A stretch of DNA of 64,000 nucleotides. Origin: a virus. This document shows, piece by piece, positions 1-64,000 of the stretch (the first letter of the stretch is position 1; each line of letters starts with the position of its first letter). A program made the position numbers and the translations under genes. Below the pieces are notes generated by a model. That model had not been told where the DNA came from. It worked only from the letters and a program-made list of their open reading frames with translations, and searched no databases. The stretch lies in IMG/VR virus record IMGVR_UViG_3300021507_000001, positions 5,105-69,104 of that record, one strand, 5' to 3'.

Positions 1-931
1 GCACGACAACATCCCAGGACTGCGCATGTAGACCAGTGCTGCCGCCTCGTCCGGCCCGGCCCGTGGCGTAGAATGTGTCACCGATGCGCTTGAGCCAACC
101 CAGCCGGAAGAAGGTATAGTTGTCCACTATGTCTGCTGGTATGATGGGCCAGACGCCCGACTTGCCGACAAGTGTGCCGTCAGCGTCTATGTCTACTATC
201 ATCGCTTTGGGAGAACCACCGTCGACAGAGTTAAAAATAACTACATCGTAGCTGCCGTCTTCAGAGGTGGCCGCGTCAAACCAGGTGACATTGCCGCTAT
301 ACATAAATTCCTTGTCGACAATGAAGCTTAGTAATGTCATGCGTGTTTCATAGCCGGTGCCGGTGCCAGACTCGCACTGGATGGTGAAACGATAGCTGTC
401 ACCGCCAACGATAGATACGGGGCCAAATACATAGTGCCTGCGTCCGTTCGGGGACGTGGCATCTGTCACCGCCAGAGACACTTTTTGCGGCCAGTACACA
501 GCGCTGCTGACCTTGGTGTTGGTGGCAGTATCTATGTCGTATCCGTATATGTAGTTATGCGTGCCGTCATCGTACATGTAGTAAACCTGGTTATTCACCA
601 GGGACATTCTTTGAATGTTGTAGCCACTGTGGCTACCCACAGAATACGAACCCGTGGTAGAAGCCAGCGTGTCGACATTTACTTTGAGCCAGCGTAGTCC
701 ATAAGGAACGTTGTTGTCTCGCCATACCTTGTAGATGTAGCCGTTGTAATAACATGAGTCCACTGCTGCGTAGGGGGCTACTCCGTAGGGCTGGCTCTGG
801 CTGTAGTTGGTTAGTGTGTACGAGTGCTTGAGTGTCCAGCGCGCTTGCACATCACGAAAGACGACGTGGGATACTGGTTTTGTATTCTGCGACACCATTG
901 CGGCTAACTGGTCTGGCGTTACGTTTCTCAT
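1..931 (-). CDS. tail protein (hub/baseplate-like), 3' truncated by window edge
   Basis: ATG at 931 overlaps the upstream stop (ATGA); frame MRNVTPDQLAAMVSQNTKPVSHVVFRD... appears to run off the window; follows TMP and Dit-like gene. Confidence 0.65.
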   Translation of the reverse strand, partial: MRNVTPDQLAAMVSQNTKPVSHVVFRDVQARWTLKHSYTLTNYSQSQPYGVAPYAAVDSCYYNGYIYKVWRDNNVPYGLRWLKVNVDTLASTTGSYSVGSHSGYNIQRMSLVNNQVYYMYDDGTHNYIYGYDIDTATNTKVSSAVYWPQKVSLAVTDATSPNGRRHYVFGPVSIVGGDSYRFTIQCESGTGTGYETRMTLLSFIVDKEFMYSGNVTWFDAATSEDGSYDVVIFNSVDGGSPKAMIVDIDADGTLVGKSGVWPIIPADIVDNYTFFRLGWLKRIGDTFYATGRAGRGGSTGLHAQSWDVVV

Positions 932-1335
932 ATGGCTGTCGTTTCCATCATTTTGAGTACTACGTAGCTAGGGCTGGTGGATAGGTCATAGCTTTGTAGC
1001 TGTGGCGTCAACTCCCCCACCAAGTACACGCTGTGTGAGCTGCCATCGATGTCAGTGAGCGTGATGATGTTGTTGGGTGTGCCATTGGGGTCGTCTAGCG
1101 TGAAGAGCGCTTTGAGATCCGCCAGTGTACCGTTGGGCGGTGTGGCGGTGGCAGGAGCTTTCAGCCGGTACATCCACGTCCTAGTCACCACGCCGATCTG
1201 GTTCACGAGCTTGCCGGTAATGGTCTGGCTGATCTTGTCCGACTTGATCATACTGGGCCGGTAGCCCTTCAGCGTGACCGTAAACCGGTATGCGTTGCCC
1301 ACGCTGTCTGTTAGCACGATATAGCTATTGCTCAC
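928..1335 (-). CDS. distal tail (Dit)-like protein
   Basis: 135 aa, beta-rich, directly after tape measure gene. Confidence 0.6.
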   Translation of the reverse strand: MSNSYIVLTDSVGNAYRFTVTLKGYRPSMIKSDKISQTITGKLVNQIGVVTRTWMYRLKAPATATPPNGTLADLKALFTLDDPNGTPNNIITLTDIDGSSHSVYLVGELTPQLQSYDLSTSPSYVVLKMMETTAI

Positions 1336-1342
1336 TGTGTGT

Positions 1343-4300
1343 TCACCTCGGTCCTACGTGTACGGGTAGTTCTATGGGGTCTGGTGTGTAGTTCGCCATT
1401 TCTTTGCGCACCATGTCTTCTAATAGATGAGGAATGTTGTCGCGTATGAAGTTGATCCATTGCAGCATCCGCACGCTTTCCTCAAAAGCAAGCTGGCTCT
1501 GTGCGTCGGCCAGTGTGTTCATGACTCCCTGGTGCTTGATCGCTGCGTCCAAGCCTTCTTGGGCCAGGTCGCGCTGCTGAGCAGCTAGCCCAGCACTGAT
1601 ACCCGCCGCTTTGATGTTGAGGTCATGCTGTTCTGTGAATGCCCTCTTCTCTTCTGCCATCTGCGCCATCTGAAGAGAGTGGCTAGCCACGTAGTTGGCA
1701 AGCGATTGCGCGTGTTGCTTGTTTTGCAAGCTGGCGATGGCCTCGGTGTGTTTCTTCTGCTCGTTCAGGTGGTCTTTAGCGGTTTTGTGATCTTCGTCTT
1801 CCCACTTGCGCTTTTCGTCGCGGTGTTCTTTGCTAGTGGCAAAGTCTTCCTCGGCCCATTTCTGCTGCTGTTCTATTTGCTCGCGCCGTATGTCGAAGCG
1901 TTTGTCTTCTAGGTCCCAGATTTCTTCCTGGCGATCCTTGGCGGCAGACGCCTGGCCCTGTTCCATGTTGTAGAGTGTGGTGGTGCGCTCTTGTTGTGTT
2001 ATTAGCTGCTTACGCTGGCGGCCTGAGGCATACCGGATGTTCTCGGTGATGTCCTCTTGTTGCCAGCCGAACTGTAGCGCGCCGCGCTCCTCACCATAGG
2101 CCCAGCCGGCCCGCGTGCCAGCACGAGAGATTCCGGCCATTTCCTGGCTGATTTGTAGTCCTTGTATCTGCCAGCCGTACTGTACTCCCTGGCGTTCTTG
2201 CCCTTGCTCAATCGCGGTGTCTTCCCAGCCGCGCTGTGCCTGGGTGCGTTGCCAGTTGCGCTCTATGGCCTGACCCTGCCAGGCTTGCTGGGTGCGTTGC
2301 CAGCTCTGGTTTTCTCCCATCATGGCCCCTTGTAAGGCCCAGTTGCTCATGAATTGGCTCTGTTGTAGGGCCATCTGCTGCTCGCGCCACCCGAAGCGTC
2401 CCACATAACCATCAGGGGTACCAGGTTCGTCCCCCATGGTCTGCCGGTAGCTAAGTTGCAGGCGTTGCATTTGTATGCCTGCCTGGGCCATGGCTCCCTG
2501 GTAGGACAGGTCTATCCCCTGTTGGCGTAGACCAAATTGTATTTGCTGATAAGAGCGGCTCTCATCGCGCTGTCGTGTCTGGTAGAGGCGCTGCCGGTAC
2601 AGGGCCAGCATACGACCCGCAGACGTTGCCTGCATGGGCAGCTCGGCGGGCTTCATCGCGCCGAGCCCACTCTGGTCCATAGCCCAGGCCACGGTCTCTA
2701 TGTCGCCACTGGCGGCGGCGGTCAACAGATCGCCGAATCGGGTGCCCTCTTCCCCTATCCCCATCCTTCCCATTTTCTCGAACAGCGCGCCCGCTGCGCT
2801 ACGGCTCATGGCGGCGTGGGGGCCAAATGTGAGCGGTTGCATGTACTTGTTGGAAACTGTCATGCCTATGGCGGCCTGGGTAGGCGTAAGTCCATTCTCG
2901 CCACCGATTATGCCGTAGCCATGTTGTATGTCAGTCCCTCTACCACCAAAGGCAAGGGAAAGGTTGCCTAGTTGCTGGGCGTTCACGTCGCCACGCGCCA
3001 GTGCCTCAAGCATGGGGTCGGCAGCCATGGTGTTCAGGTTTGTCTCGTCTATGTAAGCCATGTACTGCCCTGCGCCAGAGAGGAACTGCTCTTCTCCCAG
3101 GTAGCCCAGTTTCTCGTTCAGTGCGCCGCCCTCGGCAATTTTGTTGGCATAGAAGCTGCGCATGGTGGCGGTGCGTTCTTGGATGTCCATACCAGACATC
3201 TTGCCGCTGGCAATCCGAGCCGCGAGCTGCTGAACACGCCCCGTGCGCGTGTCCGTGGCGAGCTGGGCGGGCGGAGTATATTCGTATTCAGGGGACATGT
3301 GTGTTGCCGCGCTTTGAAGTTGCCGCATGCGCTCATCGGGGCTCCCCCCCCCCATGGTTGCCTGCGCGGCTGTTCGCTCAAACCAGTTGGTGCTATTTAG
3401 CGCGGTCGCCGCAGTCAGGTCCGTGCGGTTTACTTCTTGTACGTAGTTCACCGCGCCGTAGAGTGCAGCGGCACCACCTACTGCCAGGCCGACAGGGCCT
3501 GCCGCTGCTAGCCCGCCCCATGCGGGTAGCCCGGCCCAACCAGCGACTATCCCAGATACAGCACCCAATCCAATTGGTATACCGGCCAAGCCCATCGCTC
3601 CGCCCATGGTGGGTGAGGTCATGGCACCCATGCCACCGCCATAGGCTTGGTAGGCAGTGCGTCCTACTGTGCCTCGATAGGCAGCTTGTCTGGCTTGGGT
3701 AGACAGCAGCCCGCGCGCCACAGTGCCCAGTGGAGCAGAAACGCCAGGCTGACCAGCCATGGCCGCCTGGGATGCTGCCATTTCCTGCTGCGCGGCTATG
3801 GGCATGTCTGCAATTGTGGCACCACCGGTGAGGCCCCAGATGCGGTTGAGTTGCATCAGGCTCCACCCGCTCATTAGTTTTGTCCCTATGCGGCCAGCAC
3901 CAGCCCAAGCTTGCCCAAGTATGCCGGGGCCACCCTCGGGGCCACCACCACCGTCCCCGGGGCCACCACCACCCATCATGCGCCGGGTTATCTCGGCCAC
4001 TCTCTCATTGCTTACTTGCGCGGTGGCCTGGGCAATTCCGGTATCTAGCCACGGAGCAATAACTTTGCTGAGTTTGCTGAGTGCCATGTCTGCTCGCTCA
4101 TTGCGCTTTTGCAGGGCGGCAATATCTTGTTCCTTTAGGCCCTCTTGCTGCAGGGCAAGGTTGGAAACAGACATTTCTCTCTTGAGTGTGTCACGCGCTG
4201 TTTTGAGCAGGCTAATATGCTTGAGCTGTTCCTCGGTCATGCCTTTGGTGGCGTCGTAGCCCTTAATTATGCCGCCAGTCCACTGCTCGATGGCTTTGAT

Positions 4301-7300
4301 TAGCTCACCAGCGGTTGCGCCGAGTTTGTTGAAGGTGACTAGCCCCTGCGCTGCTTGGGCGGAGGGATTGTTGCCGAGAAGTCCGGCCAGGCTAGCTAGC
4401 CCCTCTCCGACGCTATTAATTCCAGCGGAGCGGAGCTGATTCTCAATTGTCCCAGCGGTATTTCCGGCGGCTTTTACTCTGCGTGCTTCCCGCTGTGCTT
4501 TCGTTATCGGTGGTGGGGCATCGTGCCCCTCGTCTTGTAACGCTCGCTCGTACTCCGATGGTGGTGTTGTCAGGCCCGGATCGGGTATTCCACTTACTTC
4601 GCTTACTTCCACTGGTGATTCTTCTTGCGGTGGTGTTGCAAAATTGATTGGGGTAGCCGGAGGGGCCTCGGTGGATCGCTCGGCCGGGGCCGCCAGGTGT
4701 ACCCCAGAGGCCCGCGCCATATTTATGCCTAGGGGAACCTGGGGAAGATGTCCCGGCTCAGGCATTGCTAGTGGTTCGGTGACGGTGATTGGTTTCCGTG
4801 TCGCTTGCGGCCCGGGCGCGGCGACTGAATCTGACTTCTGTGTGGGCTGTTTCTCGGACGGAGTAGTCTGGGCCGCTTCTCGCGGGGGTTGTTTGGACGT
4901 GGCGGTCGAATCTGGCTCTTGCGTGGGCTGTTTCTCGGACGGAGCGGTTTGGGTTGCTTCTCGTGTGGGTTGTTCGGGTGCAGTAGCTGGGGCCGGTTTC
5001 TGTTTCTTGGCTAGGTTAATTTCGGCCTTAGGCAGAATATTGGGGCGTTCTTTGTCCTTGGGTTCTGTCCAAAAAGGCTCATAGTACTTCTCATCTTCTT
5101 CCCGGCGTTTCCGAATCACCATGTCTGCCCTGGCACGGGTGGCAGGAGAGACCGGCTGTTTGCTGTATTCCTTTTGAATGGCCCGATAAAGCGCGGCTTG
5201 TTCCTGAACCGCAACCTCTTGTTCTTTGGAGATGCCGGATCCCAACCACGACCGGGGGGTTTTGGGCCATTGTGTATTTTGTACCTTGCCCAAAAGTGTT
5301 TGCCCCATCGGGGTGCTAAGCATTGTGTCTAGCCAGTTCTCGCCAGAGAGCACTTTGCCAGGCGCGTACTCGAAGGCCAGGTTGGGATTGCGGCGTAGTG
5401 CTTCGCCATATTCTGCTACGGCTTGCTGGTTCTTGTCTGTGGCAAATAGCGAGGCAAGGTCGTTGGTGTCGAATACGTATTCGCCAGTTGCACCCTTGGC
5501 TTGCGTAAGTTCCCTGAAGACGTTTTTGAAGATGGTCATTACAGACGCGGGCCGCCCCTTGGAGTAGCGATATGTGAGCTTGCCGTTCTCGATGACGCGC
5601 TCACCATATCCCCTCTTGGCAGAGGCGGTAGCCAACATCTCCACGGCAGCAGCCAGGTGGGGATCGGGGATCGCCTTGCTGGCCTGGCGATATGAATATA
5701 CGTTCTGATGTAGCTCCTCGGCAACGGCTTGCTGCTGCTCGGTCTGGGTGCGCTGCCCAAGCTGTCGTTTCAATATGTTGTAATCTGAACCCGTTAGTCG
5801 TTTCAATAACAGCGCGGACTTGGATGCGTCGGCTAATTGCTCTTGAGAGAATTCGTTCAGGTTGTTGTACTTTTCTTGCACTTCTGCCGCAGAAAGAGGG
5901 AGGTCTAAGACCTCACTACCACGCCCACGCTTTCTCATCTCAAGTGCCATTCTTGTAATGTCGGTCACGGATGCTATTTGGGGCCTGTCTTTCATAAAGA
6001 ACTGGCCCGTGTCGGGGTTAGCCTGTAGCTTGCCAGTGAGAATAGCCATTGCGGGGTCTAGGTCGAAGTCACGGCCCAGTGCTTCTGCAAGAAGCGGGCT
6101 AACAATTGGCCCCATGGCCTGCTCGCCCTTGTACTGACTCATAAAGCGCACGGACAGCTTGCCGATTTCGAAGTCCCTGCCAGTGCCAGGATATCCTGTC
6201 ACGTAGGCCCCAATTTTCTCCTCGGACCCGCTCTGCATTTGTTTCAACAGCCGGTCCTTGTCTTCTTGTCTTGTCACGCCAAGTGCTTTGAAAATGAACT
6301 TGTCTGGCAAGTAAACTTCATTGGGTGCGATGCTAGAGTCAGCCCTAAAAATACCGCTAAATACGTTGGGGCTGTGCATGGCCCCGTGCAGCTGCTTGAT
6401 GGCCTTTGGGCTGGTGGCCATCTTTTGTTGTTCCCCAATAGCCAGGAGAGATGACTTGATTGCTCTACTGCGTATTTCTCTGTCTTTTGAGTCAACATTA
6501 GCAAAGTAGTCGTATGCGGCCTTTGCCATCTTGCTGCTGGTGCCACCAGCATGTAAAGCTCCCTGGCCTGACATCTGGTGTAGTATGGCCTGCGGAGACA
6601 TGAGTACTCCCGCCGCCCCCATGTATATTTGTTTGCCACCTATCTCTGACTCGGCGGCTACTTCCCAGAAGTTCTTGGCTAGGATATCTGCTGGGATGTA
6701 CTCCTCGCCCATTTCCTTTTTCCATGGCCCACCCACGGCGGCAGCTCTCTGGCGAGCGGTGTCCATGATGTTCTCGTATGTGGTGCGATCCTTCCCGCGA
6801 AAGTCTACCAGGTCAGGTCTTTCTAGCTTCGGGTCGGCGGTTCTGGCCGCTGCTTCTATGAGAGAGATCCGCGCAGCGTCCTGTGCGTCTGCTTGTGCGC
6901 GCAGCTGTGCGGCCCCCTCTGTATCATAGCGCGCCATTTCCCTGATCTGCTCGTCAGAGACGTAGTTCTTTTTTCCGGGGTAGCTGCGCATGGGAATCTT
7001 GAGCGAGAAATTTTCTGCGTCTATGCCACGCATGCGCCTTTGTATTAGTAGTTTCCCATCGCCAAGATCTAGGGGTTCTTGAGACGGGTCTATTACGTTT
7101 TCATATCTATACAGCTGGCTGGCAGGAATGACTGTGGGAACCAAAATCTCAGTCATGTCGCGAGGAAGAATTGTGTTGAAGAAATAGTCGGCGGCCCTTT
7201 GAGAGGTCTCGGCATTCCAGGATGCTTGTCTACCCAGTGTGGCAAGCTCTTCTTCTGTGGCGTCGGCTCCCCCAAGGCCAAGTGCCCTAGCGAATTCTGC

Positions 7301-8890
7301 CGGTCTGTTTGCAAAATAGTTTTGTGGTACGTTCTCGAGGTACTTTGCGGACACGAGGGCCTCGAAGCCCAACTCATCCAAAATTGGGTCGGGGTATAAT
7401 TGGTGGCGCGATGTACCACCCTTGTTCCCTGGTGATGTCTGCGCATTGTTTGCGTACAGCCTGAGTGTGGCGGTGAGGTAGTTTTTGTATTTGTCTCCTT
7501 CTTCACCAGCGACAAGGCCAATGTTCTCAAGCGTGACTTGACTTACCTTGCGGCCCAGTCCGAAATCTATAGGACTAAGCCCGCCAGCCAGTGATACGTC
7601 CCCTTGCTCCCACACGCTGCCAGGCCGTGCCAGCGACAGCTTTTCTATGTCTATGTCAGACGCAATCGGCACGCGCACGGTCTTGTATGTACTCATGCCC
7701 TTAATAAGGCCGGGCCGGACAGCCATTTGGCCCTTCTCGCCAGTTTCGCCAAAGACAACGAAGGCATGAACCCGCATACCGATGTCGTGCTGTCCCGCTT
7801 TACCAAGTCCTATTTCTTCTGGCTCTAGCAATGATTTTCCACTGGCGTCAACGGGAACCCAGCCCGCATTGGGGCGTATTGTGTTCCCCATCTGTTTCAT
7901 GGCCTTGGCGCCCATCACGGGGTCAGTAGGATCACCCTTAAACATCAGCCCACCACCAGGGCCATGTATGCCCTGGTAGTATTCCGTGAGAACGTCTATT
8001 GGGTATTGTGTGCGTCCAACCTGTATCCAGCCGGGCTTTACGATATCATTGCCGTATTTGTCGGTTTCTACTGGCTCGCCAATATTTCGCCGAAACTCAG
8101 CAGCTAGGTTGGTGGGGTTTATGGGCAGCAGCGGTCGTTGCCCGCGTTCTATTTCCTGTATTACACCCCGCGCCTCGTTTTGGGGTCTGTCGCCCAGACC
8201 CCATGCCTGCCAGGCTTGCGCGCGCTGCTTCTCAGTAAGCTCGCGTGCTTTGGGCAGGCTGCTCTCTATCAAGCCCTGCCAGTCACTTAGTCGGTTTGGG
8301 GGCAAAACTTCTTGCCAGGCCCCGTAATCCTCGGCGACTGTTTGTTGAGAGCTCCCGCCCAAAGCCTCGTTTATTAAGTCGCCCCGGTTCGAGGGGGCAT
8401 CTGATTGTTCACGCGAGTCGCGCGCCGCCTGGAAGTAGGGTTCAAGTCGTGAGCCATATAAGGTCTGGAGCTGCTCGGCTACATTGCTTGTGGGGATCCC
8501 CCCGAAACTGATGTAGCTTTGGTACATTTTGTCACGGAGCGTTGGGTCCAGCTCGCCAAGGTTGAGTGCTTTTACTCTCCCGAACCAGGGATCGGCGTGT
8601 AGCGCCTCTGGGCTACCAAAGGGCACTTCGTGTGGTGTTACCCCCTGGGAAGGAACTGGAGCACTAGGCACTCCACCGGGTTGCTTCGGCTGTGGTATAA
8701 CTGGTGGCTGTTTTACGCCCTTCGCCCGCCGAGATATAATCCGCGCCTTCCTGGCGGCGAGAATGTCTTGTACGACGCTTGCGTGTGTAGATACCCACTC
8801 TTGTTGTCTCAAGATACGCTCTTGATCCTCGCGCGTGGTGGCGGCAAGAGCCGCATTTATTTCGGCTGCTGAATAGTTACTTCTACCCAT
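1343..8890 (-). CDS. tape measure protein with N-terminal two-barrel RNA polymerase-like region
   Basis: Follows frameshifted tail chaperones; C-half has Gly/Ala hydrophobic segments and Gln/Trp coiled-coil repeats; N-half has RNAP-like motifs (SPLLAEALGRDFDLDPAMAI, PGNKGG); ATG 8890 with GGAGG upstream. Confidence 0.85.
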   Translation of the reverse strand: MGRSNYSAAEINAALAATTREDQERILRQQEWVSTHASVVQDILAARKARIISRRAKGVKQPPVIPQPKQPGGVPSAPVPSQGVTPHEVPFGSPEALHADPWFGRVKALNLGELDPTLRDKMYQSYISFGGIPTSNVAEQLQTLYGSRLEPYFQAARDSREQSDAPSNRGDLINEALGGSSQQTVAEDYGAWQEVLPPNRLSDWQGLIESSLPKARELTEKQRAQAWQAWGLGDRPQNEARGVIQEIERGQRPLLPINPTNLAAEFRRNIGEPVETDKYGNDIVKPGWIQVGRTQYPIDVLTEYYQGIHGPGGGLMFKGDPTDPVMGAKAMKQMGNTIRPNAGWVPVDASGKSLLEPEEIGLGKAGQHDIGMRVHAFVVFGETGEKGQMAVRPGLIKGMSTYKTVRVPIASDIDIEKLSLARPGSVWEQGDVSLAGGLSPIDFGLGRKVSQVTLENIGLVAGEEGDKYKNYLTATLRLYANNAQTSPGNKGGTSRHQLYPDPILDELGFEALVSAKYLENVPQNYFANRPAEFARALGLGGADATEEELATLGRQASWNAETSQRAADYFFNTILPRDMTEILVPTVIPASQLYRYENVIDPSQEPLDLGDGKLLIQRRMRGIDAENFSLKIPMRSYPGKKNYVSDEQIREMARYDTEGAAQLRAQADAQDAARISLIEAAARTADPKLERPDLVDFRGKDRTTYENIMDTARQRAAAVGGPWKKEMGEEYIPADILAKNFWEVAAESEIGGKQIYMGAAGVLMSPQAILHQMSGQGALHAGGTSSKMAKAAYDYFANVDSKDREIRSRAIKSSLLAIGEQQKMATSPKAIKQLHGAMHSPNVFSGIFRADSSIAPNEVYLPDKFIFKALGVTRQEDKDRLLKQMQSGSEEKIGAYVTGYPGTGRDFEIGKLSVRFMSQYKGEQAMGPIVSPLLAEALGRDFDLDPAMAILTGKLQANPDTGQFFMKDRPQIASVTDITRMALEMRKRGRGSEVLDLPLSAAEVQEKYNNLNEFSQEQLADASKSALLLKRLTGSDYNILKRQLGQRTQTEQQQAVAEELHQNVYSYRQASKAIPDPHLAAAVEMLATASAKRGYGERVIENGKLTYRYSKGRPASVMTIFKNVFRELTQAKGATGEYVFDTNDLASLFATDKNQQAVAEYGEALRRNPNLAFEYAPGKVLSGENWLDTMLSTPMGQTLLGKVQNTQWPKTPRSWLGSGISKEQEVAVQEQAALYRAIQKEYSKQPVSPATRARADMVIRKRREEDEKYYEPFWTEPKDKERPNILPKAEINLAKKQKPAPATAPEQPTREATQTAPSEKQPTQEPDSTATSKQPPREAAQTTPSEKQPTQKSDSVAAPGPQATRKPITVTEPLAMPEPGHLPQVPLGINMARASGVHLAAPAERSTEAPPATPINFATPPQEESPVEVSEVSGIPDPGLTTPPSEYERALQDEGHDAPPPITKAQREARRVKAAGNTAGTIENQLRSAGINSVGEGLASLAGLLGNNPSAQAAQGLVTFNKLGATAGELIKAIEQWTGGIIKGYDATKGMTEEQLKHISLLKTARDTLKREMSVSNLALQQEGLKEQDIAALQKRNERADMALSKLSKVIAPWLDTGIAQATAQVSNERVAEITRRMMGGGGPGDGGGGPEGGPGILGQAWAGAGRIGTKLMSGWSLMQLNRIWGLTGGATIADMPIAAQQEMAASQAAMAGQPGVSAPLGTVARGLLSTQARQAAYRGTVGRTAYQAYGGGMGAMTSPTMGGAMGLAGIPIGLGAVSGIVAGWAGLPAWGGLAAAGPVGLAVGGAAALYGAVNYVQEVNRTDLTAATALNSTNWFERTAAQATMGGGSPDERMRQLQSAATHMSPEYEYTPPAQLATDTRTGRVQQLAARIASGKMSGMDIQERTATMRSFYANKIAEGGALNEKLGYLGEEQFLSGAGQYMAYIDETNLNTMAADPMLEALARGDVNAQQLGNLSLAFGGRGTDIQHGYGIIGGENGLTPTQAAIGMTVSNKYMQPLTFGPHAAMSRSAAGALFEKMGRMGIGEEGTRFGDLLTAAASGDIETVAWAMDQSGLGAMKPAELPMQATSAGRMLALYRQRLYQTRQRDESRSYQQIQFGLRQQGIDLSYQGAMAQAGIQMQRLQLSYRQTMGDEPGTPDGYVGRFGWREQQMALQQSQFMSNWALQGAMMGENQSWQRTQQAWQGQAIERNWQRTQAQRGWEDTAIEQGQERQGVQYGWQIQGLQISQEMAGISRAGTRAGWAYGEERGALQFGWQQEDITENIRYASGRQRKQLITQQERTTTLYNMEQGQASAAKDRQEEIWDLEDKRFDIRREQIEQQQKWAEEDFATSKEHRDEKRKWEDEDHKTAKDHLNEQKKHTEAIASLQNKQHAQSLANYVASHSLQMAQMAEEKRAFTEQHDLNIKAAGISAGLAAQQRDLAQEGLDAAIKHQGVMNTLADAQSQLAFEESVRMLQWINFIRDNIPHLLEDMVRKEMANYTPDPIELPVHVGPR
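4842..4990 (-). repeat. 81-bp (27-aa) tandem duplication in Pro/Thr/Gln linker of TMP
   Basis: gtgggctgtttctcggacggag at 4842 and 4923; PSEKQPTQ twice. Confidence 0.85.
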
Positions 8891-9173
8891 AGTTCTTGCC
8901 TCCGCTGATCCGGGGGGCCTGCTGCTGTTGCTGTTTGGCGTTGACAGCACGAATGTACGCGACGTTGTCTAGCGCTGTCTGTACAGCGTCTAGGTCACGC
9001 ATGAATGCCTCTGGCTGGTCAGCCCACCCACCACCAAGAGGAAGGCCATAGCGCTCTACTTTCTTGTACATGGTATAGGTGTCTGGCTCCTCTCCCTCAC
9101 CAGAGAGCAAGTAGTTTGTTATTTCCTTGGCGATCTCCTCATCGCGGCGCGCACGCGCGCCTCTTAAAAAGGG
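8883..9173 (-). CDS. tail assembly chaperone, -1 frameshift extension (gpGT-like)
   Basis: -1 frame continues from slippery site; LPLGGGWADQP motif; ends at TMP start. Confidence 0.75.
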   Translation of the reverse strand, partial: PFLRGARARRDEEIAKEITNYLLSGEGEEPDTYTMYKKVERYGLPLGGGWADQPEAFMRDLDAVQTALDNVAYIRAVNAKQQQQQAPRISGGKNYG

Positions 9174-9586
9174 ATGCGCCACTCTGGTACAACATCGCAT
9201 ACCTGGTTGTGCCAGTCGTACACGATGGAGAGAGGCATTTTCTCTATCTTGTCCATGAAGCTGCGCATTGTCTCGTCCTCGCGCGGCTCGAAGGTGATCT
9301 TGTCCCACTCAGAGACCTCGCCTTCCTCATTCCACTTCTTGGGTATCTCCACCACGAGATTGGTGTCTTGATAGGTAAGCCAGATTTCATTGGCAAAGAG
9401 GTAGGCCAAATTGGCCTCGAGGCTAGTTGATACTCTTTCGCTGCTAACGTTGATACTGCGACCCTTGCCGGCGATGGCAGCGCGCGCAATTGCCGTACTG
9501 TAACTGGGTGGCTTGATTAATACCCAGGTGTCTTCGACGCTAGCGAGTTCCCGTTTCTGCGGCAGAAAATCTGCAATCTTAACCAT
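9164..9586 (-). CDS. tail assembly chaperone (gpG-like)
   Basis: Between tail tube and TMP; AGGAG RBS; ends ATC CCT TTT TAA. Confidence 0.75.
   Translation of the reverse strand: MVKIADFLPQKRELASVEDTWVLIKPPSYSTAIARAAIAGKGRSINVSSERVSTSLEANLAYLFANEIWLTYQDTNLVVEIPKKWNEEGEVSEWDKITFEPREDETMRSFMDKIEKMPLSIVYDWHNQVCDVVPEWRIPF
9167..9173 (-). other. -1 programmed frameshift slippery heptamer C CCT TTT
   Basis: X XXY YYZ pattern in correct phase just before chaperone stop. Confidence 0.8.
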
Positions 9587-9603
9587 AGTGTCTCCTTTGT
9601 GAG

Positions 9604-9633
9604 GACGGGGAGGGAGATGTCGCCCTCCCCGTC
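9604..9633 (-). terminator. GC-rich hairpin after tail tube gene
   Basis: GACGGGGAGGG...CCCTCCCCGTC inverted repeat; no clear U-tract. Confidence 0.5.
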
Positions 9634-9644
9634 TGTAGGCCCGT

Positions 9645-10679
9645 CTAGTAAGTCGTGGCCTGGTTGTCCAGAAGCAATTGTATGTAGTCGCTCCCAGCCA
9701 GGACCTGCGCCGTGCCAGTGTATTGCTGAACAATCATTTGCCCACCAGCCAGCATCGGGGGGCCTTGCGCTCCCCAGCTAACGGATGGGGCCGTGATCTC
9801 TAACCGGTAGGGAACGGTCTGCCCGGGGATGTTGTTCGGACTTTGGATTACAACGTCCATGGCGGTCTTGTGAACCACCGGACTCCATTCTGTGCCACCG
9901 TTTGCATAAATGGAGGCGTAGAGAGCTGGGTCATCCCATTTGTGCGTCCAGGTAAAGCTCAGCACCTGCTGCAACAGTACCATGTCGTCGGGGTACGGGC
10001 TGTTGATAACGGCCTCGTCTTGCGGGGTGGAGTAGGCATTAACCAAGTCAATGCTTAGGTTCACGGCGTTGTATGGAGTCCCTCCCAGCGTTAGTGTGTT
10101 ACCGGCAACTGCCGCCAGGGGAACGGAGGTTTCGTCTTCGTAGGCGTTGTCGTATGTCCAGCCGCTGGGGTCCTGATTGGGTAGAGGAATCCGTCCAGCA
10201 AAGTCGAAGTTAGCCACCAGGAGCTGGTGTGCGGCAAAGATTAGCCGCATACGCGAAACGCGCACGTCGTTGATTTGCTCTCCCTTGTCATCGTGACCCA
10301 CACCGCTGGGGATCATGGCCCGAATGCCCAGCCAGGGCATGTCCATGGCGTCCGCAGGTGTGGTAAACACATGACGAAGAACGCCGGCCTCGGGACAGTC
10401 TGCTGTCACCGAGTGTACTCCGACGGCTGCTTCTAGCAAGTGACCAATGACATTCTCTAGCCGAGGCAAGAGGGTCACTGTGCCCGCGCCGAAAGCTCCG
10501 TCTTTGTATGCGCCGGTCGGGTGGTAGTCACCACCCACTTCGGGGGGAATCTGCTGCACTTGCTGGGCAGTACCAATACCGCCCTGTAGTATCTTGTGAC
10601 GATACCACGTGGTTGCAGCAGACCCCTTTGCTGTCTGGGGGCCAAAACTGAAGACCCCCTTACTTGAAAGTACGCTCAT
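9645..10679 (-). CDS. major tail tube protein
   Basis: MSVLSSKGVFSFGPQTAKGSAAT start and ...LLLDNQATTY end typical of tube proteins; position. Confidence 0.75.
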   Translation of the reverse strand: MSVLSSKGVFSFGPQTAKGSAATTWYRHKILQGGIGTAQQVQQIPPEVGGDYHPTGAYKDGAFGAGTVTLLPRLENVIGHLLEAAVGVHSVTADCPEAGVLRHVFTTPADAMDMPWLGIRAMIPSGVGHDDKGEQINDVRVSRMRLIFAAHQLLVANFDFAGRIPLPNQDPSGWTYDNAYEDETSVPLAAVAGNTLTLGGTPYNAVNLSIDLVNAYSTPQDEAVINSPYPDDMVLLQQVLSFTWTHKWDDPALYASIYANGGTEWSPVVHKTAMDVVIQSPNNIPGQTVPYRLEITAPSVSWGAQGPPMLAGGQMIVQQYTGTAQVLAGSDYIQLLLDNQATTY

Positions 10680-11728
10680 TTGTTTCTCCTCATCGTCTGA
10701 TATGCTCGGTACCACTGTCGCCAGCCATCGGCAATGTTGTGGTGTTTCCGAGCGTCTTTGTATCCTTCGCGTTGGAGCTTCTGCCGCAATCTCCGGTTTT
10801 CTAGGAGTTTTTCTATAGCAGATTCCCAACAGTCTTCCGTGTGCCTCACTAATAATCCATTGTGGTTGTTCTGAACAACTCCTCCATACGTGGTTCCCTG
10901 GGTAGCAATTACTGCTGCTCCACCGGGTACTTTGCCGACTAGCCGCTCAGCTGACCATGACTCGATGGCCTTGATAGCACTCTTGGACTTATTGAAGTAG
11001 TCATCGGGGTCAACTGCGCATAGCACTATATCGGCTTGACGCATCAAAGAGGGGTATTGTACATAGGGCACTGGCGGTATGTATGTGGCCTCTTGTAGGT
11101 AGTCGGGCTGATACCCGCCTACCAGCAAGCGAACGTCGCTGTGCCGTTTTGCAACCCTCAGAGCAGCCGTGGCCGCCGGTAGCCAGTCGTCGTAGTGTGT
11201 AGTGGTTCCGACCAGCATGATAGTCGTCTCCTCATACATCTTCTCTGTCTGCCGTGCAACCTTGGAAAATATCTCAAACTCAATGTGATTCTCTAACACC
11301 ATACAGGGTGTGTCGCTGATTAGCTTAACCATTCTCGCCAGGGCTTTGGTGGAAACGGTGGCGTAATCACACATTCTTGCCATTTCTTCCATGCTCACCG
11401 GCGAAATCTCTCGGTAGTGGTTTGAGTAGTCGTCATCTGTCTCAAACACGATCTGTGCCCCGGTCGTGGCTCGTAAGTCGTCGATCATGTCACCGGTCTT
11501 GCCGATGTAGCGGGGTAAGACGATAATGTCTTGTCCCATAACGAGCCGTGTGTCGGCTAGCGCATCGGCGATGGGCATCCACTTACACACCATGTCTTTG
11601 GTGTTGGTGTTGATGTGTGAAAAAGGTGATGTAACCCGATATATGTCTACAGCAGAGGGTTCTGTTTTATCTCCGCTGTTGAGAAGGGCTAAGACCTTTA
11701 TGGTTTTAGGGTAAGTACTTGCACCCAC
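10676..11728 (-). CDS. glycosyltransferase (GT-B fold)
   Basis: VFETDDD, ATVSTKAL, FNKSKSAIKAIES, HNGLLV motifs. Confidence 0.8.
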   Translation of the reverse strand: MGASTYPKTIKVLALLNSGDKTEPSAVDIYRVTSPFSHINTNTKDMVCKWMPIADALADTRLVMGQDIIVLPRYIGKTGDMIDDLRATTGAQIVFETDDDYSNHYREISPVSMEEMARMCDYATVSTKALARMVKLISDTPCMVLENHIEFEIFSKVARQTEKMYEETTIMLVGTTTHYDDWLPAATAALRVAKRHSDVRLLVGGYQPDYLQEATYIPPVPYVQYPSLMRQADIVLCAVDPDDYFNKSKSAIKAIESWSAERLVGKVPGGAAVIATQGTTYGGVVQNNHNGLLVRHTEDCWESAIEKLLENRRLRQKLQREGYKDARKHHNIADGWRQWYRAYQTMRRNK

Positions 11729-12336
11729 AGTTCTCCTTCTTGAATCCAGTCAGAGGCTCCGCCTCTCTCCGTATGGAAGCTCTCACTGAGTAGGGCGGCC
11801 AGGGCCATCTGGCCTAAGGGGTCACGTAGTCCGGCTACGTCCCAGCCGTGGGGGTTGGTGTCACTCTTGGATGCGCAGTATGTTTCCAGAAGCGATTTGA
11901 AGACCGTGGCGATGCGATCTGCTTCTAGCTGTGTCTGCTGTGCCCCGATCATGAAGCACTGCCACTCGATATAGAGCCGCTCCCACCAGTGGTAGGCTCC
12001 ACCGACCTCACGCATGGGAGCATCTATGCCCAGGTCGTTCTCGCTGGCGCCTCCCCGAAATGCGTTACTGCGCCATGTCTCCCTGTCGGGATCGCCAGCA
12101 TAAATGGAGACTGCGGCATCCACTTCTCCATTGGTGTTGGCAACATCTGTTGGGTCATCCTGAAACCGGCCCACTTTGACGATGCCTGGTTTGAGAATGG
12201 TAGAATCACCAGTGACTTGGTTAGTGTAGGTAAGCATGTCCACGTATTCTGCAGGCGGATTATCGAACTTGTCGATGATGTGATCCCGCAGCCCAATCTT
12301 GAGTGCGTGCAGTAGGGGATAGATGGTGTTACTCAT
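11698..12336 (-). CDS. putative tail completion/terminator protein
   Basis: Position between adaptor and tail tube; ATGA coupling. Confidence 0.45.
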   Translation of the reverse strand: MSNTIYPLLHALKIGLRDHIIDKFDNPPAEYVDMLTYTNQVTGDSTILKPGIVKVGRFQDDPTDVANTNGEVDAAVSIYAGDPDRETWRSNAFRGGASENDLGIDAPMREVGGAYHWWERLYIEWQCFMIGAQQTQLEADRIATVFKSLLETYCASKSDTNPHGWDVAGLRDPLGQMALAALLSESFHTERGGASDWIQEGELWVQVLTLKP

Positions 12337-12992
12337 CGGCGCGCTCCCATGCGGCGGTATTGTTCCTGTGGGTGTTGCTGGCAAATGGTGTGGTAGCGTT
12401 TCAGGAAGTACTGCGAAAGTCTTAGCTGGGGGTTGTCCTCCGGATTACCAGAATCGCGTTTCTTTTTGTAGTTGCCCAGCAAAGCCTGCTGAGCATAAGA
12501 CGGTGCCAGCACAGATGCGGCCACGTAGCATTTCACGGCTTCGTAGGCCCAGTCTGGGATGTCGATGACTGAGTTGTCGTCCTCTACACGGTTGTAGTAG
12601 GCTATGTAAAAAAGTTTGAAGGTTGTGCCCGACCTGGGGGCAGCGTAGAGGTTTATGGTTCCGGTGGGCCAGACTGCGTAGGTATTTGTTGAATCCTCGG
12701 CGGCCCCGGGCTGGTAATCGAGTTCACGCAGCCAGGTTTTTCCGTCTGTCCAACGGATACCAAAGACGCCTCGATCGCGCCCTTCTACTACGTTGGAGGG
12801 AAGGGGCCACTCCGTGGTGGTCCCATCCCCCACAACGTCGCTCACAGAAACAACCCCGGCATAAGAGGAGGCTAAAGCAACCAGGGCGTCATTGACTGCC
12901 CAAAGCAGCTGATCCTCATCATATTTCGAGTACAGGGGGTCCTTGAGGAACCCACCGCTTATTTGTTGTTTCAGTGTGAGCCATGTTATCAT
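12333..12992 (-). CDS. head-tail adaptor protein
   Basis: Follows MCP; LLWAVNDA, INLYAAP, IDIPDWAYEAVKCYVAA adaptor-like motifs. Confidence 0.7.
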   Translation of the reverse strand: MITWLTLKQQISGGFLKDPLYSKYDEDQLLWAVNDALVALASSYAGVVSVSDVVGDGTTTEWPLPSNVVEGRDRGVFGIRWTDGKTWLRELDYQPGAAEDSTNTYAVWPTGTINLYAAPRSGTTFKLFYIAYYNRVEDDNSVIDIPDWAYEAVKCYVAASVLAPSYAQQALLGNYKKKRDSGNPEDNPQLRLSQYFLKRYHTICQQHPQEQYRRMGARR

Positions 12993-14335
12993 TAGAGTGT
13001 TACGACCTTGTTGTGACCAGGCGCCACGTAGGAGCCAGCGAAGAAGTAGACCTCGAAGCGTTCAGTAAACATCTGCTGATACTTCAGGAAGGCGTCCCAG
13101 GCAAAACGGTATACGCTTAGCGTGTCGTCGTAGGCGGGGGGCACGTAGGTCTGCGGCGGCTGTGTAACACCACACACGACCGCGCGCGGCCCCTTGAGGA
13201 AGATCGCGGCATGGACGGGGCGCGCCAGGGTGATATACCCGTAGACGCCACCACCCAAGTCGGTCTGGAAGTCGGTGGAGCTGATCGGTTTGTCGAAGGT
13301 GATGGTTCCACCATCAACAGAAATGACGCGCCGCTCCAAGTTCACGGGGTCATTCCAAACCGGACCGTCCTTGGTGGCGCGGGTACCGTTAGCAGCAGCA
13401 CGAGTTGTGTGGAGGGTTACGTAATCCCCCGGAGCCAGCACGCCAGTAACATCAGTGTAGGAAACACCATGAGTGGCAGCAAACTGGCCCACGTGCCAGA
13501 CCCCGTCAACCTTGGTGGTCTCAGGATCGGGCGCACCAGCACCCTCGGCAATCGAGGCGTCGATGGTGGCTTGTTTGATGATCTCGCCAACATTCCAAAG
13601 GGTCAGGATGTTACTCTGCGCAAAGCGCACGCCCTCGTAGGTGCCAACTTCGTAGTTGAGCAAGCGAGCAGGTTCTGCGTACTGGTGGCGGCTGATCCAT
13701 TCACCGGTCCCCAGTGTCTGGCTCTTCAGCTCGTAGGTCGCAGCGGGAGAGGTCAAGCAGAAGATGTCTTGCTCTTCAGCGTCTGAATAGGCCGCGCCCA
13801 ACTGGATCGAGCGCGCCACACCTTCCTCGAAGGTGTCAGACGCCTTGAGTGCATAGAAGCCAGCCTTGTCATTACTGAAGCTAGCAAAGTGTCCGCCAAT
13901 GTAGGCGTTTCGGGCTAGCCGGTCCAGCGAGAGTACCATGTGTGGCCCCAAGAGGTTGTTCATGATTGCTCGCAAACCAGCACGACCATTCTGAATCCAG
14001 GAGGTGATGTAGTCATCGTATTTCATGAGCATGACTTTGTCACCATAACGTTTCGTCTCGATGTCAATGCTGCGGCTATCCACGTACAGGGACGGGACTT
14101 GCAGCGCATACACGTCTAGCTCGGCGATGTTCGGTTCCGGCTCGATGAGCTGGGTGAATGTCATTTTCTTGGTGCGCGCAGCACCAAGATCAACCTTGTA
14201 GTCAACAAGCCCATAAAAAATGGACCGCTTGACGTAGTTGCTCAATAGCTCGGGAACAAACACGGTGTGGCTGTTCTGATCTAATGAGGCCCATGGGGTT
14301 GTACCATAGGGGGTATCCCAAGTTCCAGCTGCCAT
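12992..14335 (-). CDS. major capsid protein (HK97 fold, with insertion domain)
   Basis: After scaffold; EVGTYEGVRF, YGDKV motifs; 447 aa. Confidence 0.8.
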   Translation of the reverse strand: MAAGTWDTPYGTTPWASLDQNSHTVFVPELLSNYVKRSIFYGLVDYKVDLGAARTKKMTFTQLIEPEPNIAELDVYALQVPSLYVDSRSIDIETKRYGDKVMLMKYDDYITSWIQNGRAGLRAIMNNLLGPHMVLSLDRLARNAYIGGHFASFSNDKAGFYALKASDTFEEGVARSIQLGAAYSDAEEQDIFCLTSPAATYELKSQTLGTGEWISRHQYAEPARLLNYEVGTYEGVRFAQSNILTLWNVGEIIKQATIDASIAEGAGAPDPETTKVDGVWHVGQFAATHGVSYTDVTGVLAPGDYVTLHTTRAAANGTRATKDGPVWNDPVNLERRVISVDGGTITFDKPISSTDFQTDLGGGVYGYITLARPVHAAIFLKGPRAVVCGVTQPPQTYVPPAYDDTLSVYRFAWDAFLKYQQMFTERFEVYFFAGSYVAPGHNKVVTL

Positions 14336-14356
14336 GATATTTCTCCTATCTAGTTG

Positions 14357-15028
14357 TTATTTGTGTAAGTCGCTCCATTGGGTGCTTAGCTGGCTGTATA
14401 GCGTCCAGTCTTTGGCGGCGGCGGCCTGCTCGAGCTTCCGCTCGAGGCTTTTCACGTCACCGTCACCAGACCCAGTGGCCGAAGGAAAGGCGGGTCGCAT
14501 GCCCTTGATTTTCTCTTGGACATGGGTCTCCGCTCGCTTTTGTACCAATTCTTGAATTGTGCTGAGCTTGGCACGCAGTTCTTCTATCGTGGCGGCTTGG
14601 GGCATTGCGCCCTGGGCCATTAAGCCGCTGAGGTCCGGGAACTCGGTGGCAACCAGATTGGCTACTCCCGCTTCTCGCTTGGCCTCGGCCTCGGCCCGTT
14701 TGCGTGCCTCGTTTTCTGCAATCAGGGCGGCAATTTGCGCCTGCATTCCCGTTAGGGCATTGTCCTGAGCTCCCGCTTCCTCTTCATGCTTGAGAGTTAG
14801 CGCTTGGGCAGCTGCCTGTGCGTCTGCCGCTAGTTGCTTGGCCGCCGCCAGTTCCTTGAGCAGTTCTGTAACTTTTAGGTCGCTGCCAGCCTGTGCTTTC
14901 TTGGCATTGGCGAGCTGCCGTCGCAGTTCTGCTACTTGATCCTGACTATTGTCTTGCTGACCACCCTCATGACCAGTGTCCACCACCGTGGTGTTGGGCG
15001 TGCTGTTCGATTGTGTGTTCTCACTCAT
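14357..15028 (-). CDS. scaffolding protein
   Basis: Ala/Glu/Gln coiled coil between portal and MCP. Confidence 0.7.
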   Translation of the reverse strand: MSENTQSNSTPNTTVVDTGHEGGQQDNSQDQVAELRRQLANAKKAQAGSDLKVTELLKELAAAKQLAADAQAAAQALTLKHEEEAGAQDNALTGMQAQIAALIAENEARKRAEAEAKREAGVANLVATEFPDLSGLMAQGAMPQAATIEELRAKLSTIQELVQKRAETHVQEKIKGMRPAFPSATGSGDGDVKSLERKLEQAAAAKDWTLYSQLSTQWSDLHK

Positions 15029-16554
15029 TGCTCTGTGTCTCCTTTAGTATTAACGCGCGGCTCTGTGGGCCGCACTGCTTGCGCCTGCTCGCCGTCGCTG
15101 CCAGCCCCCCCGAAAGGGTTTTCTGTCTGTTTGCCGAGCGAGGCTTTCCACTCCAAATGTTTCTTGATTAACTCCAAAGCGGTCTTGACGTCTCGCACGT
15201 CTTGCATAGCCACCAAGGCTTGCTCTGGGGTAATTAGCCCGTTGTTCAGCCGCAATATGATGCGGTTTAGTTCTGACTCGGAATCGCGGGGTAGGATGGG
15301 GGCCCATTCCGGCCAGATGCGTAATCCTTGTATTTCTGCGTGTGTAACTCCTTCTATGCCCTTGGCCGCACACAGCCGTAATATGCGATGGCTGAGTTCG
15401 GATAGTCCTTTGCTCCAATGTGTTCTTTCTGCGTTGATGTGTTTGATCAGTGGTATCATGCGCAACGCCAGGGTTAGTGCGCTGCGCTGTGATCCCTCGT
15501 CTTGTCCATATACGATAGGTGGTGTACTTGCTTCGGTGCGCGCCAGTGTCAAGAGATCGGATGCCCACTGGGTCGCCGCTGTGGTTACTCCACTGTGGCT
15601 AGGAAAGTACATGCGAGGTTCGTCTTGACCTGGTTGCGTGGAACCAAGATCACCAATGAGAACGCCGTTCCCCAGGTCTCGTACTGCGGGATTGCGGCAG
15701 TTCGATACCCAGGGTATCTGCCGGGCGTCGTCTGCAATCTTGTCGCCTATGTCTGCGTAGCGCTCGTTGACGCCCTCTGCCAAGCCACGCATGTTGTGAA
15801 AGAGCGATCTGCCGTAAAAGCCGCCATCTCTGATGTGAGGAATGTAGGTAAATGGGATACACCCTAAGGGGGGTGGCCCCTGTCCTTCCCACTCCACCGA
15901 CTTGCCATCTATGGTGATCTCGGCACTGTCGCTCGTCCACTCTGCTCTAAATAGTACATTGCCTCTGGCGTCTAGTATACCATACCTTTGTTGTGCCTCC
16001 ACTGCATCCATGTAGTACTGGATGATGACGCGCAGAAGTTTGTAGTGTTCTCCGGTGGAGTAGTAGGGAAAGAAGTATTCTGTCCCCGGGCTGTCAATAG
16101 CTATGGGTAGCTTGCCTTCTTGTTTGCGGGTGGGGTCGTAACGTTCACCAAATACGACTCCTCCTAATACCTGCGCTACCAAGCCTCCTTCCTGCTCTAG
16201 CTCGCGAGCGTCATTCTCATATAGAATGCGGTTGAGTATGCTGGTTAGTTTCTGGGTGGTACCAGCGTTTTCTTCGCCACTACCCCATTTCTCTACTGTC
16301 ATGGGTACCATGGCGGGGGCCGAGTCGGTTACTTCACCAAAGAGGAAGCCTACGTGTAGCATGGCCGCCAGCCTGATGGGGTTTAGCTTGAGGGGGTAGA
16401 CTAACGTTTCGTTGTCAGCCATTTTCTCGTCTAGCCATACTCCCTCGAAGTGCTCTATGTATTCCAGGTACGCGCTGTGCTGCCGCGCCCACTCTCTAGA
16501 GAATGGGGTGTTGTCTAACGGCAATGGCGTCCCTATGATGTCGTTGTAGCGCAT
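15025..16554 (-). CDS. portal protein (SPP1-like)
   Basis: 509 aa after terminase; IPFTYIPH..FYGRS, SALTLALRMIPL, EWAPILPRD. Confidence 0.85.
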   Translation of the reverse strand: MRYNDIIGTPLPLDNTPFSREWARQHSAYLEYIEHFEGVWLDEKMADNETLVYPLKLNPIRLAAMLHVGFLFGEVTDSAPAMVPMTVEKWGSGEENAGTTQKLTSILNRILYENDARELEQEGGLVAQVLGGVVFGERYDPTRKQEGKLPIAIDSPGTEYFFPYYSTGEHYKLLRVIIQYYMDAVEAQQRYGILDARGNVLFRAEWTSDSAEITIDGKSVEWEGQGPPPLGCIPFTYIPHIRDGGFYGRSLFHNMRGLAEGVNERYADIGDKIADDARQIPWVSNCRNPAVRDLGNGVLIGDLGSTQPGQDEPRMYFPSHSGVTTAATQWASDLLTLARTEASTPPIVYGQDEGSQRSALTLALRMIPLIKHINAERTHWSKGLSELSHRILRLCAAKGIEGVTHAEIQGLRIWPEWAPILPRDSESELNRIILRLNNGLITPEQALVAMQDVRDVKTALELIKKHLEWKASLGKQTENPFGGAGSDGEQAQAVRPTEPRVNTKGDTEQ

Positions 16555-16928
16555 TGGTTCCTCTCTCTTAGGGCCTCGATCAGCCGCGCTTGCTTTGCAA
16601 TGGCCTCTTCTTTCTCGGCTATTACAGACTGGTAATAAATGATTTCCGCCTCTAGTTTGATGACTTTGCCCACGGTGATGTGTAACTGGGTCTCGAGGGC
16701 CATGACGCGCTGTTGAAGTTCTACCATTTCTTTTTTGTCGATTTCTCTTTGTGTGTTGAGCTGGTCGATCACGTCACCGAGCATGGCTACCTCAGCAGCT
16801 TTCCCCTGCGCCGTGTTTAGGCGGGCGCCCGAGATGAGCGATTTCTTCTTGGCGTTGGCTAATAGCCATTGCGCCCCACCACCAGTAATGAAGGCCACTA
16901 AAATTGTCCCTATGCTCTCAGGTGTCAT
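16533..16928 (-). CDS. membrane-anchored coiled-coil protein
   Basis: N-terminal hydrophobic helix then heptad repeats. Confidence 0.6.
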   Translation of the reverse strand: MTPESIGTILVAFITGGGAQWLLANAKKKSLISGARLNTAQGKAAEVAMLGDVIDQLNTQREIDKKEMVELQQRVMALETQLHITVGKVIKLEAEIIYYQSVIAEKEEAIAKQARLIEALRERNQCATTTS

Positions 16929-18547
16929 AGACGCCGCCTGTGTGCGCGTTGTCTGCCACTACGCACGCCCGATCGCTTGAGCAGCATTATGTCCGGCAGC
17001 TCTTCCCACTCTTCACCCTCTTTTGCATACCAGAAGAGTCGGTGAATGATGTGCGCGGCCATGAAGAGCGCGCTCGCTATGTCTTGGTTGATGCGTTTGT
17101 CGGGCATCCGCCAGCGGCTGAGTTGTGTCCAGATGTGGGGAATGTCTCTTTCGGGCATGAGGATTTTGCCGTTGCCCATCAGTAGCTTGAGCGCGGCTAC
17201 CATTTGCATTTTGTTCCCCGCGAAGTTTATGCCCTCGGCACTGATCCCGCGCTGGACAAAGACTAGTTCGTCGAAGCCTTTCTGGGGACCGGTGCTGTCG
17301 AAACCGGTGAAGAGGGGCTTGTATTGTCCTTGTAGAACCTCTAGTGAGTAGACCCAGGGCCAGTATGATCCTTTGCCGTCTACCCAGTCGAAGGCCGCCA
17401 GGGTGGCCGGTGTGTCTGGGAAGCCGGTTGCGTCAAATACGGTCAGTACTCCTGAGTTGCGCTTCGGCGGTGTCCCTTGTCCAGGGTCGCCCACCAGAAT
17501 GTAGGTGTGCCCCTCTACATAGGGTAGTTTCCAGGTGAGTGTAAGGCCTTTCCCGCTTGTTATTTTAACGTACCCGTTTAGCTTGTTGTCTAGGCCGTTT
17601 TTCATGGCGTCGTCTAGGTCTGGCGAGGAGGCCCCCTCGATTAGCGCGGGTGTAAATTCTTTGCCGTGCGGCAGGGGTCTCTTGGAGTAGAGGTACTGGT
17701 CACGCTTGCCTGGGTCTACGATGCGCCGCTCGATGTCTTGTTTCTGTTGCTTGGTTACGTAGGGGTTGTCGTCTATGGTGAGGAGGATGGAGAGGTATTT
17801 GTCTTTCAGTGGCGATTCATCAATTCCTAAGTCGAATCTGTCCCATAGGTACGCCGATTCGTCAGCGTTGCCCATGACTACTAGTTTGCCCAGGCGTTCC
17901 CTGGTGCCGCTGAAGCCACGTAGCCGCGATCCCAGGTTGACCATGAGGTCTTCGGTGTCGTCTTCGTTCATCAGACCGGCCTCGTCTATGACGGCCATGT
18001 CTCCTGACCAGCTGCGTATTCCCTCGGCGTTGCGGTCAGCACTCATGAATTCTAGGGTGCTGCCGTTTTTGAATTCTATCGCAGGCCACGGGGCGCGGGT
18101 GATGCGCTTGACTAATCTCTCTATGCGCCTGGGGTTGTCAGGGTCTTCTTTCCAGTGTATTAGGTCACGCCTTACGGCGTCGAACATTTGTTTGGCCTGC
18201 CAGGCTCTGGGCGCTACGTCCATGAAGCGGAAGTCTGGCATCATCAGCGCGTAGTAGCAGCTAATGGCGGCTAACCCTACGGTCTTGCTCGATCCAAATG
18301 CCCCTATGACGGTGATCTCGCGACGGGTGTCGTGCGCTAGCAGCATCTGCCAGGGCAGGGGTATCCATGGCACGTACTCACCAGGTTGCAGGGGGGGGTC
18401 GTATTCGTCTGGCGGCTTCCCCGCTAGGTCGTCACGCGCTATCCCCTTCTCCGGCGAGAACCAGTAGGAGGTAAATGCTCCCATGCCCCCGCGCTGGGGG
18501 TCCGCCGCCGCTTGCATGATGATGGTTTCTTCTTCTGTGAAAAGCAT
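16925..18547 (-). CDS. terL: terminase large subunit
   Basis: Walker A GAFGSSKT, Walker B AVIDEAG, nuclease GDPG and late Asp; upstream of portal. Confidence 0.9.
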   Translation of the reverse strand: MLFTEEETIIMQAAADPQRGGMGAFTSYWFSPEKGIARDDLAGKPPDEYDPPLQPGEYVPWIPLPWQMLLAHDTRREITVIGAFGSSKTVGLAAISCYYALMMPDFRFMDVAPRAWQAKQMFDAVRRDLIHWKEDPDNPRRIERLVKRITRAPWPAIEFKNGSTLEFMSADRNAEGIRSWSGDMAVIDEAGLMNEDDTEDLMVNLGSRLRGFSGTRERLGKLVVMGNADESAYLWDRFDLGIDESPLKDKYLSILLTIDDNPYVTKQQKQDIERRIVDPGKRDQYLYSKRPLPHGKEFTPALIEGASSPDLDDAMKNGLDNKLNGYVKITSGKGLTLTWKLPYVEGHTYILVGDPGQGTPPKRNSGVLTVFDATGFPDTPATLAAFDWVDGKGSYWPWVYSLEVLQGQYKPLFTGFDSTGPQKGFDELVFVQRGISAEGINFAGNKMQMVAALKLLMGNGKILMPERDIPHIWTQLSRWRMPDKRINQDIASALFMAAHIIHRLFWYAKEGEEWEELPDIMLLKRSGVRSGRQRAHRRRL

Positions 18548-18548
18548 T

Positions 18549-18773
18549 CTACCTCATAACCAGCCACTTGGGATGTAGCTTGATCGCTACCCATGCTCTG
18601 ATGTTGCTCCATATAAAGTCTTTTAAGACTCGCCAGAAGTCAGAGGCCGCTATTTCCCATAGGAATTTCTCTTCCTCTCCACCTATGTTCCGGTACCACA
18701 GCTGTAGCTTCCCGCGATGGAGACGCGGCTGCCAGTACTCTACTCCCTCTGTGTCAGACTGCAAACGCTTCAC
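18549..18773 (-). CDS. hypothetical protein
   Basis: Coupled small ORF in leftward operon. Confidence 0.5.
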   Translation of the reverse strand: MKRLQSDTEGVEYWQPRLHRGKLQLWYRNIGGEEEKFLWEIAASDFWRVLKDFIWSNIRAWVAIKLHPKWLVMR

Positions 18774-18958
18774 TATATGCTATCCTTGCATCGCCTGTCG
18801 AACAGAAGGCACACAGTGGTTTTGTCCTCCGGGTGGCTAGGCCACCCCTGCCAAGTAACCAGTTTGTAGAGCGGCGACAGGCACTCCAATGTTTTCGCTA
18901 ACCACTCTTGATCTTCTGGCTTTCCGTTCCAATCCACCTTTACTATAAGATCACTCAC
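18773..18958 (-). CDS. hypothetical protein
   Basis: AGGAGG RBS and GTG start; coupled. Confidence 0.45.
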   Translation of the reverse strand: MSDLIVKVDWNGKPEDQEWLAKTLECLSPLYKLVTWQGWPSHPEDKTTVCLLFDRRCKDSI

Positions 18959-19181
18959 TCCGTCCTCCTTGCGGGCCGTCAAACTCTTGCACTATTATGT
19001 ACTTGCCCCATTTCCAGCCCGACGTGTGCTGTATTCCCTGTATCTGTATTTTGTATTTCTTGACTAGCGACTTGAATAGGTCGTCAAGTATCATGCACCC
19101 AGAAGCCACCTCTTGTGTTCGTATGACGATACCGTTGTTACCCAGTGTTTCTACCGTTCCTGCATCCTGCCAGTCAGTCAT
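18951..19181 (-). CDS. hypothetical protein
   Basis: ATGA overlap, RBS. Confidence 0.5.
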   Translation of the reverse strand: MTDWQDAGTVETLGNNGIVIRTQEVASGCMILDDLFKSLVKKYKIQIQGIQHTSGWKWGKYIIVQEFDGPQGGRSE

Positions 19182-19417
19182 CGTTCCTCTTCTGCCGCAG
19201 AAGTTGTGCCCGAAAATGTGGCCCATGTGACTTCATAGGGCGGAAATGCGCTCATGGGCCTGGCTTTCTCAAACACGTACTCCGCTCTTCCTTTGTTTTC
19301 CTGGTGGTTCCTCGTCCGCTTCTCATACGCCATCCGGTACTTGTCGTGTATGATCTCTTCTATGTCCTCTAATAGCTCCTCGTCTTCTTCTCCTTCCCAC
19401 TCTACTACGATGATCAT
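19178..19417 (-). CDS. hypothetical protein
   Basis: ATGA overlap. Confidence 0.5.
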   Translation of the reverse strand: MIIVVEWEGEEDEELLEDIEEIIHDKYRMAYEKRTRNHQENKGRAEYVFEKARPMSAFPPYEVTWATFSGTTSAAEEER

Positions 19418-19704
19418 TCTGCCCCCCTTATCCATTCGTTGTCCCGCAATACTTCCACTATCCCGTGTGCTATGAGGTCTATCTCCCGCTCGCTGTGCTT
19501 GTCTATCCCCCCCTGTGTTAGTATCCCATGTAGTATCTCGTGCCATAGTGTGATCCGCCGCGCTTGTGGACCTAACTTGTCTACTATCCGTATGCGGCTA
19601 CGACTGTATTTGATGTCCCCCCATAGTCTACAGCCCCCCCGCTTCAACTCTCTGACGCTCTCGATCCGATAGTCCACCGCCCCTATTCGTACTGTGTCTG
19701 CCAT
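19414..19704 (-). CDS. small HExxH zinc metallopeptidase-like protein
   Basis: ITLWHEILHGI motif; GGAGG RBS; first gene of leftward operon. Confidence 0.65.
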   Translation of the reverse strand: MADTVRIGAVDYRIESVRELKRGGCRLWGDIKYSRSRIRIVDKLGPQARRITLWHEILHGILTQGGIDKHSEREIDLIAHGIVEVLRDNEWIRGAE

Positions 19705-19728
19705 GCCTCCCCCTGTGCGTTTGCTTTG

Positions 19729-19756
19729 ATTATACCAGGCGCGCTGTGTGTGTCCA
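19729..19756 (-). promoter_or_regulatory. sigma70-type promoter for leftward operon
   Basis: TGGACA-16-TATAAT with extended TG. Confidence 0.6.
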
Positions 19757-19905
19757 GCCCCAACATGGGGAAATGGCAAATTGTTTGAGGAGAGTCTTAA
19801 GTAGCATTCGCTACGCCCTCTATGAACATAGGGGGTCTTTTTTCTCACGGGGGCACAGACCCCCTCCCCCCCCTGGGGGGGTACTACACACTTAGGAGGT
19901 GTGAA

Positions 19906-20046
19906 ATGTTGGGGATTTTCGTTGACGGCAGGCTGCTGGACGTGATCGAGGAAGGAGAAATGGATGAACTCGACCAAGGGTTCATCGAGATCGCCGACGA
20001 CCTCGAGCTCATCGAGTTCGAGTACGTTGGCGACGGTGATTTCTAG
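19906..20046 (+). CDS. very acidic 46-aa protein
   Basis: AGGAGGTG RBS; 16 D/E versus 1 R. Confidence 0.65.
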   Translation: MLGIFVDGRLLDVIEEGEMDELDQGFIEIADDLELIEFEYVGDGDF

Positions 20047-20081
20047 TTCTCCTGCTGCCCCTCACCATAGGGTGGGGAGCA

Positions 20082-20144
20082 GTGGAGAGCGAGAAACGCT
20101 CTACCGTTAGCGCGGCGGTTTCCGCGCACAAGCACCGGGAGGTG
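20082..20144 (+). repeat. early twin-hairpin leader repeat (copies 20082, 20428, partial 22371)
   Basis: GTGGAGRGCGAGAAACGCTCTACC then GCGCGGCGGT(TT/A)CCGCGC then RBS. Confidence 0.8.
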
Positions 20145-20149
20145 TGATT

Positions 20150-20269
20150 ATGTTGTACACGGTTAAGTTTGACGGCGGTGAGTACACTGGCCTGACGATG
20201 GAAGAGGCCAGGGCAGAGGAAGAGAATCTCGACCGCCACGGCGTATCCTACACCACGGTCGAGGAGTAA
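20150..20269 (+). CDS. 39-aa acidic protein (not in ORF track)
   Basis: GGAGGTG RBS; MLYTVKFDGGEYTGLTMEEARAEEENLDRHGVSYTTVEE. Confidence 0.6.
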   Translation: MLYTVKFDGGEYTGLTMEEARAEEENLDRHGVSYTTVEE

Positions 20270-20277
20270 GAATTAAC

Positions 20278-20323
20278 ACCCCCGGTCTTCCGGGCGTGAC
20301 GGGTTCGACTCCCGTCCGGGGGT
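20278..20323 (+). ncRNA. tRNA-like minihelix (acceptor stem plus T arm only)
   Basis: ACCCCCGG/CCGGGGGT stem stacked on ACGGG-TTCGACT-CCCGT. Confidence 0.5.
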
Positions 20324-20491
20324 TTGGCGGCCACGGCCAATGCGAGCTATCGCCCCGTCGATGTGGCGCAGACGGGGCACATGTCTTGGTTTCTAATCCT
20401 CCACTGGGGCTATCTCACCCAGCCCTGGTGGAGGGCGAGAAACGCTCTACCGACGCGCGGCGGTACCGCGCACAACCAAGGAGGTGTTGCA

Positions 20492-20776
20492 ATGTTTGTG
20501 ACACATCATGCAGTCTCCGGGAAGGCCGCGTCCCGCATCCGGGCCTACGGGCTCGATCCGGCCGTCGTCGAGGGCACGTTTCGTGCCCTCAAGGAGCGAC
20601 CGACTGCTCCTGTCGGCGTTGTCCTGGCTCGCTCTGACCACCAGGTCAAGGCTGGCGGGGCAACTGGGCGTTACCTGGTGGCCATCATCCGCCGTGGGCG
20701 GGTGGTCACCATCGTTAACTCACACAGCACAGCTGCGGCCCACCTACGGGTCAGCGCTGTGCAGTGGGCTGTATAG
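20492..20776 (+). CDS. small protein, possibly RelE/BECR-like fold
   Basis: MFVTHHA...R...GRVVTI pattern; AAGGAGGTG RBS. Confidence 0.5.
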   Translation: MFVTHHAVSGKAASRIRAYGLDPAVVEGTFRALKERPTAPVGVVLARSDHQVKAGGATGRYLVAIIRRGRVVTIVNSHSTAAAHLRVSAVQWAV

Positions 20777-20851
20777 CCCACATCCCCAGGGGCAGGGTTA
20801 TGTCCCACCGGCATGGCGGTTTCCATGTATAATCGCACTGGGAGGTGTGAT

Positions 20852-21220
20852 ATGTCGTTGAAGCAGAAGGTAGTAGTATTGGTGTTGATGGCCGTGATGC
20901 TGGCCGCGTCCCTCGCTTGCGGGGGCGAGAGCGGCACCACGGGGACCGAGGAGGATCTCGTCGAGACCCTCACCGACACTGGTGAGGAGGTCGGCGACAT
21001 CTTCGAGGGAATGAGCAACCTTGAGGAGAAGGTCGCTGGCTGCTCAGGAGCTGGCGGTACGATCGACCGCTGGCTCCGTGGCGAGGTCCCCCTGGCGGAA
21101 GTCGAGGCCAGGGGTTGCAGCACGGAAGACGCCCTGGTGCCGTGGTGCGAGCGCACCAAGGGCGGCGGCGAGGGCTACCCCCAGATGGCGCGTCTTTGCA
21201 CGCGCCTCTTAGGGAAGTGA
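20852..21220 (+). CDS. lipoprotein
   Basis: Signal peptide with lipobox SLAC-GG; GGAGGTG RBS. Confidence 0.75.
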   Translation: MSLKQKVVVLVLMAVMLAASLACGGESGTTGTEEDLVETLTDTGEEVGDIFEGMSNLEEKVAGCSGAGGTIDRWLRGEVPLAEVEARGCSTEDALVPWCERTKGGGEGYPQMARLCTRLLGK

Positions 21221-21285
21221 GTAGTCTGTACCGGTGGGGGGTTACTCCCCCACCATCGTGGTCAGGCATCGACCGAGCGAAAAGG

Positions 21286-21352
21286 GGCCAGTGGCAGTGC
21301 CCGCCTGCACAACAGGTGTTCTCGGTATAGGGTTCGAATCCCGGCCTGGCCG
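21286..21352 (+). ncRNA. degenerate tRNA-like element
   Basis: GGCCAG/CTGGCC closing stem, GGG-TTCGAAT-CCC T arm, no proper D arm. Confidence 0.3.
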
Positions 21353-21409
21353 CATTCGGTTGTTGTTGTTTGATTGGGTCAGTAAAGTAACACCAAGGAG
21401 GTAGTAGTC

Positions 21410-21643
21410 ATGTCTGTTTTCGGGAAGCTGTTTGGTCTCCGGCAAGGAGAGCGGATCGACGTTGACATCTCCCCCGAGGGGGAGGTGTTGTCAGTTGGGC
21501 GTGGTCGCGGCCACGCTAACCCCGGGATTACTGCCATTGCCGAGAAGGGGTTGCAGTATAACCCCGGCCTCGACATGTGGCAGTACTCGTCTGACGCCCC
21601 GCTCTTGCAGGCGGGGTGTCAGGTACGTATCAAGACTAAGTAG
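21410..21643 (+). CDS. hypothetical protein
   Basis: AAGGAGGT RBS. Confidence 0.6.
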   Translation: MSVFGKLFGLRQGERIDVDISPEGEVLSVGRGRGHANPGITAIAEKGLQYNPGLDMWQYSSDAPLLQAGCQVRIKTK

Positions 21644-21740
21644 TACCGGGGGCCTCTGCCCCCATCCTGCGGTAATTCTGCCGCAGAAGTTCACTCGCCA
21701 GCGTTCCTGCTGGTGATTTAACACACCAAGGAGGTGTACG

Positions 21741-21983
21741 ATGGGAACGAGGAAAGCTTTGGCAGTTTCGAATGACGGCAGTGTGTTAGTTTACGAGATA
21801 AACAATCTCGTAGTGGCGGCGGAGGTGGGGGTCTCGGCCCCCCGCCGCATTTACTTCAGCGGGGTCGAGGTCGACGCACAGGGGGCCCTGTATGTTGCCC
21901 CCGCGCTGCTCGGCGATCTCCCCAAGGATGCCCTTGGGGCACGAGTGACGAAGCAAGGGGTGCGGTTTATACGCCCCCTGTAG
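21741..21983 (+). CDS. hypothetical protein
   Basis: AAGGAGGTG RBS. Confidence 0.6.
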   Translation: MGTRKALAVSNDGSVLVYEINNLVVAAEVGVSAPRRIYFSGVEVDAQGALYVAPALLGDLPKDALGARVTKQGVRFIRPL

Positions 21984-22050
21984 TGTAAGCTTCTGATTCC
22001 CATTCTGCCGCTCACCACGCGGGTGGGCGGTAGAGGGGAGCAAGAAGCTC

Positions 22051-22116
22051 CACCCCCCGCACGGGGTCATTTCAGTCCAGCTGTGCGGTAAGCTGGGCTA
22101 TTACAAAACTAGGAGG
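22051..22116 (+). repeat. CATTTCAGTCC hairpin leader repeat (copies ~22051, ~30640, ~31020)
   Basis: C-rich hairpin, CATTTC, AGTCC stem-loop, A-rich spacer, TAGGAG. Confidence 0.8.
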
Positions 22117-22122
22117 TTTGAG

Positions 22123-22329
22123 ATGACTGAGAAGGCTATGGTTAAAATGGCGGTTGACGTTATTGATGGGGGGCCGAGCGCCCTCCGTGAGGGGTTCCGT
22201 GTGCAGTATCTGGTGCTCGACGCACAAAACTCCGCCCCAAGTTGTACGGGGTGGGGTGAAGTAACCTTGACCCCTGAGGAGGTCAAGACACTGGAGGAAG
22301 GTGGCGTGGTGACACGCTACCAAGAGTAG
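22123..22329 (+). CDS. hypothetical protein
   Basis: AGGAGG RBS. Confidence 0.6.
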   Translation: MTEKAMVKMAVDVIDGGPSALREGFRVQYLVLDAQNSAPSCTGWGEVTLTPEEVKTLEEGGVVTRYQE

Positions 22330-22417
22330 TTCGATCACCAGGGCTAAGTGCGATAGCCCTGGTGTTCTATCTACCGAGCGCGGCGGTACCGCGCAGTCAG
22401 CACACAGGCGGTGTGCG

Positions 22418-22864
22418 ATGGAACATCTTTTGCTCGACGAGATCGGGCAGCTGCCCTATCTGAGTGGGGGCAGCTCCTTCAGGGCGTACAGGTATGGCAA
22501 TCACGCCCTGAAGGTTGGCGACGTCTCTGACCGCGCAGACACTCTCGAGGGCACCAGGCGGCTACAAGCCGCCGGTATCCCGGTGCTGCCGGTCGAGGAC
22601 GAGTGGGAAACCGGGGGTATGTGGGTGTACTCACAGCCCCTGGTGGTCCCTCTCTCTAATCCCTCACCAGAAGATGCGGCGAGAGGGCTTGACGTTATGC
22701 GGCGCGGCGCTGAGGCCGGGGTCTTCGACCTCTGGTCCGACAACGTCGCGTACTACAAGGGACAGCTGTGTGTGTTCGACCCCACCATGCTGTCCCCCGT
22801 GTCCGCCGAGGCCGAGGAGAGCTGTGCGGCCCGGTGGCTTTCACTCCAAGGAGGTGTGCGATGA
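22418..22864 (+). CDS. minimal protein-kinase-like protein
   Basis: GGSSFRAY loop, ALK, DLWSDN, VFD motifs in kinase order. Confidence 0.65.
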   Translation: MEHLLLDEIGQLPYLSGGSSFRAYRYGNHALKVGDVSDRADTLEGTRRLQAAGIPVLPVEDEWETGGMWVYSQPLVVPLSNPSPEDAARGLDVMRRGAEAGVFDLWSDNVAYYKGQLCVFDPTMLSPVSAEAEESCAARWLSLQGGVR

Positions 22865-23193
22865 AACCCGTTGTAATTAGATTGCGGTCTCGGCGGTGGT
22901 TCAAGCCGGGCCGCACCCAGCTGCTGGGCGTTAGTGAGTCACGGTCTGGCGAGTTCCGCCCCCAGCGTATGGGGTGGGACTACGACAGCGCCGTGAATTG
23001 GCTAGTACGGCACGGCTACCGCTTCCTGCGGCGCGATGGAGAGCGCCATAGTGGGGGGCACGTGGTGGAGACGTTCGGCTTGGTGAGCGAATACGGTGAC
23101 GCCTCGAGCCTGGGAGAGTATGTGTCCCAGGACGAGATCGGGCGTGTCGCTCTGGACTACGAGGACGAGTTCCTCGAGGGGGTGGCGCGATGA
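22861..23193 (+). CDS. hypothetical protein
   Basis: AAGGAGGTG RBS, ATGA overlap. Confidence 0.55.
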   Translation: MKPVVIRLRSRRWFKPGRTQLLGVSESRSGEFRPQRMGWDYDSAVNWLVRHGYRFLRRDGERHSGGHVVETFGLVSEYGDASSLGEYVSQDEIGRVALDYEDEFLEGVAR

Positions 23194-23495
23194 GGGTAAT
23201 CGCGTTTCAAAGCAGTACGGCGACCACGGTGAGAGCTGAGGGCCACACCGTGCTGGCCCCGACTTTACAGCGCGGCCTAGCATTGCTAGCGCAGAAATGC
23301 GCTGGCGTGCAATTAGGCGGGAACTCTCTCCTGGCGATGGAGGAGGAGATCGCCAGGAAGAAAAAGGCGATCGCCGCGCGCACGGCTCTGTATGCACGCG
23401 GTACTGCCGTGTTGAATGTCGACCCAGCTGTGATTCGCTGGGTGAAGAGTCAGGCACTGGTAGACGCCATTGCCTTTGACCAAGGAGGTGCATGA
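23190..23495 (+). CDS. hypothetical protein
   Basis: ATGA overlap. Confidence 0.55.
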   Translation: MRVIAFQSSTATTVRAEGHTVLAPTLQRGLALLAQKCAGVQLGGNSLLAMEEEIARKKKAIAARTALYARGTAVLNVDPAVIRWVKSQALVDAIAFDQGGA

Positions 23496-23725
23496 TGTTG
23501 AATGTGCTGGCGAACCGACTACAAGACGGCCTGATTTGGTGGCTCGCCAACCGGCTACGCAAGCTGCGCGGCGGCTACATAGCTCACGCTCTGGACATTA
23601 CCGTCGAGGGCTGGGGGCCGCTGTCTACCTGGACGCTATGGGACGACGCCAGCGGCATGTGGCGCAACGGTTTCAACGTTGGTCGCCGGACAGTGTTAAG
23701 TTCGGCGTACCCGCTGCCGTTCTGA
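23492..23725 (+). CDS. hypothetical protein
   Basis: AAGGAGGTG RBS. Confidence 0.55.
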   Translation: MMLNVLANRLQDGLIWWLANRLRKLRGGYIAHALDITVEGWGPLSTWTLWDDASGMWRNGFNVGRRTVLSSAYPLPF

Positions 23726-23796
23726 ACGGTAGTATTTCCCTCTCTCCGTGGTATAATAGCGGGGAGAGGGAATCACCAAGGAGTAAGGAGGTTTCT

Positions 23797-24240
23797 ATGT
23801 GGAATAGATTTCGCTGGTGGCTGACGCTTGTTGTTAGAAAACTGCTCTTTCATCTGCCCCACTCCGATACTGTATACGGAGATGGCGCCCCGGACTGGAC
23901 CGGGGTTACACGCTGGCATTTCCACTTCCACCACTGGGAGTGGGATGTTGTTTTGATGGACGAGATGCGCGGGCAGTGGGCACGGCGGCTCGCCGTGGTC
24001 ACGCTTCACCACTGCCGGAAAGTGAGTGCTACCTGTCCCCAGCCGCTGCAACCCCTATTGAACTATGTACTACCCCTGCGAATTCGCCAGGGGATTACTG
24101 AGTGGGTACTCGATCGTGCGCGAGTGGACGGGAACGACGGGTACGCGACCATGGCCCGTCGTGGCCCACTGGCCCTGGTAAGAGACCCGGGGCGCATAAC
24201 AGTAACCCTGGGTAAGTTGCTGTTCACGATTGAGGAGTAA
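23797..24240 (+). CDS. hypothetical protein
   Basis: AAGGAGG RBS; TGGTATAAT upstream. Confidence 0.55.
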   Translation: MWNRFRWWLTLVVRKLLFHLPHSDTVYGDGAPDWTGVTRWHFHFHHWEWDVVLMDEMRGQWARRLAVVTLHHCRKVSATCPQPLQPLLNYVLPLRIRQGITEWVLDRARVDGNDGYATMARRGPLALVRDPGRITVTLGKLLFTIEE

Positions 24241-24295
24241 GAAGGACTGCCGCTGGCAATTCTGCGGCAGAAGTCTGTAACCAAAAGGAGACGAA

Positions 24296-25198
24296 ATGTA
24301 CATACTAGAAGAACGCCGGCGCGATATCGGTGGCTGCAATAAACGGTACGTGATGGCAGCCTCGACAACAAAAGAGCCGTTGATAACGTGGGCGCGAGAA
24401 CACCTCCCTGGCCCGTACCACTACAGGCCGTTTGTACTACGGCCTGATGGCGTCTGGATGTCAAAGCACGATACCTTCGATTGGTTGATCTACAAAGTAG
24501 AAGAGATCACCAGTGGGAGGTGGCCTAAGGAGAAGACACACTACCCGGCCATGGATTGGAAGATGATGTATGACAGCGCCATGGACTCTCTAGACCAGTG
24601 CCAAAAAGCCGTGGCCGTGGCCGTCGATATGGAGGCCGACATGGCGTCGAAGCCTGCCGTGGAAGATGTTGCTGGTGAGTTGTATGATACCTACCGGCAA
24701 TACGAGGACTTCCTCAAAGAGAAGGATCGCCTTCTGGCTCATGCTTACGACAAGATCGCTCGCCAGGAAAAGGTGATCGCCAACACAGTTAACCGCAAAG
24801 CGAAGTCGGATGTCTATTGGGCACAGCAGGTTGCTCGCGCTGAGAAAGGCTGTGCCCGCACCGCCGAAAACCTACGTCACGCCACAGATTCCCACCTCGC
24901 CCTTCTCGCTGGTGATCTGTATACCGTCACCGATGAACTAGAAGATGTGTACGAAGCACTGTACGCAGCAAGGGCGTGGGCGCAGCAAACTGAGGATGAG
25001 GTTGGCACCCTACAGGAGGCACTGCTCACAGCACGACTGAAGAACGAAAGACTCACCAGGGAATTAGAGGAGGCGTCAGCTGTTCTCACAGAACAGAGTG
25101 AGTTTACGGCAGACGACTACGAGAACCTTAAAGAGTGGGTGTTTGCCCCCAAGAAGAATCGCCCCTACAAGACCCTGCTCGTCACCAACTGCGGCTAA
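24296..25198 (+). CDS. paralog-family N-domain plus coiled coil
   Basis: N-terminus similar to 25236 ORF; RBS. Confidence 0.7.
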   Translation: MYILEERRRDIGGCNKRYVMAASTTKEPLITWAREHLPGPYHYRPFVLRPDGVWMSKHDTFDWLIYKVEEITSGRWPKEKTHYPAMDWKMMYDSAMDSLDQCQKAVAVAVDMEADMASKPAVEDVAGELYDTYRQYEDFLKEKDRLLAHAYDKIARQEKVIANTVNRKAKSDVYWAQQVARAEKGCARTAENLRHATDSHLALLAGDLYTVTDELEDVYEALYAARAWAQQTEDEVGTLQEALLTARLKNERLTRELEEASAVLTEQSEFTADDYENLKEWVFAPKKNRPYKTLLVTNCG

Positions 25199-25235
25199 CT
25201 TCTGCCGCAGAAGTCTGTAGTCAAAGGAGGACAAA

Positions 25236-25691
25236 ATGTACGTATTGGAGTACCGGCGCGGCAACAGCCACCATGTGGTGGCCGCCGCAGCTACAGAGGG
25301 AACATTGATGACGTGGGCACGGGAACACAACCCGGGCCCATACAGGCCGTTTGTGCTACGGCCGGATGGCAGCTGGGTGTCGAAGCACGACGTCTGCGAC
25401 TGGGTGATCTATGAAGTGGAGGAGATCGCCGGGGAAACATGGAGAGAGGATTTGGAGCAGTGCCAGAATGACCTGATCCAATGCCAGGACGATCTGTTTG
25501 ATGCAGAGAACAGGGAGTCCTGGATGCGCAACCGGCTGTTGAGGATGCGCGTCTCCGCCGATGATAGAGTCACCACTCTCACCGGCCAGCTATACGATGT
25601 GTGCCAGGAGAATGAAAGACTCGCCAGGGAAGTGGTGTCTGAGAGAGCCGTTGCAAGCCCTCTCCTCGAACGCCTGGTGAAGGACTCGTAG
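25236..25691 (+). CDS. paralog-family N-domain plus coiled coil
   Basis: TWAREHxPGPY..RPFVLRPDG shared with preceding gene. Confidence 0.7.
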   Translation: MYVLEYRRGNSHHVVAAAATEGTLMTWAREHNPGPYRPFVLRPDGSWVSKHDVCDWVIYEVEEIAGETWREDLEQCQNDLIQCQDDLFDAENRESWMRNRLLRMRVSADDRVTTLTGQLYDVCQENERLAREVVSERAVASPLLERLVKDS

Positions 25692-26067
25692 CCACTTCTG
25701 CGGCAGAACTTGAATGTTAACAACCTCGATATTGCCGAAAAAGTGGGCTTGGCTCCACGTGTAGGGCTTTTGCAGCTCTGTGGAGAAAATGCCCGCAAAT
25801 GCTTTACATAAATGCTCTGGGGGCGTCATCCGTTGCAGAAAGTAACGCCCTCTGCAATGCCCTCCCACGGCAAAAATTGGCAATTCGTGAGTTGTTAACA
25901 TTCGGGATAAAAATTGGCTTCTGCGGCAGAAAAAGAGGGCTGCCGCCGCAATTCTTACTACTACATCTAGTGGGCCGTTTCCAAAAACAGGTGTAAACAC
26001 GGCCTTTTGGGGCTATTTGGGATTTGCCCCACTAGATGTAGTGGTACTATGCAAAGGAGAGAATACG

Positions 26068-26385
26068 ATGAAGATTCTGGTTCTAGAACGTGTGCAGGGG
26101 CGACTCTCTACCATAGTCGCCGTCGGCACTAGCAGAAAAGCACTGACAGAAAGGGGTGTGGAGCTGGCAAGAAGCAACGGACTGCCGCGCTCCGCTGTCT
26201 ATCAGACTCACGCCGACGGCAGCTACGTCACCCGTGGGTTCTCCCTGCTTCACTGGCGTGTCTGTCCTGTCGACTGGTGTGGCCCCGATCCGCTGCAGCG
26301 AGTCGACGATATGCTCTCGGACGCGCTCACGGTGGTGCGCCTAGACCCCGCCTATCAAAGCAGAAGGGGGCGCCACGAGGCGTAG
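26068..26385 (+). CDS. hypothetical protein (paralog of 27102 ORF)
   Basis: AAGGAG RBS; STIVAVGTSRKAL. Confidence 0.6.
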   Translation: MKILVLERVQGRLSTIVAVGTSRKALTERGVELARSNGLPRSAVYQTHADGSYVTRGFSLLHWRVCPVDWCGPDPLQRVDDMLSDALTVVRLDPAYQSRRGRHEA

Positions 26386-26591
26386 GCGGCAAAGGTGTAT
26401 TGAACATGCCCCGACGCCGCTACGGCGCGCAGGGGGGCAACTAGGGCTGTATGTGCGTTGTGTGTACATTGTGCATACATTGTGTACACAAAAGTCTTAC
26501 TCCCCCTCGCACTTGTACAAATTGTACAATATCCTGCCCAATATTGGGCAGACCTGTACGTATGTTCCACGTATAACCAAGGAGAGACACC

Positions 26592-26876
26592 GTGTTTCTA
26601 TTCGGATCGCGTTCACCGTACAGTACACATCCTGCACGGCAGGACAGTGACATAGATGTATTTGTCGAGAGCGAGGACGAGTTGTCACAGATACCTGCTG
26701 AGTTGCTTATAGACAACGGGGGACCAATAGACGCTTTTTGGTTTAGTCTTGATACTATAACTTTCTCAGTGGGTGGGGTCAGGGTACTAGAGCCCATTGA
26801 TACCAAGGTATATCCTGTGTCTGTATCTTGGGTGATTAAGAAAGCTTGGGAGTTAATGGAATCACCAAGGGAATAG
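26592..26876 (+). CDS. minimal nucleotidyltransferase (Pol beta superfamily)
   Basis: LFGSR...DSDID signature. Confidence 0.75.
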   Translation: MFLFGSRSPYSTHPARQDSDIDVFVESEDELSQIPAELLIDNGGPIDAFWFSLDTITFSVGGVRVLEPIDTKVYPVSVSWVIKKAWELMESPRE

Positions 26877-26913
26877 TGGTTCTGCGGCAGAAGTTGGCCG
26901 CAAAGGAGACGAC

Positions 26914-27105
26914 ATGCTTTACAAAGAGGGTCTCGATTGGAAAACCGCGCCCGGTTGAGTAAATCCTTTTCTGTCTTCGTATCCCCGTCGCCGATTACAC
27001 TATCATCGTCCCCCTGGGCATTTGGCTTCCTCTATACAGGGTAGACGCCGCAAGGCTAAGCGTAAGCGTTCCGCTGCATCTCGTCGGCGGAATTGGAGGG
27101 TATGA
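26914..27105 (+). pseudogene. Arg-rich small gene interrupted by in-frame TGA
   Basis: AAGGAG RBS, TGA at 26956-26958, frame stays open to ATGA overlap with next gene. Confidence 0.45.
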
Positions 27106-27710
27106 TGAAAGTTCTATTACTTGAGGGAATTCGTGGGGGTATCTCCACGGTGTTTGGCGTTGGCACTGACAGGAAAGCGCTGGAGACCCTGGCGGTTAAC
27201 CAGGCTTACGAAATGGGACAGTCACTTCCCGTGTTCGAGGAGACGGATGAGCATGGGTGTTCATGTACTTATGACTACCTCCGTACCCCTGGTTATCGAT
27301 ACTGTTGGCAGATTCGTCCTGTTCCTTGGTATGGATCTATTGATCTTGGGGAATCACCAGAGAAACAGCTCTGGAGCAACTTCTGCGGCAGAAATGCCAT
27401 TAACCATAGGAGGATTATGATGAGGAAGTATCAAGAGTTAGTAGACAAGTACCGTATTGACATCGAGCATATTCTCGCGTTGCGCAAGCGCGCAAACGCG
27501 ACACTGGCGAAAATGCCACAGGTCGAGGATTTCGAGGACGGGTATGACTTCCTCGACGCTTGCCGCGATGTCCAAGAGGCGAACGATCAAGAACGTCTTT
27601 TGTTGTATCGAATTCGCAATGAATATAAGGGGTGCCCTTTTCGTAGAACACAAGAAAAGGGGTTGGCCGGATTTCTGCGTGAGTCCGGCTTAGGAGACCC
27701 CAAAGAATGA
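27102..27710 (+). CDS. hypothetical protein
   Basis: GGAGG RBS; STVFGVGTDRKAL. Confidence 0.65.
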   Translation: MMKVLLLEGIRGGISTVFGVGTDRKALETLAVNQAYEMGQSLPVFEETDEHGCSCTYDYLRTPGYRYCWQIRPVPWYGSIDLGESPEKQLWSNFCGRNAINHRRIMMRKYQELVDKYRIDIEHILALRKRANATLAKMPQVEDFEDGYDFLDACRDVQEANDQERLLLYRIRNEYKGCPFRRTQEKGLAGFLRESGLGDPKE

Positions 27711-27946
27711 AGATGTATCTGCTTGAGTTACTGAGACGGGATTGCGATAGCATATTCCGTGTGCCCTACGGGGCGTCACCGTCTATTGCTGTGTTGTTTG
27801 AGAAAGCCCACGAGTACAAACGCAAGCGGGGACTGCCACTCTCACGCTTTGAGTTGCTGAGTGAGGCAGAAGAGCGACAAATCCCGAGGGGCCGTTACTA
27901 TTGGCGCATCATACCTATTGACTACTGGGAATCACCAGGGGAATAA
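27707..27946 (+). CDS. hypothetical protein
   Basis: ATGA overlap. Confidence 0.55.
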   Translation: MKMYLLELLRRDCDSIFRVPYGASPSIAVLFEKAHEYKRKRGLPLSRFELLSEAEERQIPRGRYYWRIIPIDYWESPGE

Positions 27947-28005
27947 CCCCTTGTTCTTGGTGATCCCTAACTTCTGCGGCAGAAGTGCCGCCAAAGGAGA
28001 CTAAA

Positions 28006-28422
28006 ATGGATACAGTAGTAATCTACACAGACGGGTCGTGTTCAGGAAACCCTGGCCCTGGTGGTTGGGGAGCTATCCTGATGGACCGGCACGGCAACAA
28101 AAAGGAGTTACATGGCTCACTCCCGACCACTACAAACAACATGGCGGAGCTAATCGCCATTAAGCAGGGACTTGCGGCATTAACCCGTCCCTGCAATGTC
28201 ACCATTCACACCGACAGCCGTAATGCTATTGGGTGGTTACGTGACAATTGGAAGCGCAAGTCGCCAAAGATTATCAAGACGACTTGTGAAATCGAGGAGC
28301 TGATACAGAACAAACATCACCAAGTTTCCTATTTCCACGTTGCAGGACATTCTGGTGATGAGTTCAATGAACGCGCCAACATCCTAGCGCAGCGCGGGAC
28401 TGAGGAAGCACGCTTACTGTAA
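28006..28422 (+). CDS. rnhA: ribonuclease HI
   Basis: IYTDGSCSGNPGPGGWG, TTNNMAEL, TDS, VAGHSG, NERAN. Confidence 0.95.
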   Translation: MDTVVIYTDGSCSGNPGPGGWGAILMDRHGNKKELHGSLPTTTNNMAELIAIKQGLAALTRPCNVTIHTDSRNAIGWLRDNWKRKSPKIIKTTCEIEELIQNKHHQVSYFHVAGHSGDEFNERANILAQRGTEEARLL

Positions 28423-28532
28423 TTGAATGCGGCGGTGGCCCTGTGACTAAAAGCGTCACAAAACGAGAGCAGGCTAAGAGGGCTGCTAACGCAATTCTGC
28501 CGCAGAAGTAACTATAACTAGGAGTAAAAGAC

Positions 28533-28787
28533 ATGGCTAGCATCGATAAGATTTACGGGACACTGGAACAGTATGATGAATTCCATGCTTGGTGCTTACT
28601 TCATAAGCCCGAAGCACTAAAGCGGTTCTATCCTAGGGATGGGTTCAAGACTCCCAACGATCGACCCATTACCAATTTCTCCACCGAAATGGATGAGTGG
28701 ATGTGGGATAACTGCCCACTTGCCTGGGTCCGCGCCCGGCTAGCTGTACAGTACGGCTGGGACGACAGCCATAAGGAGGCTCAATGA
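28533..28787 (+). CDS. hypothetical protein
   Basis: AGGAG RBS. Confidence 0.6.
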   Translation: MASIDKIYGTLEQYDEFHAWCLLHKPEALKRFYPRDGFKTPNDRPITNFSTEMDEWMWDNCPLAWVRARLAVQYGWDDSHKEAQ

Positions 28788-30001
28788 CTACAGGAGCAGA
28801 GTACTTCCAACACTTGAAGGAACCACTGCTAGCCATAGTGGACGTTGTCGCACTACGCCGCTATGGGACAGTACCGGATTATGCAGACCGCCGCGCTGAC
28901 CTGCTTTTTCGCTTGGCGGAATCCCTGGACGGATGGCGACCTCAGCCAGGCTACGATAGTGTAGGCTACTTCCTGCGCTATGTGCTGGGCCAGATACTAG
29001 GATGGGGCAGTCACGATGCCGTAGCTGCTGCTGACGAGCGCAGCGTAGTGTTCACGGATCTCGCACCGGAGACCATGGAATGGCTAGAAGACCAGGTCTC
29101 TCTGCATGATCACCAGGTGCGCAGCGATGAGGCCCTGTGGCAAGTCAGGATTGACGGTAAAACTCTTTATCTCACCACACCGCAGGTCATCGAGCGCTAC
29201 ACGTCGGCTATGGGCATTGAAGAATTCAGCCCTGACCGCCGCGTTGCAATGTTGGCTTGGCTTGATGAGCATGAACGTGTAGACATGCCGCGTCCCACAC
29301 GCCTCCCAGTCACCAGCGGAGACTTGGGAAAGTCGACGATCACCATAAGCAAGGGTGGCGAGATCACCACCAAGTCCGTAGACCTCCGGGCGGCTACTGA
29401 GAAAGCCGCTAAGGGACCAGTGCCCTGGGTGTCCCTTCAGCTTGGTGAGCTCCCAGATACTCACGGGGAACGCTATAACCGTGAGGCCGACTTCGATTTC
29501 ATGCGTGTGCCGGAGGTGCACGCCCTCGTGGAACAGCTGCGGGGTCTTCCTGTTAAAATGATCCTCGAAGCGCTGGGCCACGAGGCCCAAGACACTTTGG
29601 GAAAAGCGTTTGTGGCTATAGAAAGACTGCGAGGCGGCGACGAGTATCTAGACAATGTCCTCTATCGCCAGATCCCTCAGCTGGTAATAGAGATCGTGGG
29701 CCGTCCCAACAACCTACTTATCGGGGTGTTGCGTGATGCCTTTGGCGTTCCTTCCTCTGTTTTCAACAGCTACAATCCACCAGAGGAAGAGATCGATCTA
29801 GAAACACTCACCCGACGTATTATGGACTGGGTGCGAAGAGTTGGTGCAACTCGCACCAAGACCGGACACCGGTCAATCCCCTCGATTTGGCCTAGCCAGG
29901 CCGAGTCGATCAAAATGGCTTTGCATGGTGCATCCCTTCATAGTATCCAACGCGCTGAGAAAAACTACTTTCAGCGCAAGCGGGTCAACGTAGTTCAATA
30001 A
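28784..30001 (+). CDS. 405-aa protein with sigma region-2-like N-terminus
   Basis: DLLFRLAESLDGWRPQPGYDSVGYFLRYVLGQIL resembles sigma70 region 2. Confidence 0.45.
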   Translation: MTTGAEYFQHLKEPLLAIVDVVALRRYGTVPDYADRRADLLFRLAESLDGWRPQPGYDSVGYFLRYVLGQILGWGSHDAVAAADERSVVFTDLAPETMEWLEDQVSLHDHQVRSDEALWQVRIDGKTLYLTTPQVIERYTSAMGIEEFSPDRRVAMLAWLDEHERVDMPRPTRLPVTSGDLGKSTITISKGGEITTKSVDLRAATEKAAKGPVPWVSLQLGELPDTHGERYNREADFDFMRVPEVHALVEQLRGLPVKMILEALGHEAQDTLGKAFVAIERLRGGDEYLDNVLYRQIPQLVIEIVGRPNNLLIGVLRDAFGVPSSVFNSYNPPEEEIDLETLTRRIMDWVRRVGATRTKTGHRSIPSIWPSQAESIKMALHGASLHSIQRAEKNYFQRKRVNVVQ

Positions 30002-30165
30002 CGTTTCTAGCGTTCTCACACGGTGAGAACGTAGAATATTCTGCATGCAGAATTAACCAGGCACTATATATGCGTTGCGGTTTTACCAGAAGACTGGCAA
30101 GGCCAAGCACTGGCACAGGATGGAATAACACATTTTCCCATTCTTAATCTAGTTAGGAGGACACA

Positions 30166-30615
30166 ATGTTCAAAGTAGAAGATATGCGGTATGCGGTGAA
30201 GGTCGTTTTGTCCATTTTAAGCGGCTATCGCGGTCTACAGTTCAATAGCGATGGCGAGTGGATTGATGTGGACGGGGATTTTCCCGACGATCCATACTAC
30301 ATTTGTGCCGTCTTTGAGAATGGGCGGCATATTCCACTGCCGCTTATTATCGACGATGGTGAATGCGGCCCATTGCAGGGCGCCGTGCTGGACTTCATGG
30401 CGCGCCATGCACGTCCCAGTGGCCTGTTGCGCGGGTTCTATCGCGCGCTCGTAGCATGTGCGTGGTACGAGGAGTTGTGGGAAAGAGAACAAGCAGATTT
30501 ATGGGAGGACGTGCAAGAGCGGGAACCTTCCACCCTCGTTGAGGGTGTAAACGCTTATGTAAGTCACGAGACAATGGAGAGGGCACGCGCTCTCTCTGTT
30601 TTGTCGGGACTCTAG
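30166..30615 (+). CDS. hypothetical protein
   Basis: AGGAGG RBS. Confidence 0.6.
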   Translation: MFKVEDMRYAVKVVLSILSGYRGLQFNSDGEWIDVDGDFPDDPYYICAVFENGRHIPLPLIIDDGECGPLQGAVLDFMARHARPSGLLRGFYRALVACAWYEELWEREQADLWEDVQEREPSTLVEGVNAYVSHETMERARALSVLSGL

Positions 30616-30711
30616 ACGTTCCCCCCGTCCCCACCCCCACCCCTCCCGCGCGAGGGAAACATTTCAGTCCGGCGGCGCGGAGCCGGACTATCAAAAATTA
30701 GGAGAAATACG

Positions 30712-30996
30712 ATGATTGGGTGGATACAAAAATACAGGGTTTTTTCACGCCCCCTGTCAGATCCGTTCTGCGGGTTTGGGCGTGAGTATGTTCTTGTGTC
30801 AAGAAAAAGCGGTAGGGCGCTAGCCCATTTTCGCCAATGGGACAACGGATCCGTCATTGAAAGGTGGCATCCGTTGCGCGCTCCCCTAGTGGGGAAAATC
30901 TGGAAGCGGTCAAGGCCCAGGGGATTTCGCTTGTGCCGTGACCAGTCCCAGGAGCTGGACTGGGCTGTGGAGGCGTGGGGGGACTGGAGCGATTAG
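30712..30996 (+). CDS. hypothetical protein
   Basis: Behind repeat leader and RBS. Confidence 0.55.
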   Translation: MIGWIQKYRVFSRPLSDPFCGFGREYVLVSRKSGRALAHFRQWDNGSVIERWHPLRAPLVGKIWKRSRPRGFRLCRDQSQELDWAVEAWGDWSD

Positions 30997-31096
30997 GCGG
31001 AATGAGGGTGAGGGCCCCCCACCCTCCCGCGCGAGGTTTTACATTTCAGTCCGGCTCCGCGCCGCCGGACTATTAAAAATTAGGAGGATTGAAGGA

Positions 31097-31312
31097 ATGA
31101 ACTGGGTGGAGAAAAAATATCCCGTGGGAACACGAGTGCAGGTGCCAGACATGAGAACTGGAGAGCTGGCAGACGCCGAGGTGATAGGCCACTATCTAGG
31201 CGGCGGTTTCCAGACTCGTCATGTTGCTGGCATTGCTGTTATGTTTGATGACCACCACACTCAGCGGGTGGCAGCAGCGTTTTTGGACGAAGACGGTAAT
31301 TCCCGGGCATAA
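31097..31312 (+). CDS. hypothetical protein
   Basis: Behind repeat leader and RBS. Confidence 0.55.
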   Translation: MNWVEKKYPVGTRVQVPDMRTGELADAEVIGHYLGGGFQTRHVAGIAVMFDDHHTQRVAAAFLDEDGNSRA

Positions 31313-31328
31313 AACAGGAGGAATCAAG

Positions 31329-31709
31329 ATGAGTTCCTGTGACCATGAAATTGTGCTAGAATCAAAAAGAGATCGGCTTGGTGACATAGAAACTCTATGG
31401 AACCTCTACCAGGAAGACCCGAAAGCCCACGACAGCGATCTGGGTAGGCTTGACGAGTATGGCTTGTGTTTCGATTATGTGGAACCACATACATTTTCGG
31501 GCCAACAAGAAGGATACCGCCGCTGGCAGCTCTCGTGGGGAGGGCCGCAGGAAGAGTTTAGGATTTTCATGTGTGAAGACAAGCTCACCATACACAATAT
31601 CGAGTTCTGGTATTTGGATTGGTTCTGCGGGACAGGCATCAAGCTGTATGGGGCTGATCGCCAGCTCTTGGAAGAGATTCTGGTTGGCTTCTTTGGTATA
31701 GGAGGGTAA
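31329..31709 (+). CDS. hypothetical phage protein (LSWGGP motif)
   Basis: AGGAGG RBS. Confidence 0.6.
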   Translation: MSSCDHEIVLESKRDRLGDIETLWNLYQEDPKAHDSDLGRLDEYGLCFDYVEPHTFSGQQEGYRRWQLSWGGPQEEFRIFMCEDKLTIHNIEFWYLDWFCGTGIKLYGADRQLLEEILVGFFGIGG

Positions 31710-31710
31710 G

Positions 31711-31977
31711 ATGAGAGTGGAAATTGCCGGTTACTCCCGTGGCCACGATTATGTAAATGCCACGAAAGTAAATATTGGAAAGATTACACTCTGGTTTAGC
31801 TACGACGACCTAGTGGCCTTCCAAGTAGATGATAAGCCCCTGGTTATTCGGGAGAATGATTGGGGAACCACCACAGGAAAACACCTCAATGCGATCTGCC
31901 ACGACAAATCTCGTCGTATTTCTGCGGCAGAATTTGAGGCTGCTTTCCAGCAAGTACTGGTGGATCATGGACTATGA
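31711..31977 (+). CDS. hypothetical phage protein
   Basis: FSY...WGTTTGKHLN motif; RBS. Confidence 0.6.
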   Translation: MRVEIAGYSRGHDYVNATKVNIGKITLWFSYDDLVAFQVDDKPLVIRENDWGTTTGKHLNAICHDKSRRISAAEFEAAFQQVLVDHGL

Positions 31978-32383
31978 TCCCTACGAGGATGACTTTATCA
32001 TTGCCGCGATAGAGAGTGAGAGAGAGGAATCGCCAGGGGATAACATGGGCTGTGCGCCCCTGTTCTTGGTGATCTTCTTACTCCTCTATATAGCAAGCGG
32101 GCTTGGCTGTTGATGAAGCAACCAAACCCGCTTGCCCAAGGAGGTAGACACAGTCTACCACGATCACAGTCTGTGTCAAGACGACATACGGAGGTAAAGT
32201 GGACAGTCAGATTAATCAAGCCCTGGTGTTTCTTATTTGTGTCTTTTTGGTAACGTTCCTTTTACTGCTACACATCGGCGTATCAGCCGGCCCAGCATTT
32301 ATACTAGCTGATATTGCCGCCGTGGGAACGTTTCTGTTTTTCTGTATCCTAAGATACAGAGATACTAAATAAGGAGGAATTAG

Positions 32384-32773
32384 ATGTATAAATTCGCGGT
32401 AGACGATGTGGGGAAAATCGATTTGAATTACATCATCCGGTCCAACCCGGGTGCCGAGGTTATCTTGGTAACCTCGGGTGAGCCACGCCATTTGGTTCTG
32501 GTGTCTCCCGAATTCTTGGCCCGGTTCAAGAAAGGAGATCACGTATCTCTGAATGGTTATTATCTATGCTCCAACTGGGGCTTTAGAAGGGTGTCCATGC
32601 GATACGACAGCCGAGCCGTAATATTCGATAATGGTAATTATGATAGGTGTGCGACCACACTAGAGACGGGATGGCGTGGAACAACAGTGTCCAACATGAA
32701 TAAATTCGTGGCCGACCTGAAAACCGCGCGTGCGTTTCAGCGCGCAATCACTGTCAAGGTGCACGTTTTGTAA
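32384..32773 (+). CDS. hypothetical protein
   Basis: AAGGAGG RBS. Confidence 0.6.
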   Translation: MYKFAVDDVGKIDLNYIIRSNPGAEVILVTSGEPRHLVLVSPEFLARFKKGDHVSLNGYYLCSNWGFRRVSMRYDSRAVIFDNGNYDRCATTLETGWRGTTVSNMNKFVADLKTARAFQRAITVKVHVL

Positions 32774-32888
32774 AACGTGGTACAATAGCAGCACCCGCAG
32801 GACCCAAGTGCTTTAGGCATGGAGATAACCAAGGATGGCCATCGGCTATCGCCTGCGGGATCCATTCAATCTTAAGGAGGAGAAAAAA

Positions 32889-33677
32889 CTAAAACTCGAT
32901 ATTGTGAGCGCTCAAAATATCTTGCAGTCTAAGAATCTCGGCGCGCAAGCGATCTTTTATTACTTTGTGTTCCTCTGTGTGCTTTGCGCTCGAAACTACT
33001 TCCAGGTTACCGGGTCGATTGTCGCTCTTCACGCCGTTGAGGTGGTGGACAACCTCTTGGTGAGTTAAAGGGCGTCCTAGTTTGCGAGCCATAACCAGAC
33101 GATGCTCTAGCACATACCCATCATTATTCATCATGGAGATCGCCAAGGATTGATCGTCTTTGCTAAGAAAACGCACCAACAACCAAACGTAACCATAAGT
33201 ATCAATGGCTCTACCACCTTTCCACATGGGATGCTCAGCACCGCTTTTGGCCTTTGCAATATTTGTACACCGTAAACACCAACCGGTTGCGTTGGGAGCA
33301 GTAAGGCTTTTCGAGATTTGTGTAAAGCGGGCTTTTCCACATCTTCCACAAGTAACACTAACACGGTTGGGTGCACTTGGATCACGGACACCCCAATGGA
33401 TAACGCTGCCGCCAGACAAAACTTGATCATCGGTTCGTTTATATTTGCCACGCAAGGCATTACCAATGTTCTGACCCACTATTTTCGAGTTGCAAGCATG
33501 ACATCTACCAGTGACATCACCGCGTTTTAATCGAGTGCCATAACCGCTTTGGGCCCGACGCTTTTGCCCACAAATCGGGCAGGTTACTATCGGTCTGCTA
33601 CGTCCATTTTCGGTGTACCCGTCATAGGTTATCGTAACGCCATGGTAAATGAATGTTCCAAGAAGTTTTTTAGTCAT
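32889..33677 (-). CDS. free-standing HNH homing endonuclease
   Basis: EHRLVMA...VHHLNGVKSDNRPGNL; zinc ribbons; HPMWKGG; own promoter TTGACG-16-TATACT at 33711-33738. Confidence 0.9.
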   Translation of the reverse strand: MTKKLLGTFIYHGVTITYDGYTENGRSRPIVTCPICGQKRRAQSGYGTRLKRGDVTGRCHACNSKIVGQNIGNALRGKYKRTDDQVLSGGSVIHWGVRDPSAPNRVSVTCGRCGKARFTQISKSLTAPNATGWCLRCTNIAKAKSGAEHPMWKGGRAIDTYGYVWLLVRFLSKDDQSLAISMMNNDGYVLEHRLVMARKLGRPLTHQEVVHHLNGVKSDNRPGNLEVVSSAKHTEEHKVIKDRLRAEILRLQDILSAHNIEF

Positions 33678-33776
33678 CTATTGCGCTCCTGCAATGTTGT
33701 GATATGCTATAGTATAGCATACACTTTGAGCGCGTCAAGTTTGTCAAGTATGTCAATCACACAGGAGGGAAGTAAC

Positions 33777-34178
33777 ATGTACAGCAAAATTATTCTCGTG
33801 GGTAACCTGGGGGGAGATCCGCAGCTAAAGTTCACGGCTGACGGAGTTCCCGTAACTACCTTCAGTATGGCAACTAATCGTAAGTGGAAAAACGTGGACG
33901 GGACACCGGGCGAAGAGACCAGCTGGTTCCGAATAACTGTCTGGAGAGGACAGGCTGAACCCTGTGCTCAGTATCTTAGCAAGGGTCGTCAGGTCTTGGT
34001 CGAGGGTCGACTGACTCCCGATCCTGAAACCGGTGGCCCTAAAATTTGGACGGGGAAAGACGGCAACCCTCGCACGAGTTACGAGGTCACGGCTCAAACC
34101 GTGAAGTTCTTGGGCGGCAAGAGCGACGCCGCCCCAGCTCCAGTCAAAACTGCTTCCCCTGTCGAGGACGAGTGGTAA
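33777..34178 (+). CDS. ssb: single-stranded DNA-binding protein
   Basis: KIILVGNLGGDP, KGRQVLVEGRL, acidic tail. Confidence 0.95.
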   Translation: MYSKIILVGNLGGDPQLKFTADGVPVTTFSMATNRKWKNVDGTPGEETSWFRITVWRGQAEPCAQYLSKGRQVLVEGRLTPDPETGGPKIWTGKDGNPRTSYEVTAQTVKFLGGKSDAAPAPVKTASPVEDEW

Positions 34179-34186
34179 ATGCGTTT

Positions 34187-34221
34187 AGCGGGAGATCAGG
34201 CATTATGCTTGATCTCCCGTT
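34187..34221. terminator. long hairpin between convergent genes
   Basis: AGCGGGAGATCAGGCAT/ATGCTTGATCTCCCGTT. Confidence 0.6.
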
Positions 34222-34685
34222 GTTGTAGAGGTGGCATCAATAATCAGATGACCGCCAGAGGACAAGATGGGACGACCCTCGGCAACATTGAACTCTACTA
34301 ACTGGGGAACGAACACTTGAATATTGCTTCTTGCTGGTTCGTTGGTGGTTTCTGTGCCGATAAAGCTGCGCGCGATTTCCCAAAGCAGCTTCTTGGCCTG
34401 GATACTATCAGGCTCTTGAGCCTCCATAGCCAGTGCTCGAATCATATCAGGTAATGCTTCAATCGCTTGTTGCCCAACGTGCTGTAAAGCAAAGGTGCGC
34501 AACGATTGCATGTGTTGGTCTAACACGCCAGACTCAATCCAGGCATAGAAAGTGTTCTTCGCAATACCTACCTCTGCTAATGCTTTGGTCAGGCTCATGC
34601 CAGAAGCTTGTAGCCGATAGACCTGTGACAAGCGGTCTATCTTAACAGTATCGTTATATTCATCGAGCTGAGTTTTTGTCGTCAT
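34203..34685 (-). CDS. HTH protein, possible terminase small subunit
   Basis: GMSLTKALAEVGIAKNTFYAW HTH, helical core, beta tail; TGGTACAAT 6 nt before ATG. Confidence 0.55.
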   Translation of the reverse strand: MTTKTQLDEYNDTVKIDRLSQVYRLQASGMSLTKALAEVGIAKNTFYAWIESGVLDQHMQSLRTFALQHVGQQAIEALPDMIRALAMEAQEPDSIQAKKLLWEIARSFIGTETTNEPARSNIQVFVPQLVEFNVAEGRPILSSGGHLIIDATSTTTGDQA

Positions 34686-34729
34686 GGGCACATTGTACCA
34701 TAAAGAGAAGACATCACCAGGAGGGAAAC

Positions 34730-35461
34730 ATGGTAACTCTTGCTGAACGCGTGGCCGCCTTGCCCACATTTGAAGAACTGCAAGCACGTGGTGTACCGGG
34801 CCGGAGTCGTCTACTGACGCCAGAAGAGAGAAATGCCGTCGTCAAGCGACCCTCGCCCCGCAGGTATGGTGGCAAGGCTGAGCAGTGGCTCAAGAGCCGC
34901 CTGGAAAGAGCAGGTGCCACCCTATACAAGAATGTCGACGCACTGTGTACCGGGCGAGACAAGCGTACCGGAGAGACGTACCACTTCCGGCAAAAGTCTA
35001 AATTCGTAGACTTCTCTGGCACCATTCCCCTGGTGATCCGAGGAGAGCCTCATATCGTCACGGTACAGATTGAAGTAAAGGCTTTTCAAAAGGCCTTTGC
35101 ACTAAATGGCTTGAAGCAACACCAGCAAAACATCCTACTGGCTGCCAAGAAACGCGGGGAATTACCATTGGTGGCGCTGGTGCTGCACGAACAGGGAAAA
35201 ATACAACAGGGCTGGTTGTTCATCTATCGCGCAACCGGGGCTCCAAAGGGCAATCTGTCACAGAATATCCCCGACTGGGCAGACTTGCTTGCCGTGATAA
35301 ACGACAATGCCGTCACAGACAAACGCTTTGGTGGCAAGTCCGCACGACTGAAAGACCTGGCAGAATTTGAGCAGTGTACCACCAAAAAGGTGAAAGGTCG
35401 CTGGCAGACATTCCCCTGGCTAGCGGACCTACTCCCCCAAAAATCACCGGAGATGTGGTGA
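34730..35461 (+). CDS. RecU-like Holliday junction resolvase (PD-D/ExK)
   Basis: GGKAE, KSKFVDFSG, IEVKA, LKQHQ. Confidence 0.65.
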   Translation: MVTLAERVAALPTFEELQARGVPGRSRLLTPEERNAVVKRPSPRRYGGKAEQWLKSRLERAGATLYKNVDALCTGRDKRTGETYHFRQKSKFVDFSGTIPLVIRGEPHIVTVQIEVKAFQKAFALNGLKQHQQNILLAAKKRGELPLVALVLHEQGKIQQGWLFIYRATGAPKGNLSQNIPDWADLLAVINDNAVTDKRFGGKSARLKDLAEFEQCTTKKVKGRWQTFPWLADLLPQKSPEMW

Positions 35462-35474
35462 AGAGGAGATTACG

Positions 35475-35756
35475 ATGAACTTGAATAAGTATGTAAAACG
35501 TCTTCGCAAGTATCTTGAGTATTGGGGATTTGTTATCGAGGACGTAGAAAAAGACCCATATTTATTGTCTGTTGAGCTCCACATCAAAACCTCAGCGGGT
35601 GTTCTCTTGTATCTATATATCAATCTGTCGATAAACCATGTGTCTCTGGGTCGCATGGGAGAGACGCTTGATAAAGACATGAACTATCTGTTTTGGCCGG
35701 TGTACAAACCCAAGATTATCGCACAGCTAGTGCGCGCGACACTGTTTGTGCCATAG
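35475..35756 (+). CDS. hypothetical protein
   Basis: GAGGAG RBS. Confidence 0.55.
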   Translation: MNLNKYVKRLRKYLEYWGFVIEDVEKDPYLLSVELHIKTSAGVLLYLYINLSINHVSLGRMGETLDKDMNYLFWPVYKPKIIAQLVRATLFVP

Positions 35757-35775
35757 AGACAAAGGAGAAATCAAG

Positions 35776-36183
35776 ATGACCACATTAAGAGTAACGAGAA
35801 AGAATGGCGTTGTAGATATTCGTATAATCAAGGGAAAAATGTCTATAAAGAGAAACTTTTTTGGTTCTCGCATTCTGACCAGTACAGATGTTGAAGAGGG
35901 AAACGGCGTCTTTGGCCCTAGCGGCCCGTGTTATTTCATGCGCAGCGAAAAAGAAAACGGTGCTTTTGATTCTGACAATTCATGTCGTCTTCTGCATGAC
36001 GGAAAAGGAGTAACAGTTGTGTTTCATGAATTGTTACCGACAGAACCCAAAAGCAATGCGCCCAGAGAAGTTTGGGAACGATGGGCACGAGAATACAGCA
36101 ACTGCTTGATGAAAAGAGTTCATCTAGTCACTAGCGCCCTGGCGGATGATTTCGAGATCAATCTTGAAATGCATTTCTCCTAA
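35776..36183 (+). CDS. hypothetical protein
   Basis: AAGGAG RBS. Confidence 0.55.
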   Translation: MTTLRVTRKNGVVDIRIIKGKMSIKRNFFGSRILTSTDVEEGNGVFGPSGPCYFMRSEKENGAFDSDNSCRLLHDGKGVTVVFHELLPTEPKSNAPREVWERWAREYSNCLMKRVHLVTSALADDFEINLEMHFS

Positions 36184-36200
36184 GAAAACAAGGAAACCAC

Positions 36201-36923
36201 ATGAACGACCTTGTCACGTTACTAAGCGGTGGCGGTAAAGCCATAGAAGCCCTGGGCAGTTTGGCCGCCGACAAGTTGTATGCGGCTCACGACGGGGTCG
36301 TAACAGATGATGCTGCTACACAAGCAGAATACCTTGCCACTATGCTAAGAGTGGCCGAGTCACAGCGGCAGCTGCTGCGAGCCGCTCAGGGTTGGATTGT
36401 CATGCAGCTGGTGCGAACTGGTCTGTGGCAAGCACACCCTGATGGGTACAGCTCCCTGCGTGCATTTCTGCGCTGCGCCGGTGGGCTTAGCGAGTCTGCC
36501 GTGTCAGAGCTAAACACACTGGGGGAATACATAGTACCCTACTGTGACCGGCACAAGATTTCACTAGACACAGCGCTAGCTCCTCACCAGTGGGGAAAGA
36601 CCCGCGAGGTACTTTCTCACTTACGCGGTCTGATTCGTGATGAGCAACCAGCCGAGGTTGTGCAAGAGGTTCTTGATGTTGCGGCCAGGGCCAGCAACCG
36701 CGACGTAGTGCGCGAGCGATATCGTAAACACTACGCTGATACCATCGGCAAGGGCACCTTCATTCACCGTGATGGAACTACCCTTGCTGTGATTCTGTTG
36801 AACGATCCAGATAACGCAAAATCACTACTATCCAAACTGGGGGGCAGTGTCGAGTGGAACCTGATTGCTGCACAGAAAGATACTCGCAACCCACGAGAGA
36901 TAGAAGTCCAGGTTAATCTGTGA
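36201..36923 (+). CDS. hypothetical protein
   Basis: 240-aa ORF in operon. Confidence 0.65.
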   Translation: MNDLVTLLSGGGKAIEALGSLAADKLYAAHDGVVTDDAATQAEYLATMLRVAESQRQLLRAAQGWIVMQLVRTGLWQAHPDGYSSLRAFLRCAGGLSESAVSELNTLGEYIVPYCDRHKISLDTALAPHQWGKTREVLSHLRGLIRDEQPAEVVQEVLDVAARASNRDVVRERYRKHYADTIGKGTFIHRDGTTLAVILLNDPDNAKSLLSKLGGSVEWNLIAAQKDTRNPREIEVQVNL

Positions 36924-37642
36924 TGTCAAGCATCTGGCACTATGCCGCTATGCGAGACGTAACACCGTCTCAGCGCATAGCGTTCAAGGTGCTGGAAAGT
37001 GCTGTCATGGACAGAGATGTGCAGTTTGCGCTAAGTGAAGACCTTGACATTTGGTTGGTTTTGGCAACAGGCAGAAAGGTAAATATTGAAGAGTGTCGCA
37101 TCCGGCTACTGGCCCGCATGGGAATACGCCGATTGGAGAATGGGGTGAACTTCATTGAAATTGACCTAAAACGCGTCATCGAGGATCTCGGGGTACACTT
37201 TCAGCAAACTTACGTAGGAGAATATACATATTCCTGCCCCGTGTGCGGTGAATCCATTGCGCAAACTGACCAAAAGTGTCCCGTTTGTGAAACGCCAGTG
37301 GTCTGGCTACACAGTAGGGTCTGGCGGGATTTGTACGGCTCGCCAGCAGCGGCCAAGCGAGAGCTAAGTGTAATTCTGCCGCAGAAGCCAGCCGAGACCC
37401 TGGCCCTAAAGCAGCTAGGACTACGCGGCTTTGCCAACACTGCCGAGCAGCGCCGCTTTCAGGATGCGGCGTCATTGCTTAGCGATGACCGCATCCGTGG
37501 TATGGTGCGGTATGTGGCACAAGAACACCGGGGACGGGCTGGTCTCCAACACCTTATCAACTGGATGAAAAAAGAAGCCAAGGGCACACGCAAGTCCAAG
37601 CGTGTTCTGCCTGCAGAACTAGATTTATCAAGTCAGATTTGA
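36920..37642 (+). CDS. zinc-ribbon protein, possible replication accessory
   Basis: CPVC...CPVC; C-terminal LDLSSQI. Confidence 0.6.
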   Translation: MMSSIWHYAAMRDVTPSQRIAFKVLESAVMDRDVQFALSEDLDIWLVLATGRKVNIEECRIRLLARMGIRRLENGVNFIEIDLKRVIEDLGVHFQQTYVGEYTYSCPVCGESIAQTDQKCPVCETPVVWLHSRVWRDLYGSPAAAKRELSVILPQKPAETLALKQLGLRGFANTAEQRRFQDAASLLSDDRIRGMVRYVAQEHRGRAGLQHLINWMKKEAKGTRKSKRVLPAELDLSSQI

Positions 37643-37662
37643 TAATCAAGGAGTGTACGAAT

Positions 37663-37881
37663 ATGTTCGACACAAGGAAACAGGCAACGGACTTACTCAC
37701 TAGTAATCACGACGAAGCCACCATAGTTTGTGATGTGTGCGGACTTATGTATACTGCACGCCCGCTGGTGTGTCTGTGTCGAAGCAGTGTGTTTCTGCGA
37801 GAGCATCGCGAGTCAGATATCGATAACCCGCTTTTCAATAGGTGGAAGGAACGCCAGAATGAAACTGAAATTGCGGATTAG
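37663..37881 (+). CDS. small Cys-rich protein
   Basis: AAGGAG RBS; CDVC, CLC. Confidence 0.5.
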   Translation: MFDTRKQATDLLTSNHDEATIVCDVCGLMYTARPLVCLCRSSVFLREHRESDIDNPLFNRWKERQNETEIAD

Positions 37882-38095
37882 TTTGGCAGACCTACCTGGC
37901 AAGAGAGACGTTGCTTATCTCTCTGATCGCATCGATAGCATAGTACAAGAGCAGTATAGCAGATACGCTAGCTACAGCGTTTATCTTAACAAAAACCCCA
38001 CTGCCATAACAGTTCGGGCAAAAGGGGACATGCTTTACTTGCTAGATGTCATGGAGATTATCGATGGTGTTTTACGTGAAGCGTCTGGTTTGTAA
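37859..38095 (+). CDS. hypothetical protein
   Basis: Coupled ORF. Confidence 0.45.
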   Translation: MKLKLRISLADLPGKRDVAYLSDRIDSIVQEQYSRYASYSVYLNKNPTAITVRAKGDMLYLLDVMEIIDGVLREASGL

Positions 38096-38476
38096 ACTGG
38101 TTTTTGGCTGGATGCCATTGTCTTGGTGGATTGGCCTTGCGATAGAGCATGTTGAGCAGGGCGTGAAAGAAATCGCCAAGGAAACAGCCACTAGTGATGA
38201 TTGGGTATTGTTGATACGCAACAACCTGATTTACCGCAGGTTATCTGAAACGCGCTGCCTGATCACCCGACAAGAGGAGGAAGTTCGCAATGCGAAGCCA
38301 CATACAAGTTTTCGGCCCTAAGTACGGTAGGGAGTATGACGTAAAGTATGTCATCTGTACACAGGGCGCTGGCTGCGGGTATCCCGTTGAGGCGTCACTA
38401 AAAGTGGAAGACATTTGTGCTCTCATCGATGACTTCGATATGGAGCTCATCGACAACACGGGAGAGGACTTCGACC

Positions 38477-39763
38477 ATGCAGCGAAAGGAAGCTGACTTT
38501 AGATTTGCAAGCTCCTTTTTGCGTCGAGAGGGTGAGGATAACGACGCCCCGCTCAATCGATTAGCTGCTTTGCCAGTACCTATCGAGGCCGAGATGTTGA
38601 CAGCCCCCCACTCGCGGAAGCTTTATGAAGTAATCCTTAAGTATGCCGCCAAGCGGCTATCGCTAACACCACAGTTGGCAGCTGAGCTGATTGAGTGGCC
38701 CAAGCTGCTTACTCTGATAGCAGACACACAGAGCGATGCTTTCATGGTCTATGCCGAACAAGTATTGCACTTTGCGCAACTGGAAGAGGTGCGTGGCGCA
38801 GCCGAAGACATCACTCAGGCCGCCGCCGCCGATGATCCGGGAGCTGCCGTTAGCGAAATGGCCCGTCGAGTAGCCATGATCCGCATGAATCAAACAGACC
38901 GCATTGGTTCTGCGGCAGAACACGCGCTGGCCTTCCGTAAAGAGTTCGCTCGAGACCAAGAAAACTTGCGCACCGGCAAAACGCACTTCACTTGGCCTAC
39001 CAATAAGCTGAATGAATACATCCCCATGGTGATGGCCGGCTGGATGATCTTGCTCACCGCAGAAAGCAAAATTGGGAAAACGAGCTTCGCGTCTCAAATT
39101 GCAGACTGGAACGCCACCAAGAACAAGCTGTGCGGTGTCTACTTCCACTTTGAAGACACCCCCAAGATGATGTCGTACCGCCGCATGGCGCGGCGCAACA
39201 TGCTGCAATCACGCAGTGCGCGGGCTGATCCCTCCATGAGAGACATGATGTCCACCGTGCTCTCTGGTGGAAAACGCAAGATCATCGAGCGTACCATTGA
39301 CGAAGTACGGTCCTGGGGGAACAATCTCATCGAGGTGTACTCGGCGGGCTGGACAATGGCGCAAGTGGTGCGTACCTTCTTGCACTTGCATACCAAACAC
39401 AAGATGGATTTCTTCGTGGTGGACTATCTCAATAAAGCCGAGCTGTCACCGGAGACATTGAAAGCCCATGGTGGCCCATGGGGTGGCCGTGGGCACGACG
39501 CTGAATTGCTCAAGCGCACCGCCGAGGCAACAGGAACCGTTGGGCTGCTCTTGCAACAGGAAGTGAAGGGGGTGCCCTATGAGACCAAGATGGGCATACA
39601 AAAATCGCAGGTCTGGTTATCGTTAGACCGCGATCCACTGGACGGGGGAGGGTACGGCCCCTATGGGCACATAGTTGTGCGTGCTGCGAATATGGGACAA
39701 ACAGGTGCTATCGCGGCAATGTTTGACCATAGAGCTATGATGTGGACAGAAACAGAAGCATGA
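38477..39763 (+). CDS. DnaB-like replicative helicase
   Basis: Walker A AESKIGKT, YFHFED, VVDYL, SF4 layout. Confidence 0.85.
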   Translation: MQRKEADFRFASSFLRREGEDNDAPLNRLAALPVPIEAEMLTAPHSRKLYEVILKYAAKRLSLTPQLAAELIEWPKLLTLIADTQSDAFMVYAEQVLHFAQLEEVRGAAEDITQAAAADDPGAAVSEMARRVAMIRMNQTDRIGSAAEHALAFRKEFARDQENLRTGKTHFTWPTNKLNEYIPMVMAGWMILLTAESKIGKTSFASQIADWNATKNKLCGVYFHFEDTPKMMSYRRMARRNMLQSRSARADPSMRDMMSTVLSGGKRKIIERTIDEVRSWGNNLIEVYSAGWTMAQVVRTFLHLHTKHKMDFFVVDYLNKAELSPETLKAHGGPWGGRGHDAELLKRTAEATGTVGLLLQQEVKGVPYETKMGIQKSQVWLSLDRDPLDGGGYGPYGHIVVRAANMGQTGAIAAMFDHRAMMWTETEA

Positions 39764-39839
39764 TGACCTTAACTGTTTTTGTATTCCCAATTGATATGTA
39801 TTTAGCACCAGAAGAAAATCACCAAGAGAAAAAGGGGGG

Positions 39840-40457
39840 ATGAATGCAATGGATATAATTATTCGGCCCGACAAAGCAGAGACAGATATTCTGTCCTGGC
39901 TACAAACCGCAACAGACAAACACAAGGGACGACCGGCCCTTGGATGTATTCACAAACGCGGCAAACAAGTAGAGGCAGCCGACGGCTTTGTGCTATTCAG
40001 GGCAGACTGCCCGGCGTGTCTAGATACCGTCGATGCTGATTTGTTTCAGATTGATGACGGAAAACGTATAAGCAAAGTTGTCAAACCACACACATTGAGT
40101 ATTGACGAAGAAAAACTAGTCTTCCCTGACACCACCAAAATCTGCCCCACAAGCAAACCGCTAGTTACCTTTGCAATTGATCCCAAGTTTTTGGAGCAGG
40201 CGATAAAGATGCCCGGCGACGGCAAGTCATATATCACCATTTCGGTTTGGGGGCGGCGCCATCCGATTTTAATCACTGGTGATTATGTCGCCAATGCTAC
40301 CGCCCTAGTCATGCCAGCATGGCCCGACTCACAAGACAAAACCCTGGAAGATGTCATAGAATGGATTCGAGTTAACCACCCAGATGTTTTTCGCCAGGGA
40401 ATGGTGGAGGTGTTTGGGGAAGGTGAGGCCAATAATGACCAAGCTAAGTCTGCTTAG
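39840..40457 (+). CDS. partial sliding-clamp (beta)-like protein
   Basis: RPALGCI...AADGFVL, IDPKFL, PILI, ALVMP. Confidence 0.6.
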   Translation: MNAMDIIIRPDKAETDILSWLQTATDKHKGRPALGCIHKRGKQVEAADGFVLFRADCPACLDTVDADLFQIDDGKRISKVVKPHTLSIDEEKLVFPDTTKICPTSKPLVTFAIDPKFLEQAIKMPGDGKSYITISVWGRRHPILITGDYVANATALVMPAWPDSQDKTLEDVIEWIRVNHPDVFRQGMVEVFGEGEANNDQAKSA

Positions 40458-40701
40458 CAAGGTGGCCCAGATTGTTGATTCTGGTGATATAAACCCAAAT
40501 TACAATATAGACTATGGCGGCGAGCATGATGATTCCTTACTTACTGTGGCTATCTCGAACCCACGCAGCGTATCGTTCTTCGTCAACGCGGGTCTTCCCA
40601 ATGAGACGGTCTCCGTCTTGCCAGCCAATGAGGTTTGGGTCTTGGTAAAGCAGTTACTGGGCTGGCTATCTCAAAATGAATCACCAGGAGAACGGCAATG
40701 A
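40435..40701 (+). CDS. hypothetical protein
   Basis: Coupled ORF. Confidence 0.45.
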   Translation: MTKLSLLSKVAQIVDSGDINPNYNIDYGGEHDDSLLTVAISNPRSVSFFVNAGLPNETVSVLPANEVWVLVKQLLGWLSQNESPGERQ

Positions 40702-41213
40702 ATAACATCACCGTCGCCACCAACGACGAAGGTAAGATTCTTGTCACGATCAACACATACGACTTGTGGGACGCTCTTTCAGCAGAAGACAAGGAAAGTA
40801 TTCTGGCCGATGCGGCGGCCTGGGCAGTTGTAAAAGACGCTCTAGATTATGAACTAGGAAAGAGCTACGCAGCGCCCAATTTTAATCCTTCAATCTTCGA
40901 ATTGCGAAAACTTATCGTTACAGACCCGGGTCTTCTATCAGATATTGTGGTGTCTTTTATCAAGCAAGTCGTTGAAGAGTGGGCCATAGCTGAAGAGAAA
41001 CGGTGGAAGGCAAAAAGCGCATTCTGGAAACTGTATCGCCAGATTAAAGACTATGATCGCTATAACCACATTTGCGAACGGCTGAAAATAGACACACCGT
41101 TTGGTGAAGACGACGACCATATGTGCATTAGCGTCGACGAGACTCGCGCAAAGATCATGAAAAGATTTGGCGATCTTCTTGACACCACACAGGAAGGGTC
41201 GCCAGGGGAATAG
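40698..41213 (+). CDS. hypothetical protein
   Basis: AGGAG RBS, ATGA overlap. Confidence 0.6.
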   Translation: MNNITVATNDEGKILVTINTYDLWDALSAEDKESILADAAAWAVVKDALDYELGKSYAAPNFNPSIFELRKLIVTDPGLLSDIVVSFIKQVVEEWAIAEEKRWKAKSAFWKLYRQIKDYDRYNHICERLKIDTPFGEDDDHMCISVDETRAKIMKRFGDLLDTTQEGSPGE

Positions 41214-41215
41214 CA

Positions 41216-42127
41216 ATGGTTGCTGTCGAGCAATTTCTGTCTAGCTGCCAGCGCGTGTCACATAACGAGTACCACTGTCCTTGTCCATTTCACAATCGCG
41301 GGAAAGACCGCTTCATTGTATGGACAGACCGTGGTAACTGGCTGTGTCCTCGTTGGCATTGTGCTGATTGTCCAGGTACGCCAGATGCCAGGACTGGTGG
41401 CATGAAGGGTTGGCTAGACCAGATAGACCAAGGCTTCGTGGTTAGCAAACCCACAACTTCTGCCGCAGAATATCACTTACCCACTATGGCACTGGTGCTA
41501 AAATACGCCGGTCAGCTAGACCTACCCACCCTTACCTATTTGCGTGGTAGGGGTATTGGTCTGTCTGCCGCCAAAAGGTTTTACCTGGGGACTACAGGAA
41601 AACGACTGACCATTCCTAATCTGGTCAGGGAAAACGGACATCTCAAATGCCTGGGCATCAAGAAGCGCTGGCTGGGCCGGGAGGCAACCGGTCGGTTCAA
41701 GTACATTGTTGAACCAGGCTCGATGGGGTTATCTCTGTTTAACTCGGATCAGCTACGGAATCACCAGTGGAACCGCATGTTTGTGGTGGAAGGGCCGCTG
41801 GACAATATTCTGCTAGCGCGCTTGGGAATTCCTTGCATCTCTCCCTTCGGTGGGGGCGATGTGTGGGATGAGCGATGGAGTGTCTGGGTAACAGAGCACG
41901 TCGACACTCTTATCCATATCATGGATAGGGACGAAAACCACCAGGGAGAACACCATGCCCACCACCGCGCCGAGAGAATAGGCGCCGACGTTCAACATAG
42001 ATTCACCTTTTCTCCTGGTGAAAATAACGACATCACTGCTGCCTGGCAAGCACGGCGTGACCAGAGGGGACGGCTACAAGCCGACGCGGACTTGACGAGA
42101 TGGCTAAAACAAATAGCATTGGAGTAG
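41216..42127 (+). CDS. DNA primase (Zn finger plus TOPRIM)
   Basis: CPFH, YLRGRGI, VVEGPLD, MDRD, NNDI. Confidence 0.85.
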   Translation: MVAVEQFLSSCQRVSHNEYHCPCPFHNRGKDRFIVWTDRGNWLCPRWHCADCPGTPDARTGGMKGWLDQIDQGFVVSKPTTSAAEYHLPTMALVLKYAGQLDLPTLTYLRGRGIGLSAAKRFYLGTTGKRLTIPNLVRENGHLKCLGIKKRWLGREATGRFKYIVEPGSMGLSLFNSDQLRNHQWNRMFVVEGPLDNILLARLGIPCISPFGGGDVWDERWSVWVTEHVDTLIHIMDRDENHQGEHHAHHRAERIGADVQHRFTFSPGENNDITAAWQARRDQRGRLQADADLTRWLKQIALE

Positions 42128-42128
42128 A

Positions 42129-42395
42129 ATGATGGCTAGCTTACCACTATACACTAGTGGGGTTCTGTGTCGTTTTGGGAGCGGCGCCTTCGTCAAGACG
42201 GTCTCTGAAGCTATCGCAGCATACCGGCGTAGATTCGGCGCTGATCCTGACGTGTGTTACCTGCGCGCCGGGCAGACAGCCCTGAAAGATGGAGGGCACA
42301 TGAACGGTCTGTGCTTTAAGTTCGCCGATAACATTTCACCCAACTACTTATGGGTGGCAAGAGAGAGCAAATGTACAAATCTAAGCAAGTCATAG
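42129..42395 (+). CDS. hypothetical protein
   Basis: Coupled ORF. Confidence 0.55.
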   Translation: MMASLPLYTSGVLCRFGSGAFVKTVSEAIAAYRRRFGADPDVCYLRAGQTALKDGGHMNGLCFKFADNISPNYLWVARESKCTNLSKS

Positions 42396-42901
42396 ATATA
42401 GAAGGGCAAATTGGGGTTGGGATTGCGATGCTTAACCGAGACCGCTTTGCTCCACTCAATATCGACAGACGACGCCATCGTGTGGTTGATTTGGTGAGTA
42501 GCTTGATGTACAATTTGGGCTACGAAGTAACACCAGCAATGGTGGGTATGATCGACTGGATATACCGTGACCTGGTGCACCCTGAGATGTGGGGCAGTGT
42601 CAAGAGCATCCCCTATTTCAAGCGGGCACTGTATGAGAAAGAGGTTCTGCCAGGTAGACTGCTAAACCGTGCAGAGCGGCGCGCAGTTAAGGACACTGGG
42701 CTAAGCCGCGTGGGTGACTTCATTCGGCTAGAAGACTATGCTATGTCAGAAATTGATCTGGCTGCGCGTACCACCAAGAAAGTGGTAGATAGACCGGTGT
42801 TGCTGGCTTGGGCTAAAGAGAAATACGTTGTTGTCTGGCTACATGCACTGGCGCATTTCTACTATAACCTCACCGCCCCCCTGGTGCGCGTGAGAACCTA
42901 G
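42371..42901 (+). CDS. hypothetical protein
   Basis: ORF in operon. Confidence 0.55.
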   Translation: MYKSKQVIDIEGQIGVGIAMLNRDRFAPLNIDRRRHRVVDLVSSLMYNLGYEVTPAMVGMIDWIYRDLVHPEMWGSVKSIPYFKRALYEKEVLPGRLLNRAERRAVKDTGLSRVGDFIRLEDYAMSEIDLAARTTKKVVDRPVLLAWAKEKYVVVWLHALAHFYYNLTAPLVRVRT

Positions 42902-42916
42902 GAAAAAGGAGAACGG

Positions 42917-43174
42917 GTGATTCACAAAAAAGCAACCAAGGCCATCAAGCGGGCGGGTATTGAACGCCTGGAGATTCACATACTGAATCTTCACTTCGAG
43001 GCTACTGACGACTGGCCGGAGTTTATCTGTAAGGCGTTGCCAGTCGATACCAGGGCCGGGAAATTCCAGCGCGCGAAGTGTTTTCGCTCCTGGGAGAAAT
43101 GTGTCGAGGCGGTACTAGAGGGCTATCGACCCACCATTATTGAGGAGAACACAAAACTGTTAAGCTATTGGTGA
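42917..43174 (+). CDS. hypothetical protein
   Basis: AAGGAG RBS. Confidence 0.55.
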   Translation: MIHKKATKAIKRAGIERLEIHILNLHFEATDDWPEFICKALPVDTRAGKFQRAKCFRSWEKCVEAVLEGYRPTIIEENTKLLSYW

Positions 43175-43186
43175 AGGAGAAATAGT

Positions 43187-43609
43187 ATGGAAACCATTTA
43201 TGCAGTAGACAATGGTGAAGAGTATGAGGATTATCGTGTCGTTGCCTGTTTCACTACACCAGAAAAGCAAACCGCGTTCTTGGCAAAGTATCGTGAATTA
43301 GAGAAAGATGCGGGCCTGACCAATCTTCCTCTCGACCCCGAGCCGCCACGGACCGTTCATGTCACTAGAGTAAATATAGCACGTGATGGTTCTGCTACTG
43401 CGAAAGTGACAACCAGATATACGTGGAGTAGCAAAATAGCTGGTTTTTGGGGATACGACAAGAATCACATGCGGTATAGTGTACTGACAGACAACGAAGC
43501 CGACGCCATCCATTTTGTGAGGCGTATAGTGAAACAGATTGTTGACCGAGGCATGTGGGGAGACGAAGAAGCCACACGTGCCGCAATTGAAAATGGAGAG
43601 ATTCTATGA
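43187..43609 (+). CDS. hypothetical protein
   Basis: AAGGAG RBS. Confidence 0.6.
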   Translation: METIYAVDNGEEYEDYRVVACFTTPEKQTAFLAKYRELEKDAGLTNLPLDPEPPRTVHVTRVNIARDGSATAKVTTRYTWSSKIAGFWGYDKNHMRYSVLTDNEADAIHFVRRIVKQIVDRGMWGDEEATRAAIENGEIL

Positions 43610-43950
43610 ACAAGAAGCTGACAGATGTACAGATGTTGCAGGCGCACTTTGCACGCTATGTCGATATGGACCCGGATGTCAACGACTTGCCGGAAGACAA
43701 GCGAGCTCGGGCCTGGGCTAAGACTGTGTGTGATCCGTTGGAGGAACCGGAATTCGTGGCACGTTGTGTGGAAGATTACTTGGTGGGCAAAGAAGTCTTG
43801 GCACTCTACACCCTCTCGTACTCTCCCCGCTTTAGAGCCGCTCCACCAGAAACACCGCCAGAGTATGCTTGTAGCATTGTGGTGGACGCTGGTTATATAG
43901 CCTTTGACCGTGCGTATCAAGTAGCACGATTCAAACCACGGGAGGAATGA
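43606..43950 (+). CDS. hypothetical protein
   Basis: ATGA overlap. Confidence 0.55.
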   Translation: MNKKLTDVQMLQAHFARYVDMDPDVNDLPEDKRARAWAKTVCDPLEEPEFVARCVEDYLVGKEVLALYTLSYSPRFRAAPPETPPEYACSIVVDAGYIAFDRAYQVARFKPREE

Positions 43951-43953
43951 GCG

Positions 43954-44460
43954 ATGGATTTAGATCAGGCATTACACAATATGGCGTGGGGAACCATGAC
44001 GTTAAAGGAGCTCGCTGGTTTTCAGGACGCCTTGTGGGAGCAGGGCGTCGATCATATTTTAAAGCAGGCGCGCCCTGTACAAGAAAAGATCACCAAGAGT
44101 GTAGCGCAGCGGGGGTATGGCCCTGGTGGTCTTGCGCCTGCTGCTTATGCGGCCAAGCAAATGTGCAAAGCTGTTGAGGAGATAGCAGAGCTAGCGAGCT
44201 GTTTCCGCCTGCCCGAATACCTGGCGCGAAGCATCAGCGTAACAGGAGCAATAGCCAGACACTACTTCGATGACCAAGAAGTATGGACAAGAACCTCTCT
44301 TGACGATGAGAAAAGTTCTGCGGCAGAACTAGCAGATGTGCTCATCCCGCTTCTGGTATGCGCCACCGCTCTAGACATTGACGCCTTGGACGAAGCAGAA
44401 AAGAAAGCGTCTGCCGACATACAACGTGGAGTGCGTGGAGAGAAAGCCGCTGCCCCCTAG
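43954..44460 (+). CDS. MazG-like NTP pyrophosphohydrolase
   Basis: KAVEEIAEL...AAELADV pattern. Confidence 0.65.
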   Translation: MDLDQALHNMAWGTMTLKELAGFQDALWEQGVDHILKQARPVQEKITKSVAQRGYGPGGLAPAAYAAKQMCKAVEEIAELASCFRLPEYLARSISVTGAIARHYFDDQEVWTRTSLDDEKSSAAELADVLIPLLVCATALDIDALDEAEKKASADIQRGVRGEKAAAP

Positions 44461-44525
44461 GGCAAGGCGGCGGCGACAATAAGAAGGGGAGCACCACGAA
44501 GAACATAAAAACTGATTACGACCTA

Positions 44526-44771
44526 GTGTACTTTAAAAGAGTAGACTGGGATGACTTGAGCAAAAATCATCAATTTGTATGTTACGGCAAATACGATGAT
44601 GGGGATTATGAAATTGGCAGGATCGGACGTCGTCCAGACTGGCAGCGGTATTGTTTCTTTCCCATTGAACGGACTGCTTATATTCCAGAGCTTTTAGAAA
44701 ACATTACTCAGTTCTTAAAAGTTCTAGAGGAACTACCACCGCCAAAGGAAAATGAGCCATGGAAGACATAA
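44526..44771 (+). CDS. hypothetical protein
   Basis: ORF in operon; start uncertain. Confidence 0.45.
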   Translation: MYFKRVDWDDLSKNHQFVCYGKYDDGDYEIGRIGRRPDWQRYCFFPIERTAYIPELLENITQFLKVLEELPPPKENEPWKT

Positions 44772-45019
44772 CGATACGAAAAATAACCTTCTGGGTTAAA
44801 GAGGAAGGTGTTCGCAAACGATGGGTTGCCACTGCCCCCATTGAAGTTCCTGGTTGCTGGGACGACATGACAAAAGATGATCAGCACAAATACTTAGCCA
44901 AGCCTGTCCATACCATTTCTCGCCTGGGGTACACCTTACACAACGTATCGTATTTCCAGTTTGAGGCGGGCATCTTCGACAACGTGACCGACTTCGACTT
45001 TGAGACAAGTTTCCCATGA
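44759..45019 (+). CDS. hypothetical protein
   Basis: Coupled ORF. Confidence 0.5.
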   Translation: MEDITIRKITFWVKEEGVRKRWVATAPIEVPGCWDDMTKDDQHKYLAKPVHTISRLGYTLHNVSYFQFEAGIFDNVTDFDFETSFP

Positions 45020-45468
45020 GAACAACCCTTATTGTTCTGGTGATGTTGTTACTGTCTACGCCAGTGAGTGCCCGCATCATCGACGAACCAACTCCGTACA
45101 GATCGGCATCACACTGGGCCACTCCAGCCTGGCAGCGGTATGCCGGACACATTGTGGCTGGCGAAAGCCCGGCTGGGTGTCAGGAGTGTGATCAGGTTAT
45201 TGCCTGTACCCTAATCAACGATGTCAAGCGGGGCTATTCTCCCTGGCGGTTACATCCCGGACGCTGGCATGGGTGGAGAAAACATGTAACACCAGCGCAA
45301 CAACGGGCTGTTTCCCTGGCGGTCACAACTAATGTTTGCTTCTCCTTGCCTGTATGTAAGTTCTTGGGCAATGCTAGAGACTTCCAGTACAACTGGACGC
45401 ACTTAGGCCCCGGCACGGTTTGGGGCAATCGTAATGGACTAGTAATCTGTGTAGAGGAGGAGAGATAA
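45016..45468 (+). CDS. secreted protein, SleB/Hydrolase_2-like
   Basis: Signal peptide; IVAGES...VIACTLIN. Confidence 0.5.
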   Translation: MRTTLIVLVMLLLSTPVSARIIDEPTPYRSASHWATPAWQRYAGHIVAGESPAGCQECDQVIACTLINDVKRGYSPWRLHPGRWHGWRKHVTPAQQRAVSLAVTTNVCFSLPVCKFLGNARDFQYNWTHLGPGTVWGNRNGLVICVEEER

Positions 45469-45956
45469 TGAATCTGAGAGAGAAATTGGGTTTGTGGTTG
45501 ATGTTGATTATTATCTTTGTGGCACTGGGCGAATGGACGGCTTTTTCGCCTGGTGTTTCCTTCTTCTTCTACGTCGTGTTCGCAATCGGCGGTGCCCTCT
45601 TCATGGATCCTGAGGCATAGGAGTAAAACCGATGTACTACGAAGAACTCGAAGAGATCATCGAGAAACTGTAAGACAGTACGGAAGATGAGACCGGCACA
45701 ATAGAATTTGACATCAAGCGCGCCATTGAGTTTTTAGAAGATGCTCTCGCAGAGATGGCGTGGTAAATACGACATACCGTCTAACTATCATAATTGACCT
45801 GATGATAGAAGATGGCACACCTCTACTGTGCTCTCGATACACTGGCGCAGCAATCGCATTGTCTAGTGCAGATGATGTTATTGATCTAGCTCATGCTTTA
45901 AGACTACTGATTGAAGAGTGGGAACACCAGGATAAAAAGCCCAACTGGGCAGCCGC

Positions 45957-45985
45957 TTGACGGACGTGGATGTGTGTAGTATAAT
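45957..45985 (+). promoter_or_regulatory. sigma70 promoter upstream of initiator
   Basis: TTGACG-17-TATAAT. Confidence 0.8.
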
Positions 45986-46021
45986 ACAGGCGGTTGAGGA
46001 CGCAACCGCCGAAACAGCTAT

Positions 46022-46057
46022 AAGCCCCAGGTGAGCGTCCTCTCACTTGGGGCTTTT
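46022..46057 (+). terminator. leader terminator/attenuator
   Basis: 14-bp stem followed by T run. Confidence 0.7.
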
Positions 46058-46101
46058 GCACTACTTGGGAGAATAACGATGAGATACAATAGGAACACAA
46101 A

Positions 46102-46878
46102 ATGACAGACAGAACACGTATAGTCCCCGAGGAATCACCACGCACGTATTTTACTATGATACCTAATTTAGTAGACGACCTCAATTTTCTTACTCCATTT
46201 GCCTATCGACTCTATGCTCACCTCCGGCGCGTGGCCGGCGAGAATGGTGCCTGTTGGCAAAACACCAATACTCTAGCTAGTAGCTGTAACATGTCTGCCG
46301 GTAGTGTCTCAAAGGCCAAGCGGGAATTGGCAGCTGCTGACCTGATTCACATTGAGAAAAAAAGTGGCCCCAACGGTCTCTATGATTACATCACCATTTT
46401 GAACATCTGGCAGTTAAACCACGATCACTTCACTGATTCACAGAATGAACAACCTACTCCACCTCGTTCACCTCATGAACGACCTCGTTCACCAGGTGAA
46501 CGACCTCGTTCACCTGGTGAAACAAAGAAGAACTCTTTAAGAAAATCCCTTGAAGAAGAAGATGAGCGCGCTCCGCGCGCGCCCGCTTCTTGGTTTTCAA
46601 CTTTGGCGAAGACTTGCGCTATAGACCTCGCCGTGGCTACAGAACCGCAGAAACGCCAGGTGCAACAGTCAGCACAAATGTTATCCTCTTCTCCTGGTGC
46701 TGCCCTTTCTGATCTATCACAGTTCAGGGACTGGTGGAGCAAACACGACTGGCGCGGTAAAAAAGGTGACATCCCCACACCAGCACAAGTGCGTGCCGAA
46801 TGGGGAAAGTTCAGGGAGTACCTACGCCGAAATAGCAGCTCTGTCCCACCAGGGCTTGACCTGCGTAGCCAGATATGA
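46102..46878 (+). CDS. replication initiator (wHTH N-domain, lambda O-like layout)
   Basis: FTMIPN, AYRLY, CWQNTNTLA, VSKAKREL; internal repeats. Confidence 0.8.
   Translation: MTDRTRIVPEESPRTYFTMIPNLVDDLNFLTPFAYRLYAHLRRVAGENGACWQNTNTLASSCNMSAGSVSKAKRELAAADLIHIEKKSGPNGLYDYITILNIWQLNHDHFTDSQNEQPTPPRSPHERPRSPGERPRSPGETKKNSLRKSLEEEDERAPRAPASWFSTLAKTCAIDLAVATEPQKRQVQQSAQMLSSSPGAALSDLSQFRDWWSKHDWRGKKGDIPTPAQVRAEWGKFREYLRRNSSSVPPGLDLRSQI
46461..46520. repeat. three 21-bp iteron-like repeats (probable origin)
   Basis: ACCTCGTTCACC core x3; includes CGTTCACC-A-GGTGAACG palindrome. Confidence 0.7.
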
Positions 46879-46896
46879 TTCTGCCGCAGAAGCCAC

Positions 46897-46924
46897 TTGA
46901 CACCCCGTGGCTCCGTGTTACAAT
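46897..46924 (+). promoter_or_regulatory. sigma70 promoter
   Basis: TTGACA-16-TACAAT with extended TG; 13-bp palindrome just upstream. Confidence 0.7.
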
Positions 46925-46953
46925 ACAACCATCAATCACAGGAGGTGTAACCG

Positions 46954-47106
46954 ATGGAGTACACAGTATTTGTATCACTTAGATGTCCGGCCTGGCTGGA
47001 TCGAGAAGTGCGGATCGAGGCGGCTAAGCACGACATGAACCGCTCGCAGTTCATCATCGCCGCGCTGCAAGAGAAGATACAGCGAGTCCGTCAAGAAGAA
47101 AAATAA
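46954..47106 (+). CDS. ribbon-helix-helix protein (50 aa, not in ORF track)
   Basis: AGGAGGTG RBS; VSLRCPAWLDREVRIEAAKHDMNRSQFIIAAL. Confidence 0.75.
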   Translation: MEYTVFVSLRCPAWLDREVRIEAAKHDMNRSQFIIAALQEKIQRVRQEEK

Positions 47107-47888
47107 TGGCAATCATAGCCATTGCGGTATACGATACCGTTGAAAACAACCGCTCGAAAATGACCCTAGCTACCCTCAGGTCACTGGCGAAGACGGTGGA
47201 CTGGAATCGCCATAGGCTCTTCATCTCCGACAATGGCTCGTGTGACGAAACCCTCCAAATCTACGTGGATATGGCTCACGAGCTGCCGTTTACCCTGCTA
47301 CTAAACGGTGAGAACTTAGGGACTGCAGCAGCAATCAACAAAGCCTGGAAACACCGCAATCCTGGCGAGGCCGCAGTGAAGATGGACAATGATGTAACGA
47401 TTGCTCAGGCTGGTTGGGCAGACTGGATGGAAGATGTGTTCGACCGTGACCCGGCTATCGGCATTTGTGGCCTGAAACGGAAAGACCTGGGTGAGTGCCC
47501 TTGGGGAACCGGGGCCATGCGTTCGACGTTACACATGCTACGCCATCAACCGGGGCAGCGCTGGTTAGTGGTGGAGAAAGTACACCATGTCATGGGAACG
47601 GTACAAGGCTATAGCTCCAAGTTACTCGACGAGATTGGCTACTTGTACCAAATACAGAACGAGGGCAACAAGTATGGATTTGATGACAGCCTGGCCTCAG
47701 TGCGCGCGCACCTGGCGGGTTACTCTACTGTATTCCTGTGTGGCTTCGAGATTGAGCACATAGACCCTGGTGGAGATGCTTACTGTAAAGAGAAGAAAGA
47801 GATCGCCAGGAAGTGGATGACACGCTATCAAGAAGTTGTCAAGGAATATCGCAGCGGCAAGCGACCTCTCTATTGGAGTGATAAATAG
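47106..47888 (+). CDS. glycosyltransferase family 2 (GT-A)
   Basis: ISDNGS, NLGTAAAIN, MDND, GFDD. Confidence 0.85.
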   Translation: MAIIAIAVYDTVENNRSKMTLATLRSLAKTVDWNRHRLFISDNGSCDETLQIYVDMAHELPFTLLLNGENLGTAAAINKAWKHRNPGEAAVKMDNDVTIAQAGWADWMEDVFDRDPAIGICGLKRKDLGECPWGTGAMRSTLHMLRHQPGQRWLVVEKVHHVMGTVQGYSSKLLDEIGYLYQIQNEGNKYGFDDSLASVRAHLAGYSTVFLCGFEIEHIDPGGDAYCKEKKEIARKWMTRYQEVVKEYRSGKRPLYWSDK

Positions 47889-47896
47889 GAGAACAG

Positions 47897-48178
47897 ATGA
47901 ACAGGAAACACAAATTTACACCCGGCCCCTGGCGAATCAGCAAGAAGAGCGACGCGGTTATCGCTGACTCGACAGAAAGTCTTTGCATACCCGGCTCATT
48001 TGGCGACGATGCCAAAGAATACTATGGAGGCAACCTAATAGGAGAAAGCATCGCTCCTGGCAACCGTAATTTGATTCGGCTGGCACCAGAGATGTTCAGC
48101 CTGCTGAACACAATTTCTGCCAATGACCCTGTGTGGGAAGAGATCATCACCTTACTTTTGTCAAGAGTAGATATGTGA
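47897..48178 (+). CDS. hypothetical phage protein
   Basis: TPGPW...NRNLIRLAPEM motif; RBS. Confidence 0.65.
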   Translation: MNRKHKFTPGPWRISKKSDAVIADSTESLCIPGSFGDDAKEYYGGNLIGESIAPGNRNLIRLAPEMFSLLNTISANDPVWEEIITLLLSRVDM

Positions 48179-48183
48179 CCAAT

Positions 48184-48267
48184 GGCCCCGGCTGGACAAG
48201 CGCGACAATGCCAGCGAAGCGGTAAACATCCTACGTGATGCAATGGGTTCAATTCCCATCGGGGCCA
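48184..48267 (+). ncRNA. tRNA-like RNA with non-canonical core
   Basis: GGCCCCG/CGGGGCC plus discriminator A; ATGGG-TTCAATT-CCCAT T arm. Confidence 0.55.
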
Positions 48268-48315
48268 CATCGATTATAAAGCGCAAATGGGAAACCTTGC
48301 GACAGAGGAGGGCAA

Positions 48316-48696
48316 ATGTTAGCAGACGAGGTCAGAGACGGCTTCGATGGCGTTGTTCATTCAGACACTACACCAGGCATCACGGCTGGCTATCTCAAAC
48401 GAGCCATCAAGGCTGGCACAGAGGAACTGGGGCTGGACATCACCAAGGGAACCATAACATTCCAAAACGGGACCGTCCTGGGCTTCGGGGACAGTGCGCG
48501 CACTATCCGCCTGCGGTTTGCAGAAGAAGTCTTTGGACATCCGGTGAGCAGTTTTAACGAACTATCGCCAGAGGAGCTGGGAGTGTTACGCCACTTCCTG
48601 GAACAACCAGAACACCAGAGAGTTGTAACAGAGTGGCTCGACAAGCAATACGGCCACCAGTCCACGCTGAAAGAGTGGGGTGGTTCGTGGTCTTGA
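48316..48696 (+). CDS. hypothetical protein
   Basis: AGGAGG RBS. Confidence 0.6.
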   Translation: MLADEVRDGFDGVVHSDTTPGITAGYLKRAIKAGTEELGLDITKGTITFQNGTVLGFGDSARTIRLRFAEEVFGHPVSSFNELSPEELGVLRHFLEQPEHQRVVTEWLDKQYGHQSTLKEWGGSWS

Positions 48697-48953
48697 GACC
48701 CGACACCGCCATTCCACTACCACCAGTAGCTAGGCTATTTGGTATTATCCTTTGGTGGAACAGTAACCGCCAACGCCAACAGCTGTACTGGGGTATGTGT
48801 GATTGCGAAGCCTCGAGAATGTCTGTCACCCAAATCTTCAGCGGGAGACCATCTGAGAAATGTCAGTTCTGCGGCAGAACTGTAGAGCTGGCGCCGCTAT
48901 ATCATCGCACTAAGCAAGGAAAATGGATCAGAAGCACGGAGAAAACACCTAGC

Positions 48954-48982
48954 TTGACAAATACGGGTATAGGTGGTATAAT
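48954..48982 (+). promoter_or_regulatory. consensus sigma70 promoter of Y RNA/Ro operon
   Basis: TTGACA-17-TATAAT with extended TG. Confidence 0.9.
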
Positions 48983-48988
48983 AACGAC

Positions 48989-49135
48989 ATGGAAACACAA
49001 ACTTTCAAGGTTTGGAAAGTGACACTCAAGAAACTGCGGATGCTCTATGCGTTGACTGGCAAGAGCATGATCTCCATCGTAGACCGTCTGGTGTCCCAGG
49101 AGCTTGAGCGCATACAATCTGGGGACGACAAGTAA
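48989..49135 (+). CDS. leaderless 48-aa RHH-like protein (not in ORF track)
   Basis: ATG 6 nt after -10 box; METQTFKVWKVTLKKLRMLYALTGKSMISIVDRLV. Confidence 0.65.
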   Translation: METQTFKVWKVTLKKLRMLYALTGKSMISIVDRLVSQELERIQSGDDK

Positions 49136-49142
49136 AACAAAT

Positions 49143-49204
49143 GCGAGCCGAAGGCGCTGGGTTATCACTGCTAATGAAATTCCCACAGCCATTAACTTGC
49201 TCGC
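49143..49204 (+). ncRNA. Y RNA-like 1
   Basis: GCGAGC-C-GAAG...GTTATC...ACTT-GCTCGC bulged Ro helix. Confidence 0.8.
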
Positions 49205-49212
49205 GTTTTTCA

Positions 49213-49287
49213 GAGGGCGTAGCTCAATCGCAGAGCCACAGTTGTCGCTCAACTGTACAGATGCAGGTGCAAGTCCTGCCGTCCTCT
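49213..49287 (+). tRNA. tRNA-like gene, anticodon undetermined
   Basis: GAGGGCG/CGTCCTC, D arm, T stem GCAGG/CCTGC; 7-bp anticodon stem with 5-nt loop. Confidence 0.6.
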
Positions 49288-49289
49288 CT

Positions 49290-49352
49290 TTGGGCCGGAG
49301 CCAATCGCGGGTTATCTCCATAAACGATCCCGCTGGCGATTAACTTGCCCAA
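49290..49352 (+). ncRNA. Y RNA-like 2
   Basis: TTGGGC-C-GGAG...GTTATC...ACTT-GCCCAA. Confidence 0.75.
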
Positions 49353-49355
49353 TAT

Positions 49356-49477
49356 GACCTGGTAGCTTAATGGACAAAGCACGTAAACCTGACTGCCGCA
49401 ACTTGCTCAATTTGAGCCGATGGCCCGTCAGTTATCTTGCGAAGATCGTGATATGGGTTCGATGCCCATCCAGGTCA
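49356..49477 (+). ncRNA. tRNA/Y RNA hybrid (permuted YrlA-like)
   Basis: GACCTGG/CCAGGTC acceptor, D and T arms, internal ACTTGCTCAA-T-TTGAGCCGA Ro helix, GTTATC. Confidence 0.75.
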
Positions 49478-49480
49478 CAA

Positions 49481-49565
49481 GCCGAGCCGTTGCGATTAGA
49501 TTATCACAAAGTCAGGCAGTATGTCTGGTTAGTACAAATCTTCTACTCGCACAAACTTGTTCGGC
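49481..49565 (+). ncRNA. Y RNA-like 4
   Basis: GCCGAGC-C-G...TTATC...ACTT-GTTCGGC. Confidence 0.7.
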
Positions 49566-49596
49566 TTTCCAAATTTATCTCATATAGGAGGTCGGA

Positions 49597-51204
49597 ATGG
49601 ATTACGCGAAACACGTAACGCAGAAGCACACATCACAAACCGAGCCAGTCTTTGGCCGCGAGATGCAACAGAATGCGGCGGGCGGCTATGGGTTCAAAGA
49701 CAAGAAATGGGCTAGGTTGCACCGCTTCCTCGTCATTGGCACTGAAGGCGGGACATTCTATCTAGCAGAGAAGCCGCTGACTGTCGAGAATGCACAAGTA
49801 GTATTGAAATGCATCAAGAAGAATGGTCCAAGGGTAGTGCAAATCGCCACCGAGGTTAGTGTAAGTGGTGAGGCGGTAAAGAATAGTCCCGCTATTTTTG
49901 CGCTGGCGATGGCTGTGAAGTATGGTGATGTTGTGACCCGCCGGGCTGCTTTTGAGGCCATGCCAAAGGTATGTCGTATTCCAACACATTTATTTGAATG
50001 GCAAAAGTACTTGGATGAGCTGGGCGTTGGTTGGGGACGTGGGCGGCGCAATGCCACCGCTGCCTGGTACAATGAGCGCGACTTGGATAAGCTTGCGTAT
50101 CAGGCAGTAAAATATCGCAATCGGCATGGGTACACCCACCGAGACATGTTGCGTTTGGCGCATCCCGTTGCACCAGATCGCGGCCATGACGCTCTGTATG
50201 GCTACATAGCCCAGGGCAATTGGAAGACGGAAACCCTCGCGCCGAAAGCATTACGGGGATACCTGTGCGCGCAGGCGAAAAACGCGGACATTCCCGCCCT
50301 GGTGAACAAGTACAATCTAGTACGCGAAATGTTGCCGACAGAAGCTCTGCGTGATCGAAGGGTGTGGGAAGCATTGCTAGTGAAAATGCCAATCACTGCT
50401 CTAATCCGCAACCTGGGCAAGATGACCTCGTTGGGAATATTTGACACCGCCTGGAATGATAACACAAAGTTAGCGGTGGGCAAATTGACCGATAAAGACT
50501 TGCTTCAGCGTGGTCGTGTTCACCCTTGGACGGTGCTCAATGCGCTGTATGTGTATCGCCAAGGACACGGGCAGCTGGGTTCGTTGGGATGGAAACCAGA
50601 ACCTGCGATTGTAGACGCGCTGAATGACGCCTTTTACCTGTCGTTTAGCAATGTACAACCAACCGGCAAGAATATCGTGGTTGGGCTAGACCAATCGGGA
50701 TCGATGAGCTGGTCCCGTGTCGCTGCAGGTTACAACATGCGAACCCGAATTCCCATCGAGGGCATGTCAAATCTCGAGGCAGTAGCAGCCGTGGCTATGA
50801 TAACCGTGCGCGCCGATCCACAATCATTGATCTTGGGCTTCAACAGAGAGTGTTGGAAGCTGCCGATTAGCCCACGCCAACGATTAGATGATATTATGTC
50901 CCTGGTTAAGGCAAGCGGTGGCACTGATTACACTCAGCCAATTCGGTATGCTATAAAGAATAATCTCAAGGACGTAGATGCCTTTGTGCTTTACGGGGAC
51001 GAGGAAACATGGGCGGGTAGTCAGCATCTGTGTCAAGCAATCAGGGAGTATCGGCAATTCAGCGGCAAGCCGAGTAAACTGATTGTAGTCGGCATTTGTT
51101 CCACGGAAACGCGAATCACCGATCCCGAAGATGCCTTGTCTTTGAACGTAGTAGGCATGAGCGCAAGTATGCCAAAAGTAATCGAGGCTTTTCTCAAAGA
51201 ATGA
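49597..51204 (+). CDS. rsr: Ro60/TROVE domain RNA-binding protein (TROVE plus vWA)
   Basis: QNAAGGYGF, RLHRFLVIGTEGGTFY, VKYRNRHGYTHRDMLRLAHP, DQSGSM MIDAS, GGTD. Confidence 0.95.
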   Translation: MDYAKHVTQKHTSQTEPVFGREMQQNAAGGYGFKDKKWARLHRFLVIGTEGGTFYLAEKPLTVENAQVVLKCIKKNGPRVVQIATEVSVSGEAVKNSPAIFALAMAVKYGDVVTRRAAFEAMPKVCRIPTHLFEWQKYLDELGVGWGRGRRNATAAWYNERDLDKLAYQAVKYRNRHGYTHRDMLRLAHPVAPDRGHDALYGYIAQGNWKTETLAPKALRGYLCAQAKNADIPALVNKYNLVREMLPTEALRDRRVWEALLVKMPITALIRNLGKMTSLGIFDTAWNDNTKLAVGKLTDKDLLQRGRVHPWTVLNALYVYRQGHGQLGSLGWKPEPAIVDALNDAFYLSFSNVQPTGKNIVVGLDQSGSMSWSRVAAGYNMRTRIPIEGMSNLEAVAAVAMITVRADPQSLILGFNRECWKLPISPRQRLDDIMSLVKASGGTDYTQPIRYAIKNNLKDVDAFVLYGDEETWAGSQHLCQAIREYRQFSGKPSKLIVVGICSTETRITDPEDALSLNVVGMSASMPKVIEAFLKE

Positions 51205-51809
51205 CAGAGCAAAGAAATACGATCAACAGGATCGTTGCTGTCCGGCACACCAAGTGGAATAAAACCACCAAGACATTCTGTCTCATTTGCCCCTGGTGCA
51301 AACAACCCATCAGGGGCAAGCCGCATTACCACGAATGGCTGGTTAAAAGAAATGCTGTACCGCTCGATAAACAGTATTTGATCTTTCACGAGTATAACGT
51401 TGTGCCTTTGCACCCCGTATGTCACGAGGCACACGGACAGACCAAGCCCATGGCTAAGGCGATGTTGTTTGTGATGGCTGCGCTGTATGGCGCGTGCACC
51501 ATAGCAACCTGGTACCAGCAGTTGCGCAGTGAGTATCTTCACTATCTCCCCGGGGGTCGGCTCAGTCAGTATCCAGAAGAACACCAAGAGATAGTGCGCT
51601 TGGCTGACCTGGGTATGCGTCTGAACGATACGAAATACGACAACTGGCAAACGACAGATGGTGACTTCCGCGTGGCGGCAGGGCTGGCTCACCAAGGAAA
51701 GGCGAAATCGGTTAGACGCACCAAGATGAACGGTGTGTCTTTGGAGCAAATGGGTGGCTACATAGACGAGGGCCGCTATCTGGACTTTCTTTTAGGTATT
51801 ATCGGTTAA
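51201..51809 (+). CDS. HNH-like protein
   Basis: CPWC...HE...NVVPLHPVCH. Confidence 0.6.
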   Translation: MTEQRNTINRIVAVRHTKWNKTTKTFCLICPWCKQPIRGKPHYHEWLVKRNAVPLDKQYLIFHEYNVVPLHPVCHEAHGQTKPMAKAMLFVMAALYGACTIATWYQQLRSEYLHYLPGGRLSQYPEEHQEIVRLADLGMRLNDTKYDNWQTTDGDFRVAAGLAHQGKAKSVRRTKMNGVSLEQMGGYIDEGRYLDFLLGIIG

Positions 51810-51823
51810 ACAAAGGAGGTAAT

Positions 51824-52033
51824 ATGAGTAAGGTTGTGGTGTTTACGTGTGTCGATAATAAATATGGGGACGAGGAAATCGATGTCGGGTCACCCAAATA
51901 CAAGACGTGGGTGGAAATTGACTGTGATGCCAACCTTGATGCAGTCGTGGAGCAAGTAAGTACCGCTCTCAACAATCTAGCACTGTCATGGACTAAGTAT
52001 CCGGGCACGGTCACAATTAAACATAAGGAGTAA
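51824..52033 (+). CDS. hypothetical protein
   Basis: AAGGAGG RBS. Confidence 0.55.
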   Translation: MSKVVVFTCVDNKYGDEEIDVGSPKYKTWVEIDCDANLDAVVEQVSTALNNLALSWTKYPGTVTIKHKE

Positions 52034-52036
52034 ACG

Positions 52037-52486
52037 GTGAAATCTATCACTATCAATGAAGCTGTGGTAAACTTGGCAAAACAACGCCAGCAGATCAAGA
52101 CGATCAAGCAACAAATATCTGCGGCAGAAGCAGAGCTAGCGGCCTCCGATCTGGGACAACAGCTAGCCGTAATGCGTGAGAATCTGAAAAACGCCACGGC
52201 CACAGCGAGCGCCGTCGAGCAAGAGGTGCGAGACACAGCAACCAAAATCTATGACACCTTGGGAGAGAAAACACCTCACCCAGCAGTCAAAATCAAGATG
52301 TACACCGTACTTGACTATGATCCACAGGCTGCTCTGACGTTCTCTGCCAAACACCTACCCAAAGCTCTGCGATTGAACAAAACGGTCTTTGAGCGGGCTG
52401 CCAAGATCATGGGGCCAGACTTTGTCACCATTTCTCAAGAGCGGCGCGCCACCATCGCGCGCGATCTTAGCAAGTATATGGAGTAG
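52037..52486 (+). CDS. coiled-coil protein (Gam/Gp157-like)
   Basis: Coiled coil plus beta C-terminus upstream of ERF. Confidence 0.5.
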   Translation: MKSITINEAVVNLAKQRQQIKTIKQQISAAEAELAASDLGQQLAVMRENLKNATATASAVEQEVRDTATKIYDTLGEKTPHPAVKIKMYTVLDYDPQAALTFSAKHLPKALRLNKTVFERAAKIMGPDFVTISQERRATIARDLSKYME

Positions 52487-52488
52487 AC

Positions 52489-52785
52489 ATGAAGCCCGTA
52501 ATTACTGAAGTAAAGTTGGTGGCTGCTGGCGTTCCGTTTCAGGAAGGGATCAATGCAGACATGCCCGATGGACAGGGGGCTTGGCTGTATAAGCTTATTC
52601 CTGGTGCCCCTCTCAACAAATACTTGCCTGCGCTGCGCATTGTGGACGGCTGGAGGGTTGGAAACTACCTGAAGCCGCCCTACGAAGACGACCAGCCTGA
52701 TACACTGGACTACTGCGGGTATCCTGACGAGGGTGTCGCCTTTACGATGTCACACTCAGTTGCTCTCACGCTGACGGGCGCATGA
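52489..52785 (+). CDS. hypothetical protein
   Basis: GGAG RBS. Confidence 0.5.
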   Translation: MKPVITEVKLVAAGVPFQEGINADMPDGQGAWLYKLIPGAPLNKYLPALRIVDGWRVGNYLKPPYEDDQPDTLDYCGYPDEGVAFTMSHSVALTLTGA

Positions 52786-53079
52786 AGTGCAAGATCATTA
52801 TTCTCTTGGTGTTGTTTTTTCTGCTTATCTGTGGTAACGGACACCGTTGGCAAAAGAATATCCACGAAGCTGGATTGTACTCCTCCGCCATGTGCGGAGA
52901 GAGATCTTCTGACGCTCTGCGTTAGTTGTACCCCACGTCAGGGCGCGGTGGCAGCACATCAGCGGAGGCCACGCCGGAAGACCGTAACCGGCATAGCTGA
53001 TCCACCATGTGTGGAAACAGTAACGAGGACGTGCTGGGTACGCCCGGCGCGTCCTTAGTCCAAATCTAGGGGAGGTGAC

Positions 53080-53319
53080 ATGAAGACAGTGGCCAAGACA
53101 TCCAAGCTACCCGATGCCATAACCCGGGCACTGTGGAAGCTCGATGGAGCCGTTGGTGCCTGGTGGGAAATCCCCTCCGTAGAGAGCTGGTACGCCTACA
53201 CCAACGGCCAGCCCGCCGAGCTCGACGGACTACACGAGAAATGGATGGAAAAACTGGAAGAAGCAATCGCAGCCGTGAAAGCGGCAATCAAGGGAGAAGA
53301 CAATGTTGGAACGGAATGA
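53080..53319 (+). CDS. hypothetical protein
   Basis: GGAGGTG RBS. Confidence 0.55.
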   Translation: MKTVAKTSKLPDAITRALWKLDGAVGAWWEIPSVESWYAYTNGQPAELDGLHEKWMEKLEEAIAAVKAAIKGEDNVGTE

Positions 53320-53605
53320 ATACGCAATAGATGTAAATGCCAAAGAAAGGACGTTGCATGGTCTACAAGACCGCACAACGAAGCTCGCGGAGACGGTAGA
53401 GAAGTCGCTATCGCTGATTGAGGTTCTGTTCAAGAAACTTAAATACTTACGGACACCAGAAAACACACTGGTTGAAGGAGTCATGGGAACCATCAAGGAA
53501 CCAGAGCCCCACAGTCCTTGTATCAACAATCTCGACAAAGTAATTGCGCGAGCACGGTATCTCAATGATAAGATAGCGGCGCTGGAACACAGTCTGGAAG
53601 TCTAA
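53303..53605 (+). CDS. hypothetical protein
   Basis: Coupled ORF. Confidence 0.5.
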   Translation: MLERNEYAIDVNAKERTLHGLQDRTTKLAETVEKSLSLIEVLFKKLKYLRTPENTLVEGVMGTIKEPEPHSPCINNLDKVIARARYLNDKIAALEHSLEV

Positions 53606-53616
53606 GGAGGATAGCG

Positions 53617-54342
53617 ATGCAAAAGAGTGACCAGATTAACGAGTTGGCGGCGGCCCTGGCTAAGGCACAAGGGGAATTTTTGCCAGTACCCAAGGATGCC
53701 CAGAATCCATTCTTAAAAAACAACTATGCTACACTTGACGCGGTGATCAACGCCAATCGAGGGGTGTTGAGCAAGCATGGGCTGGCAATTATGCAGTTAC
53801 TTGGTGGCGATATAACCGGCTCGACGGTAGAGACTGTGTTAATGCATTCGAGTGGGCAATGGATTAGCGAAACCGCGCAGGTCCCCAACCTGGAAGTGAA
53901 AAGGGGTCTCAATGAGGCGCAAACCTGGGGAGTAGCTATTTCGTACACAAAACGCTATGCCGAGTGCGCCGCCTTGAATGTTAGTACCGGTGAGGACACT
54001 GACGGATTTACGGGGGCACCAAAGGAAGAGCCGCCCACGGAATCTGCTCCCCAATCCGACCAGCAGTTTGTTGCCAAGTATGTGCGCAGCATCAAGAGCG
54101 CGCAGGGCAAGCCGTATATAGTCTTTGGTAACGATACCACGAGAGCCTCCTGGTTCAAGGGGCGCGGGAACTTGTTGGCTGTCGCTCCCTGGCTAGCAGA
54201 GCAAGGAATTACCAAGGATAAACTGGGTATCCTGGATACCGATCATGCTATCAAGGCGCGTGTTTACTACGCGCTAAGCACCAAGACTGACCAGGATGGC
54301 AATCCCTACAAGAACGTCGTTACGCTTGAGAAAGTTGAATGA
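53617..54342 (+). CDS. erf: ERF family single-strand annealing protein
   Basis: ELAAALAKAQ, NPFLKNNYATL, HSSGQW, GVAISYTKRY, EDTDG. Confidence 0.9.
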   Translation: MQKSDQINELAAALAKAQGEFLPVPKDAQNPFLKNNYATLDAVINANRGVLSKHGLAIMQLLGGDITGSTVETVLMHSSGQWISETAQVPNLEVKRGLNEAQTWGVAISYTKRYAECAALNVSTGEDTDGFTGAPKEEPPTESAPQSDQQFVAKYVRSIKSAQGKPYIVFGNDTTRASWFKGRGNLLAVAPWLAEQGITKDKLGILDTDHAIKARVYYALSTKTDQDGNPYKNVVTLEKVE

Positions 54343-55337
54343 CGACCACGCCTGAGGAGACAGCAGAAAAGAAGCTATCGGTCTTCCGTAAAGCCATGAT
54401 CAAGGCGATGGGGCCGACCGTCTTCACCATCTTTGATGGACAGCCGCCCCCGGTGTCATCAATTCCCTCTGGGTCACTATCCCTCGATGTCGCTACCGGC
54501 ATCGGGGGGTTTCCCCAGGGAAAGGTAGTAGAGATATACGGGCCGCCAGGCGGCGGCAAATCTACACTGGCTAGTTGCGCCGTGGCCGAGAATCTGCGTG
54601 CCGGCAGGCGTGCTATGTACATCGACGTGGAGCACAAGATTGATCCACGCTATATGCAAGCCTGCGGCGTGGATGTTCTGAGTGACGACTTTCTGTTGGT
54701 AAAACCCACCTGCGCAGAAGACACGATGAGACTCATCATTTCTGCCGCAGAAATGGACGCTATCGACCTGGTGATCGTAGATTCCGTGAGTGCGCTCATC
54801 ACAAGGGCGGAGCTGGAATCAGATCCTGGTGATGTACACGTGGGCATCCAGGCACGCCTGATGAGCCAGAATCTGAAGCACATACACCGCATCCTGAAAA
54901 ACACCTGCGTTGTGTTTCTCAATCAAACACGGGTCGACATCGGCAAGCGTTGGGGCAATCCCGAAGTTACCTCGGCTGGCAAGGCACTGTTGTTCTATGC
55001 CTCGCTGCGAGTCAGGCTAAGTATGATCAAGTTACTGGGTCCAGAGAAAGCGCGCACCGGGCAAACAGTGAAAACAATAGTGAAAAAGAATTCTTGCGCG
55101 GCCCCATATCGCACCGCAGAGTTTGACATTGTGTACGGCAGTGGGATCCATCACGCCAGTGATATTCTGTCTGCCGCCAAAGCAACTGGCGTCATCACCA
55201 CCAAGGGACCATGGTCGTATTATCTTGGTGAGCGCATAGCAAACGGTACTGTCGCAACACAGACATGGCTGGAAGAGAACCCCCAAGTTGCCGACGAGAT
55301 AAGTAGGGCAGTTAGAGCAACAATGCAAACCAAGTAA
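54339..55337 (+). CDS. recA: RecA recombinase
   Basis: GSLSLDVATG, EIYGPPGGGKST, IVDSVSAL, QARLMSQ, GKALLFYASLR. Confidence 0.95.
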   Translation: MTTTPEETAEKKLSVFRKAMIKAMGPTVFTIFDGQPPPVSSIPSGSLSLDVATGIGGFPQGKVVEIYGPPGGGKSTLASCAVAENLRAGRRAMYIDVEHKIDPRYMQACGVDVLSDDFLLVKPTCAEDTMRLIISAAEMDAIDLVIVDSVSALITRAELESDPGDVHVGIQARLMSQNLKHIHRILKNTCVVFLNQTRVDIGKRWGNPEVTSAGKALLFYASLRVRLSMIKLLGPEKARTGQTVKTIVKKNSCAAPYRTAEFDIVYGSGIHHASDILSAAKATGVITTKGPWSYYLGERIANGTVATQTWLEENPQVADEISRAVRATMQTK

Positions 55338-55421
55338 GTCACACCTCCTCCTAAGCGGGCAGTTCATGTGTATCAGCTGCCCGCTATGGGGAGGGGGGTC
55401 TTTGATAAAGGAGGTAGACAA

Positions 55422-55859
55422 ATGATTCGACTTTGGACACACTGCCCCAATTGCGACGCGCTCCTGCCCGAACCAGTTGCCGTGGGCGATGATTGGGAAT
55501 GCGCCGAGTGCGGCGCGTATGGCACGCGGCGATCAGGCAAGTACGATTCGGCCCCTCTTGTGCCCCTATTTCACGAGCAGGAGGAGAAAAACGTTGTTCG
55601 AGATGATGGTTTGTCGTTTTGGGAGGCAAGCATGCGCTATACAGTAAAAAGATTCGAGAAGGGCCAGGTGCTTGGACGGAGTAGAATCATGCTGCTTGTT
55701 GCCGATTGTGAGTGCTTTGTGGTGCTTGACCAAGGAGGGAACATCGCCGGTGCTCACGAGGGTGGACTGTTTAGAGTACATGTCTATCCTTTTAGAGAAA
55801 CCGCAGTAGCAATAGCAGAAATACTTAATCACAACACAAAGGAGACACAAGATGAATGA
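55422..55859 (+). CDS. zinc-ribbon protein
   Basis: CPNC...CAEC; RBS. Confidence 0.55.
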   Translation: MIRLWTHCPNCDALLPEPVAVGDDWECAECGAYGTRRSGKYDSAPLVPLFHEQEEKNVVRDDGLSFWEASMRYTVKRFEKGQVLGRSRIMLLVADCECFVVLDQGGNIAGAHEGGLFRVHVYPFRETAVAIAEILNHNTKETQDE

Positions 55860-56067
55860 CGAATTGGGGGCGACGGTGACGGTACAGATTGACAATGGGG
55901 ACGGCTATTTCACCAAGCAAGAGGTAGTTGTTTATGGCAAGACTGAGGCCGTGCGCACCCTGCTCGACAATACCATGGCGGTTGGAGCGACGGTGACGAC
56001 GCTGTTCGCCCAGGCGCTGAATGACTACCTGGGAAAGCGCGCTGCTGCCGAGACCGAGACGGCCTAG
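55852..56067 (+). CDS. hypothetical protein
   Basis: AAGGAG RBS. Confidence 0.5.
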   Translation: MNDELGATVTVQIDNGDGYFTKQEVVVYGKTEAVRTLLDNTMAVGATVTTLFAQALNDYLGKRAAAETETA

Positions 56068-56088
56068 TTTGGCCAAGGGAGGGGAAAC

Positions 56089-56364
56089 ATGAAACTGATA
56101 AATTTGCAATGCGCGGGATGTGGGGCCTTATTGAAGGTCAAGCCCTCGGCAGTCATTGGGGACGGCGAAACATTTGTCGTGCGCCGAGGACAGGTTATTC
56201 ACTGTCCCTATTGTGGTCGTGAATATGTGGTAGGAGAGGAGTTGTCCATGGTACCCATGGTGGCCACTGCCTTTGATCAGCGCGGGCAGACAGTGGGTGC
56301 GCAGGTCAATATCGCGGGCTACGGCAACATAATCGGAAACGGTAACCGGTCTCGCGTGGTGTGA
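56089..56364 (+). CDS. zinc-ribbon protein
   Basis: CAGC...CPYC. Confidence 0.55.
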   Translation: MKLINLQCAGCGALLKVKPSAVIGDGETFVVRRGQVIHCPYCGREYVVGEELSMVPMVATAFDQRGQTVGAQVNIAGYGNIIGNGNRSRVV

Positions 56365-56372
56365 GAGTGAGA

Positions 56373-56430
56373 AAGAATCACCAGGGAAAGAGGGCTTCTG
56401 CCGCAGAACTCCTTATCCCTGGTGATTCTT
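56373..56430. repeat. composite palindromic element at the convergence of both genome arms
   Basis: 15-bp perfect IR AAGAATCACCAGGGA/TCCCTGGTGATTCTT around TTCTGCCGCAGAA. Confidence 0.85.
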
Positions 56431-56436
56431 GTTATA

Positions 56437-56802
56437 CTAAAGATATGCCAGACGGTCTTCCTCGTCGAGGGTGAGCCATTTAATTTTGTCGGCGATGTCA
56501 CCCAATAGGTTCGCGGTAATCAGGCCACTCAACAATACCTGCGCACCGGCCAGGCCCAGGTCAGACTCGGCCAACCCCAGGCTAGCCATGATCACGTATA
56601 GGCCAATGTAGGCGACGGCATAGGGCGCAATGTTGGTTTTCAAAAACTGTGCCAACTTACGCCAGTCGAAGTCTCCTAGCTTCAGGGCCAGCGAAACACC
56701 CAGCACAGCATCAAGCAGCACACCACCCACAATCGCTTTTAACCCTGGTGATGTAATCGCTGCCACAACCCATTCCAATACAACAGACAGTTCCTCATTC
56801 AT
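56437..56802 (-). CDS. holin-like membrane protein
   Basis: Three TM helices; LDAVLGVSLALKLGDFDWRKLAQFL. Confidence 0.65.
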   Translation of the reverse strand: MNEELSVVLEWVVAAITSPGLKAIVGGVLLDAVLGVSLALKLGDFDWRKLAQFLKTNIAPYAVAYIGLYVIMASLGLAESDLGLAGAQVLLSGLITANLLGDIADKIKWLTLDEEDRLAYL

Positions 56803-56910
56803 GGTTTTCTCCTTTGGTTATTATTTCCGATCACTCGCGCGCGCGTTCTTGATCAGTAGCCGCAGCGCCTTGGCTGTTCGCGCGCTAATCTTGCCAGCAC
56901 TCCGTTCTCC

Positions 56911-57633
56911 TTAACCATCTTTCTGAAAGGCCCGCAGGTGCATACAAGCTAAGAGATGTCTCCATGTCGGATCGCTCTCAATTATACCACGAACTGCGCG
57001 TGATACATCATGGATACCCTGAAAGAACCCCCAAGGCTCATGGAGGAAAGTGGCCGAGTCATCTATCACCAGGAAGCCACCCGGCCTCACGCGCTGTGAG
57101 TAGAACTTCAGGTCGCTGACTACGTAGGGGTATTCGTGACACCCATCTATATAGACAACGTCGAACAACTCCATGTCCCCAATATCCTGGTGAGTCTTAT
57201 CTGCTGTAGAGTCACCCACGTAGATGTCAGGATAGGGCTGTCCAAAGTGATCGTGCAAGTTCTTGATGTGAGCAGCATAGTCGTCGTCTGGAAACTTAGG
57301 GAACATCCCCGTGGGACCAGAGAACGAGTCCAGCCGAGTAACCCCCAGGATATAGGCGTCCTGTGAAAGCAGACGCACAAGTGAGAGTATTTGCCCCTTG
57401 TACACCCCAATTTCCAGGAAACGGAAGTTAGCAGGCATCTCGTCCACTAACAGCTTCCAAACCCAGTAGAAAGCACGCTCCCCAAAGCCATACACACGCT
57501 GCTCCACGAAGTCTCGGTGAGCCTTGAGATCAGCCCTGGCGTTCACATACTCCGTGAAACGCCTGACTATATCCCCGTTACATTCCTCAGTATCGACCCA
57601 GCTGTCAGCCTCGGCCATTAAGTCTTTTCCCAC
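56911..57633 (-). CDS. class I SAM methyltransferase (Methyltransf_24-like)
   Basis: FLEIGVYKG, YIDGCH, PGGFLVIDD. Confidence 0.85.
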   Translation of the reverse strand: MGKDLMAEADSWVDTEECNGDIVRRFTEYVNARADLKAHRDFVEQRVYGFGERAFYWVWKLLVDEMPANFRFLEIGVYKGQILSLVRLLSQDAYILGVTRLDSFSGPTGMFPKFPDDDYAAHIKNLHDHFGQPYPDIYVGDSTADKTHQDIGDMELFDVVYIDGCHEYPYVVSDLKFYSQRVRPGGFLVIDDSATFLHEPWGFFQGIHDVSRAVRGIIESDPTWRHLLACMHLRAFQKDG

Positions 57634-58277
57634 AGTATTCTCCTCTCTGGTGTGGTCAGATCGGCACCCCCATTCCAATGAATCACTATTGGATAAGTCC
57701 CCGTAGCTCGATTGTAGGCTCGCTGATAGGAAATCTCCACCAGGGATTCAGAGCCGCACATGTTCTGGACCAGTTCGCAGTTGTGGTCCAGCAGAATGTC
57801 GTCTCCTTCCAAGAAACGATTGGTTAACCATTCTTGGTCGTCGCCCTGTATCTCCGGCCATTTCTCGAAGCACGCCAGTAGGTGTTCGCGCTCTGCAATG
57901 TAGACCCCGCTATTTAGAAAGCGGTAGGCCGTGTTACAAGTAGGATAGGTGTTGAGATCGTAGGCATTAGTGGGCCAGGGATATGGCTCTGCGCCGCAAA
58001 CCCAGGGGTGTTCGAATGCCAAGAATCGTTCGAGCGTTTGCTCCGGGCCGGCCAGCACCACTACATCCCTGGCGTCGAAGAAGGCAAGATGTGTGTATTG
58101 TGTGAGATCGCGTGCACATTTGTGCGCCCAGTGCAGCTTGGAGGCGAACCCCAGCCACACTGGGTCTATTTTGAGGTGCAAGTCCCAGCCGTGCTCGCGC
58201 AAGATGTCGCCCACCGCTTTGGTCTTGTCTTCATTGGCGCAGTCGGCACTCACCAGGGAAATAGCAGCGATATTCAT
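57618..58277 (-). CDS. PLOD-type glycosyltransferase domain protein
   Basis: FFDARD, GAEPYPWP, FLNSG, DDQ, HWNG. Confidence 0.8.
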   Translation of the reverse strand: MNIAAISLVSADCANEDKTKAVGDILREHGWDLHLKIDPVWLGFASKLHWAHKCARDLTQYTHLAFFDARDVVVLAGPEQTLERFLAFEHPWVCGAEPYPWPTNAYDLNTYPTCNTAYRFLNSGVYIAEREHLLACFEKWPEIQGDDQEWLTNRFLEGDDILLDHNCELVQNMCGSESLVEISYQRAYNRATGTYPIVIHWNGGADLTTPERRILWEKT

Positions 58278-59023
58278 AATCTCTCCGCATGGGAGGGTGA
58301 ATTAGGTACGTCGAAGATAAGCAGCGGGTTGCTGTCCCAGAAGTGAATCGGCTCAGTAATGCCGATCTCAGCACGCACGGCCTGTATTTTGTCCCACGTC
58401 TTGGGAAAGCACTTGGCAGGCGTGTAACACTTGACCCCCAGCTTGTCCAAGTAACGGAATACCGCAATTGCCTCTCCGTGTGCCGGTGTAGCTATCTGGA
58501 ACACGTCATGGACACAGATGCGGCCACCAGGGCGCACACGAGGGAACGTGGTTGCCATTAACTCACTGGCGAAGGGTTCATTGTGATTAGAATCAGACAG
58601 CAAGAAGTCGATGTGCTCTGGAATCTCCTGCTCGCGCACATCGCCACACGTGAACACCAGACGCTCTCTAAGGGCTTCTGGCAGGCGTTCCGTGTGATCA
58701 GTGATGTCATAAGCTATTAACTGCCCTGCTGCGTTGTCACGCAGCCCCTGTAGCAACCAGGACGTAGACCAGCAGACACCCGACCCCACCTCCACCACAG
58801 TTTGGGGTTTCATGGCGCGCATACTCAAGTACAGAAACTCGGCCTCTACATCATCGAACTGGGCGCTTGCCATTACTCGCTGATAGAACTTCTTTTGTTC
58901 GGCACGCACTCGCAGTAGATCATCTGCGTATTTGTGGTACAGGCCGCAGATGTAGCGCGAGCGGTTCTTAACCCACACGCGATCCAATGCAACCTCGTCG
59001 TTGGTCATGTTTTTGTTAAGCAC
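58274..59023 (-). CDS. class I SAM methyltransferase (Methyltransf_24-like)
   Basis: VEVGSG, SDSNH, PGGRICVHD. Confidence 0.85.
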   Translation of the reverse strand: MLNKNMTNDEVALDRVWVKNRSRYICGLYHKYADDLLRVRAEQKKFYQRVMASAQFDDVEAEFLYLSMRAMKPQTVVEVGSGVCWSTSWLLQGLRDNAAGQLIAYDITDHTERLPEALRERLVFTCGDVREQEIPEHIDFLLSDSNHNEPFASELMATTFPRVRPGGRICVHDVFQIATPAHGEAIAVFRYLDKLGVKCYTPAKCFPKTWDKIQAVRAEIGITEPIHFWDSNPLLIFDVPNSPSHAERL

Positions 59024-61160
59024 TTAGCACCTCAGTAAGTTTAGCCAAGACAGCGTCGTCGTGGCGGAAATTAGGCCACCCACCCATGGTATTCACCGTG
59101 AACAGACAGCCACCAACCACATTGGCGGCATAACGGCTTTCGTTGAGTAGCCGCTTGTAGGTTGCTACGTCAGCAGCATATTTGGTTAGTTCGCCAAGAC
59201 ATTCAACCCACCCAGCATTGGGTGGCATGTAACCAGTGGTCTCGATCTTGATTGCGCCGGTCTCACCAAACACCCAGTTGGGCGCAACTCCATTAGCTAC
59301 AAAGTAATCTTGCATCATCTCGAAACGACCCGCATACCATTTCCATTCGTCTTCCAGAAACGACACCCCATCCCTGGCTCCCCAGTAGTTGTGATAGCCC
59401 ATGAAGCCGTTGGCTGCCACGATGTCCTGCGCCAGGGGCAATATTGCCGGAATCTCGTTTGGTTGTGGATTGCCTACAGGGATGGTCGCAACTACAGGCC
59501 GCACCAGAGGGCACTTCTGCCGCAGAACTCGAATGAACTCGCGGTCGAACTGTACGGCGCGCACGATGTTGCTGCCCGCCATGACTTCATTGATGCTCTC
59601 AACGGCCAGCAGCCCCTGCTGTACCTGGGGAATGTCGCTCAGGGCCACCAGGGCTCCCGCGAACTTGTCTACGAAATGATTGACTTTGGCCGAGATGTCG
59701 CCATCCAGGTAGGTGCCGTCGCCGTCTACCCAGTGACGGTAGACCACTAGGGCGTCGGGATTACAGGCCCACACCTTGGTGATGTCACTGACATCAAACA
59801 CCTTGACGACGGCGGGCTTGACAGCCGTAACAAAGTCAGCTACACCCTGTGTCCAATTCTGGACATGCAGCCCGACCTTGTTGGGGTTGGTATTTGTGGC
59901 CTGGAATGAAAATACTGCCATAGCATAGATAGCACGCGCCAGGTCCCAGCCCGGAGCTCCATAGCGTGTGAGCAAGGTGGTAGTATCTCCGCTCCACGGA
60001 TCGATGATCTTGATGTCCTGACCATCCTCGGTCAGCGCATATCCCACCACAAAGTGAGAGTCGTAGTCGCCAGTATGATCATAGTCTACACCCAGGATAA
60101 CCTGGCCGTTGGCAGCCAGCGCAGTCTTTACAGCAGCCACATCAGCGGGGGTGTTTGTCCACTTGGCGTATTCTACAAAGTGAACACCAGGAACGACCTC
60201 GGCCACTTTGGCCCAGTAGAGCAAGTCTGGTCCCTGGGGATGTCCCACAGGCGTATAGCCATCCACCAGCTTGAGCCTGGTGTTGAGCACTCCTGGGGTA
60301 ACGGTCTTATCCACCAGGGAACTGATGATAGCAGATGCCGTAACAGCACAGCCCGCCTTTCCCAATGGGCGCGTGACCATGATGTCGGCGGCCCACTCAG
60401 GATCGCGCATGGAGTAGGGCGTCATCCCCGCCACAGTATCCCCTGGTGTCACAGGTGGCTCCGTGGTGGGCCAGTGGGCTTCGAGTAGAGCAATGACTGC
60501 CTCGAGGCTCAGTGTGCCGTCTGGGGGGACTGGGGGAGGTGTGGGGGCAGAGATTTCGAGGTCTACGGCGCCCCACTGTCCATCGGCGTGCTTCAGCCGC
60601 CATTTGCACCACTCTCTGGTGAAAATGGTGACGGTGGTGTCTACAGCCACTGCTTCTGCCGCAGAAGTCTCTTTATAGGTGTCGTAGTTGCTCACCGGCG
60701 CACTCCACACTACACTTGGTGAGAATGGGTCGGTACCACCGGTTGGGTCGATGCCCACCATCTGCGTGAAATCGCCGGGGCCACCAGAAGATTCGTGGGG
60801 ATTGTCTGCGCCACTATACCAGGCATGTGCATATCCGGTTGCCTTAACAGTAGCACCCGCTGGCACTTCAATCTGTTGGTACAGGCCACTGTGATGTACC
60901 CCATAGAAAGTGAAGCTCTGAAAAGCGAAGTCCTCTTCTGGTAATACACGAGGTGGGTCGAGGTAAGGCGGAGCCTTGGGGATCCGCTTGGTTTCGGGGC
61001 GTCGATAGCCCTGGGTATTGTTGGGGTCCCAGGGAAAGGGATTACCGCCCTCTTCCCACCAGCTCACCCAGGGGCGAGGAGATGAGACCTCATTGTAGAC
61101 TTCTCCATTGTATGTTTCTTGCCAGGGTTCGCCGCTAAAGTGCAGTCGTTTCTTGATCAT
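59016..61160 (-). CDS. multidomain lysin-like hydrolase (CBM-like, C39-like peptidase, glycoside hydrolase-like)
   Basis: GIDPTGGTDP beta-sandwich; GCAVT...SHFV...IDPW; ESINE...FGETG TIM barrel. Confidence 0.7.
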   Translation of the reverse strand: MIKKRLHFSGEPWQETYNGEVYNEVSSPRPWVSWWEEGGNPFPWDPNNTQGYRRPETKRIPKAPPYLDPPRVLPEEDFAFQSFTFYGVHHSGLYQQIEVPAGATVKATGYAHAWYSGADNPHESSGGPGDFTQMVGIDPTGGTDPFSPSVVWSAPVSNYDTYKETSAAEAVAVDTTVTIFTREWCKWRLKHADGQWGAVDLEISAPTPPPVPPDGTLSLEAVIALLEAHWPTTEPPVTPGDTVAGMTPYSMRDPEWAADIMVTRPLGKAGCAVTASAIISSLVDKTVTPGVLNTRLKLVDGYTPVGHPQGPDLLYWAKVAEVVPGVHFVEYAKWTNTPADVAAVKTALAANGQVILGVDYDHTGDYDSHFVVGYALTEDGQDIKIIDPWSGDTTTLLTRYGAPGWDLARAIYAMAVFSFQATNTNPNKVGLHVQNWTQGVADFVTAVKPAVVKVFDVSDITKVWACNPDALVVYRHWVDGDGTYLDGDISAKVNHFVDKFAGALVALSDIPQVQQGLLAVESINEVMAGSNIVRAVQFDREFIRVLRQKCPLVRPVVATIPVGNPQPNEIPAILPLAQDIVAANGFMGYHNYWGARDGVSFLEDEWKWYAGRFEMMQDYFVANGVAPNWVFGETGAIKIETTGYMPPNAGWVECLGELTKYAADVATYKRLLNESRYAANVVGGCLFTVNTMGGWPNFRHDDAVLAKLTEVLSA

Positions 61161-61407
61161 TCTCGATCTCCTTTTTTATCTTATATGCCGGAACAAAAGT
61201 TTTGACACCGCTCATAGTAACAATCTGCTTTTTGCCAGGTATCAACCTGTCCAGAATCTCGTGTAGTTTAGCGCGTGTCGTTTTGGGGCTGATGCCCAAT
61301 TCCTTGGCGATCTCCGCAGTTGTCATGAAGTCGTCTCCCATTTGGGGGATGGCGGCTCGTATTTCTTCCAAGAGGTCATTGTTGGTAAAGTTAGGACTTA
61401 TTGGCAC
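61135..61407 (-). CDS. small wHTH protein
   Basis: MTTAEIAKELGISPKTTRAKL. Confidence 0.65.
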   Translation of the reverse strand: MPISPNFTNNDLLEEIRAAIPQMGDDFMTTAEIAKELGISPKTTRAKLHEILDRLIPGKKQIVTMSGVKTFVPAYKIKKEIENDQETTAL

Positions 61408-62254
61408 GCTTCTTTCCTTTGGTGAATATGGGCTTGAGTGCAGTCTGTGGTATGGCAAAGCACATAGGATGAGCTACTACATAGGGTGGCTCATCCGCAA
61501 TCTCCCACCACACGGCCCCCAGCGAACGTGGCTTGCCGCGATTGGGACGTTTGGACATTTGGGAGAATACGTCTTGTAGCTTCAGGGGCATGTGTGCGCA
61601 AGCGGTGGAAACCTCGTCTTGCAACAATCTGTAGCCGTGGTGGTCGTGTGCCCGCAGCAGCCACAGGTGCTTGGTGGCTGGGTCACAGCCACGGCCAGCG
61701 TTCTCGAAGTAGTCTCGCACCTCTCTCTCGATGGGCATCGCCAGGTTGGTATTGGTGTAGCTCTGGTGGTGGGCCGCGTCGAGCATGACTGTCTTGCTGC
61801 CAAAGATGGGTTGTTGTAGGTGAGAGAAGACTCGCCCACCCCCGCTATTCCTGGTGGTGTCCAGTAGGTCGCCTAGCTGTTCTTCGTGAGCGTCTCCCTT
61901 GCCTACGTGATAGCCACTGCCACTGAGCATAAAGAGGGGGCCACCAGGGACAAGACGTTCTCTGAAAGGATCCAGCAACTCTTTAGCAGCGCGCCCCTGA
62001 TACACGGGGTCGCCCTCGGTGAGGTAGCGTCCGTTCTCGTGGTAGTTCTCGCCCTCGGTCATATCACCAAGAAGCAAAATGGCGTCTAGGCGGTCAGGTA
62101 TCTGCCGCAGAATTTCCTTGAGCACCTTGTTGAGGTAGAGCTGGCCGCGATTAAGACGGGGGCGTGTGCCAGTGGACAACTTCATCCCTGGTGGAAATGC
62201 CGAGAACGCACTTCCTGCGTGCAGGTCGGCCAGCGTCAGAAATGTAAGCCTCAA
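61391..62254 (-). CDS. calcineurin-like metallophosphoesterase
   Basis: ADLHAG, LGDMTEG, GSGYH, AHDH. Confidence 0.8.
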   Translation of the reverse strand: MRLTFLTLADLHAGSAFSAFPPGMKLSTGTRPRLNRGQLYLNKVLKEILRQIPDRLDAILLLGDMTEGENYHENGRYLTEGDPVYQGRAAKELLDPFRERLVPGGPLFMLSGSGYHVGKGDAHEEQLGDLLDTTRNSGGGRVFSHLQQPIFGSKTVMLDAAHHQSYTNTNLAMPIEREVRDYFENAGRGCDPATKHLWLLRAHDHHGYRLLQDEVSTACAHMPLKLQDVFSQMSKRPNRGKPRSLGAVWWEIADEPPYVVAHPMCFAIPQTALKPIFTKGKKRANKS

Positions 62255-62646
62255 TTCTCTTTCTCGGCAAACATGAAGTGAAACACCTCGAACAGCGCAG
62301 GTCCTGGGTTGAAGTCCTTCAGTTCATCGAGGCTAAACACGTGAATGTCCACCTCAACTTCAATGCCACGTAGCTCCTCGCACCCCTCATCCCATTTGGT
62401 AGCTGCTTCTTCGTCTCCTTCAGGTAGGGCAAGTAGATTGTTCTCCTGTTGCTCCGCCCCCAGAGACAGAATTAACTCACGCTGCTGATCCTTCAGGTGC
62501 TTGAACTCGGCGCGTAAGTGACGTGCATTCTTGCCTAGCCAATACCCTACTTTCACTGGTGGTTTCGGCTCGGCCTTTAACAACTGGTTCAGCACCGAGT
62601 TGCGTCCCGTACAAATATCCTCGATGGTTCCTAACGTCATCTTCAT
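62251..62646 (-). CDS. tail-region hypothetical protein
   Basis: AGGAG RBS; follows tail gene. Confidence 0.55.
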   Translation of the reverse strand: MKMTLGTIEDICTGRNSVLNQLLKAEPKPPVKVGYWLGKNARHLRAEFKHLKDQQRELILSLGAEQQENNLLALPEGDEEAATKWDEGCEELRGIEVEVDIHVFSLDELKDFNPGPALFEVFHFMFAEKEN

Positions 62647-62662
62647 TTCAATCTCCTTTGAT

Positions 62663-64000
62663 TAGATATAATACCCGTGTACCCGTAAATATGTAGAGTT
62701 TGAAGTCGCTCCGCCGACCACGACCTGAATCCGCCCGCTGCTATCGCAATTCACGACGCCGCAGGCGTCAATGTACGTATTAGCTCGTTGCGAGTGTACG
62801 ACTACCACAGATTCATCCACGCCATATTTGCGTGCGTAAGCATAATAGGCACTGCCAGAGAGTGCGAATCTGGCAATCAATGAAATGCTCACCGCCTTCG
62901 CCTCTGTAGGAATCCCCAAGTCACTGGCCGTGAGGCCGTAAGTCCCTACCGCCTTTGAAACGCCGTTCCACACCACAACTTCAGTGAGCGGTACGTAGAT
63001 GTAGCCGGTCTTGGTGGAGCCTCCGCGCACTGGGCGCAAGTCGCCATTGTAACGAAGGTCCATTGTCGTGGTGGTACCGAGTTTCAGATATTCCGCATCG
63101 GCCACTATGTAACTATAACTAGCGGCATCGCTATCCGCCCGGAGTTCTAGATAGGCCCCTTTTGTACCAGAGGAGGCCAAAATCGTTGCATGGGCCAAAT
63201 ATGTTGCTGCTGATTGTGCCGCAACCACTGCATTTGTTTCGCAGGCAGGCAAGGTCGTAACCCCTCCACAACTAAGCAAAACGCCAGCGTGACCAGTGCC
63301 CTCACTGGCAAATACACCTACCTTATCTAGGTGAGAGATTGTTGAACCAAAAGAATATGCTCCCTTGGTTAGATGCACACTTGGCATTTTTATTTCAATA
63401 CCATTCGCGTCGAGCGTTACCGCATCTGCCCCTGCTGTAATCGCCCCAGCGGAGTTAACACTACACTGGATTGTGCCGGTCTTGGTAGCCCTGGTGGTAA
63501 GCGCGTTATCTGTGCCGTAGATGTTGATACCAGAACCACTGATCTCTACGCCGTCCCCCGCCGTGACCTTTCCCTCACTAGTCAGGCATACCTCATCCGT
63601 ACCTGCGCCGTTCTGGCCTACGATCTCAGCATCGTCAATGAGCCAGCCGGTGAGGTCTACGTCTTTCGTGCCAGTACCCACGCGGATTTTGCCGCCGGAG
63701 ACCATATCAAGTAGCCCCGACACGTTTAGCGACTGCAACTCACCGCGTTTGGCAGTAATACCCCCTGTAATGTTCAGCGTAGCTGCGCTGGCGTCCCACA
63801 GCATATATTCAGTGCCATGTCCCAGCAGGAAGTCGCCTTTGCCGAGCGTCTGTCCGCCCCAGGATTTGCCGTCCACTGACGACCAACCCAGGGAGGCGTT
63901 GCCGTCCTCGTCACGACCCCAGAGACCTTCCTCGTTCACTCGGATGGGCACCTGCCCTGGTGAGCGCCAGGCACGGATGGAGGTCTCCGCAAACACCGGC
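62663..64000 (-). CDS. tail fiber/tip protein, 5' truncated
   Basis: Gly/Thr beta-rich repeats, ends ...RVHGYYI; open toward window edge. Confidence 0.7.

What the first reader, a model, noticed from the sequence alone, without database searches (positions are those of the whole stretch)
5000..8890. Two-barrel RNA polymerase fused to the N-terminus of the tape measure protein (candidate tail-delivered virion RNAP)
Seen: the first ~1,300 aa are globular, not TMP-like, and carry RNAP-like motifs in the right order. Beta-like barrel: GMRVHAFVVFGETGEKGQMAVRPG (~7710-7780, cf. [23 protein letters not shown]), SLARPGSVWEQGDVSLAG (cf. GIVYIGAEVTGGDILVG), LRLY...PGNKGG (7415-7432, cf. PGDK...GNKG). 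Beta'-like barrel: FSGIFRADSSIAPNEVYLP (cf. [20 protein letters not shown]), VTGYP (cf. LNRAP), VSPLLAEALGRDFDLDPAMAI (DFDLD at 6056-6070, cf. [20 protein letters not shown]). Known: crAss-like phi14:2 virion RNAP uses DFDID, and Thermus phage P23-45 has an RNAP fused to its TMP, so there is precedent but it is rare. Inference: a divergent single-chain RNAP is packed with the tail and injected to transcribe early genes in a different phage lineage.
Basis: partly seen in the sequence, partly recalled or inferred. Interest (0 to 1): 0.95.

Follow-up and report, generated by a model that had tools for sequence, protein, structure and literature searches.

The report
RNA polymerase fused to tape measure
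The giant tail "ruler" protein of this uncultured long-tailed phage begins with a very diverged one-chain copy of the cell-type RNA polymerase core, so the phage probably injects its own transcription enzyme with its DNA, an arrangement published so far only for unrelated Thermus phages.

Summary
One ORF (window 1343-8950, minus strand, 2535 aa; likely ATG start at 8890) lies in the tape-measure position of a siphovirus-type structural module.

The exhaustive search found four true relatives and a locus scan a fifth. In all six sequences the three Asp of DFDLD (aa 961-965) are invariant, as are the Pro of the "LP" and "xP" motifs upstream and a Lys in "GNKG". Three of the six are fused to a tape-measure part in the same gene order.

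No sequence profile (Pfam, PHROGs, PDB) detects the domain, and similarity to P23-45 gp96 is not significant. I read it as a new, rare family of tape-measure-fused two-barrel virion RNA polymerase. Activity and packaging are inferred, not shown. Earlier notes of this scan report similar fusions on other genomes; none shares sequence with this one.

The parts
1343..8890 (-). Giant gene: RNA-polymerase module + linker + tape-measure part. The ORF is open from GTG 8950 (2535 aa); the likely start is ATG 8890 (2515 aa).
7331..7864 (-). Beta-like module, aa ~363-540. First half of the candidate second barrel (G391, G407 invariant), a flap-like beta insertion, and the GNKG stretch with invariant K510 and K536.
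   Evidence: The second half (aa 505-539) is modelled at pLDDT under 50.
6383..7330 (-). Mostly helical connector between the two barrels, aa ~541-856. Part of it, aa 681-860, has pLDDT 58-88.
5969..6382 (-). Beta'-like double-psi beta-barrel, aa 857-994, with invariant P882 (LP) and P921 (xP).
6056..6070 (-). DFDLD, aa 961-965: candidate metal-binding catalytic loop. All three Asp are invariant in 6 of 6 family members.
   Evidence: hhalign places it on DFDGD of gp96 and of E. coli beta'.
5171..5968 (-). Helical C-terminal part of the conserved module, aa 995-1260, with family motifs Y-N-x-L-E/K and Q-T/A-P/S-K. Position expected for bridge helix and trigger loop; not established.
4451..5083 (-). 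Pro/Ser/Thr/Gln-rich linker, aa ~1290-1500, with an imperfect internal repeat.
1346..4450 (-). Tape-measure part, aa ~1501-2535. Gly/Ala-rich region with two hydrophobic segments (aa 1782-1840, window 3431-3607) and a Gln/Trp-rich C-terminal third.
   Evidence: homologous C-terminal parts in P0003 and P0007
8883..9733 (-). Two overlapping small ORFs (9164-9733 and 8883-9308) in the place of the tail assembly chaperone pair.
   Evidence: position only, no family match
9645..10829 (-). Tail tube protein.
   Evidence: PF18906 E 5e-6 (26.7 bits, just under the 27-bit cut-off) and phrog_290 E 6e-12

Best explanation
The first ~1260 residues of the tape measure protein are a very diverged single-chain two-barrel RNA polymerase of the same fold class as cellular beta/beta'. 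A beta-like module (aa ~363-540) is followed by a helical connector and a beta'-like double-psi beta-barrel (aa 857-994). The loop DFDLD of that barrel would hold the catalytic Mg2+. A flexible Pro/Ser/Thr/Gln-rich linker joins this module to an ordinary tape-measure part with hydrophobic segments.

Inferred mechanism:
- The protein is built into the tail lumen like any tape measure protein.
- It is expelled into the cell envelope at infection.
- The polymerase end then meets the entering DNA and transcribes the first genes without the host enzyme, as shown for P23-45 gp96.

Shown here: the gene position, the family, the invariant motifs, and the fold matches of two low-confidence models.
Inferred: activity, packaging, template and target genes.
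For: Locus
- The gene order is TerL 16925-18547, portal 15025-16554, major head protein 12992-14335, glycosyltransferase, tail tube 9645-10829, two small overlapping ORFs, then the giant ORF.
- The order head protein - glycosyltransferase - tube - giant ORF recurs in L002. In L003 only the tube - giant ORF step was identified.

Family
- Exhaustive phmmer over 1.84 billion representatives gave 5 hits, 4 of them true. An IMG/VR locus gave a fifth relative.
- D961/D963/D965 are invariant in 6 of 6 (DFDLD, DFDED, DFDED, DFDGD, DFDAD, DVDGD). P882, P921, K510, K536, G391 and G407 are invariant too.
- Members P0002 and P0006 read RAPS at the xP motif, where E. coli beta' reads RAPT. P0004 reads DFDGDQ, as beta' does.

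Beta'-like barrel (model of aa 830-1260)
- All 50 listed Foldseek PDB rows are RNA polymerase entries, in the chain usually naming the largest subunit. The best is 7s00_d, E 2.9e-3, prob 1.00.
- Viral RNA polymerase large subunits lead the BFVD list.

Beta-like module (model of aa 261-1260)
- 47 of 49 listed Foldseek rows are chain B or C of multisubunit RNA polymerase entries.
- The Foldseek-independent search also puts such chains first.
- The flap-like match falls between the two beta-like motifs, where the flap is inserted in beta.

Profile comparisons
- The single hhalign hit against the gp96 family and against E. coli beta' superposes the DxDxD loops in both cases.

C-terminal part
- The nearest named Atlas clusters are all tape measure proteins, score 0.89.
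- Hydrophobic segments lie at aa 1782-1840.

Precedent
- PMC10770324, sections 6, 7, 9 and 13.
Against: - Both models are poor: mean pLDDT 51.8 with pTM 0.29, and 55.7 with pTM 0.42. They rest on only 6 aligned sequences. The metal loop and the second half of the beta-like barrel have pLDDT under 50.
- No sequence method sees a polymerase:
  - Pfam and PHROGs gave 0 families for the whole protein.
  - PF00623, PF00562 and PF05183 found nothing in the record even at E 10.
  - Neither the single sequence nor the family profile hit any polymerase in the PDB.
  - The hhalign hits are not significant (prob 0.4-2.3%, E 0.02-0.16), and the one against E. coli beta is irrelevant.
- AlphaFold may have been steered to a polymerase barrel by the DFDxD motif itself.
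- The tape-measure identity of the C-terminal part has no profile support.
- The barrel interface, bridge helix and trigger loop were not established.
- No experiment of any kind bears on activity or packaging.
Confidence: 0.75

Rival explanations
1. The module derives from a two-barrel polymerase but no longer makes RNA. It would serve as a DNA-binding, plug or ejection domain of the tape measure protein.
For: No activity data exist. The central Gly of the canonical DFDGD is Leu here and Glu or Ala in three relatives. No sequence profile recognises the module.
Against: All three Asp are invariant across 6 sequences that share only ~20-25% identity, and so are the flanking Pro motifs and K510. 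That is the pattern expected of a working active site.
Confidence: 0.1
2. The barrel belongs to a non-polymerase double-psi beta-barrel family, for example a barwin/expansin/RlpA-like cell-wall-degrading domain of the kind tail proteins often carry. The DxDxD would then be coincidental.
Confidence: 0.04
3. No polymerase at all. The motif resemblances are chance in a long protein, the models are AlphaFold artefacts, and the N-terminal half is an unknown family-specific domain.
Against: Two independently modelled segments each retrieve one specific polymerase subunit class, in the correct order: 47 of 49, 50 of 50 and 50 of 50 rows. The search that does not use Foldseek gives the same answer. 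The only hhalign hit against two different polymerase queries lands on the catalytic loop both times. The motif residues are the invariant ones.
Confidence: 0.07
4. A true two-barrel polymerase with another job: an RNA-dependent polymerase like QDE-1, a primase-like starter of replication, or a PolD-like DNA polymerase.
Against: Cellular-type and phage DNA-dependent enzymes score higher. The only characterised tape-measure fusion is a DNA-dependent transcriptase (PMC10770324, sections 7-9). No PolD row was listed; that absence is not evidence.
Confidence: 0.04

Closest known systems
Thermus phage P23-45 gp96 (also P74-26, G20c, TSP4 and the 'stolb' isolates): virion RNA polymerase fused to the N-terminus of the tape measure protein (PMC10770324; PDB 8h2m, 8h2n)
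   Same: - One ORF in the tape-measure position, with a two-barrel polymerase module of ~1200 aa at the N-terminus and the tape-measure part behind it.
- Neither gp96 nor this protein is recognised by standard polymerase profiles beyond the DxDxD region (paper section 6).
   Different: - No significant sequence similarity: no hit; hhalign prob 2.3%.
- The rest of the phage is unrelated. Head protein, tube and tape-measure part show no BLASTP similarity, and TerL only E 0.002.
- 2535 aa here against 5002 aa there.
- DFDLD at aa 961 here against DFDGD at 779.
- A ~320-aa helical connector separates the barrels here, where gp96 has a short disordered one (paper section 11).
- No metallopeptidase domain was found.
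- No gp64-like second polymerase was seen in the 69-kb record, which is 81% complete.
Cellular multisubunit RNA polymerase, beta and beta' (E. coli rpoB/rpoC)
   Same: The best structural matches of both modules are these subunits. The motifs LP, xP and DFDxD are collinear with beta' 368-464, and the GNKG Lys with beta.
   Different: Single chain with beta-like before beta'-like. The Pfam models for both barrels find nothing. About 1260 aa in place of about 2750.
Other single-chain two-barrel polymerases of phages and eukaryotes: crAss-like phi14:2 gp66 (virion), SPbeta YonO, QDE-1 / RDR2
   Different: PF05183 finds nothing. gp66 is part of a large virion protein of a podovirus-like phage, not a tape measure protein (paper section 13). 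YonO is not a virion protein (recalled).
N4 virion RNA polymerase
   Same: Functional analogy only: a polymerase carried in the virion and injected to transcribe early genes (paper section 13 mentions N4-related fusions).
   Different: T7-like right-hand fold, not two-barrel (recalled). Carried in the capsid of a short-tailed phage.

Membership tests
Two-barrel (double-psi beta-barrel) RNA polymerases | Beta'-type double-psi barrel carrying a conserved DxDxD metal-binding loop | tested here: met
Two-barrel (double-psi beta-barrel) RNA polymerases | Second, beta-type barrel with conserved basic residues, placed N-terminal to the first in single-chain forms | tested here: inconclusive
Two-barrel (double-psi beta-barrel) RNA polymerases | Bridge helix and trigger loop after the DxDxD barrel | tested here: inconclusive
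   Long helices follow the barrel (model 2: H192-204, H207-236, H242-260), and there are conserved family motifs. No structural match covered them.
Two-barrel (double-psi beta-barrel) RNA polymerases | Recognition by curated sequence models (PF00623, PF00562, PF05183) | tested here: not met
   0 Pfam families at E 1. No match in the whole record at E 10, while 14 of 14 control genomes ring for PF00623 and PF00562. Section 6 of PMC10770324 reports the same lack of detectable similarity for the proven enzyme gp96.
Two-barrel (double-psi beta-barrel) RNA polymerases | Template-dependent RNA synthesis abolished by Asp mutations | not testable with these tools
   Needs protein expression and an in vitro assay.
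P23-45 gp96 family (Oshimavirus tape-measure-fused virion polymerase) | Detectable sequence homology to gp96 residues 1-1200 | tested here: not met
   tblastn of gp96(1-1200) in 50,697 phage records finds only 10 Thermus phage records. The window protein finds none. hhalign family against family: prob 2.3%, E 0.02.
P23-45 gp96 family (Oshimavirus tape-measure-fused virion polymerase) | Polymerase module and tape-measure part in one ORF at the tape-measure locus | tested here: met
   the same holds in L002 and L003
P23-45 gp96 family (Oshimavirus tape-measure-fused virion polymerase) | Companion non-virion polymerase (gp64-like) encoded by the same phage | tested here: inconclusive
   A DxDxD scan of all ORFs of 150 aa or more in the 69,104-b record found only the giant ORF, a 1330-aa downstream tail ORF and a 152-aa ORF. 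The record is 81% complete, and a motif scan is not a homology search.
Tail tape measure proteins | Gene between the tail tube / chaperone genes and the distal tail genes; length in proportion to a long tail | tested here: met
Tail tape measure proteins | Match to a curated tape-measure model (Pfam or PHROGs) | tested here: not met
   0 families and no tblastn hit in the phage records. Only lead-level support exists: Atlas neighbours carry PF20155 or PF10145 at score 0.89, and there are hydrophobic segments at aa 1782-1840.

The most novel reading that the evidence does not exclude
This is a second family of tape-measure-fused, tail-delivered two-barrel RNA polymerases, unrelated in sequence to the first. 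It occurs in 50-70-kb siphovirus-type phages that share no detectable structural-protein similarity with Oshimavirus. In this record it may be the phage's only polymerase, and a ~1145-aa form also exists that is probably stand-alone. Fusion of a transcriptase to the tail ruler would then have arisen more than once, or be far older and more widespread than one Thermus phage group. That would make 'inject your polymerase through the tail' a general siphovirus strategy.
Probability: 0.6. Interest if true: 0.8.

Novelty: new variant of a known kind. Interest (0 to 1): 0.7.

Why it matters
- **Precedent.** Only one phage group (P23-45 and relatives) has a published tape measure protein that doubles as an injected RNA polymerase. 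My two searches of the paper library for tape measure together with virion RNA polymerase, double-psi or two-barrel turned up no other case.
- **What a second family would show.** A sequence-unrelated family in a different phage lineage would mean the arrangement is not a thermophile oddity.
- **Structure.** It would give a smaller polymerase with a long connector for comparison. That bears on how a ~140-kDa enzyme is stored in, and passes through, a tail tube.
- **Annotation.** It would flag a class of enzymes that current annotation pipelines miss entirely.
- **Host range of strategies.** It would also mark these phages as potentially independent of host transcription at the start of infection.

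Tried and rejected
Sequence searches that found nothing useful
- Pfam and PHROGs on the whole protein.
- phmmer and the family profile against PDB sequences.
- tblastn of either half against 50,697 phage records.
- All three word-seeded homologue searches. These did not even return the known relatives, probably because low-complexity words filled the 8000-candidate limit, so they say little.
- Locus scans with A4 in viral contigs and with A3 in genome contigs found nothing. A3 in viral contigs only re-found L002.
- One exhaustive-search hit, P0005, is a His-tagged designed repeat protein. I dropped it as spurious.

Profile comparisons
- hhalign against gp96, the gp96 family and E. coli beta' gave only non-significant hits.
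- hhalign against E. coli beta gave an irrelevant one.

Structural lists
- P23-45 gp96 did not appear among the listed rows for the 1000-residue model.
- No PolD row was listed in any search.
- Neither absence is evidence.

Ideas considered and not supported
- That the 13-bp palindrome TTCTGCSGCAGAA is tied to this polymerase family. It has 23 copies in the window but none in L002 or L003.
- That the phage is a distant Oshimavirus.

A sigma-70 consensus scan of 18500-26000 found 3 sites against 2.9 expected, all on the minus strand. With the host unknown, this decides nothing.

Not possible
- Supplementary Data 3 and 4 of PMC10770324 (alignments of 23 polymerase families and a survey of viral genomes), because supplements are closed. 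They may already contain this family, which would lower the novelty.
- Coordinates of the models, and hence the geometry of the Asp residues.
Full report
**What is there**

The window is bases 5105-69104 of a 69,104-base IMG/VR virus record estimated to be 81% complete. On the minus strand a standard structural module runs from the large terminase down to the tail:
- large terminase, 16925-18547;
- portal, 15025-16554;
- major head protein, 12992-14335;
- a glycosyltransferase, 10676-11728;
- the tail tube protein, 9645-10829;
- two small overlapping ORFs in the place of the tail chaperone pair, 9164-9733 and 8883-9308.

The next gene is a single ORF, 1343-8950, of 2535 codons. Its likely start is the ATG at 8890. 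That ATG has GGAGG 8 nt upstream and overlaps the TAG of the preceding ORF. I number residues from the GTG at 8950, as in P0001.

**Check of the observation**

For example PGNKGG is at 7415-7432 and DFDLD at 6056-6070. DFDLD is the only DxDxD in the protein. The E. coli beta and beta' strings used for comparison are genuine and in the same order.

**Relatives**

The protein has no Pfam or PHROG family, no relative among PDB sequences and none among 50,697 phage records.

An exhaustive phmmer of aa 330-1320 against 1.84 billion representatives found five proteins. One is a His-tagged designed repeat protein, which I dropped. The other four are P0002 (1530 aa), P0003 (2314 aa), P0004 (1145 aa) and P0006 (1149 aa). 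A pattern scan of IMG/VR added a 2606-aa ORF, P0007. The metagenome scan recovered the locus that encodes a 2314-aa ORF of the P0003 cluster.

P0003 and P0007 carry a tape-measure-like C-terminal half homologous to the one here. In L002 the giant ORF follows head protein, glycosyltransferase and tube protein as it does here. In L003 only the tube protein before it was identified. P0004 has three identical-length members on contigs of 18.6-19.7 kb, so it is probably a complete protein without a tape-measure part. P0002 and P0006 are on contigs of 5.0 and 4.3 kb and may be cut. The family is therefore real but rare, and the fusion is conserved in 3 of 6 members.

**Conservation**

At about 20-25% identity only 35 of 1000 columns are invariant in the six-sequence alignment. 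They include:
- D961, D963 and D965;
- P882 of the 'LP' motif;
- P921 of the 'xP' motif;
- K510 in the GNKG stretch;
- K536, G391 and G407.

The loop reads DFDLD, DFDED, DFDED, DFDGD, DFDAD and DVDGD in the six members. Two members read RAPS where E. coli beta' reads RAPT. One reads DFDGDQ exactly as beta' does. The spacing P882-P921-D961 (39 and 40 residues) is similar to that of the corresponding residues of beta' (59 and 33).

**Structure**

Only six sequences were available, and both AlphaFold2 models are poor.

The model of aa 261-1260 has mean pLDDT 51.8 and pTM 0.29. Its confident parts are a beta-rich stretch (aa ~420-505) and a helical stretch (aa ~680-860).
- Foldseek against the PDB gave no significant E-value (best 0.1). 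Even so, 47 of the 49 listed rows are chain B or C of multisubunit RNA polymerase entries, which is the second-largest subunit by the usual naming.
- This flap-like piece lies between the 'GMRVH...' and 'GNKG' motifs. That is where the flap is inserted in the beta barrel.

The model of aa 830-1260 has mean pLDDT 55.7 and pTM 0.42, with aa ~863-987 at 60-77.
- All 50 listed Foldseek rows are RNA polymerase entries in the chain of the largest subunit. They include phage AR9 and PhiKZ non-virion polymerases, cyanobacterial gamma, plastid, bacterial beta', ASFV and poxvirus enzymes. The best has E 2.9e-3 and probability 1.00.
- The viral library gives the same picture.

**Sequence-profile tests**

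These are negative or non-significant, and I report them as such.
- The Pfam models of both barrels and of the QDE-1 family find nothing in the record at E 10.
- The family profile finds no polymerase in the PDB.
- hhalign gives a single hit against the gp96 family (107 columns, E 0.02, probability 2.3%) and a single hit against E. coli beta' (25 columns, E 0.033, probability 1.5%). In both, the one hit superposes the DxDxD loops.
- The paper on gp96 states that this proven enzyme is likewise undetectable by sequence outside the DxDxD region (PMC10770324, section 6).

**The rest of the protein**

Aa ~1290-1500 is a Pro/Ser/Thr/Gln-rich linker. The C-terminal ~1035 residues have two hydrophobic segments (aa 1782-1840), a Gly/Ala-rich region and a Gln/Trp-rich end. 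Their nearest named clusters in the protein atlas are all tape measure proteins, at a lead-level score of 0.89. No curated tape-measure model matches, so that identity rests mainly on gene position and on the conserved gene order in the relatives.

**Mechanism**

By analogy with P23-45, the protein would occupy the tail lumen and be expelled into the envelope at infection. Its polymerase end would then transcribe the first genes of the entering DNA. In P23-45 the polymerase is present in virions as part of full-length gp96 and transcribes pre-early genes (PMC10770324, sections 7-9, 13). None of this is shown here.

No second polymerase candidate was seen in a DxDxD scan of the record, so this enzyme may act alone or hand over to the host enzyme. 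Whether they are its promoters is untested.

**Comparison and novelty**

This family shares no significant sequence similarity with gp96. The rest of the phage is unrelated to Oshimavirus apart from a weak terminase match. The protein is half as long, it has a long helical connector where gp96 has a short disordered one, and no metallopeptidase domain was found.

Two library searches found no other paper that links tape measure proteins with two-barrel polymerases. The supplementary survey of PMC10770324, which I could not open, might list this family.

Earlier notes of this scan report similar fusions on at least seven other genomes. None resembles this one in sequence, and I did not test those notes.

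I rate this a new variant of a known kind.

Noticed in passing
window 49213-51204: A phage-encoded Ro60 orthologue (TROVE E 1e-39 plus Ro60 vWA E 3e-38) lies directly downstream of a tRNA-Ala(cgc) gene. Earlier scan notes propose Y-RNA-like genes here; I did not test that.
   Followed up: partly
window 5882-60666 (23 sites, one inside the polymerase module at 5882-5894): The 13-bp palindrome TTCTGCSGCAGAA occurs 23 times against 0 expected from shuffles. It is absent from the related phage loci L002 and L003, so it is not tied to the polymerase family.
   Followed up: partly
window 20082-20106, 20428-20452, 20455-20472, 22378-22395: Repeated hairpin-forming elements lie in the divergent region between the structural genes and the plus-strand genes: a 25-nt element twice at 96% identity and an 18-nt palindrome twice at 100%. 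They are candidate regulatory sites for the earliest transcripts.
   Followed up: partly
window 10676-11728; L002 4789-5853: A GT-B type glycosyltransferase (phrog_7162) sits between the head and tail-tube genes, and it is conserved at the same place in the related phage L002.
   Followed up: no
window 1-967 and 3022 bases upstream (L008): A 1330-aa stop-to-stop ORF lies downstream of the tape measure gene on the minus strand, presumably a distal tail or host-recognition protein. It holds DIDAD and DDDTD strings.
   Followed up: no
P0001 aa ~140-175 and family columns 89-133 of A2: The family profile gives a weak match (E 0.32) to the UBA domain of RAD23 in the N-terminal region ahead of the polymerase module. 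It is probably chance.
   Followed up: no
window 54339-55337, 38417-39763, 59016-61160: The phage encodes RecA (E 5e-69), a DnaB-like helicase, and a 714-aa protein with a weak Peptidase_C39-like match.
   Followed up: no
window 19729-19756, minus strand: A near-consensus sigma-70-type promoter (TGGACA, 16 nt, TG-TATAAT; 11 of 12). No such site lies on the plus strand in 18500-26000.
   Followed up: no
protein P0005 (library of representatives): A His-tagged, six-fold repeated designed protein is present in the metagenome-derived protein library and scored E 3e-7 against the query. It is a reminder that such hits need reading.
   Followed up: yes

What the first reader, a model, noticed from the sequence alone, without database searches (positions are those of the whole stretch)
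5882..62112. Genome-wide 13-bp palindrome TTCTGC(C/G)GCAGAA
At least 23 exact copies were counted by eye, against roughly 0.002 expected at random in 64 kb. Near copies occur at 52117 and 62100, and 14-bp variants at 30039 and 37605. It is present inside genes in several frames (SAAE, LPQK, FCGR), so selection or a mutational drive acts on the DNA. Ten copies fall in 21.6-32 kb, several 8-12 nt before an RBS (24260, 25200, 26880, 27972, 28495), and one is next to a -35 box (46879). Candidate roles: operator or stoperator array, nucleoid- or packaging-organising site (matS-like), recombination hotspot for gene cassettes, or a HIP1-like methylation-driven motif (core GCSGC).
Basis: seen in the sequence. 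Interest (0 to 1): 0.8.

Follow-up and report, generated by a model that had tools for sequence, protein, structure and literature searches.

The report
Iterated 13-bp palindrome across a phage genome
A 69-kb phage from a vent metagenome carries about two dozen exact copies of one short palindrome, which is also found in unrelated mobile DNA and most likely marks binding sites for a still-unknown regulatory protein.

Summary
TTCTGCSGCAGAA occurs 23 times exactly in the window and 24 times in the 69,104-bp record, against 0 in 100 shuffles. There are also 2 one-mismatch copies, 0 two-mismatch copies and two 14-bp spacing variants. Codon-preserving shuffles give 0.12 copies inside genes against 12 observed, so the selection acts on the DNA. 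Weaker flank preferences extend it to a 17-bp palindrome. Non-coding DNA is 9% of the window and holds 11 of 25 sites.

The motif is not private to this phage. It recurs in 45-50%-identical relatives at non-homologous positions, in two unrelated viral contigs (8 exact copies in a 37-kb, 98%-complete genome), and in 17 of 119 metagenome loci, several of them island-like. A subset lies 0-8 nt upstream of a -35 box. No dense bacterial genome was found.

The best reading (about 0.45) is a dispersed operator for a dimeric DNA-binding protein, as with the Cluster O 17-bp repeats, stoperators or KorB OB sites. The binder is unidentified. No ParB/KorB domain is present, and no regulator is shared among carriers. 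Rivals are a recombination joint, an RNA hairpin and a host-wide motif.

The parts
5882..5894 (.). exact copy, inside the 2535-aa gene (minus strand), read as S-A-A-E
9555..9567 (.). exact copy, inside gene 9164-9733 (minus), read as L-P-Q-K
19190..19202 (.). exact copy in the last 8 codons of gene 19178-19417 (minus); on the minus strand it ends 8 nt before the next start codon
21676..21688 (.). exact copy, intergenic, with a complementary 6-mer 9 nt upstream
24260..24272 (.). exact copy, intergenic, 19 nt after a stop codon and 23 nt before the ATG at 24296
25200..25212 (.). exact copy, intergenic, 1 nt after a stop codon and 23 nt before the ATG at 25236; full 17-bp palindrome
25696..25708 (.). 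exact copy, 4 nt after a stop codon, at the left edge of a non-coding stretch of about 370 bp
25919..25931 (.). exact copy inside the same non-coding stretch; 20 nt further on lies a sequence that matches the left flank and first four bases of copy 28495, possibly a truncated second copy
   Evidence: family D12
26880..26892 (.). exact copy, 3 nt after a stop codon and 22 nt before the ATG of a 14-codon mini-ORF
27381..27393 (.). exact copy read as F-C-G-R in ORF 27102-27710, 25 nt before an internal ATG that has its own Shine-Dalgarno sequence
27972..27984 (.). exact copy, intergenic, 21 nt before the ATG of the RNase H gene; full 17-bp palindrome
28495..28507 (.). exact copy, intergenic, 25 nt before the ATG at 28533
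30039..30052 (.). 14-bp variant (the two half-sites 2 nt apart), intergenic after the stop codon at 30001
31920..31932 (.). exact copy, 19 codons from the end of gene 31711-31977, read as S-A-A-E
37374..37386 (.). exact copy inside gene 36920-37642
37605..37618 (.). 14-bp variant near the end of gene 36920-37642
38908..38920 (.). exact copy inside the DnaB-like helicase gene, read as S-A-A-E
41458..41470 (.). exact copy inside gene 41216-42127 (weak match to a primase zinc ribbon)
44316..44328 (.). exact copy inside gene 43954-44460
46879..46891 (.). exact copy that starts right after the stop codon of the HTH_36 gene and ends 5 nt upstream of the -35 box of the promoter at 46897
46897..46924 (+). 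sigma-70-like promoter match (11 of 12) that would drive the RHH gene 46954-47106 and the GT2 glycosyltransferase gene
46954..47106 (+). 50-aa ribbon-helix-helix candidate (weak CopG-like match, E 0.011); candidate binder, unproven
48867..48879 (.). exact copy, probably intergenic, 75 nt upstream of the promoter at 48954
48954..48982 (+). sigma-70-like promoter match (12 of 12) in front of the 48-aa ORF 48989-49135
52117..52129 (.). one-mismatch copy inside gene 52037-52486
54740..54752 (.). exact copy inside the RecA gene, read as S-A-A-E
56374..56429 (.). hairpin with 14-bp arms at the junction of the convergent plus and minus gene blocks, with exact copy 56396-56408 at its centre
59515..59527 (.). 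exact copy inside the 714-aa gene (minus)
60654..60666 (.). exact copy inside the 714-aa gene (minus), read as S-A-A-E
62100..62112 (.). one-mismatch copy inside gene 61391-62254 (minus)

Best explanation
The palindrome is a dispersed protein-binding site on double-stranded DNA. It is an operator-type site for a dimeric, highly sequence-specific DNA-binding protein. Each monomer would read one half-site, ACTTCTGC, and the centre must be a G:C pair in either orientation. Sites just upstream of -35 boxes would act directly on transcription initiation. Sites between genes and inside genes would act at a distance, for example as roadblocks, silencing or loading sites, or as genome-organising sites. 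This resembles the stoperators of Cluster A mycobacteriophages, the KorB OB sites of plasmid RK2, and the unexplained 17-bp dyad repeats of Cluster O mycobacteriophages. Shown here: the enrichment, the DNA-level selection, the symmetry, the intergenic and promoter-proximal bias, and the sharing among unrelated mobile elements. Inferred: that a protein binds, that it is a dimer, and what binding does. The binder is unknown. It is either a small, fast-evolving protein of the elements themselves (in this phage the RHH candidates at 46954 or 48989) or a host protein of the lineage that these elements infect.
For: (1) The enrichment is extreme and the sites are sharply defined: 24 exact, 2 one-mismatch and 0 two-mismatch copies in 69,104 bp.
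(2) Selection is on the DNA: 12 copies inside genes against 0.12 in codon-preserving shuffles; all three frames are used, with the mildest reading (S-A-A-E) in 9 of 14 sites.
(3) The flanks are symmetric. In the window, -2 is A in 16 of 25 and +2 is T in 17 of 25. Over 147 non-redundant arms from 21 contigs, +1 is G in 88 and +2 is T in 91. The centre is always C or G in the window (25 of 25), in G010 (8 of 8) and in G006 (4 of 4). The -1/+1 pairs are complementary in 9 of 25 sites, by my count on the listing, against about 7.4 expected if the two sides are independent. The flanks therefore look like two independent half-site preferences, not a base-paired stem.
(4) 11 of 25 sites lie in the 9% of the window that is non-coding, about 8 times the coding density.
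(5) There is a promoter-proximal class. A -10-like hexamer lies 22-31 nt from the motif end in 12 arms (13 hits in those 10 offsets, against 8 hits in the other 50 offsets). This includes window 46879 (5 nt from -35) and G010 10766 (8 nt from -35). KorB OB-proximal sites lie 4-10 bp upstream of promoters (PMC11790492, passages).
(6) The motif is kept while its positions turn over in relatives at 43-52% protein identity.
(7) The RNA hairpin of the 13-mer is weak (-1.7 kcal/mol) and forms in the predicted structure of only 1 of 7 start-proximal contexts.
(8) Precedent: Corndog has 34 copies of a 17-bp dyad repeat with invariant arms, 14 of them intergenic and about a third in coding regions. Its authors predict a dimeric DNA-binding protein (PMC4351075, passages).
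Against: No binder is identified. tblastn (E up to 1) with the two RHH candidates, two HTH candidates and the HTH_36 protein finds no homologue in 18 motif-rich contigs, including the 98%-complete G010. A conserved element-encoded binder is therefore not seen. No ParB_N or KorB domain is found in 5 of 5 records searched. The near absence of degenerate copies is unusual for transcription-factor sites. 7 of 25 sites have a flanking 6-mer complementary to the core, against 2.5 expected (P about 0.0065). All 7 lie between 21.6 and 32 kb, which hints at an RNA or single-strand structure there. Two independent homology breakpoints fall exactly at the motif, which fits a recombination role as well. 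Most sites are far from any predicted promoter.
Confidence: 0.45

Rival explanations
1. The motif is a recombination joint. A site-specific enzyme, or plain short-homology recombination between the identical 13-17-bp copies, exchanges gene cassettes within and between mobile elements of one host lineage. The motif therefore marks module boundaries.
For: In the early block the motif plus a similar leader precedes non-homologous genes: a paralogous gene family, RNase H, an 84-aa gene and a 14-codon remnant. Among 78 sites, 5 pairs share one flank at 80% or more while the other flank is 45% or less. These reduce to 2 independent events, L367:3105 and L367:1997 versus L278:3365. A sequence matching the left flank and first four bases of copy 28495 lies 20 nt after copy 25919, which looks like a truncated copy. 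Carriers are mosaic and hold group II introns, restriction-modification genes and a comM/yifB fragment. The motif is shared by otherwise unrelated elements.
Against: 14 of 25 sites lie inside genes, including RecA, DnaB and a 2535-aa gene, where cassette borders make no sense. Arms of 6-8 bp with a 1-bp centre are smaller than the sites of known tyrosine or serine recombinases (my own knowledge, not tested). No recombinase is shared by the carriers. In Cluster O phages the comparable repeats were rarely at rearrangement points (PMC4351075, passage). Breakpoints at any conserved regulatory site can arise passively.
Confidence: 0.15
2. The motif acts as an RNA or single-stranded-DNA hairpin: a processing, stabilising or translational-control element in polycistronic early transcripts, or a hairpin signal for a polymerase or primase.
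For: Six sites end 21-25 nt before a start codon, about 10 nt before the Shine-Dalgarno sequence, while their distance from the upstream stop codon varies from 1 to 72 nt. Other hairpin families occupy the same position in neighbouring blocks, at 20-22.4 kb and at 30.66 and 31.04 kb. Flanking segments complementary to the core are enriched, 7 of 25 against 2.5 expected. A palindrome gives the same hairpin whichever strand is transcribed.
Against: The 13-mer hairpin has only -1.7 kcal/mol and the 17-mer -5.9 kcal/mol. The motif's own hairpin appears in the predicted structure of 1 of 7 contexts. A structural element should show covariation, not an invariant sequence. The flank pairs show no excess complementarity (9 of 25 against 7.4 expected, counted). 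The start-proximal sites belong to duplicated cassettes and are not independent. No RNA polymerase gene was recognised among the proteins scanned.
Confidence: 0.12
3. The motif is a host-genome signature, such as a highly iterated palindrome, an uptake-type or nuclease-attenuating signal, or the product of a repair or methylation bias. Phages and islands of that host share it by amelioration or mimicry.
For: Unrelated phages carry it. G000, G006 and G010 share only a tail-fibre-like protein, which suggests a common host range. Island-like contigs with WD40 giants, an FGE-sulfatase-domain protein and a comM/yifB fragment carry it too. Exactness without degenerate copies is typical of such genome signatures (my own knowledge).
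Against: In 401 sampled Chloroflexota genomes, 41 have a match and the maximum is 3 per genome; the reversed-pattern control gives similar numbers. The 5 genomes whose ComM is closest (81-85%) to the island-like contigs have 0 copies. The one genome with 13 copies owes them all to an unrelated tandem-repeat element. Of 85 ORFs in motif-rich metagenome loci, the commonest families are those of conflict or island genes, not core metabolism. The true host is unknown, so this reading is not excluded.
Confidence: 0.12

Closest known systems
17-bp dyad repeats of Cluster O mycobacteriophages (Corndog and relatives; PMC4351075, abstract and passages read)
   Same: The genomes are about 70 kb and hold some 30 copies of a short palindrome spread over the whole genome. 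The arms are invariant, with only a handful of one-mismatch copies. Sites are a mix of intergenic and intragenic and are denser in the non-structural half. There is no clear orientation relative to transcription. The function is unknown and the authors predict a dimeric binder.
   Different: The sequence differs (7-bp arms with a 3-bp centre, against 6-8-bp arms with a 1-bp G:C centre). The Cluster O repeats are reported within one cluster of closely related phages. Here the motif is shared by unrelated viral and island-like contigs. Here a subset abuts -35 boxes.
KorB operators (OB) of IncP plasmid RK2 (PMC11790492, abstract and passages read)
   Same: The OB core printed in that paper is a 13-bp palindrome with a central G:C pair that matches this motif at 9 of 13 positions. 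OB sites are dispersed over the replicon. Proximal sites lie 4-10 bp upstream of promoters and distal ones from 45 bp to more than 1 kb away. Here sites lie 0-8 nt from -35 boxes, and many others are distant or intragenic.
   Different: No ParB_N and no KorB domain is found in 5 of 5 records, including two near-complete phage genomes. ParA is present only in G010. No KorA-type second operator was looked for. This is a resemblance in how the sites are laid out, not membership.
Stoperators of Cluster A mycobacteriophages (PMC6550527 passages, PMC9283540 abstract)
   Same: They are 13-bp sites, up to about 30 per genome, inside and between genes, bound by one repressor that also blocks elongation. 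The density is similar.
   Different: Stoperators are asymmetric, are bound by a monomer, and mostly point one way relative to transcription. This motif is a palindrome, and its only asymmetric base shows at most a weak bias (G on the coding strand in 17 of 25 sites, counted). No immunity repressor or integrase was recognised in this phage.
HIP1-type highly iterated palindromes of cyanobacterial genomes (recalled; no paper read)
   Same: An exact short palindrome is over-represented inside and outside genes and is also carried by phages of the same hosts.
   Different: HIP1 is a chromosome-wide feature. Here no dense chromosome was found, and the carriers seen are phages and island-like DNA.

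Membership tests
KorB/ParB-type clamp with dispersed OB/parS-like loading sites | Palindromic operator dispersed over the replicon, with promoter-proximal sites (4-10 bp upstream) and distal sites | tested here: met
   Window 46879 lies 5 nt and G010 10766 lies 8 nt upstream of a -35 box. 12 of 147 arms have a -10-like hexamer 22-31 nt away. Most other sites are distal or intragenic. The definition is from PMC11790492.
KorB/ParB-type clamp with dispersed OB/parS-like loading sites | The element encodes a ParB_N (CTPase) or KorB DNA-binding-domain protein | tested here: not met
   PF02195 and PF08535 searched in six frames: 0 of 5 records (G000, G006, G010, G003, G001) have a match at E up to 1. 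The controls found the families in 11 and 10 of 14 named genomes.
KorB/ParB-type clamp with dispersed OB/parS-like loading sites | CTP-dependent loading and sliding from the site | not testable with these tools
   Needs biochemistry.
Cluster A stoperator system | Asymmetric 13-bp site with one predominant orientation relative to transcription | tested here: not met
   The site is a perfect palindrome apart from its centre. The centre is G on the coding strand in 17 of 25 sites, a weak bias at most.
Cluster A stoperator system | Cognate immunity repressor encoded by the phage and co-varying with the site | tested here: inconclusive
   Candidates exist (RHH 46954, 48989; HTH 61135, 34203), but none has a homologue in the other carriers. 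Binding was not tested.
Cluster A stoperator system | Tens of sites inside and between genes across the genome | tested here: met
   There are 26 sites in 69 kb. In the window 14 are intragenic and 11 intergenic.
Cluster O-type dispersed dyad repeats (a descriptive class; function unknown) | About 30 copies with invariant inverted arms, few variants, spread genome-wide, both intergenic and intragenic | tested here: met
   24 exact, 2 one-mismatch and 2 spacing variants; 11 of 25 intergenic. Compare with the passages of PMC4351075.
Cluster O-type dispersed dyad repeats (a descriptive class; function unknown) | Same repeat sequence, or related phages | tested here: not met
   The sequence and arm geometry differ. 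There is no DNA or large-terminase match to any of 50,697 deposited phage records.
Host-wide iterated palindrome (HIP1-like) | Comparable density in the host chromosome | tested here: inconclusive
   The host is unknown. 401 Chloroflexota genomes have at most 3 copies each. The 5 genomes closest by ComM have 0 copies.
Host-wide iterated palindrome (HIP1-like) | Cognate methyltransferase or repair bias acting on the core | not tested
   No methyltransferase was recognised among the phage proteins scanned. Methylome data are not available.
Start-associated sequences (Cluster K mycobacteriophages; known here only through a passage of PMC4351075) | Repeat closely linked to translation initiation sites | tested here: not met
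   Only 7 of 25 sites lie 8-25 nt before a start codon, and they belong to duplicated cassettes. The other 18 do not.

The most novel reading that the evidence does not exclude
The palindrome is a shared address label of a whole mobilome. Phages of at least three unrelated kinds, and integrative or defence-island DNA of an uncultured lineage (possibly Chloroflexota), would all keep dozens of exact copies because one trans-acting factor reads them. That factor could be a host protein that silences or organises foreign DNA, or a widely exchanged element protein. The same sites would double as joints where modules are swapped between elements. This would give the unexplained Cluster O-type repeats a function and would be the first case where such a site is conserved across unrelated elements rather than within one phage cluster.
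Probability: 0.2. Interest if true: 0.8.

Novelty: new variant of a known kind. Interest (0 to 1): 0.62.

Why it matters
Dispersed exact palindromes in phage genomes have been described. For stoperators and for plasmid KorB sites the function is known. For the Cluster O repeats it is still unknown. This case adds a new sequence in a phage with no match among deposited phages. It also shows that the same site is iterated in unrelated phages and island-like DNA from several metagenomes while its positions turn over. That pattern points to a trans-acting reader common to a host lineage or its mobilome.

Tried and rejected
- A Thermoanaerobaculia genome (G007) has 13 copies, but all lie in one tandem-repeat element of about 21-bp units peculiar to that genome. 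I treat this as coincidence.
- ParB/KorB membership was rejected because no ParB_N or KorB domain was found. ParA occurs only in G010.
- The small ImmA/IrrE-like or SprT-like metalloprotease shared by G000 and G010 (41% over 98 aa) was considered as a link to a cleavable repressor. Its look-alikes are common small phage and prophage proteins, so I gave it no weight.
- Phage RecA is 41-42% identical to RecA of three full-length hits from different phyla, which says nothing about the host.
- There is no DNA match and no large-terminase match in 50,697 phage records. The 405-aa protein and DnaB have no close relatives in IMG/VR. The conserved module of about 350 bp from the metagenome carriers is absent from PLSDB and from the phage records.
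- The full 13-mer forms occur in 0 papers of the library. The 540 hits hold only the 9-mer cores, in unrelated papers such as primer lists.
- Sequencing runs: two DNA holders, no RNA holder listed.
- A virion-RNA-polymerase hairpin-promoter reading (N4-like, recalled) was considered because of the 2535-aa gene. PHROGs gives no hit for that protein, and sites inside late genes on both strands do not fit.
- The small ORF in the conserved metagenome module is not kept in frame across contigs, so it is not a candidate binder.
- Structure prediction, fold search and complex prediction were not used, because no protein-protein claim is made.
- Supplementary files of the papers were not seen. The site tables of PMC6550527 and PMC4351075 might refine the comparison.


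Full report
**Observation**

The window is bases 5105-69104 of a 69,104-bp single-contig virus record. Its completeness is estimated at 81%. The whole record has 24 exact copies, 2 one-mismatch copies (52117 and 62100) and no two-mismatch copy. Two 14-bp variants with the half-sites 2 nt apart lie at 30039 and 37605. The centre is C in 13 sites and G in 12, and never A or T.

Flank preferences are symmetric:
- In the window, -2 is A in 16 of 25 sites and +2 is T in 17 of 25; -1 is C in 11 and +1 is G in 11.
- Over 147 non-redundant arms from 21 contigs, +1 is G in 88 and +2 is T in 91.

The full site is therefore a 17-bp palindrome with a strict 13-bp core.

**The phage**

Genes run leftward at 1-20 kb. 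This block holds the 2535-aa protein, a tail protein, the major head protein, the portal and the large terminase. Genes run rightward at 20-56.4 kb. This block holds many small early genes, RNase H, an HNH endonuclease, SSB, DnaB, a DnaD-like HTH_36 protein, a GT2 glycosyltransferase, Ro60/TROVE, ERF and RecA. Genes run leftward again at 56.4-64 kb.

There is no DNA match and no large-terminase match in 50,697 deposited phage records. Two DNA runs labelled 'hydrothermal vent metagenome' hold the sequence.

**Selection acts on the DNA**

My list of 98 genes covers 91% of the window. Of the 25 sites, 14 are intragenic and 11 intergenic, which is about 8 times denser outside genes. Codon-preserving shuffles give a mean of 0.12 exact copies inside genes (maximum 2 in 300 shuffles) against 12 observed. 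All three frames are used. The mildest reading, S-A-A-E, accounts for 9 of the 14 intragenic sites. The same bias appears in other carriers. This is what DNA-level selection filtered by protein tolerance should look like.

**Position classes**

- Start-proximal. Sites 24260, 25200, 26880, 27381, 27972 and 28495 end 21-25 nt before a start codon, while their distance from the upstream stop varies from 1 to 72 nt. Site 19190 does the same on the minus strand, at 8 nt. They sit in a block of duplicated small-gene cassettes, so they are not independent. The same motif-plus-leader also precedes non-homologous genes such as RNase H.
- Promoter-proximal. Site 46879 starts right after a stop codon and ends 5 nt before the -35 box of an 11-of-12 sigma-70-like match, which would drive a 50-aa RHH candidate and the GT2 gene. 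Site 48867 lies 75 nt upstream of a 12-of-12 promoter match. Across all carriers, a -10-like hexamer lies 22-31 nt from the motif end in 12 of 147 arms. That is 13 hits in 10 offsets, against 8 hits in the other 50 offsets.
- Terminal. Site 56396 is the centre of a hairpin with 14-bp arms where the convergent gene blocks meet.
- Intragenic. These sites lie far from any predicted promoter.

**The motif is not private to this phage**

Structural-module relatives, with large-terminase identity of 49%, carry it. G003 has 2 exact copies plus 3 one-mismatch copies in 26 kb, and G004, G001 and G002 each have one or two. The sites are not at homologous positions, and some have an A:T centre.

Two other viral contigs carry it:
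- G006 is 18 kb and has 4 exact copies plus 3 near copies.
- G010 is 37.5 kb and 98% complete, with 8 exact copies and 0 one-mismatch copies.

These two share with the window phage only a tail-fibre-like protein. G010 also shares a small ImmA/IrrE-like metalloprotease, whose look-alikes are common phage proteins.

It gave 17 loci with two or more copies of the 13-mer, up to 8 copies in 14.9 kb. These loci include:
- a replication module distantly related to the window (DnaB 38%, primase-like 40%);
- further structural relatives;
- a copy of G010;
- a group of mosaic contigs.

The mosaic contigs share a module of about 350 bp, conserved at the nucleotide level, that contains the motif at promoters. 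They also carry group II introns, Eco57I-type and Mrr-type genes, WD40 giants, an FGE-sulfatase-domain protein and a comM/yifB fragment. Homology between these contigs breaks exactly at the motif in two independent cases.

**Host question**

The comM fragment is 71% identical to that of a genome titled 'uncultured Chloroflexia'. It is 67% identical to a Caldilineaceae genome, 54-56% to a cyanobacterium and a Thermoanaerobaculia genome, and 45% to a Planctomycetota genome. The best value among 121 genomes of that class is 85%. This places the island-like carriers, but not necessarily the window phage, in Chloroflexota.

- The 5 closest genomes have 0 copies of the motif.
- Of 401 sampled Chloroflexota genomes, 41 have a match and none has more than 3; the reversed-pattern control gives similar numbers.
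- The one genome with 13 copies owes them all to an unrelated tandem repeat.

So no dense chromosome was found. The true host is unknown, however, and the samples are partial.

**Mechanism**

The evidence fits a sequence-specific dimeric protein that binds duplex DNA: a strict symmetric core, symmetric and mutually independent flank preferences, a centre that must be G:C in either orientation, enrichment between genes, and a class abutting -35 boxes.

The RNA hairpin of the core is weak, at -1.7 kcal/mol for the 13-mer and -5.9 for the 17-mer. It forms in the predicted structure of 1 of 7 contexts. However, 7 of 25 sites have a flanking segment complementary to the core, against 2.5 expected. 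All of them lie between 21.6 and 32 kb, so a structural role there is not excluded.

The binder is not identified. None of the window's RHH or HTH candidates has a homologue in 18 motif-rich contigs. No ParB_N or KorB domain is present in 5 of 5 records. ParA is present only in G010. This absence of a shared element protein leans towards a host-encoded reader, or towards small readers too divergent for BLAST. I cannot tell which.

**Comparison with known systems**

The closest description is the 17-bp dyad repeat of Cluster O mycobacteriophages (PMC4351075, passages). Corndog has 34 copies with invariant arms plus 3 one-mismatch variants. Fourteen are intergenic and about a third lie in coding regions. 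The function is unknown and the authors predict a dimeric binder.

In site layout it resembles the KorB OB sites of RK2 (PMC11790492, passages). The OB core printed in that paper is a 13-bp palindrome identical to this motif at 9 of 13 positions. OB sites lie 4-10 bp or 45 to more than 1000 bp upstream of promoters. Membership fails on the protein test.

Stoperators (PMC6550527 passages, PMC9283540 abstract) share the number and spread of sites, but they are asymmetric and oriented.

The full 13-mer forms occur in no paper of the searchable library.

**Verdict**

This is a real, strongly selected, dispersed palindromic site. It is most likely a protein-binding operator-type element (confidence about 0.45). 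The rivals are a recombination joint (0.15), an RNA or single-strand hairpin (0.12) and a host signature (0.12). It is a new variant of a known but poorly understood kind. Its distinguishing feature is conservation across unrelated mobile elements.

Noticed in passing
window 49213-49288, 49356-49477 and 49597-51204: A tRNA-Ala (CGC) gene and a second, 122-nt tRNA-like element (Rfam tRNA, 41.3 bits, with a long insertion) lie directly upstream of a Ro60/TROVE gene. This could be a phage Ro60 with a tRNA-like Y RNA partner, or an intron-containing tRNA.
   Followed up: partly
window 20046-22420: A 61% G+C block of tiny genes. Each intergenic region has a long hairpin, then a short G+C-rich hairpin of 6 bp stem and 5 nt loop, about 8-13 nt before a strong Shine-Dalgarno sequence. 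This is the position the palindrome occupies in the next block. Fragments resembling tRNA T-arms occur at about 20290-20330 and 21320-21355; ARAGORN and Rfam call no tRNA there.
   Followed up: partly
window 30659-30704, 31041-31086 and 22068-22088: A third hairpin family lies upstream of ribosome-binding sites. The two long copies have the same 7-bp stem, but their 8-nt loops are reverse complements of each other.
   Followed up: no
window 26441-26580: A non-coding stretch packed with TGTACA-containing short repeats in front of the gene at 26592, possibly a separate operator cluster.
   Followed up: no
window 25709-25918: 13-bp inverted repeats lie just inside the two palindrome copies at 25696 and 25919 and bracket about 190 bp of non-coding DNA. 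A further 15-bp inverted repeat pair follows at about 25960-26045. This may be a small RNA gene, an origin or a remnant of an element.
   Followed up: no
window 24296-27946: Two families of paralogous small genes. One is the pair at 24296 and 25236. The other comprises the genes at 26068, 27102 and 27707; its members at 27102 and 27707 carry the same short sequence (W/G-E-S-P) at or near their ends. The family includes a read-through fusion at 27102-27710 and a 14-codon remnant at 26915.
   Followed up: partly
record ends (L255:1-2082 and window 62662-63999): An ORF runs off each end of the record on the minus strand, as expected if one tail-fibre-like gene (with CBM_4_9, Laminin_G_3 and lamin-tail-like domains) spans the junction of a circular or permuted genome.
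   Followed up: no
L334:4610-5430, L354:3796-5926, L367:3216-3345: Group II introns (Rfam D1-D4 and domain V/VI models) lie in three of the motif-rich metagenome contigs, within about 100-1100 bp of a palindrome copy.
   Followed up: no
L293:4250-4650 and its counterparts in L367, L366, L313, L278, L354, L276, L332, L371: A module of about 350 bp, conserved at 80-95% nucleotide identity, is shared by otherwise different contigs. It has three sigma-70-like promoters, a bidirectional terminator-like hairpin, one full palindrome abutting a -35 region and extra half-sites. No reading frame is kept across the contigs, so it may encode small RNAs.
   Followed up: partly
L250:2200-2470 and L251:2030-2230 (genome G007): A Thermoanaerobaculia genome has arrays of degenerate repeats of about 21 bp that produce the same 13-mer by chance. 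They are often near contig ends.
   Followed up: partly
L266:10453-10766 (G010, minus strand): A palindrome copy lies 8 nt upstream of a consensus-like promoter. It is followed by a nearly leaderless 70-aa ORF and a strong terminator-like hairpin, forming a self-contained small gene of unknown function.
   Followed up: partly
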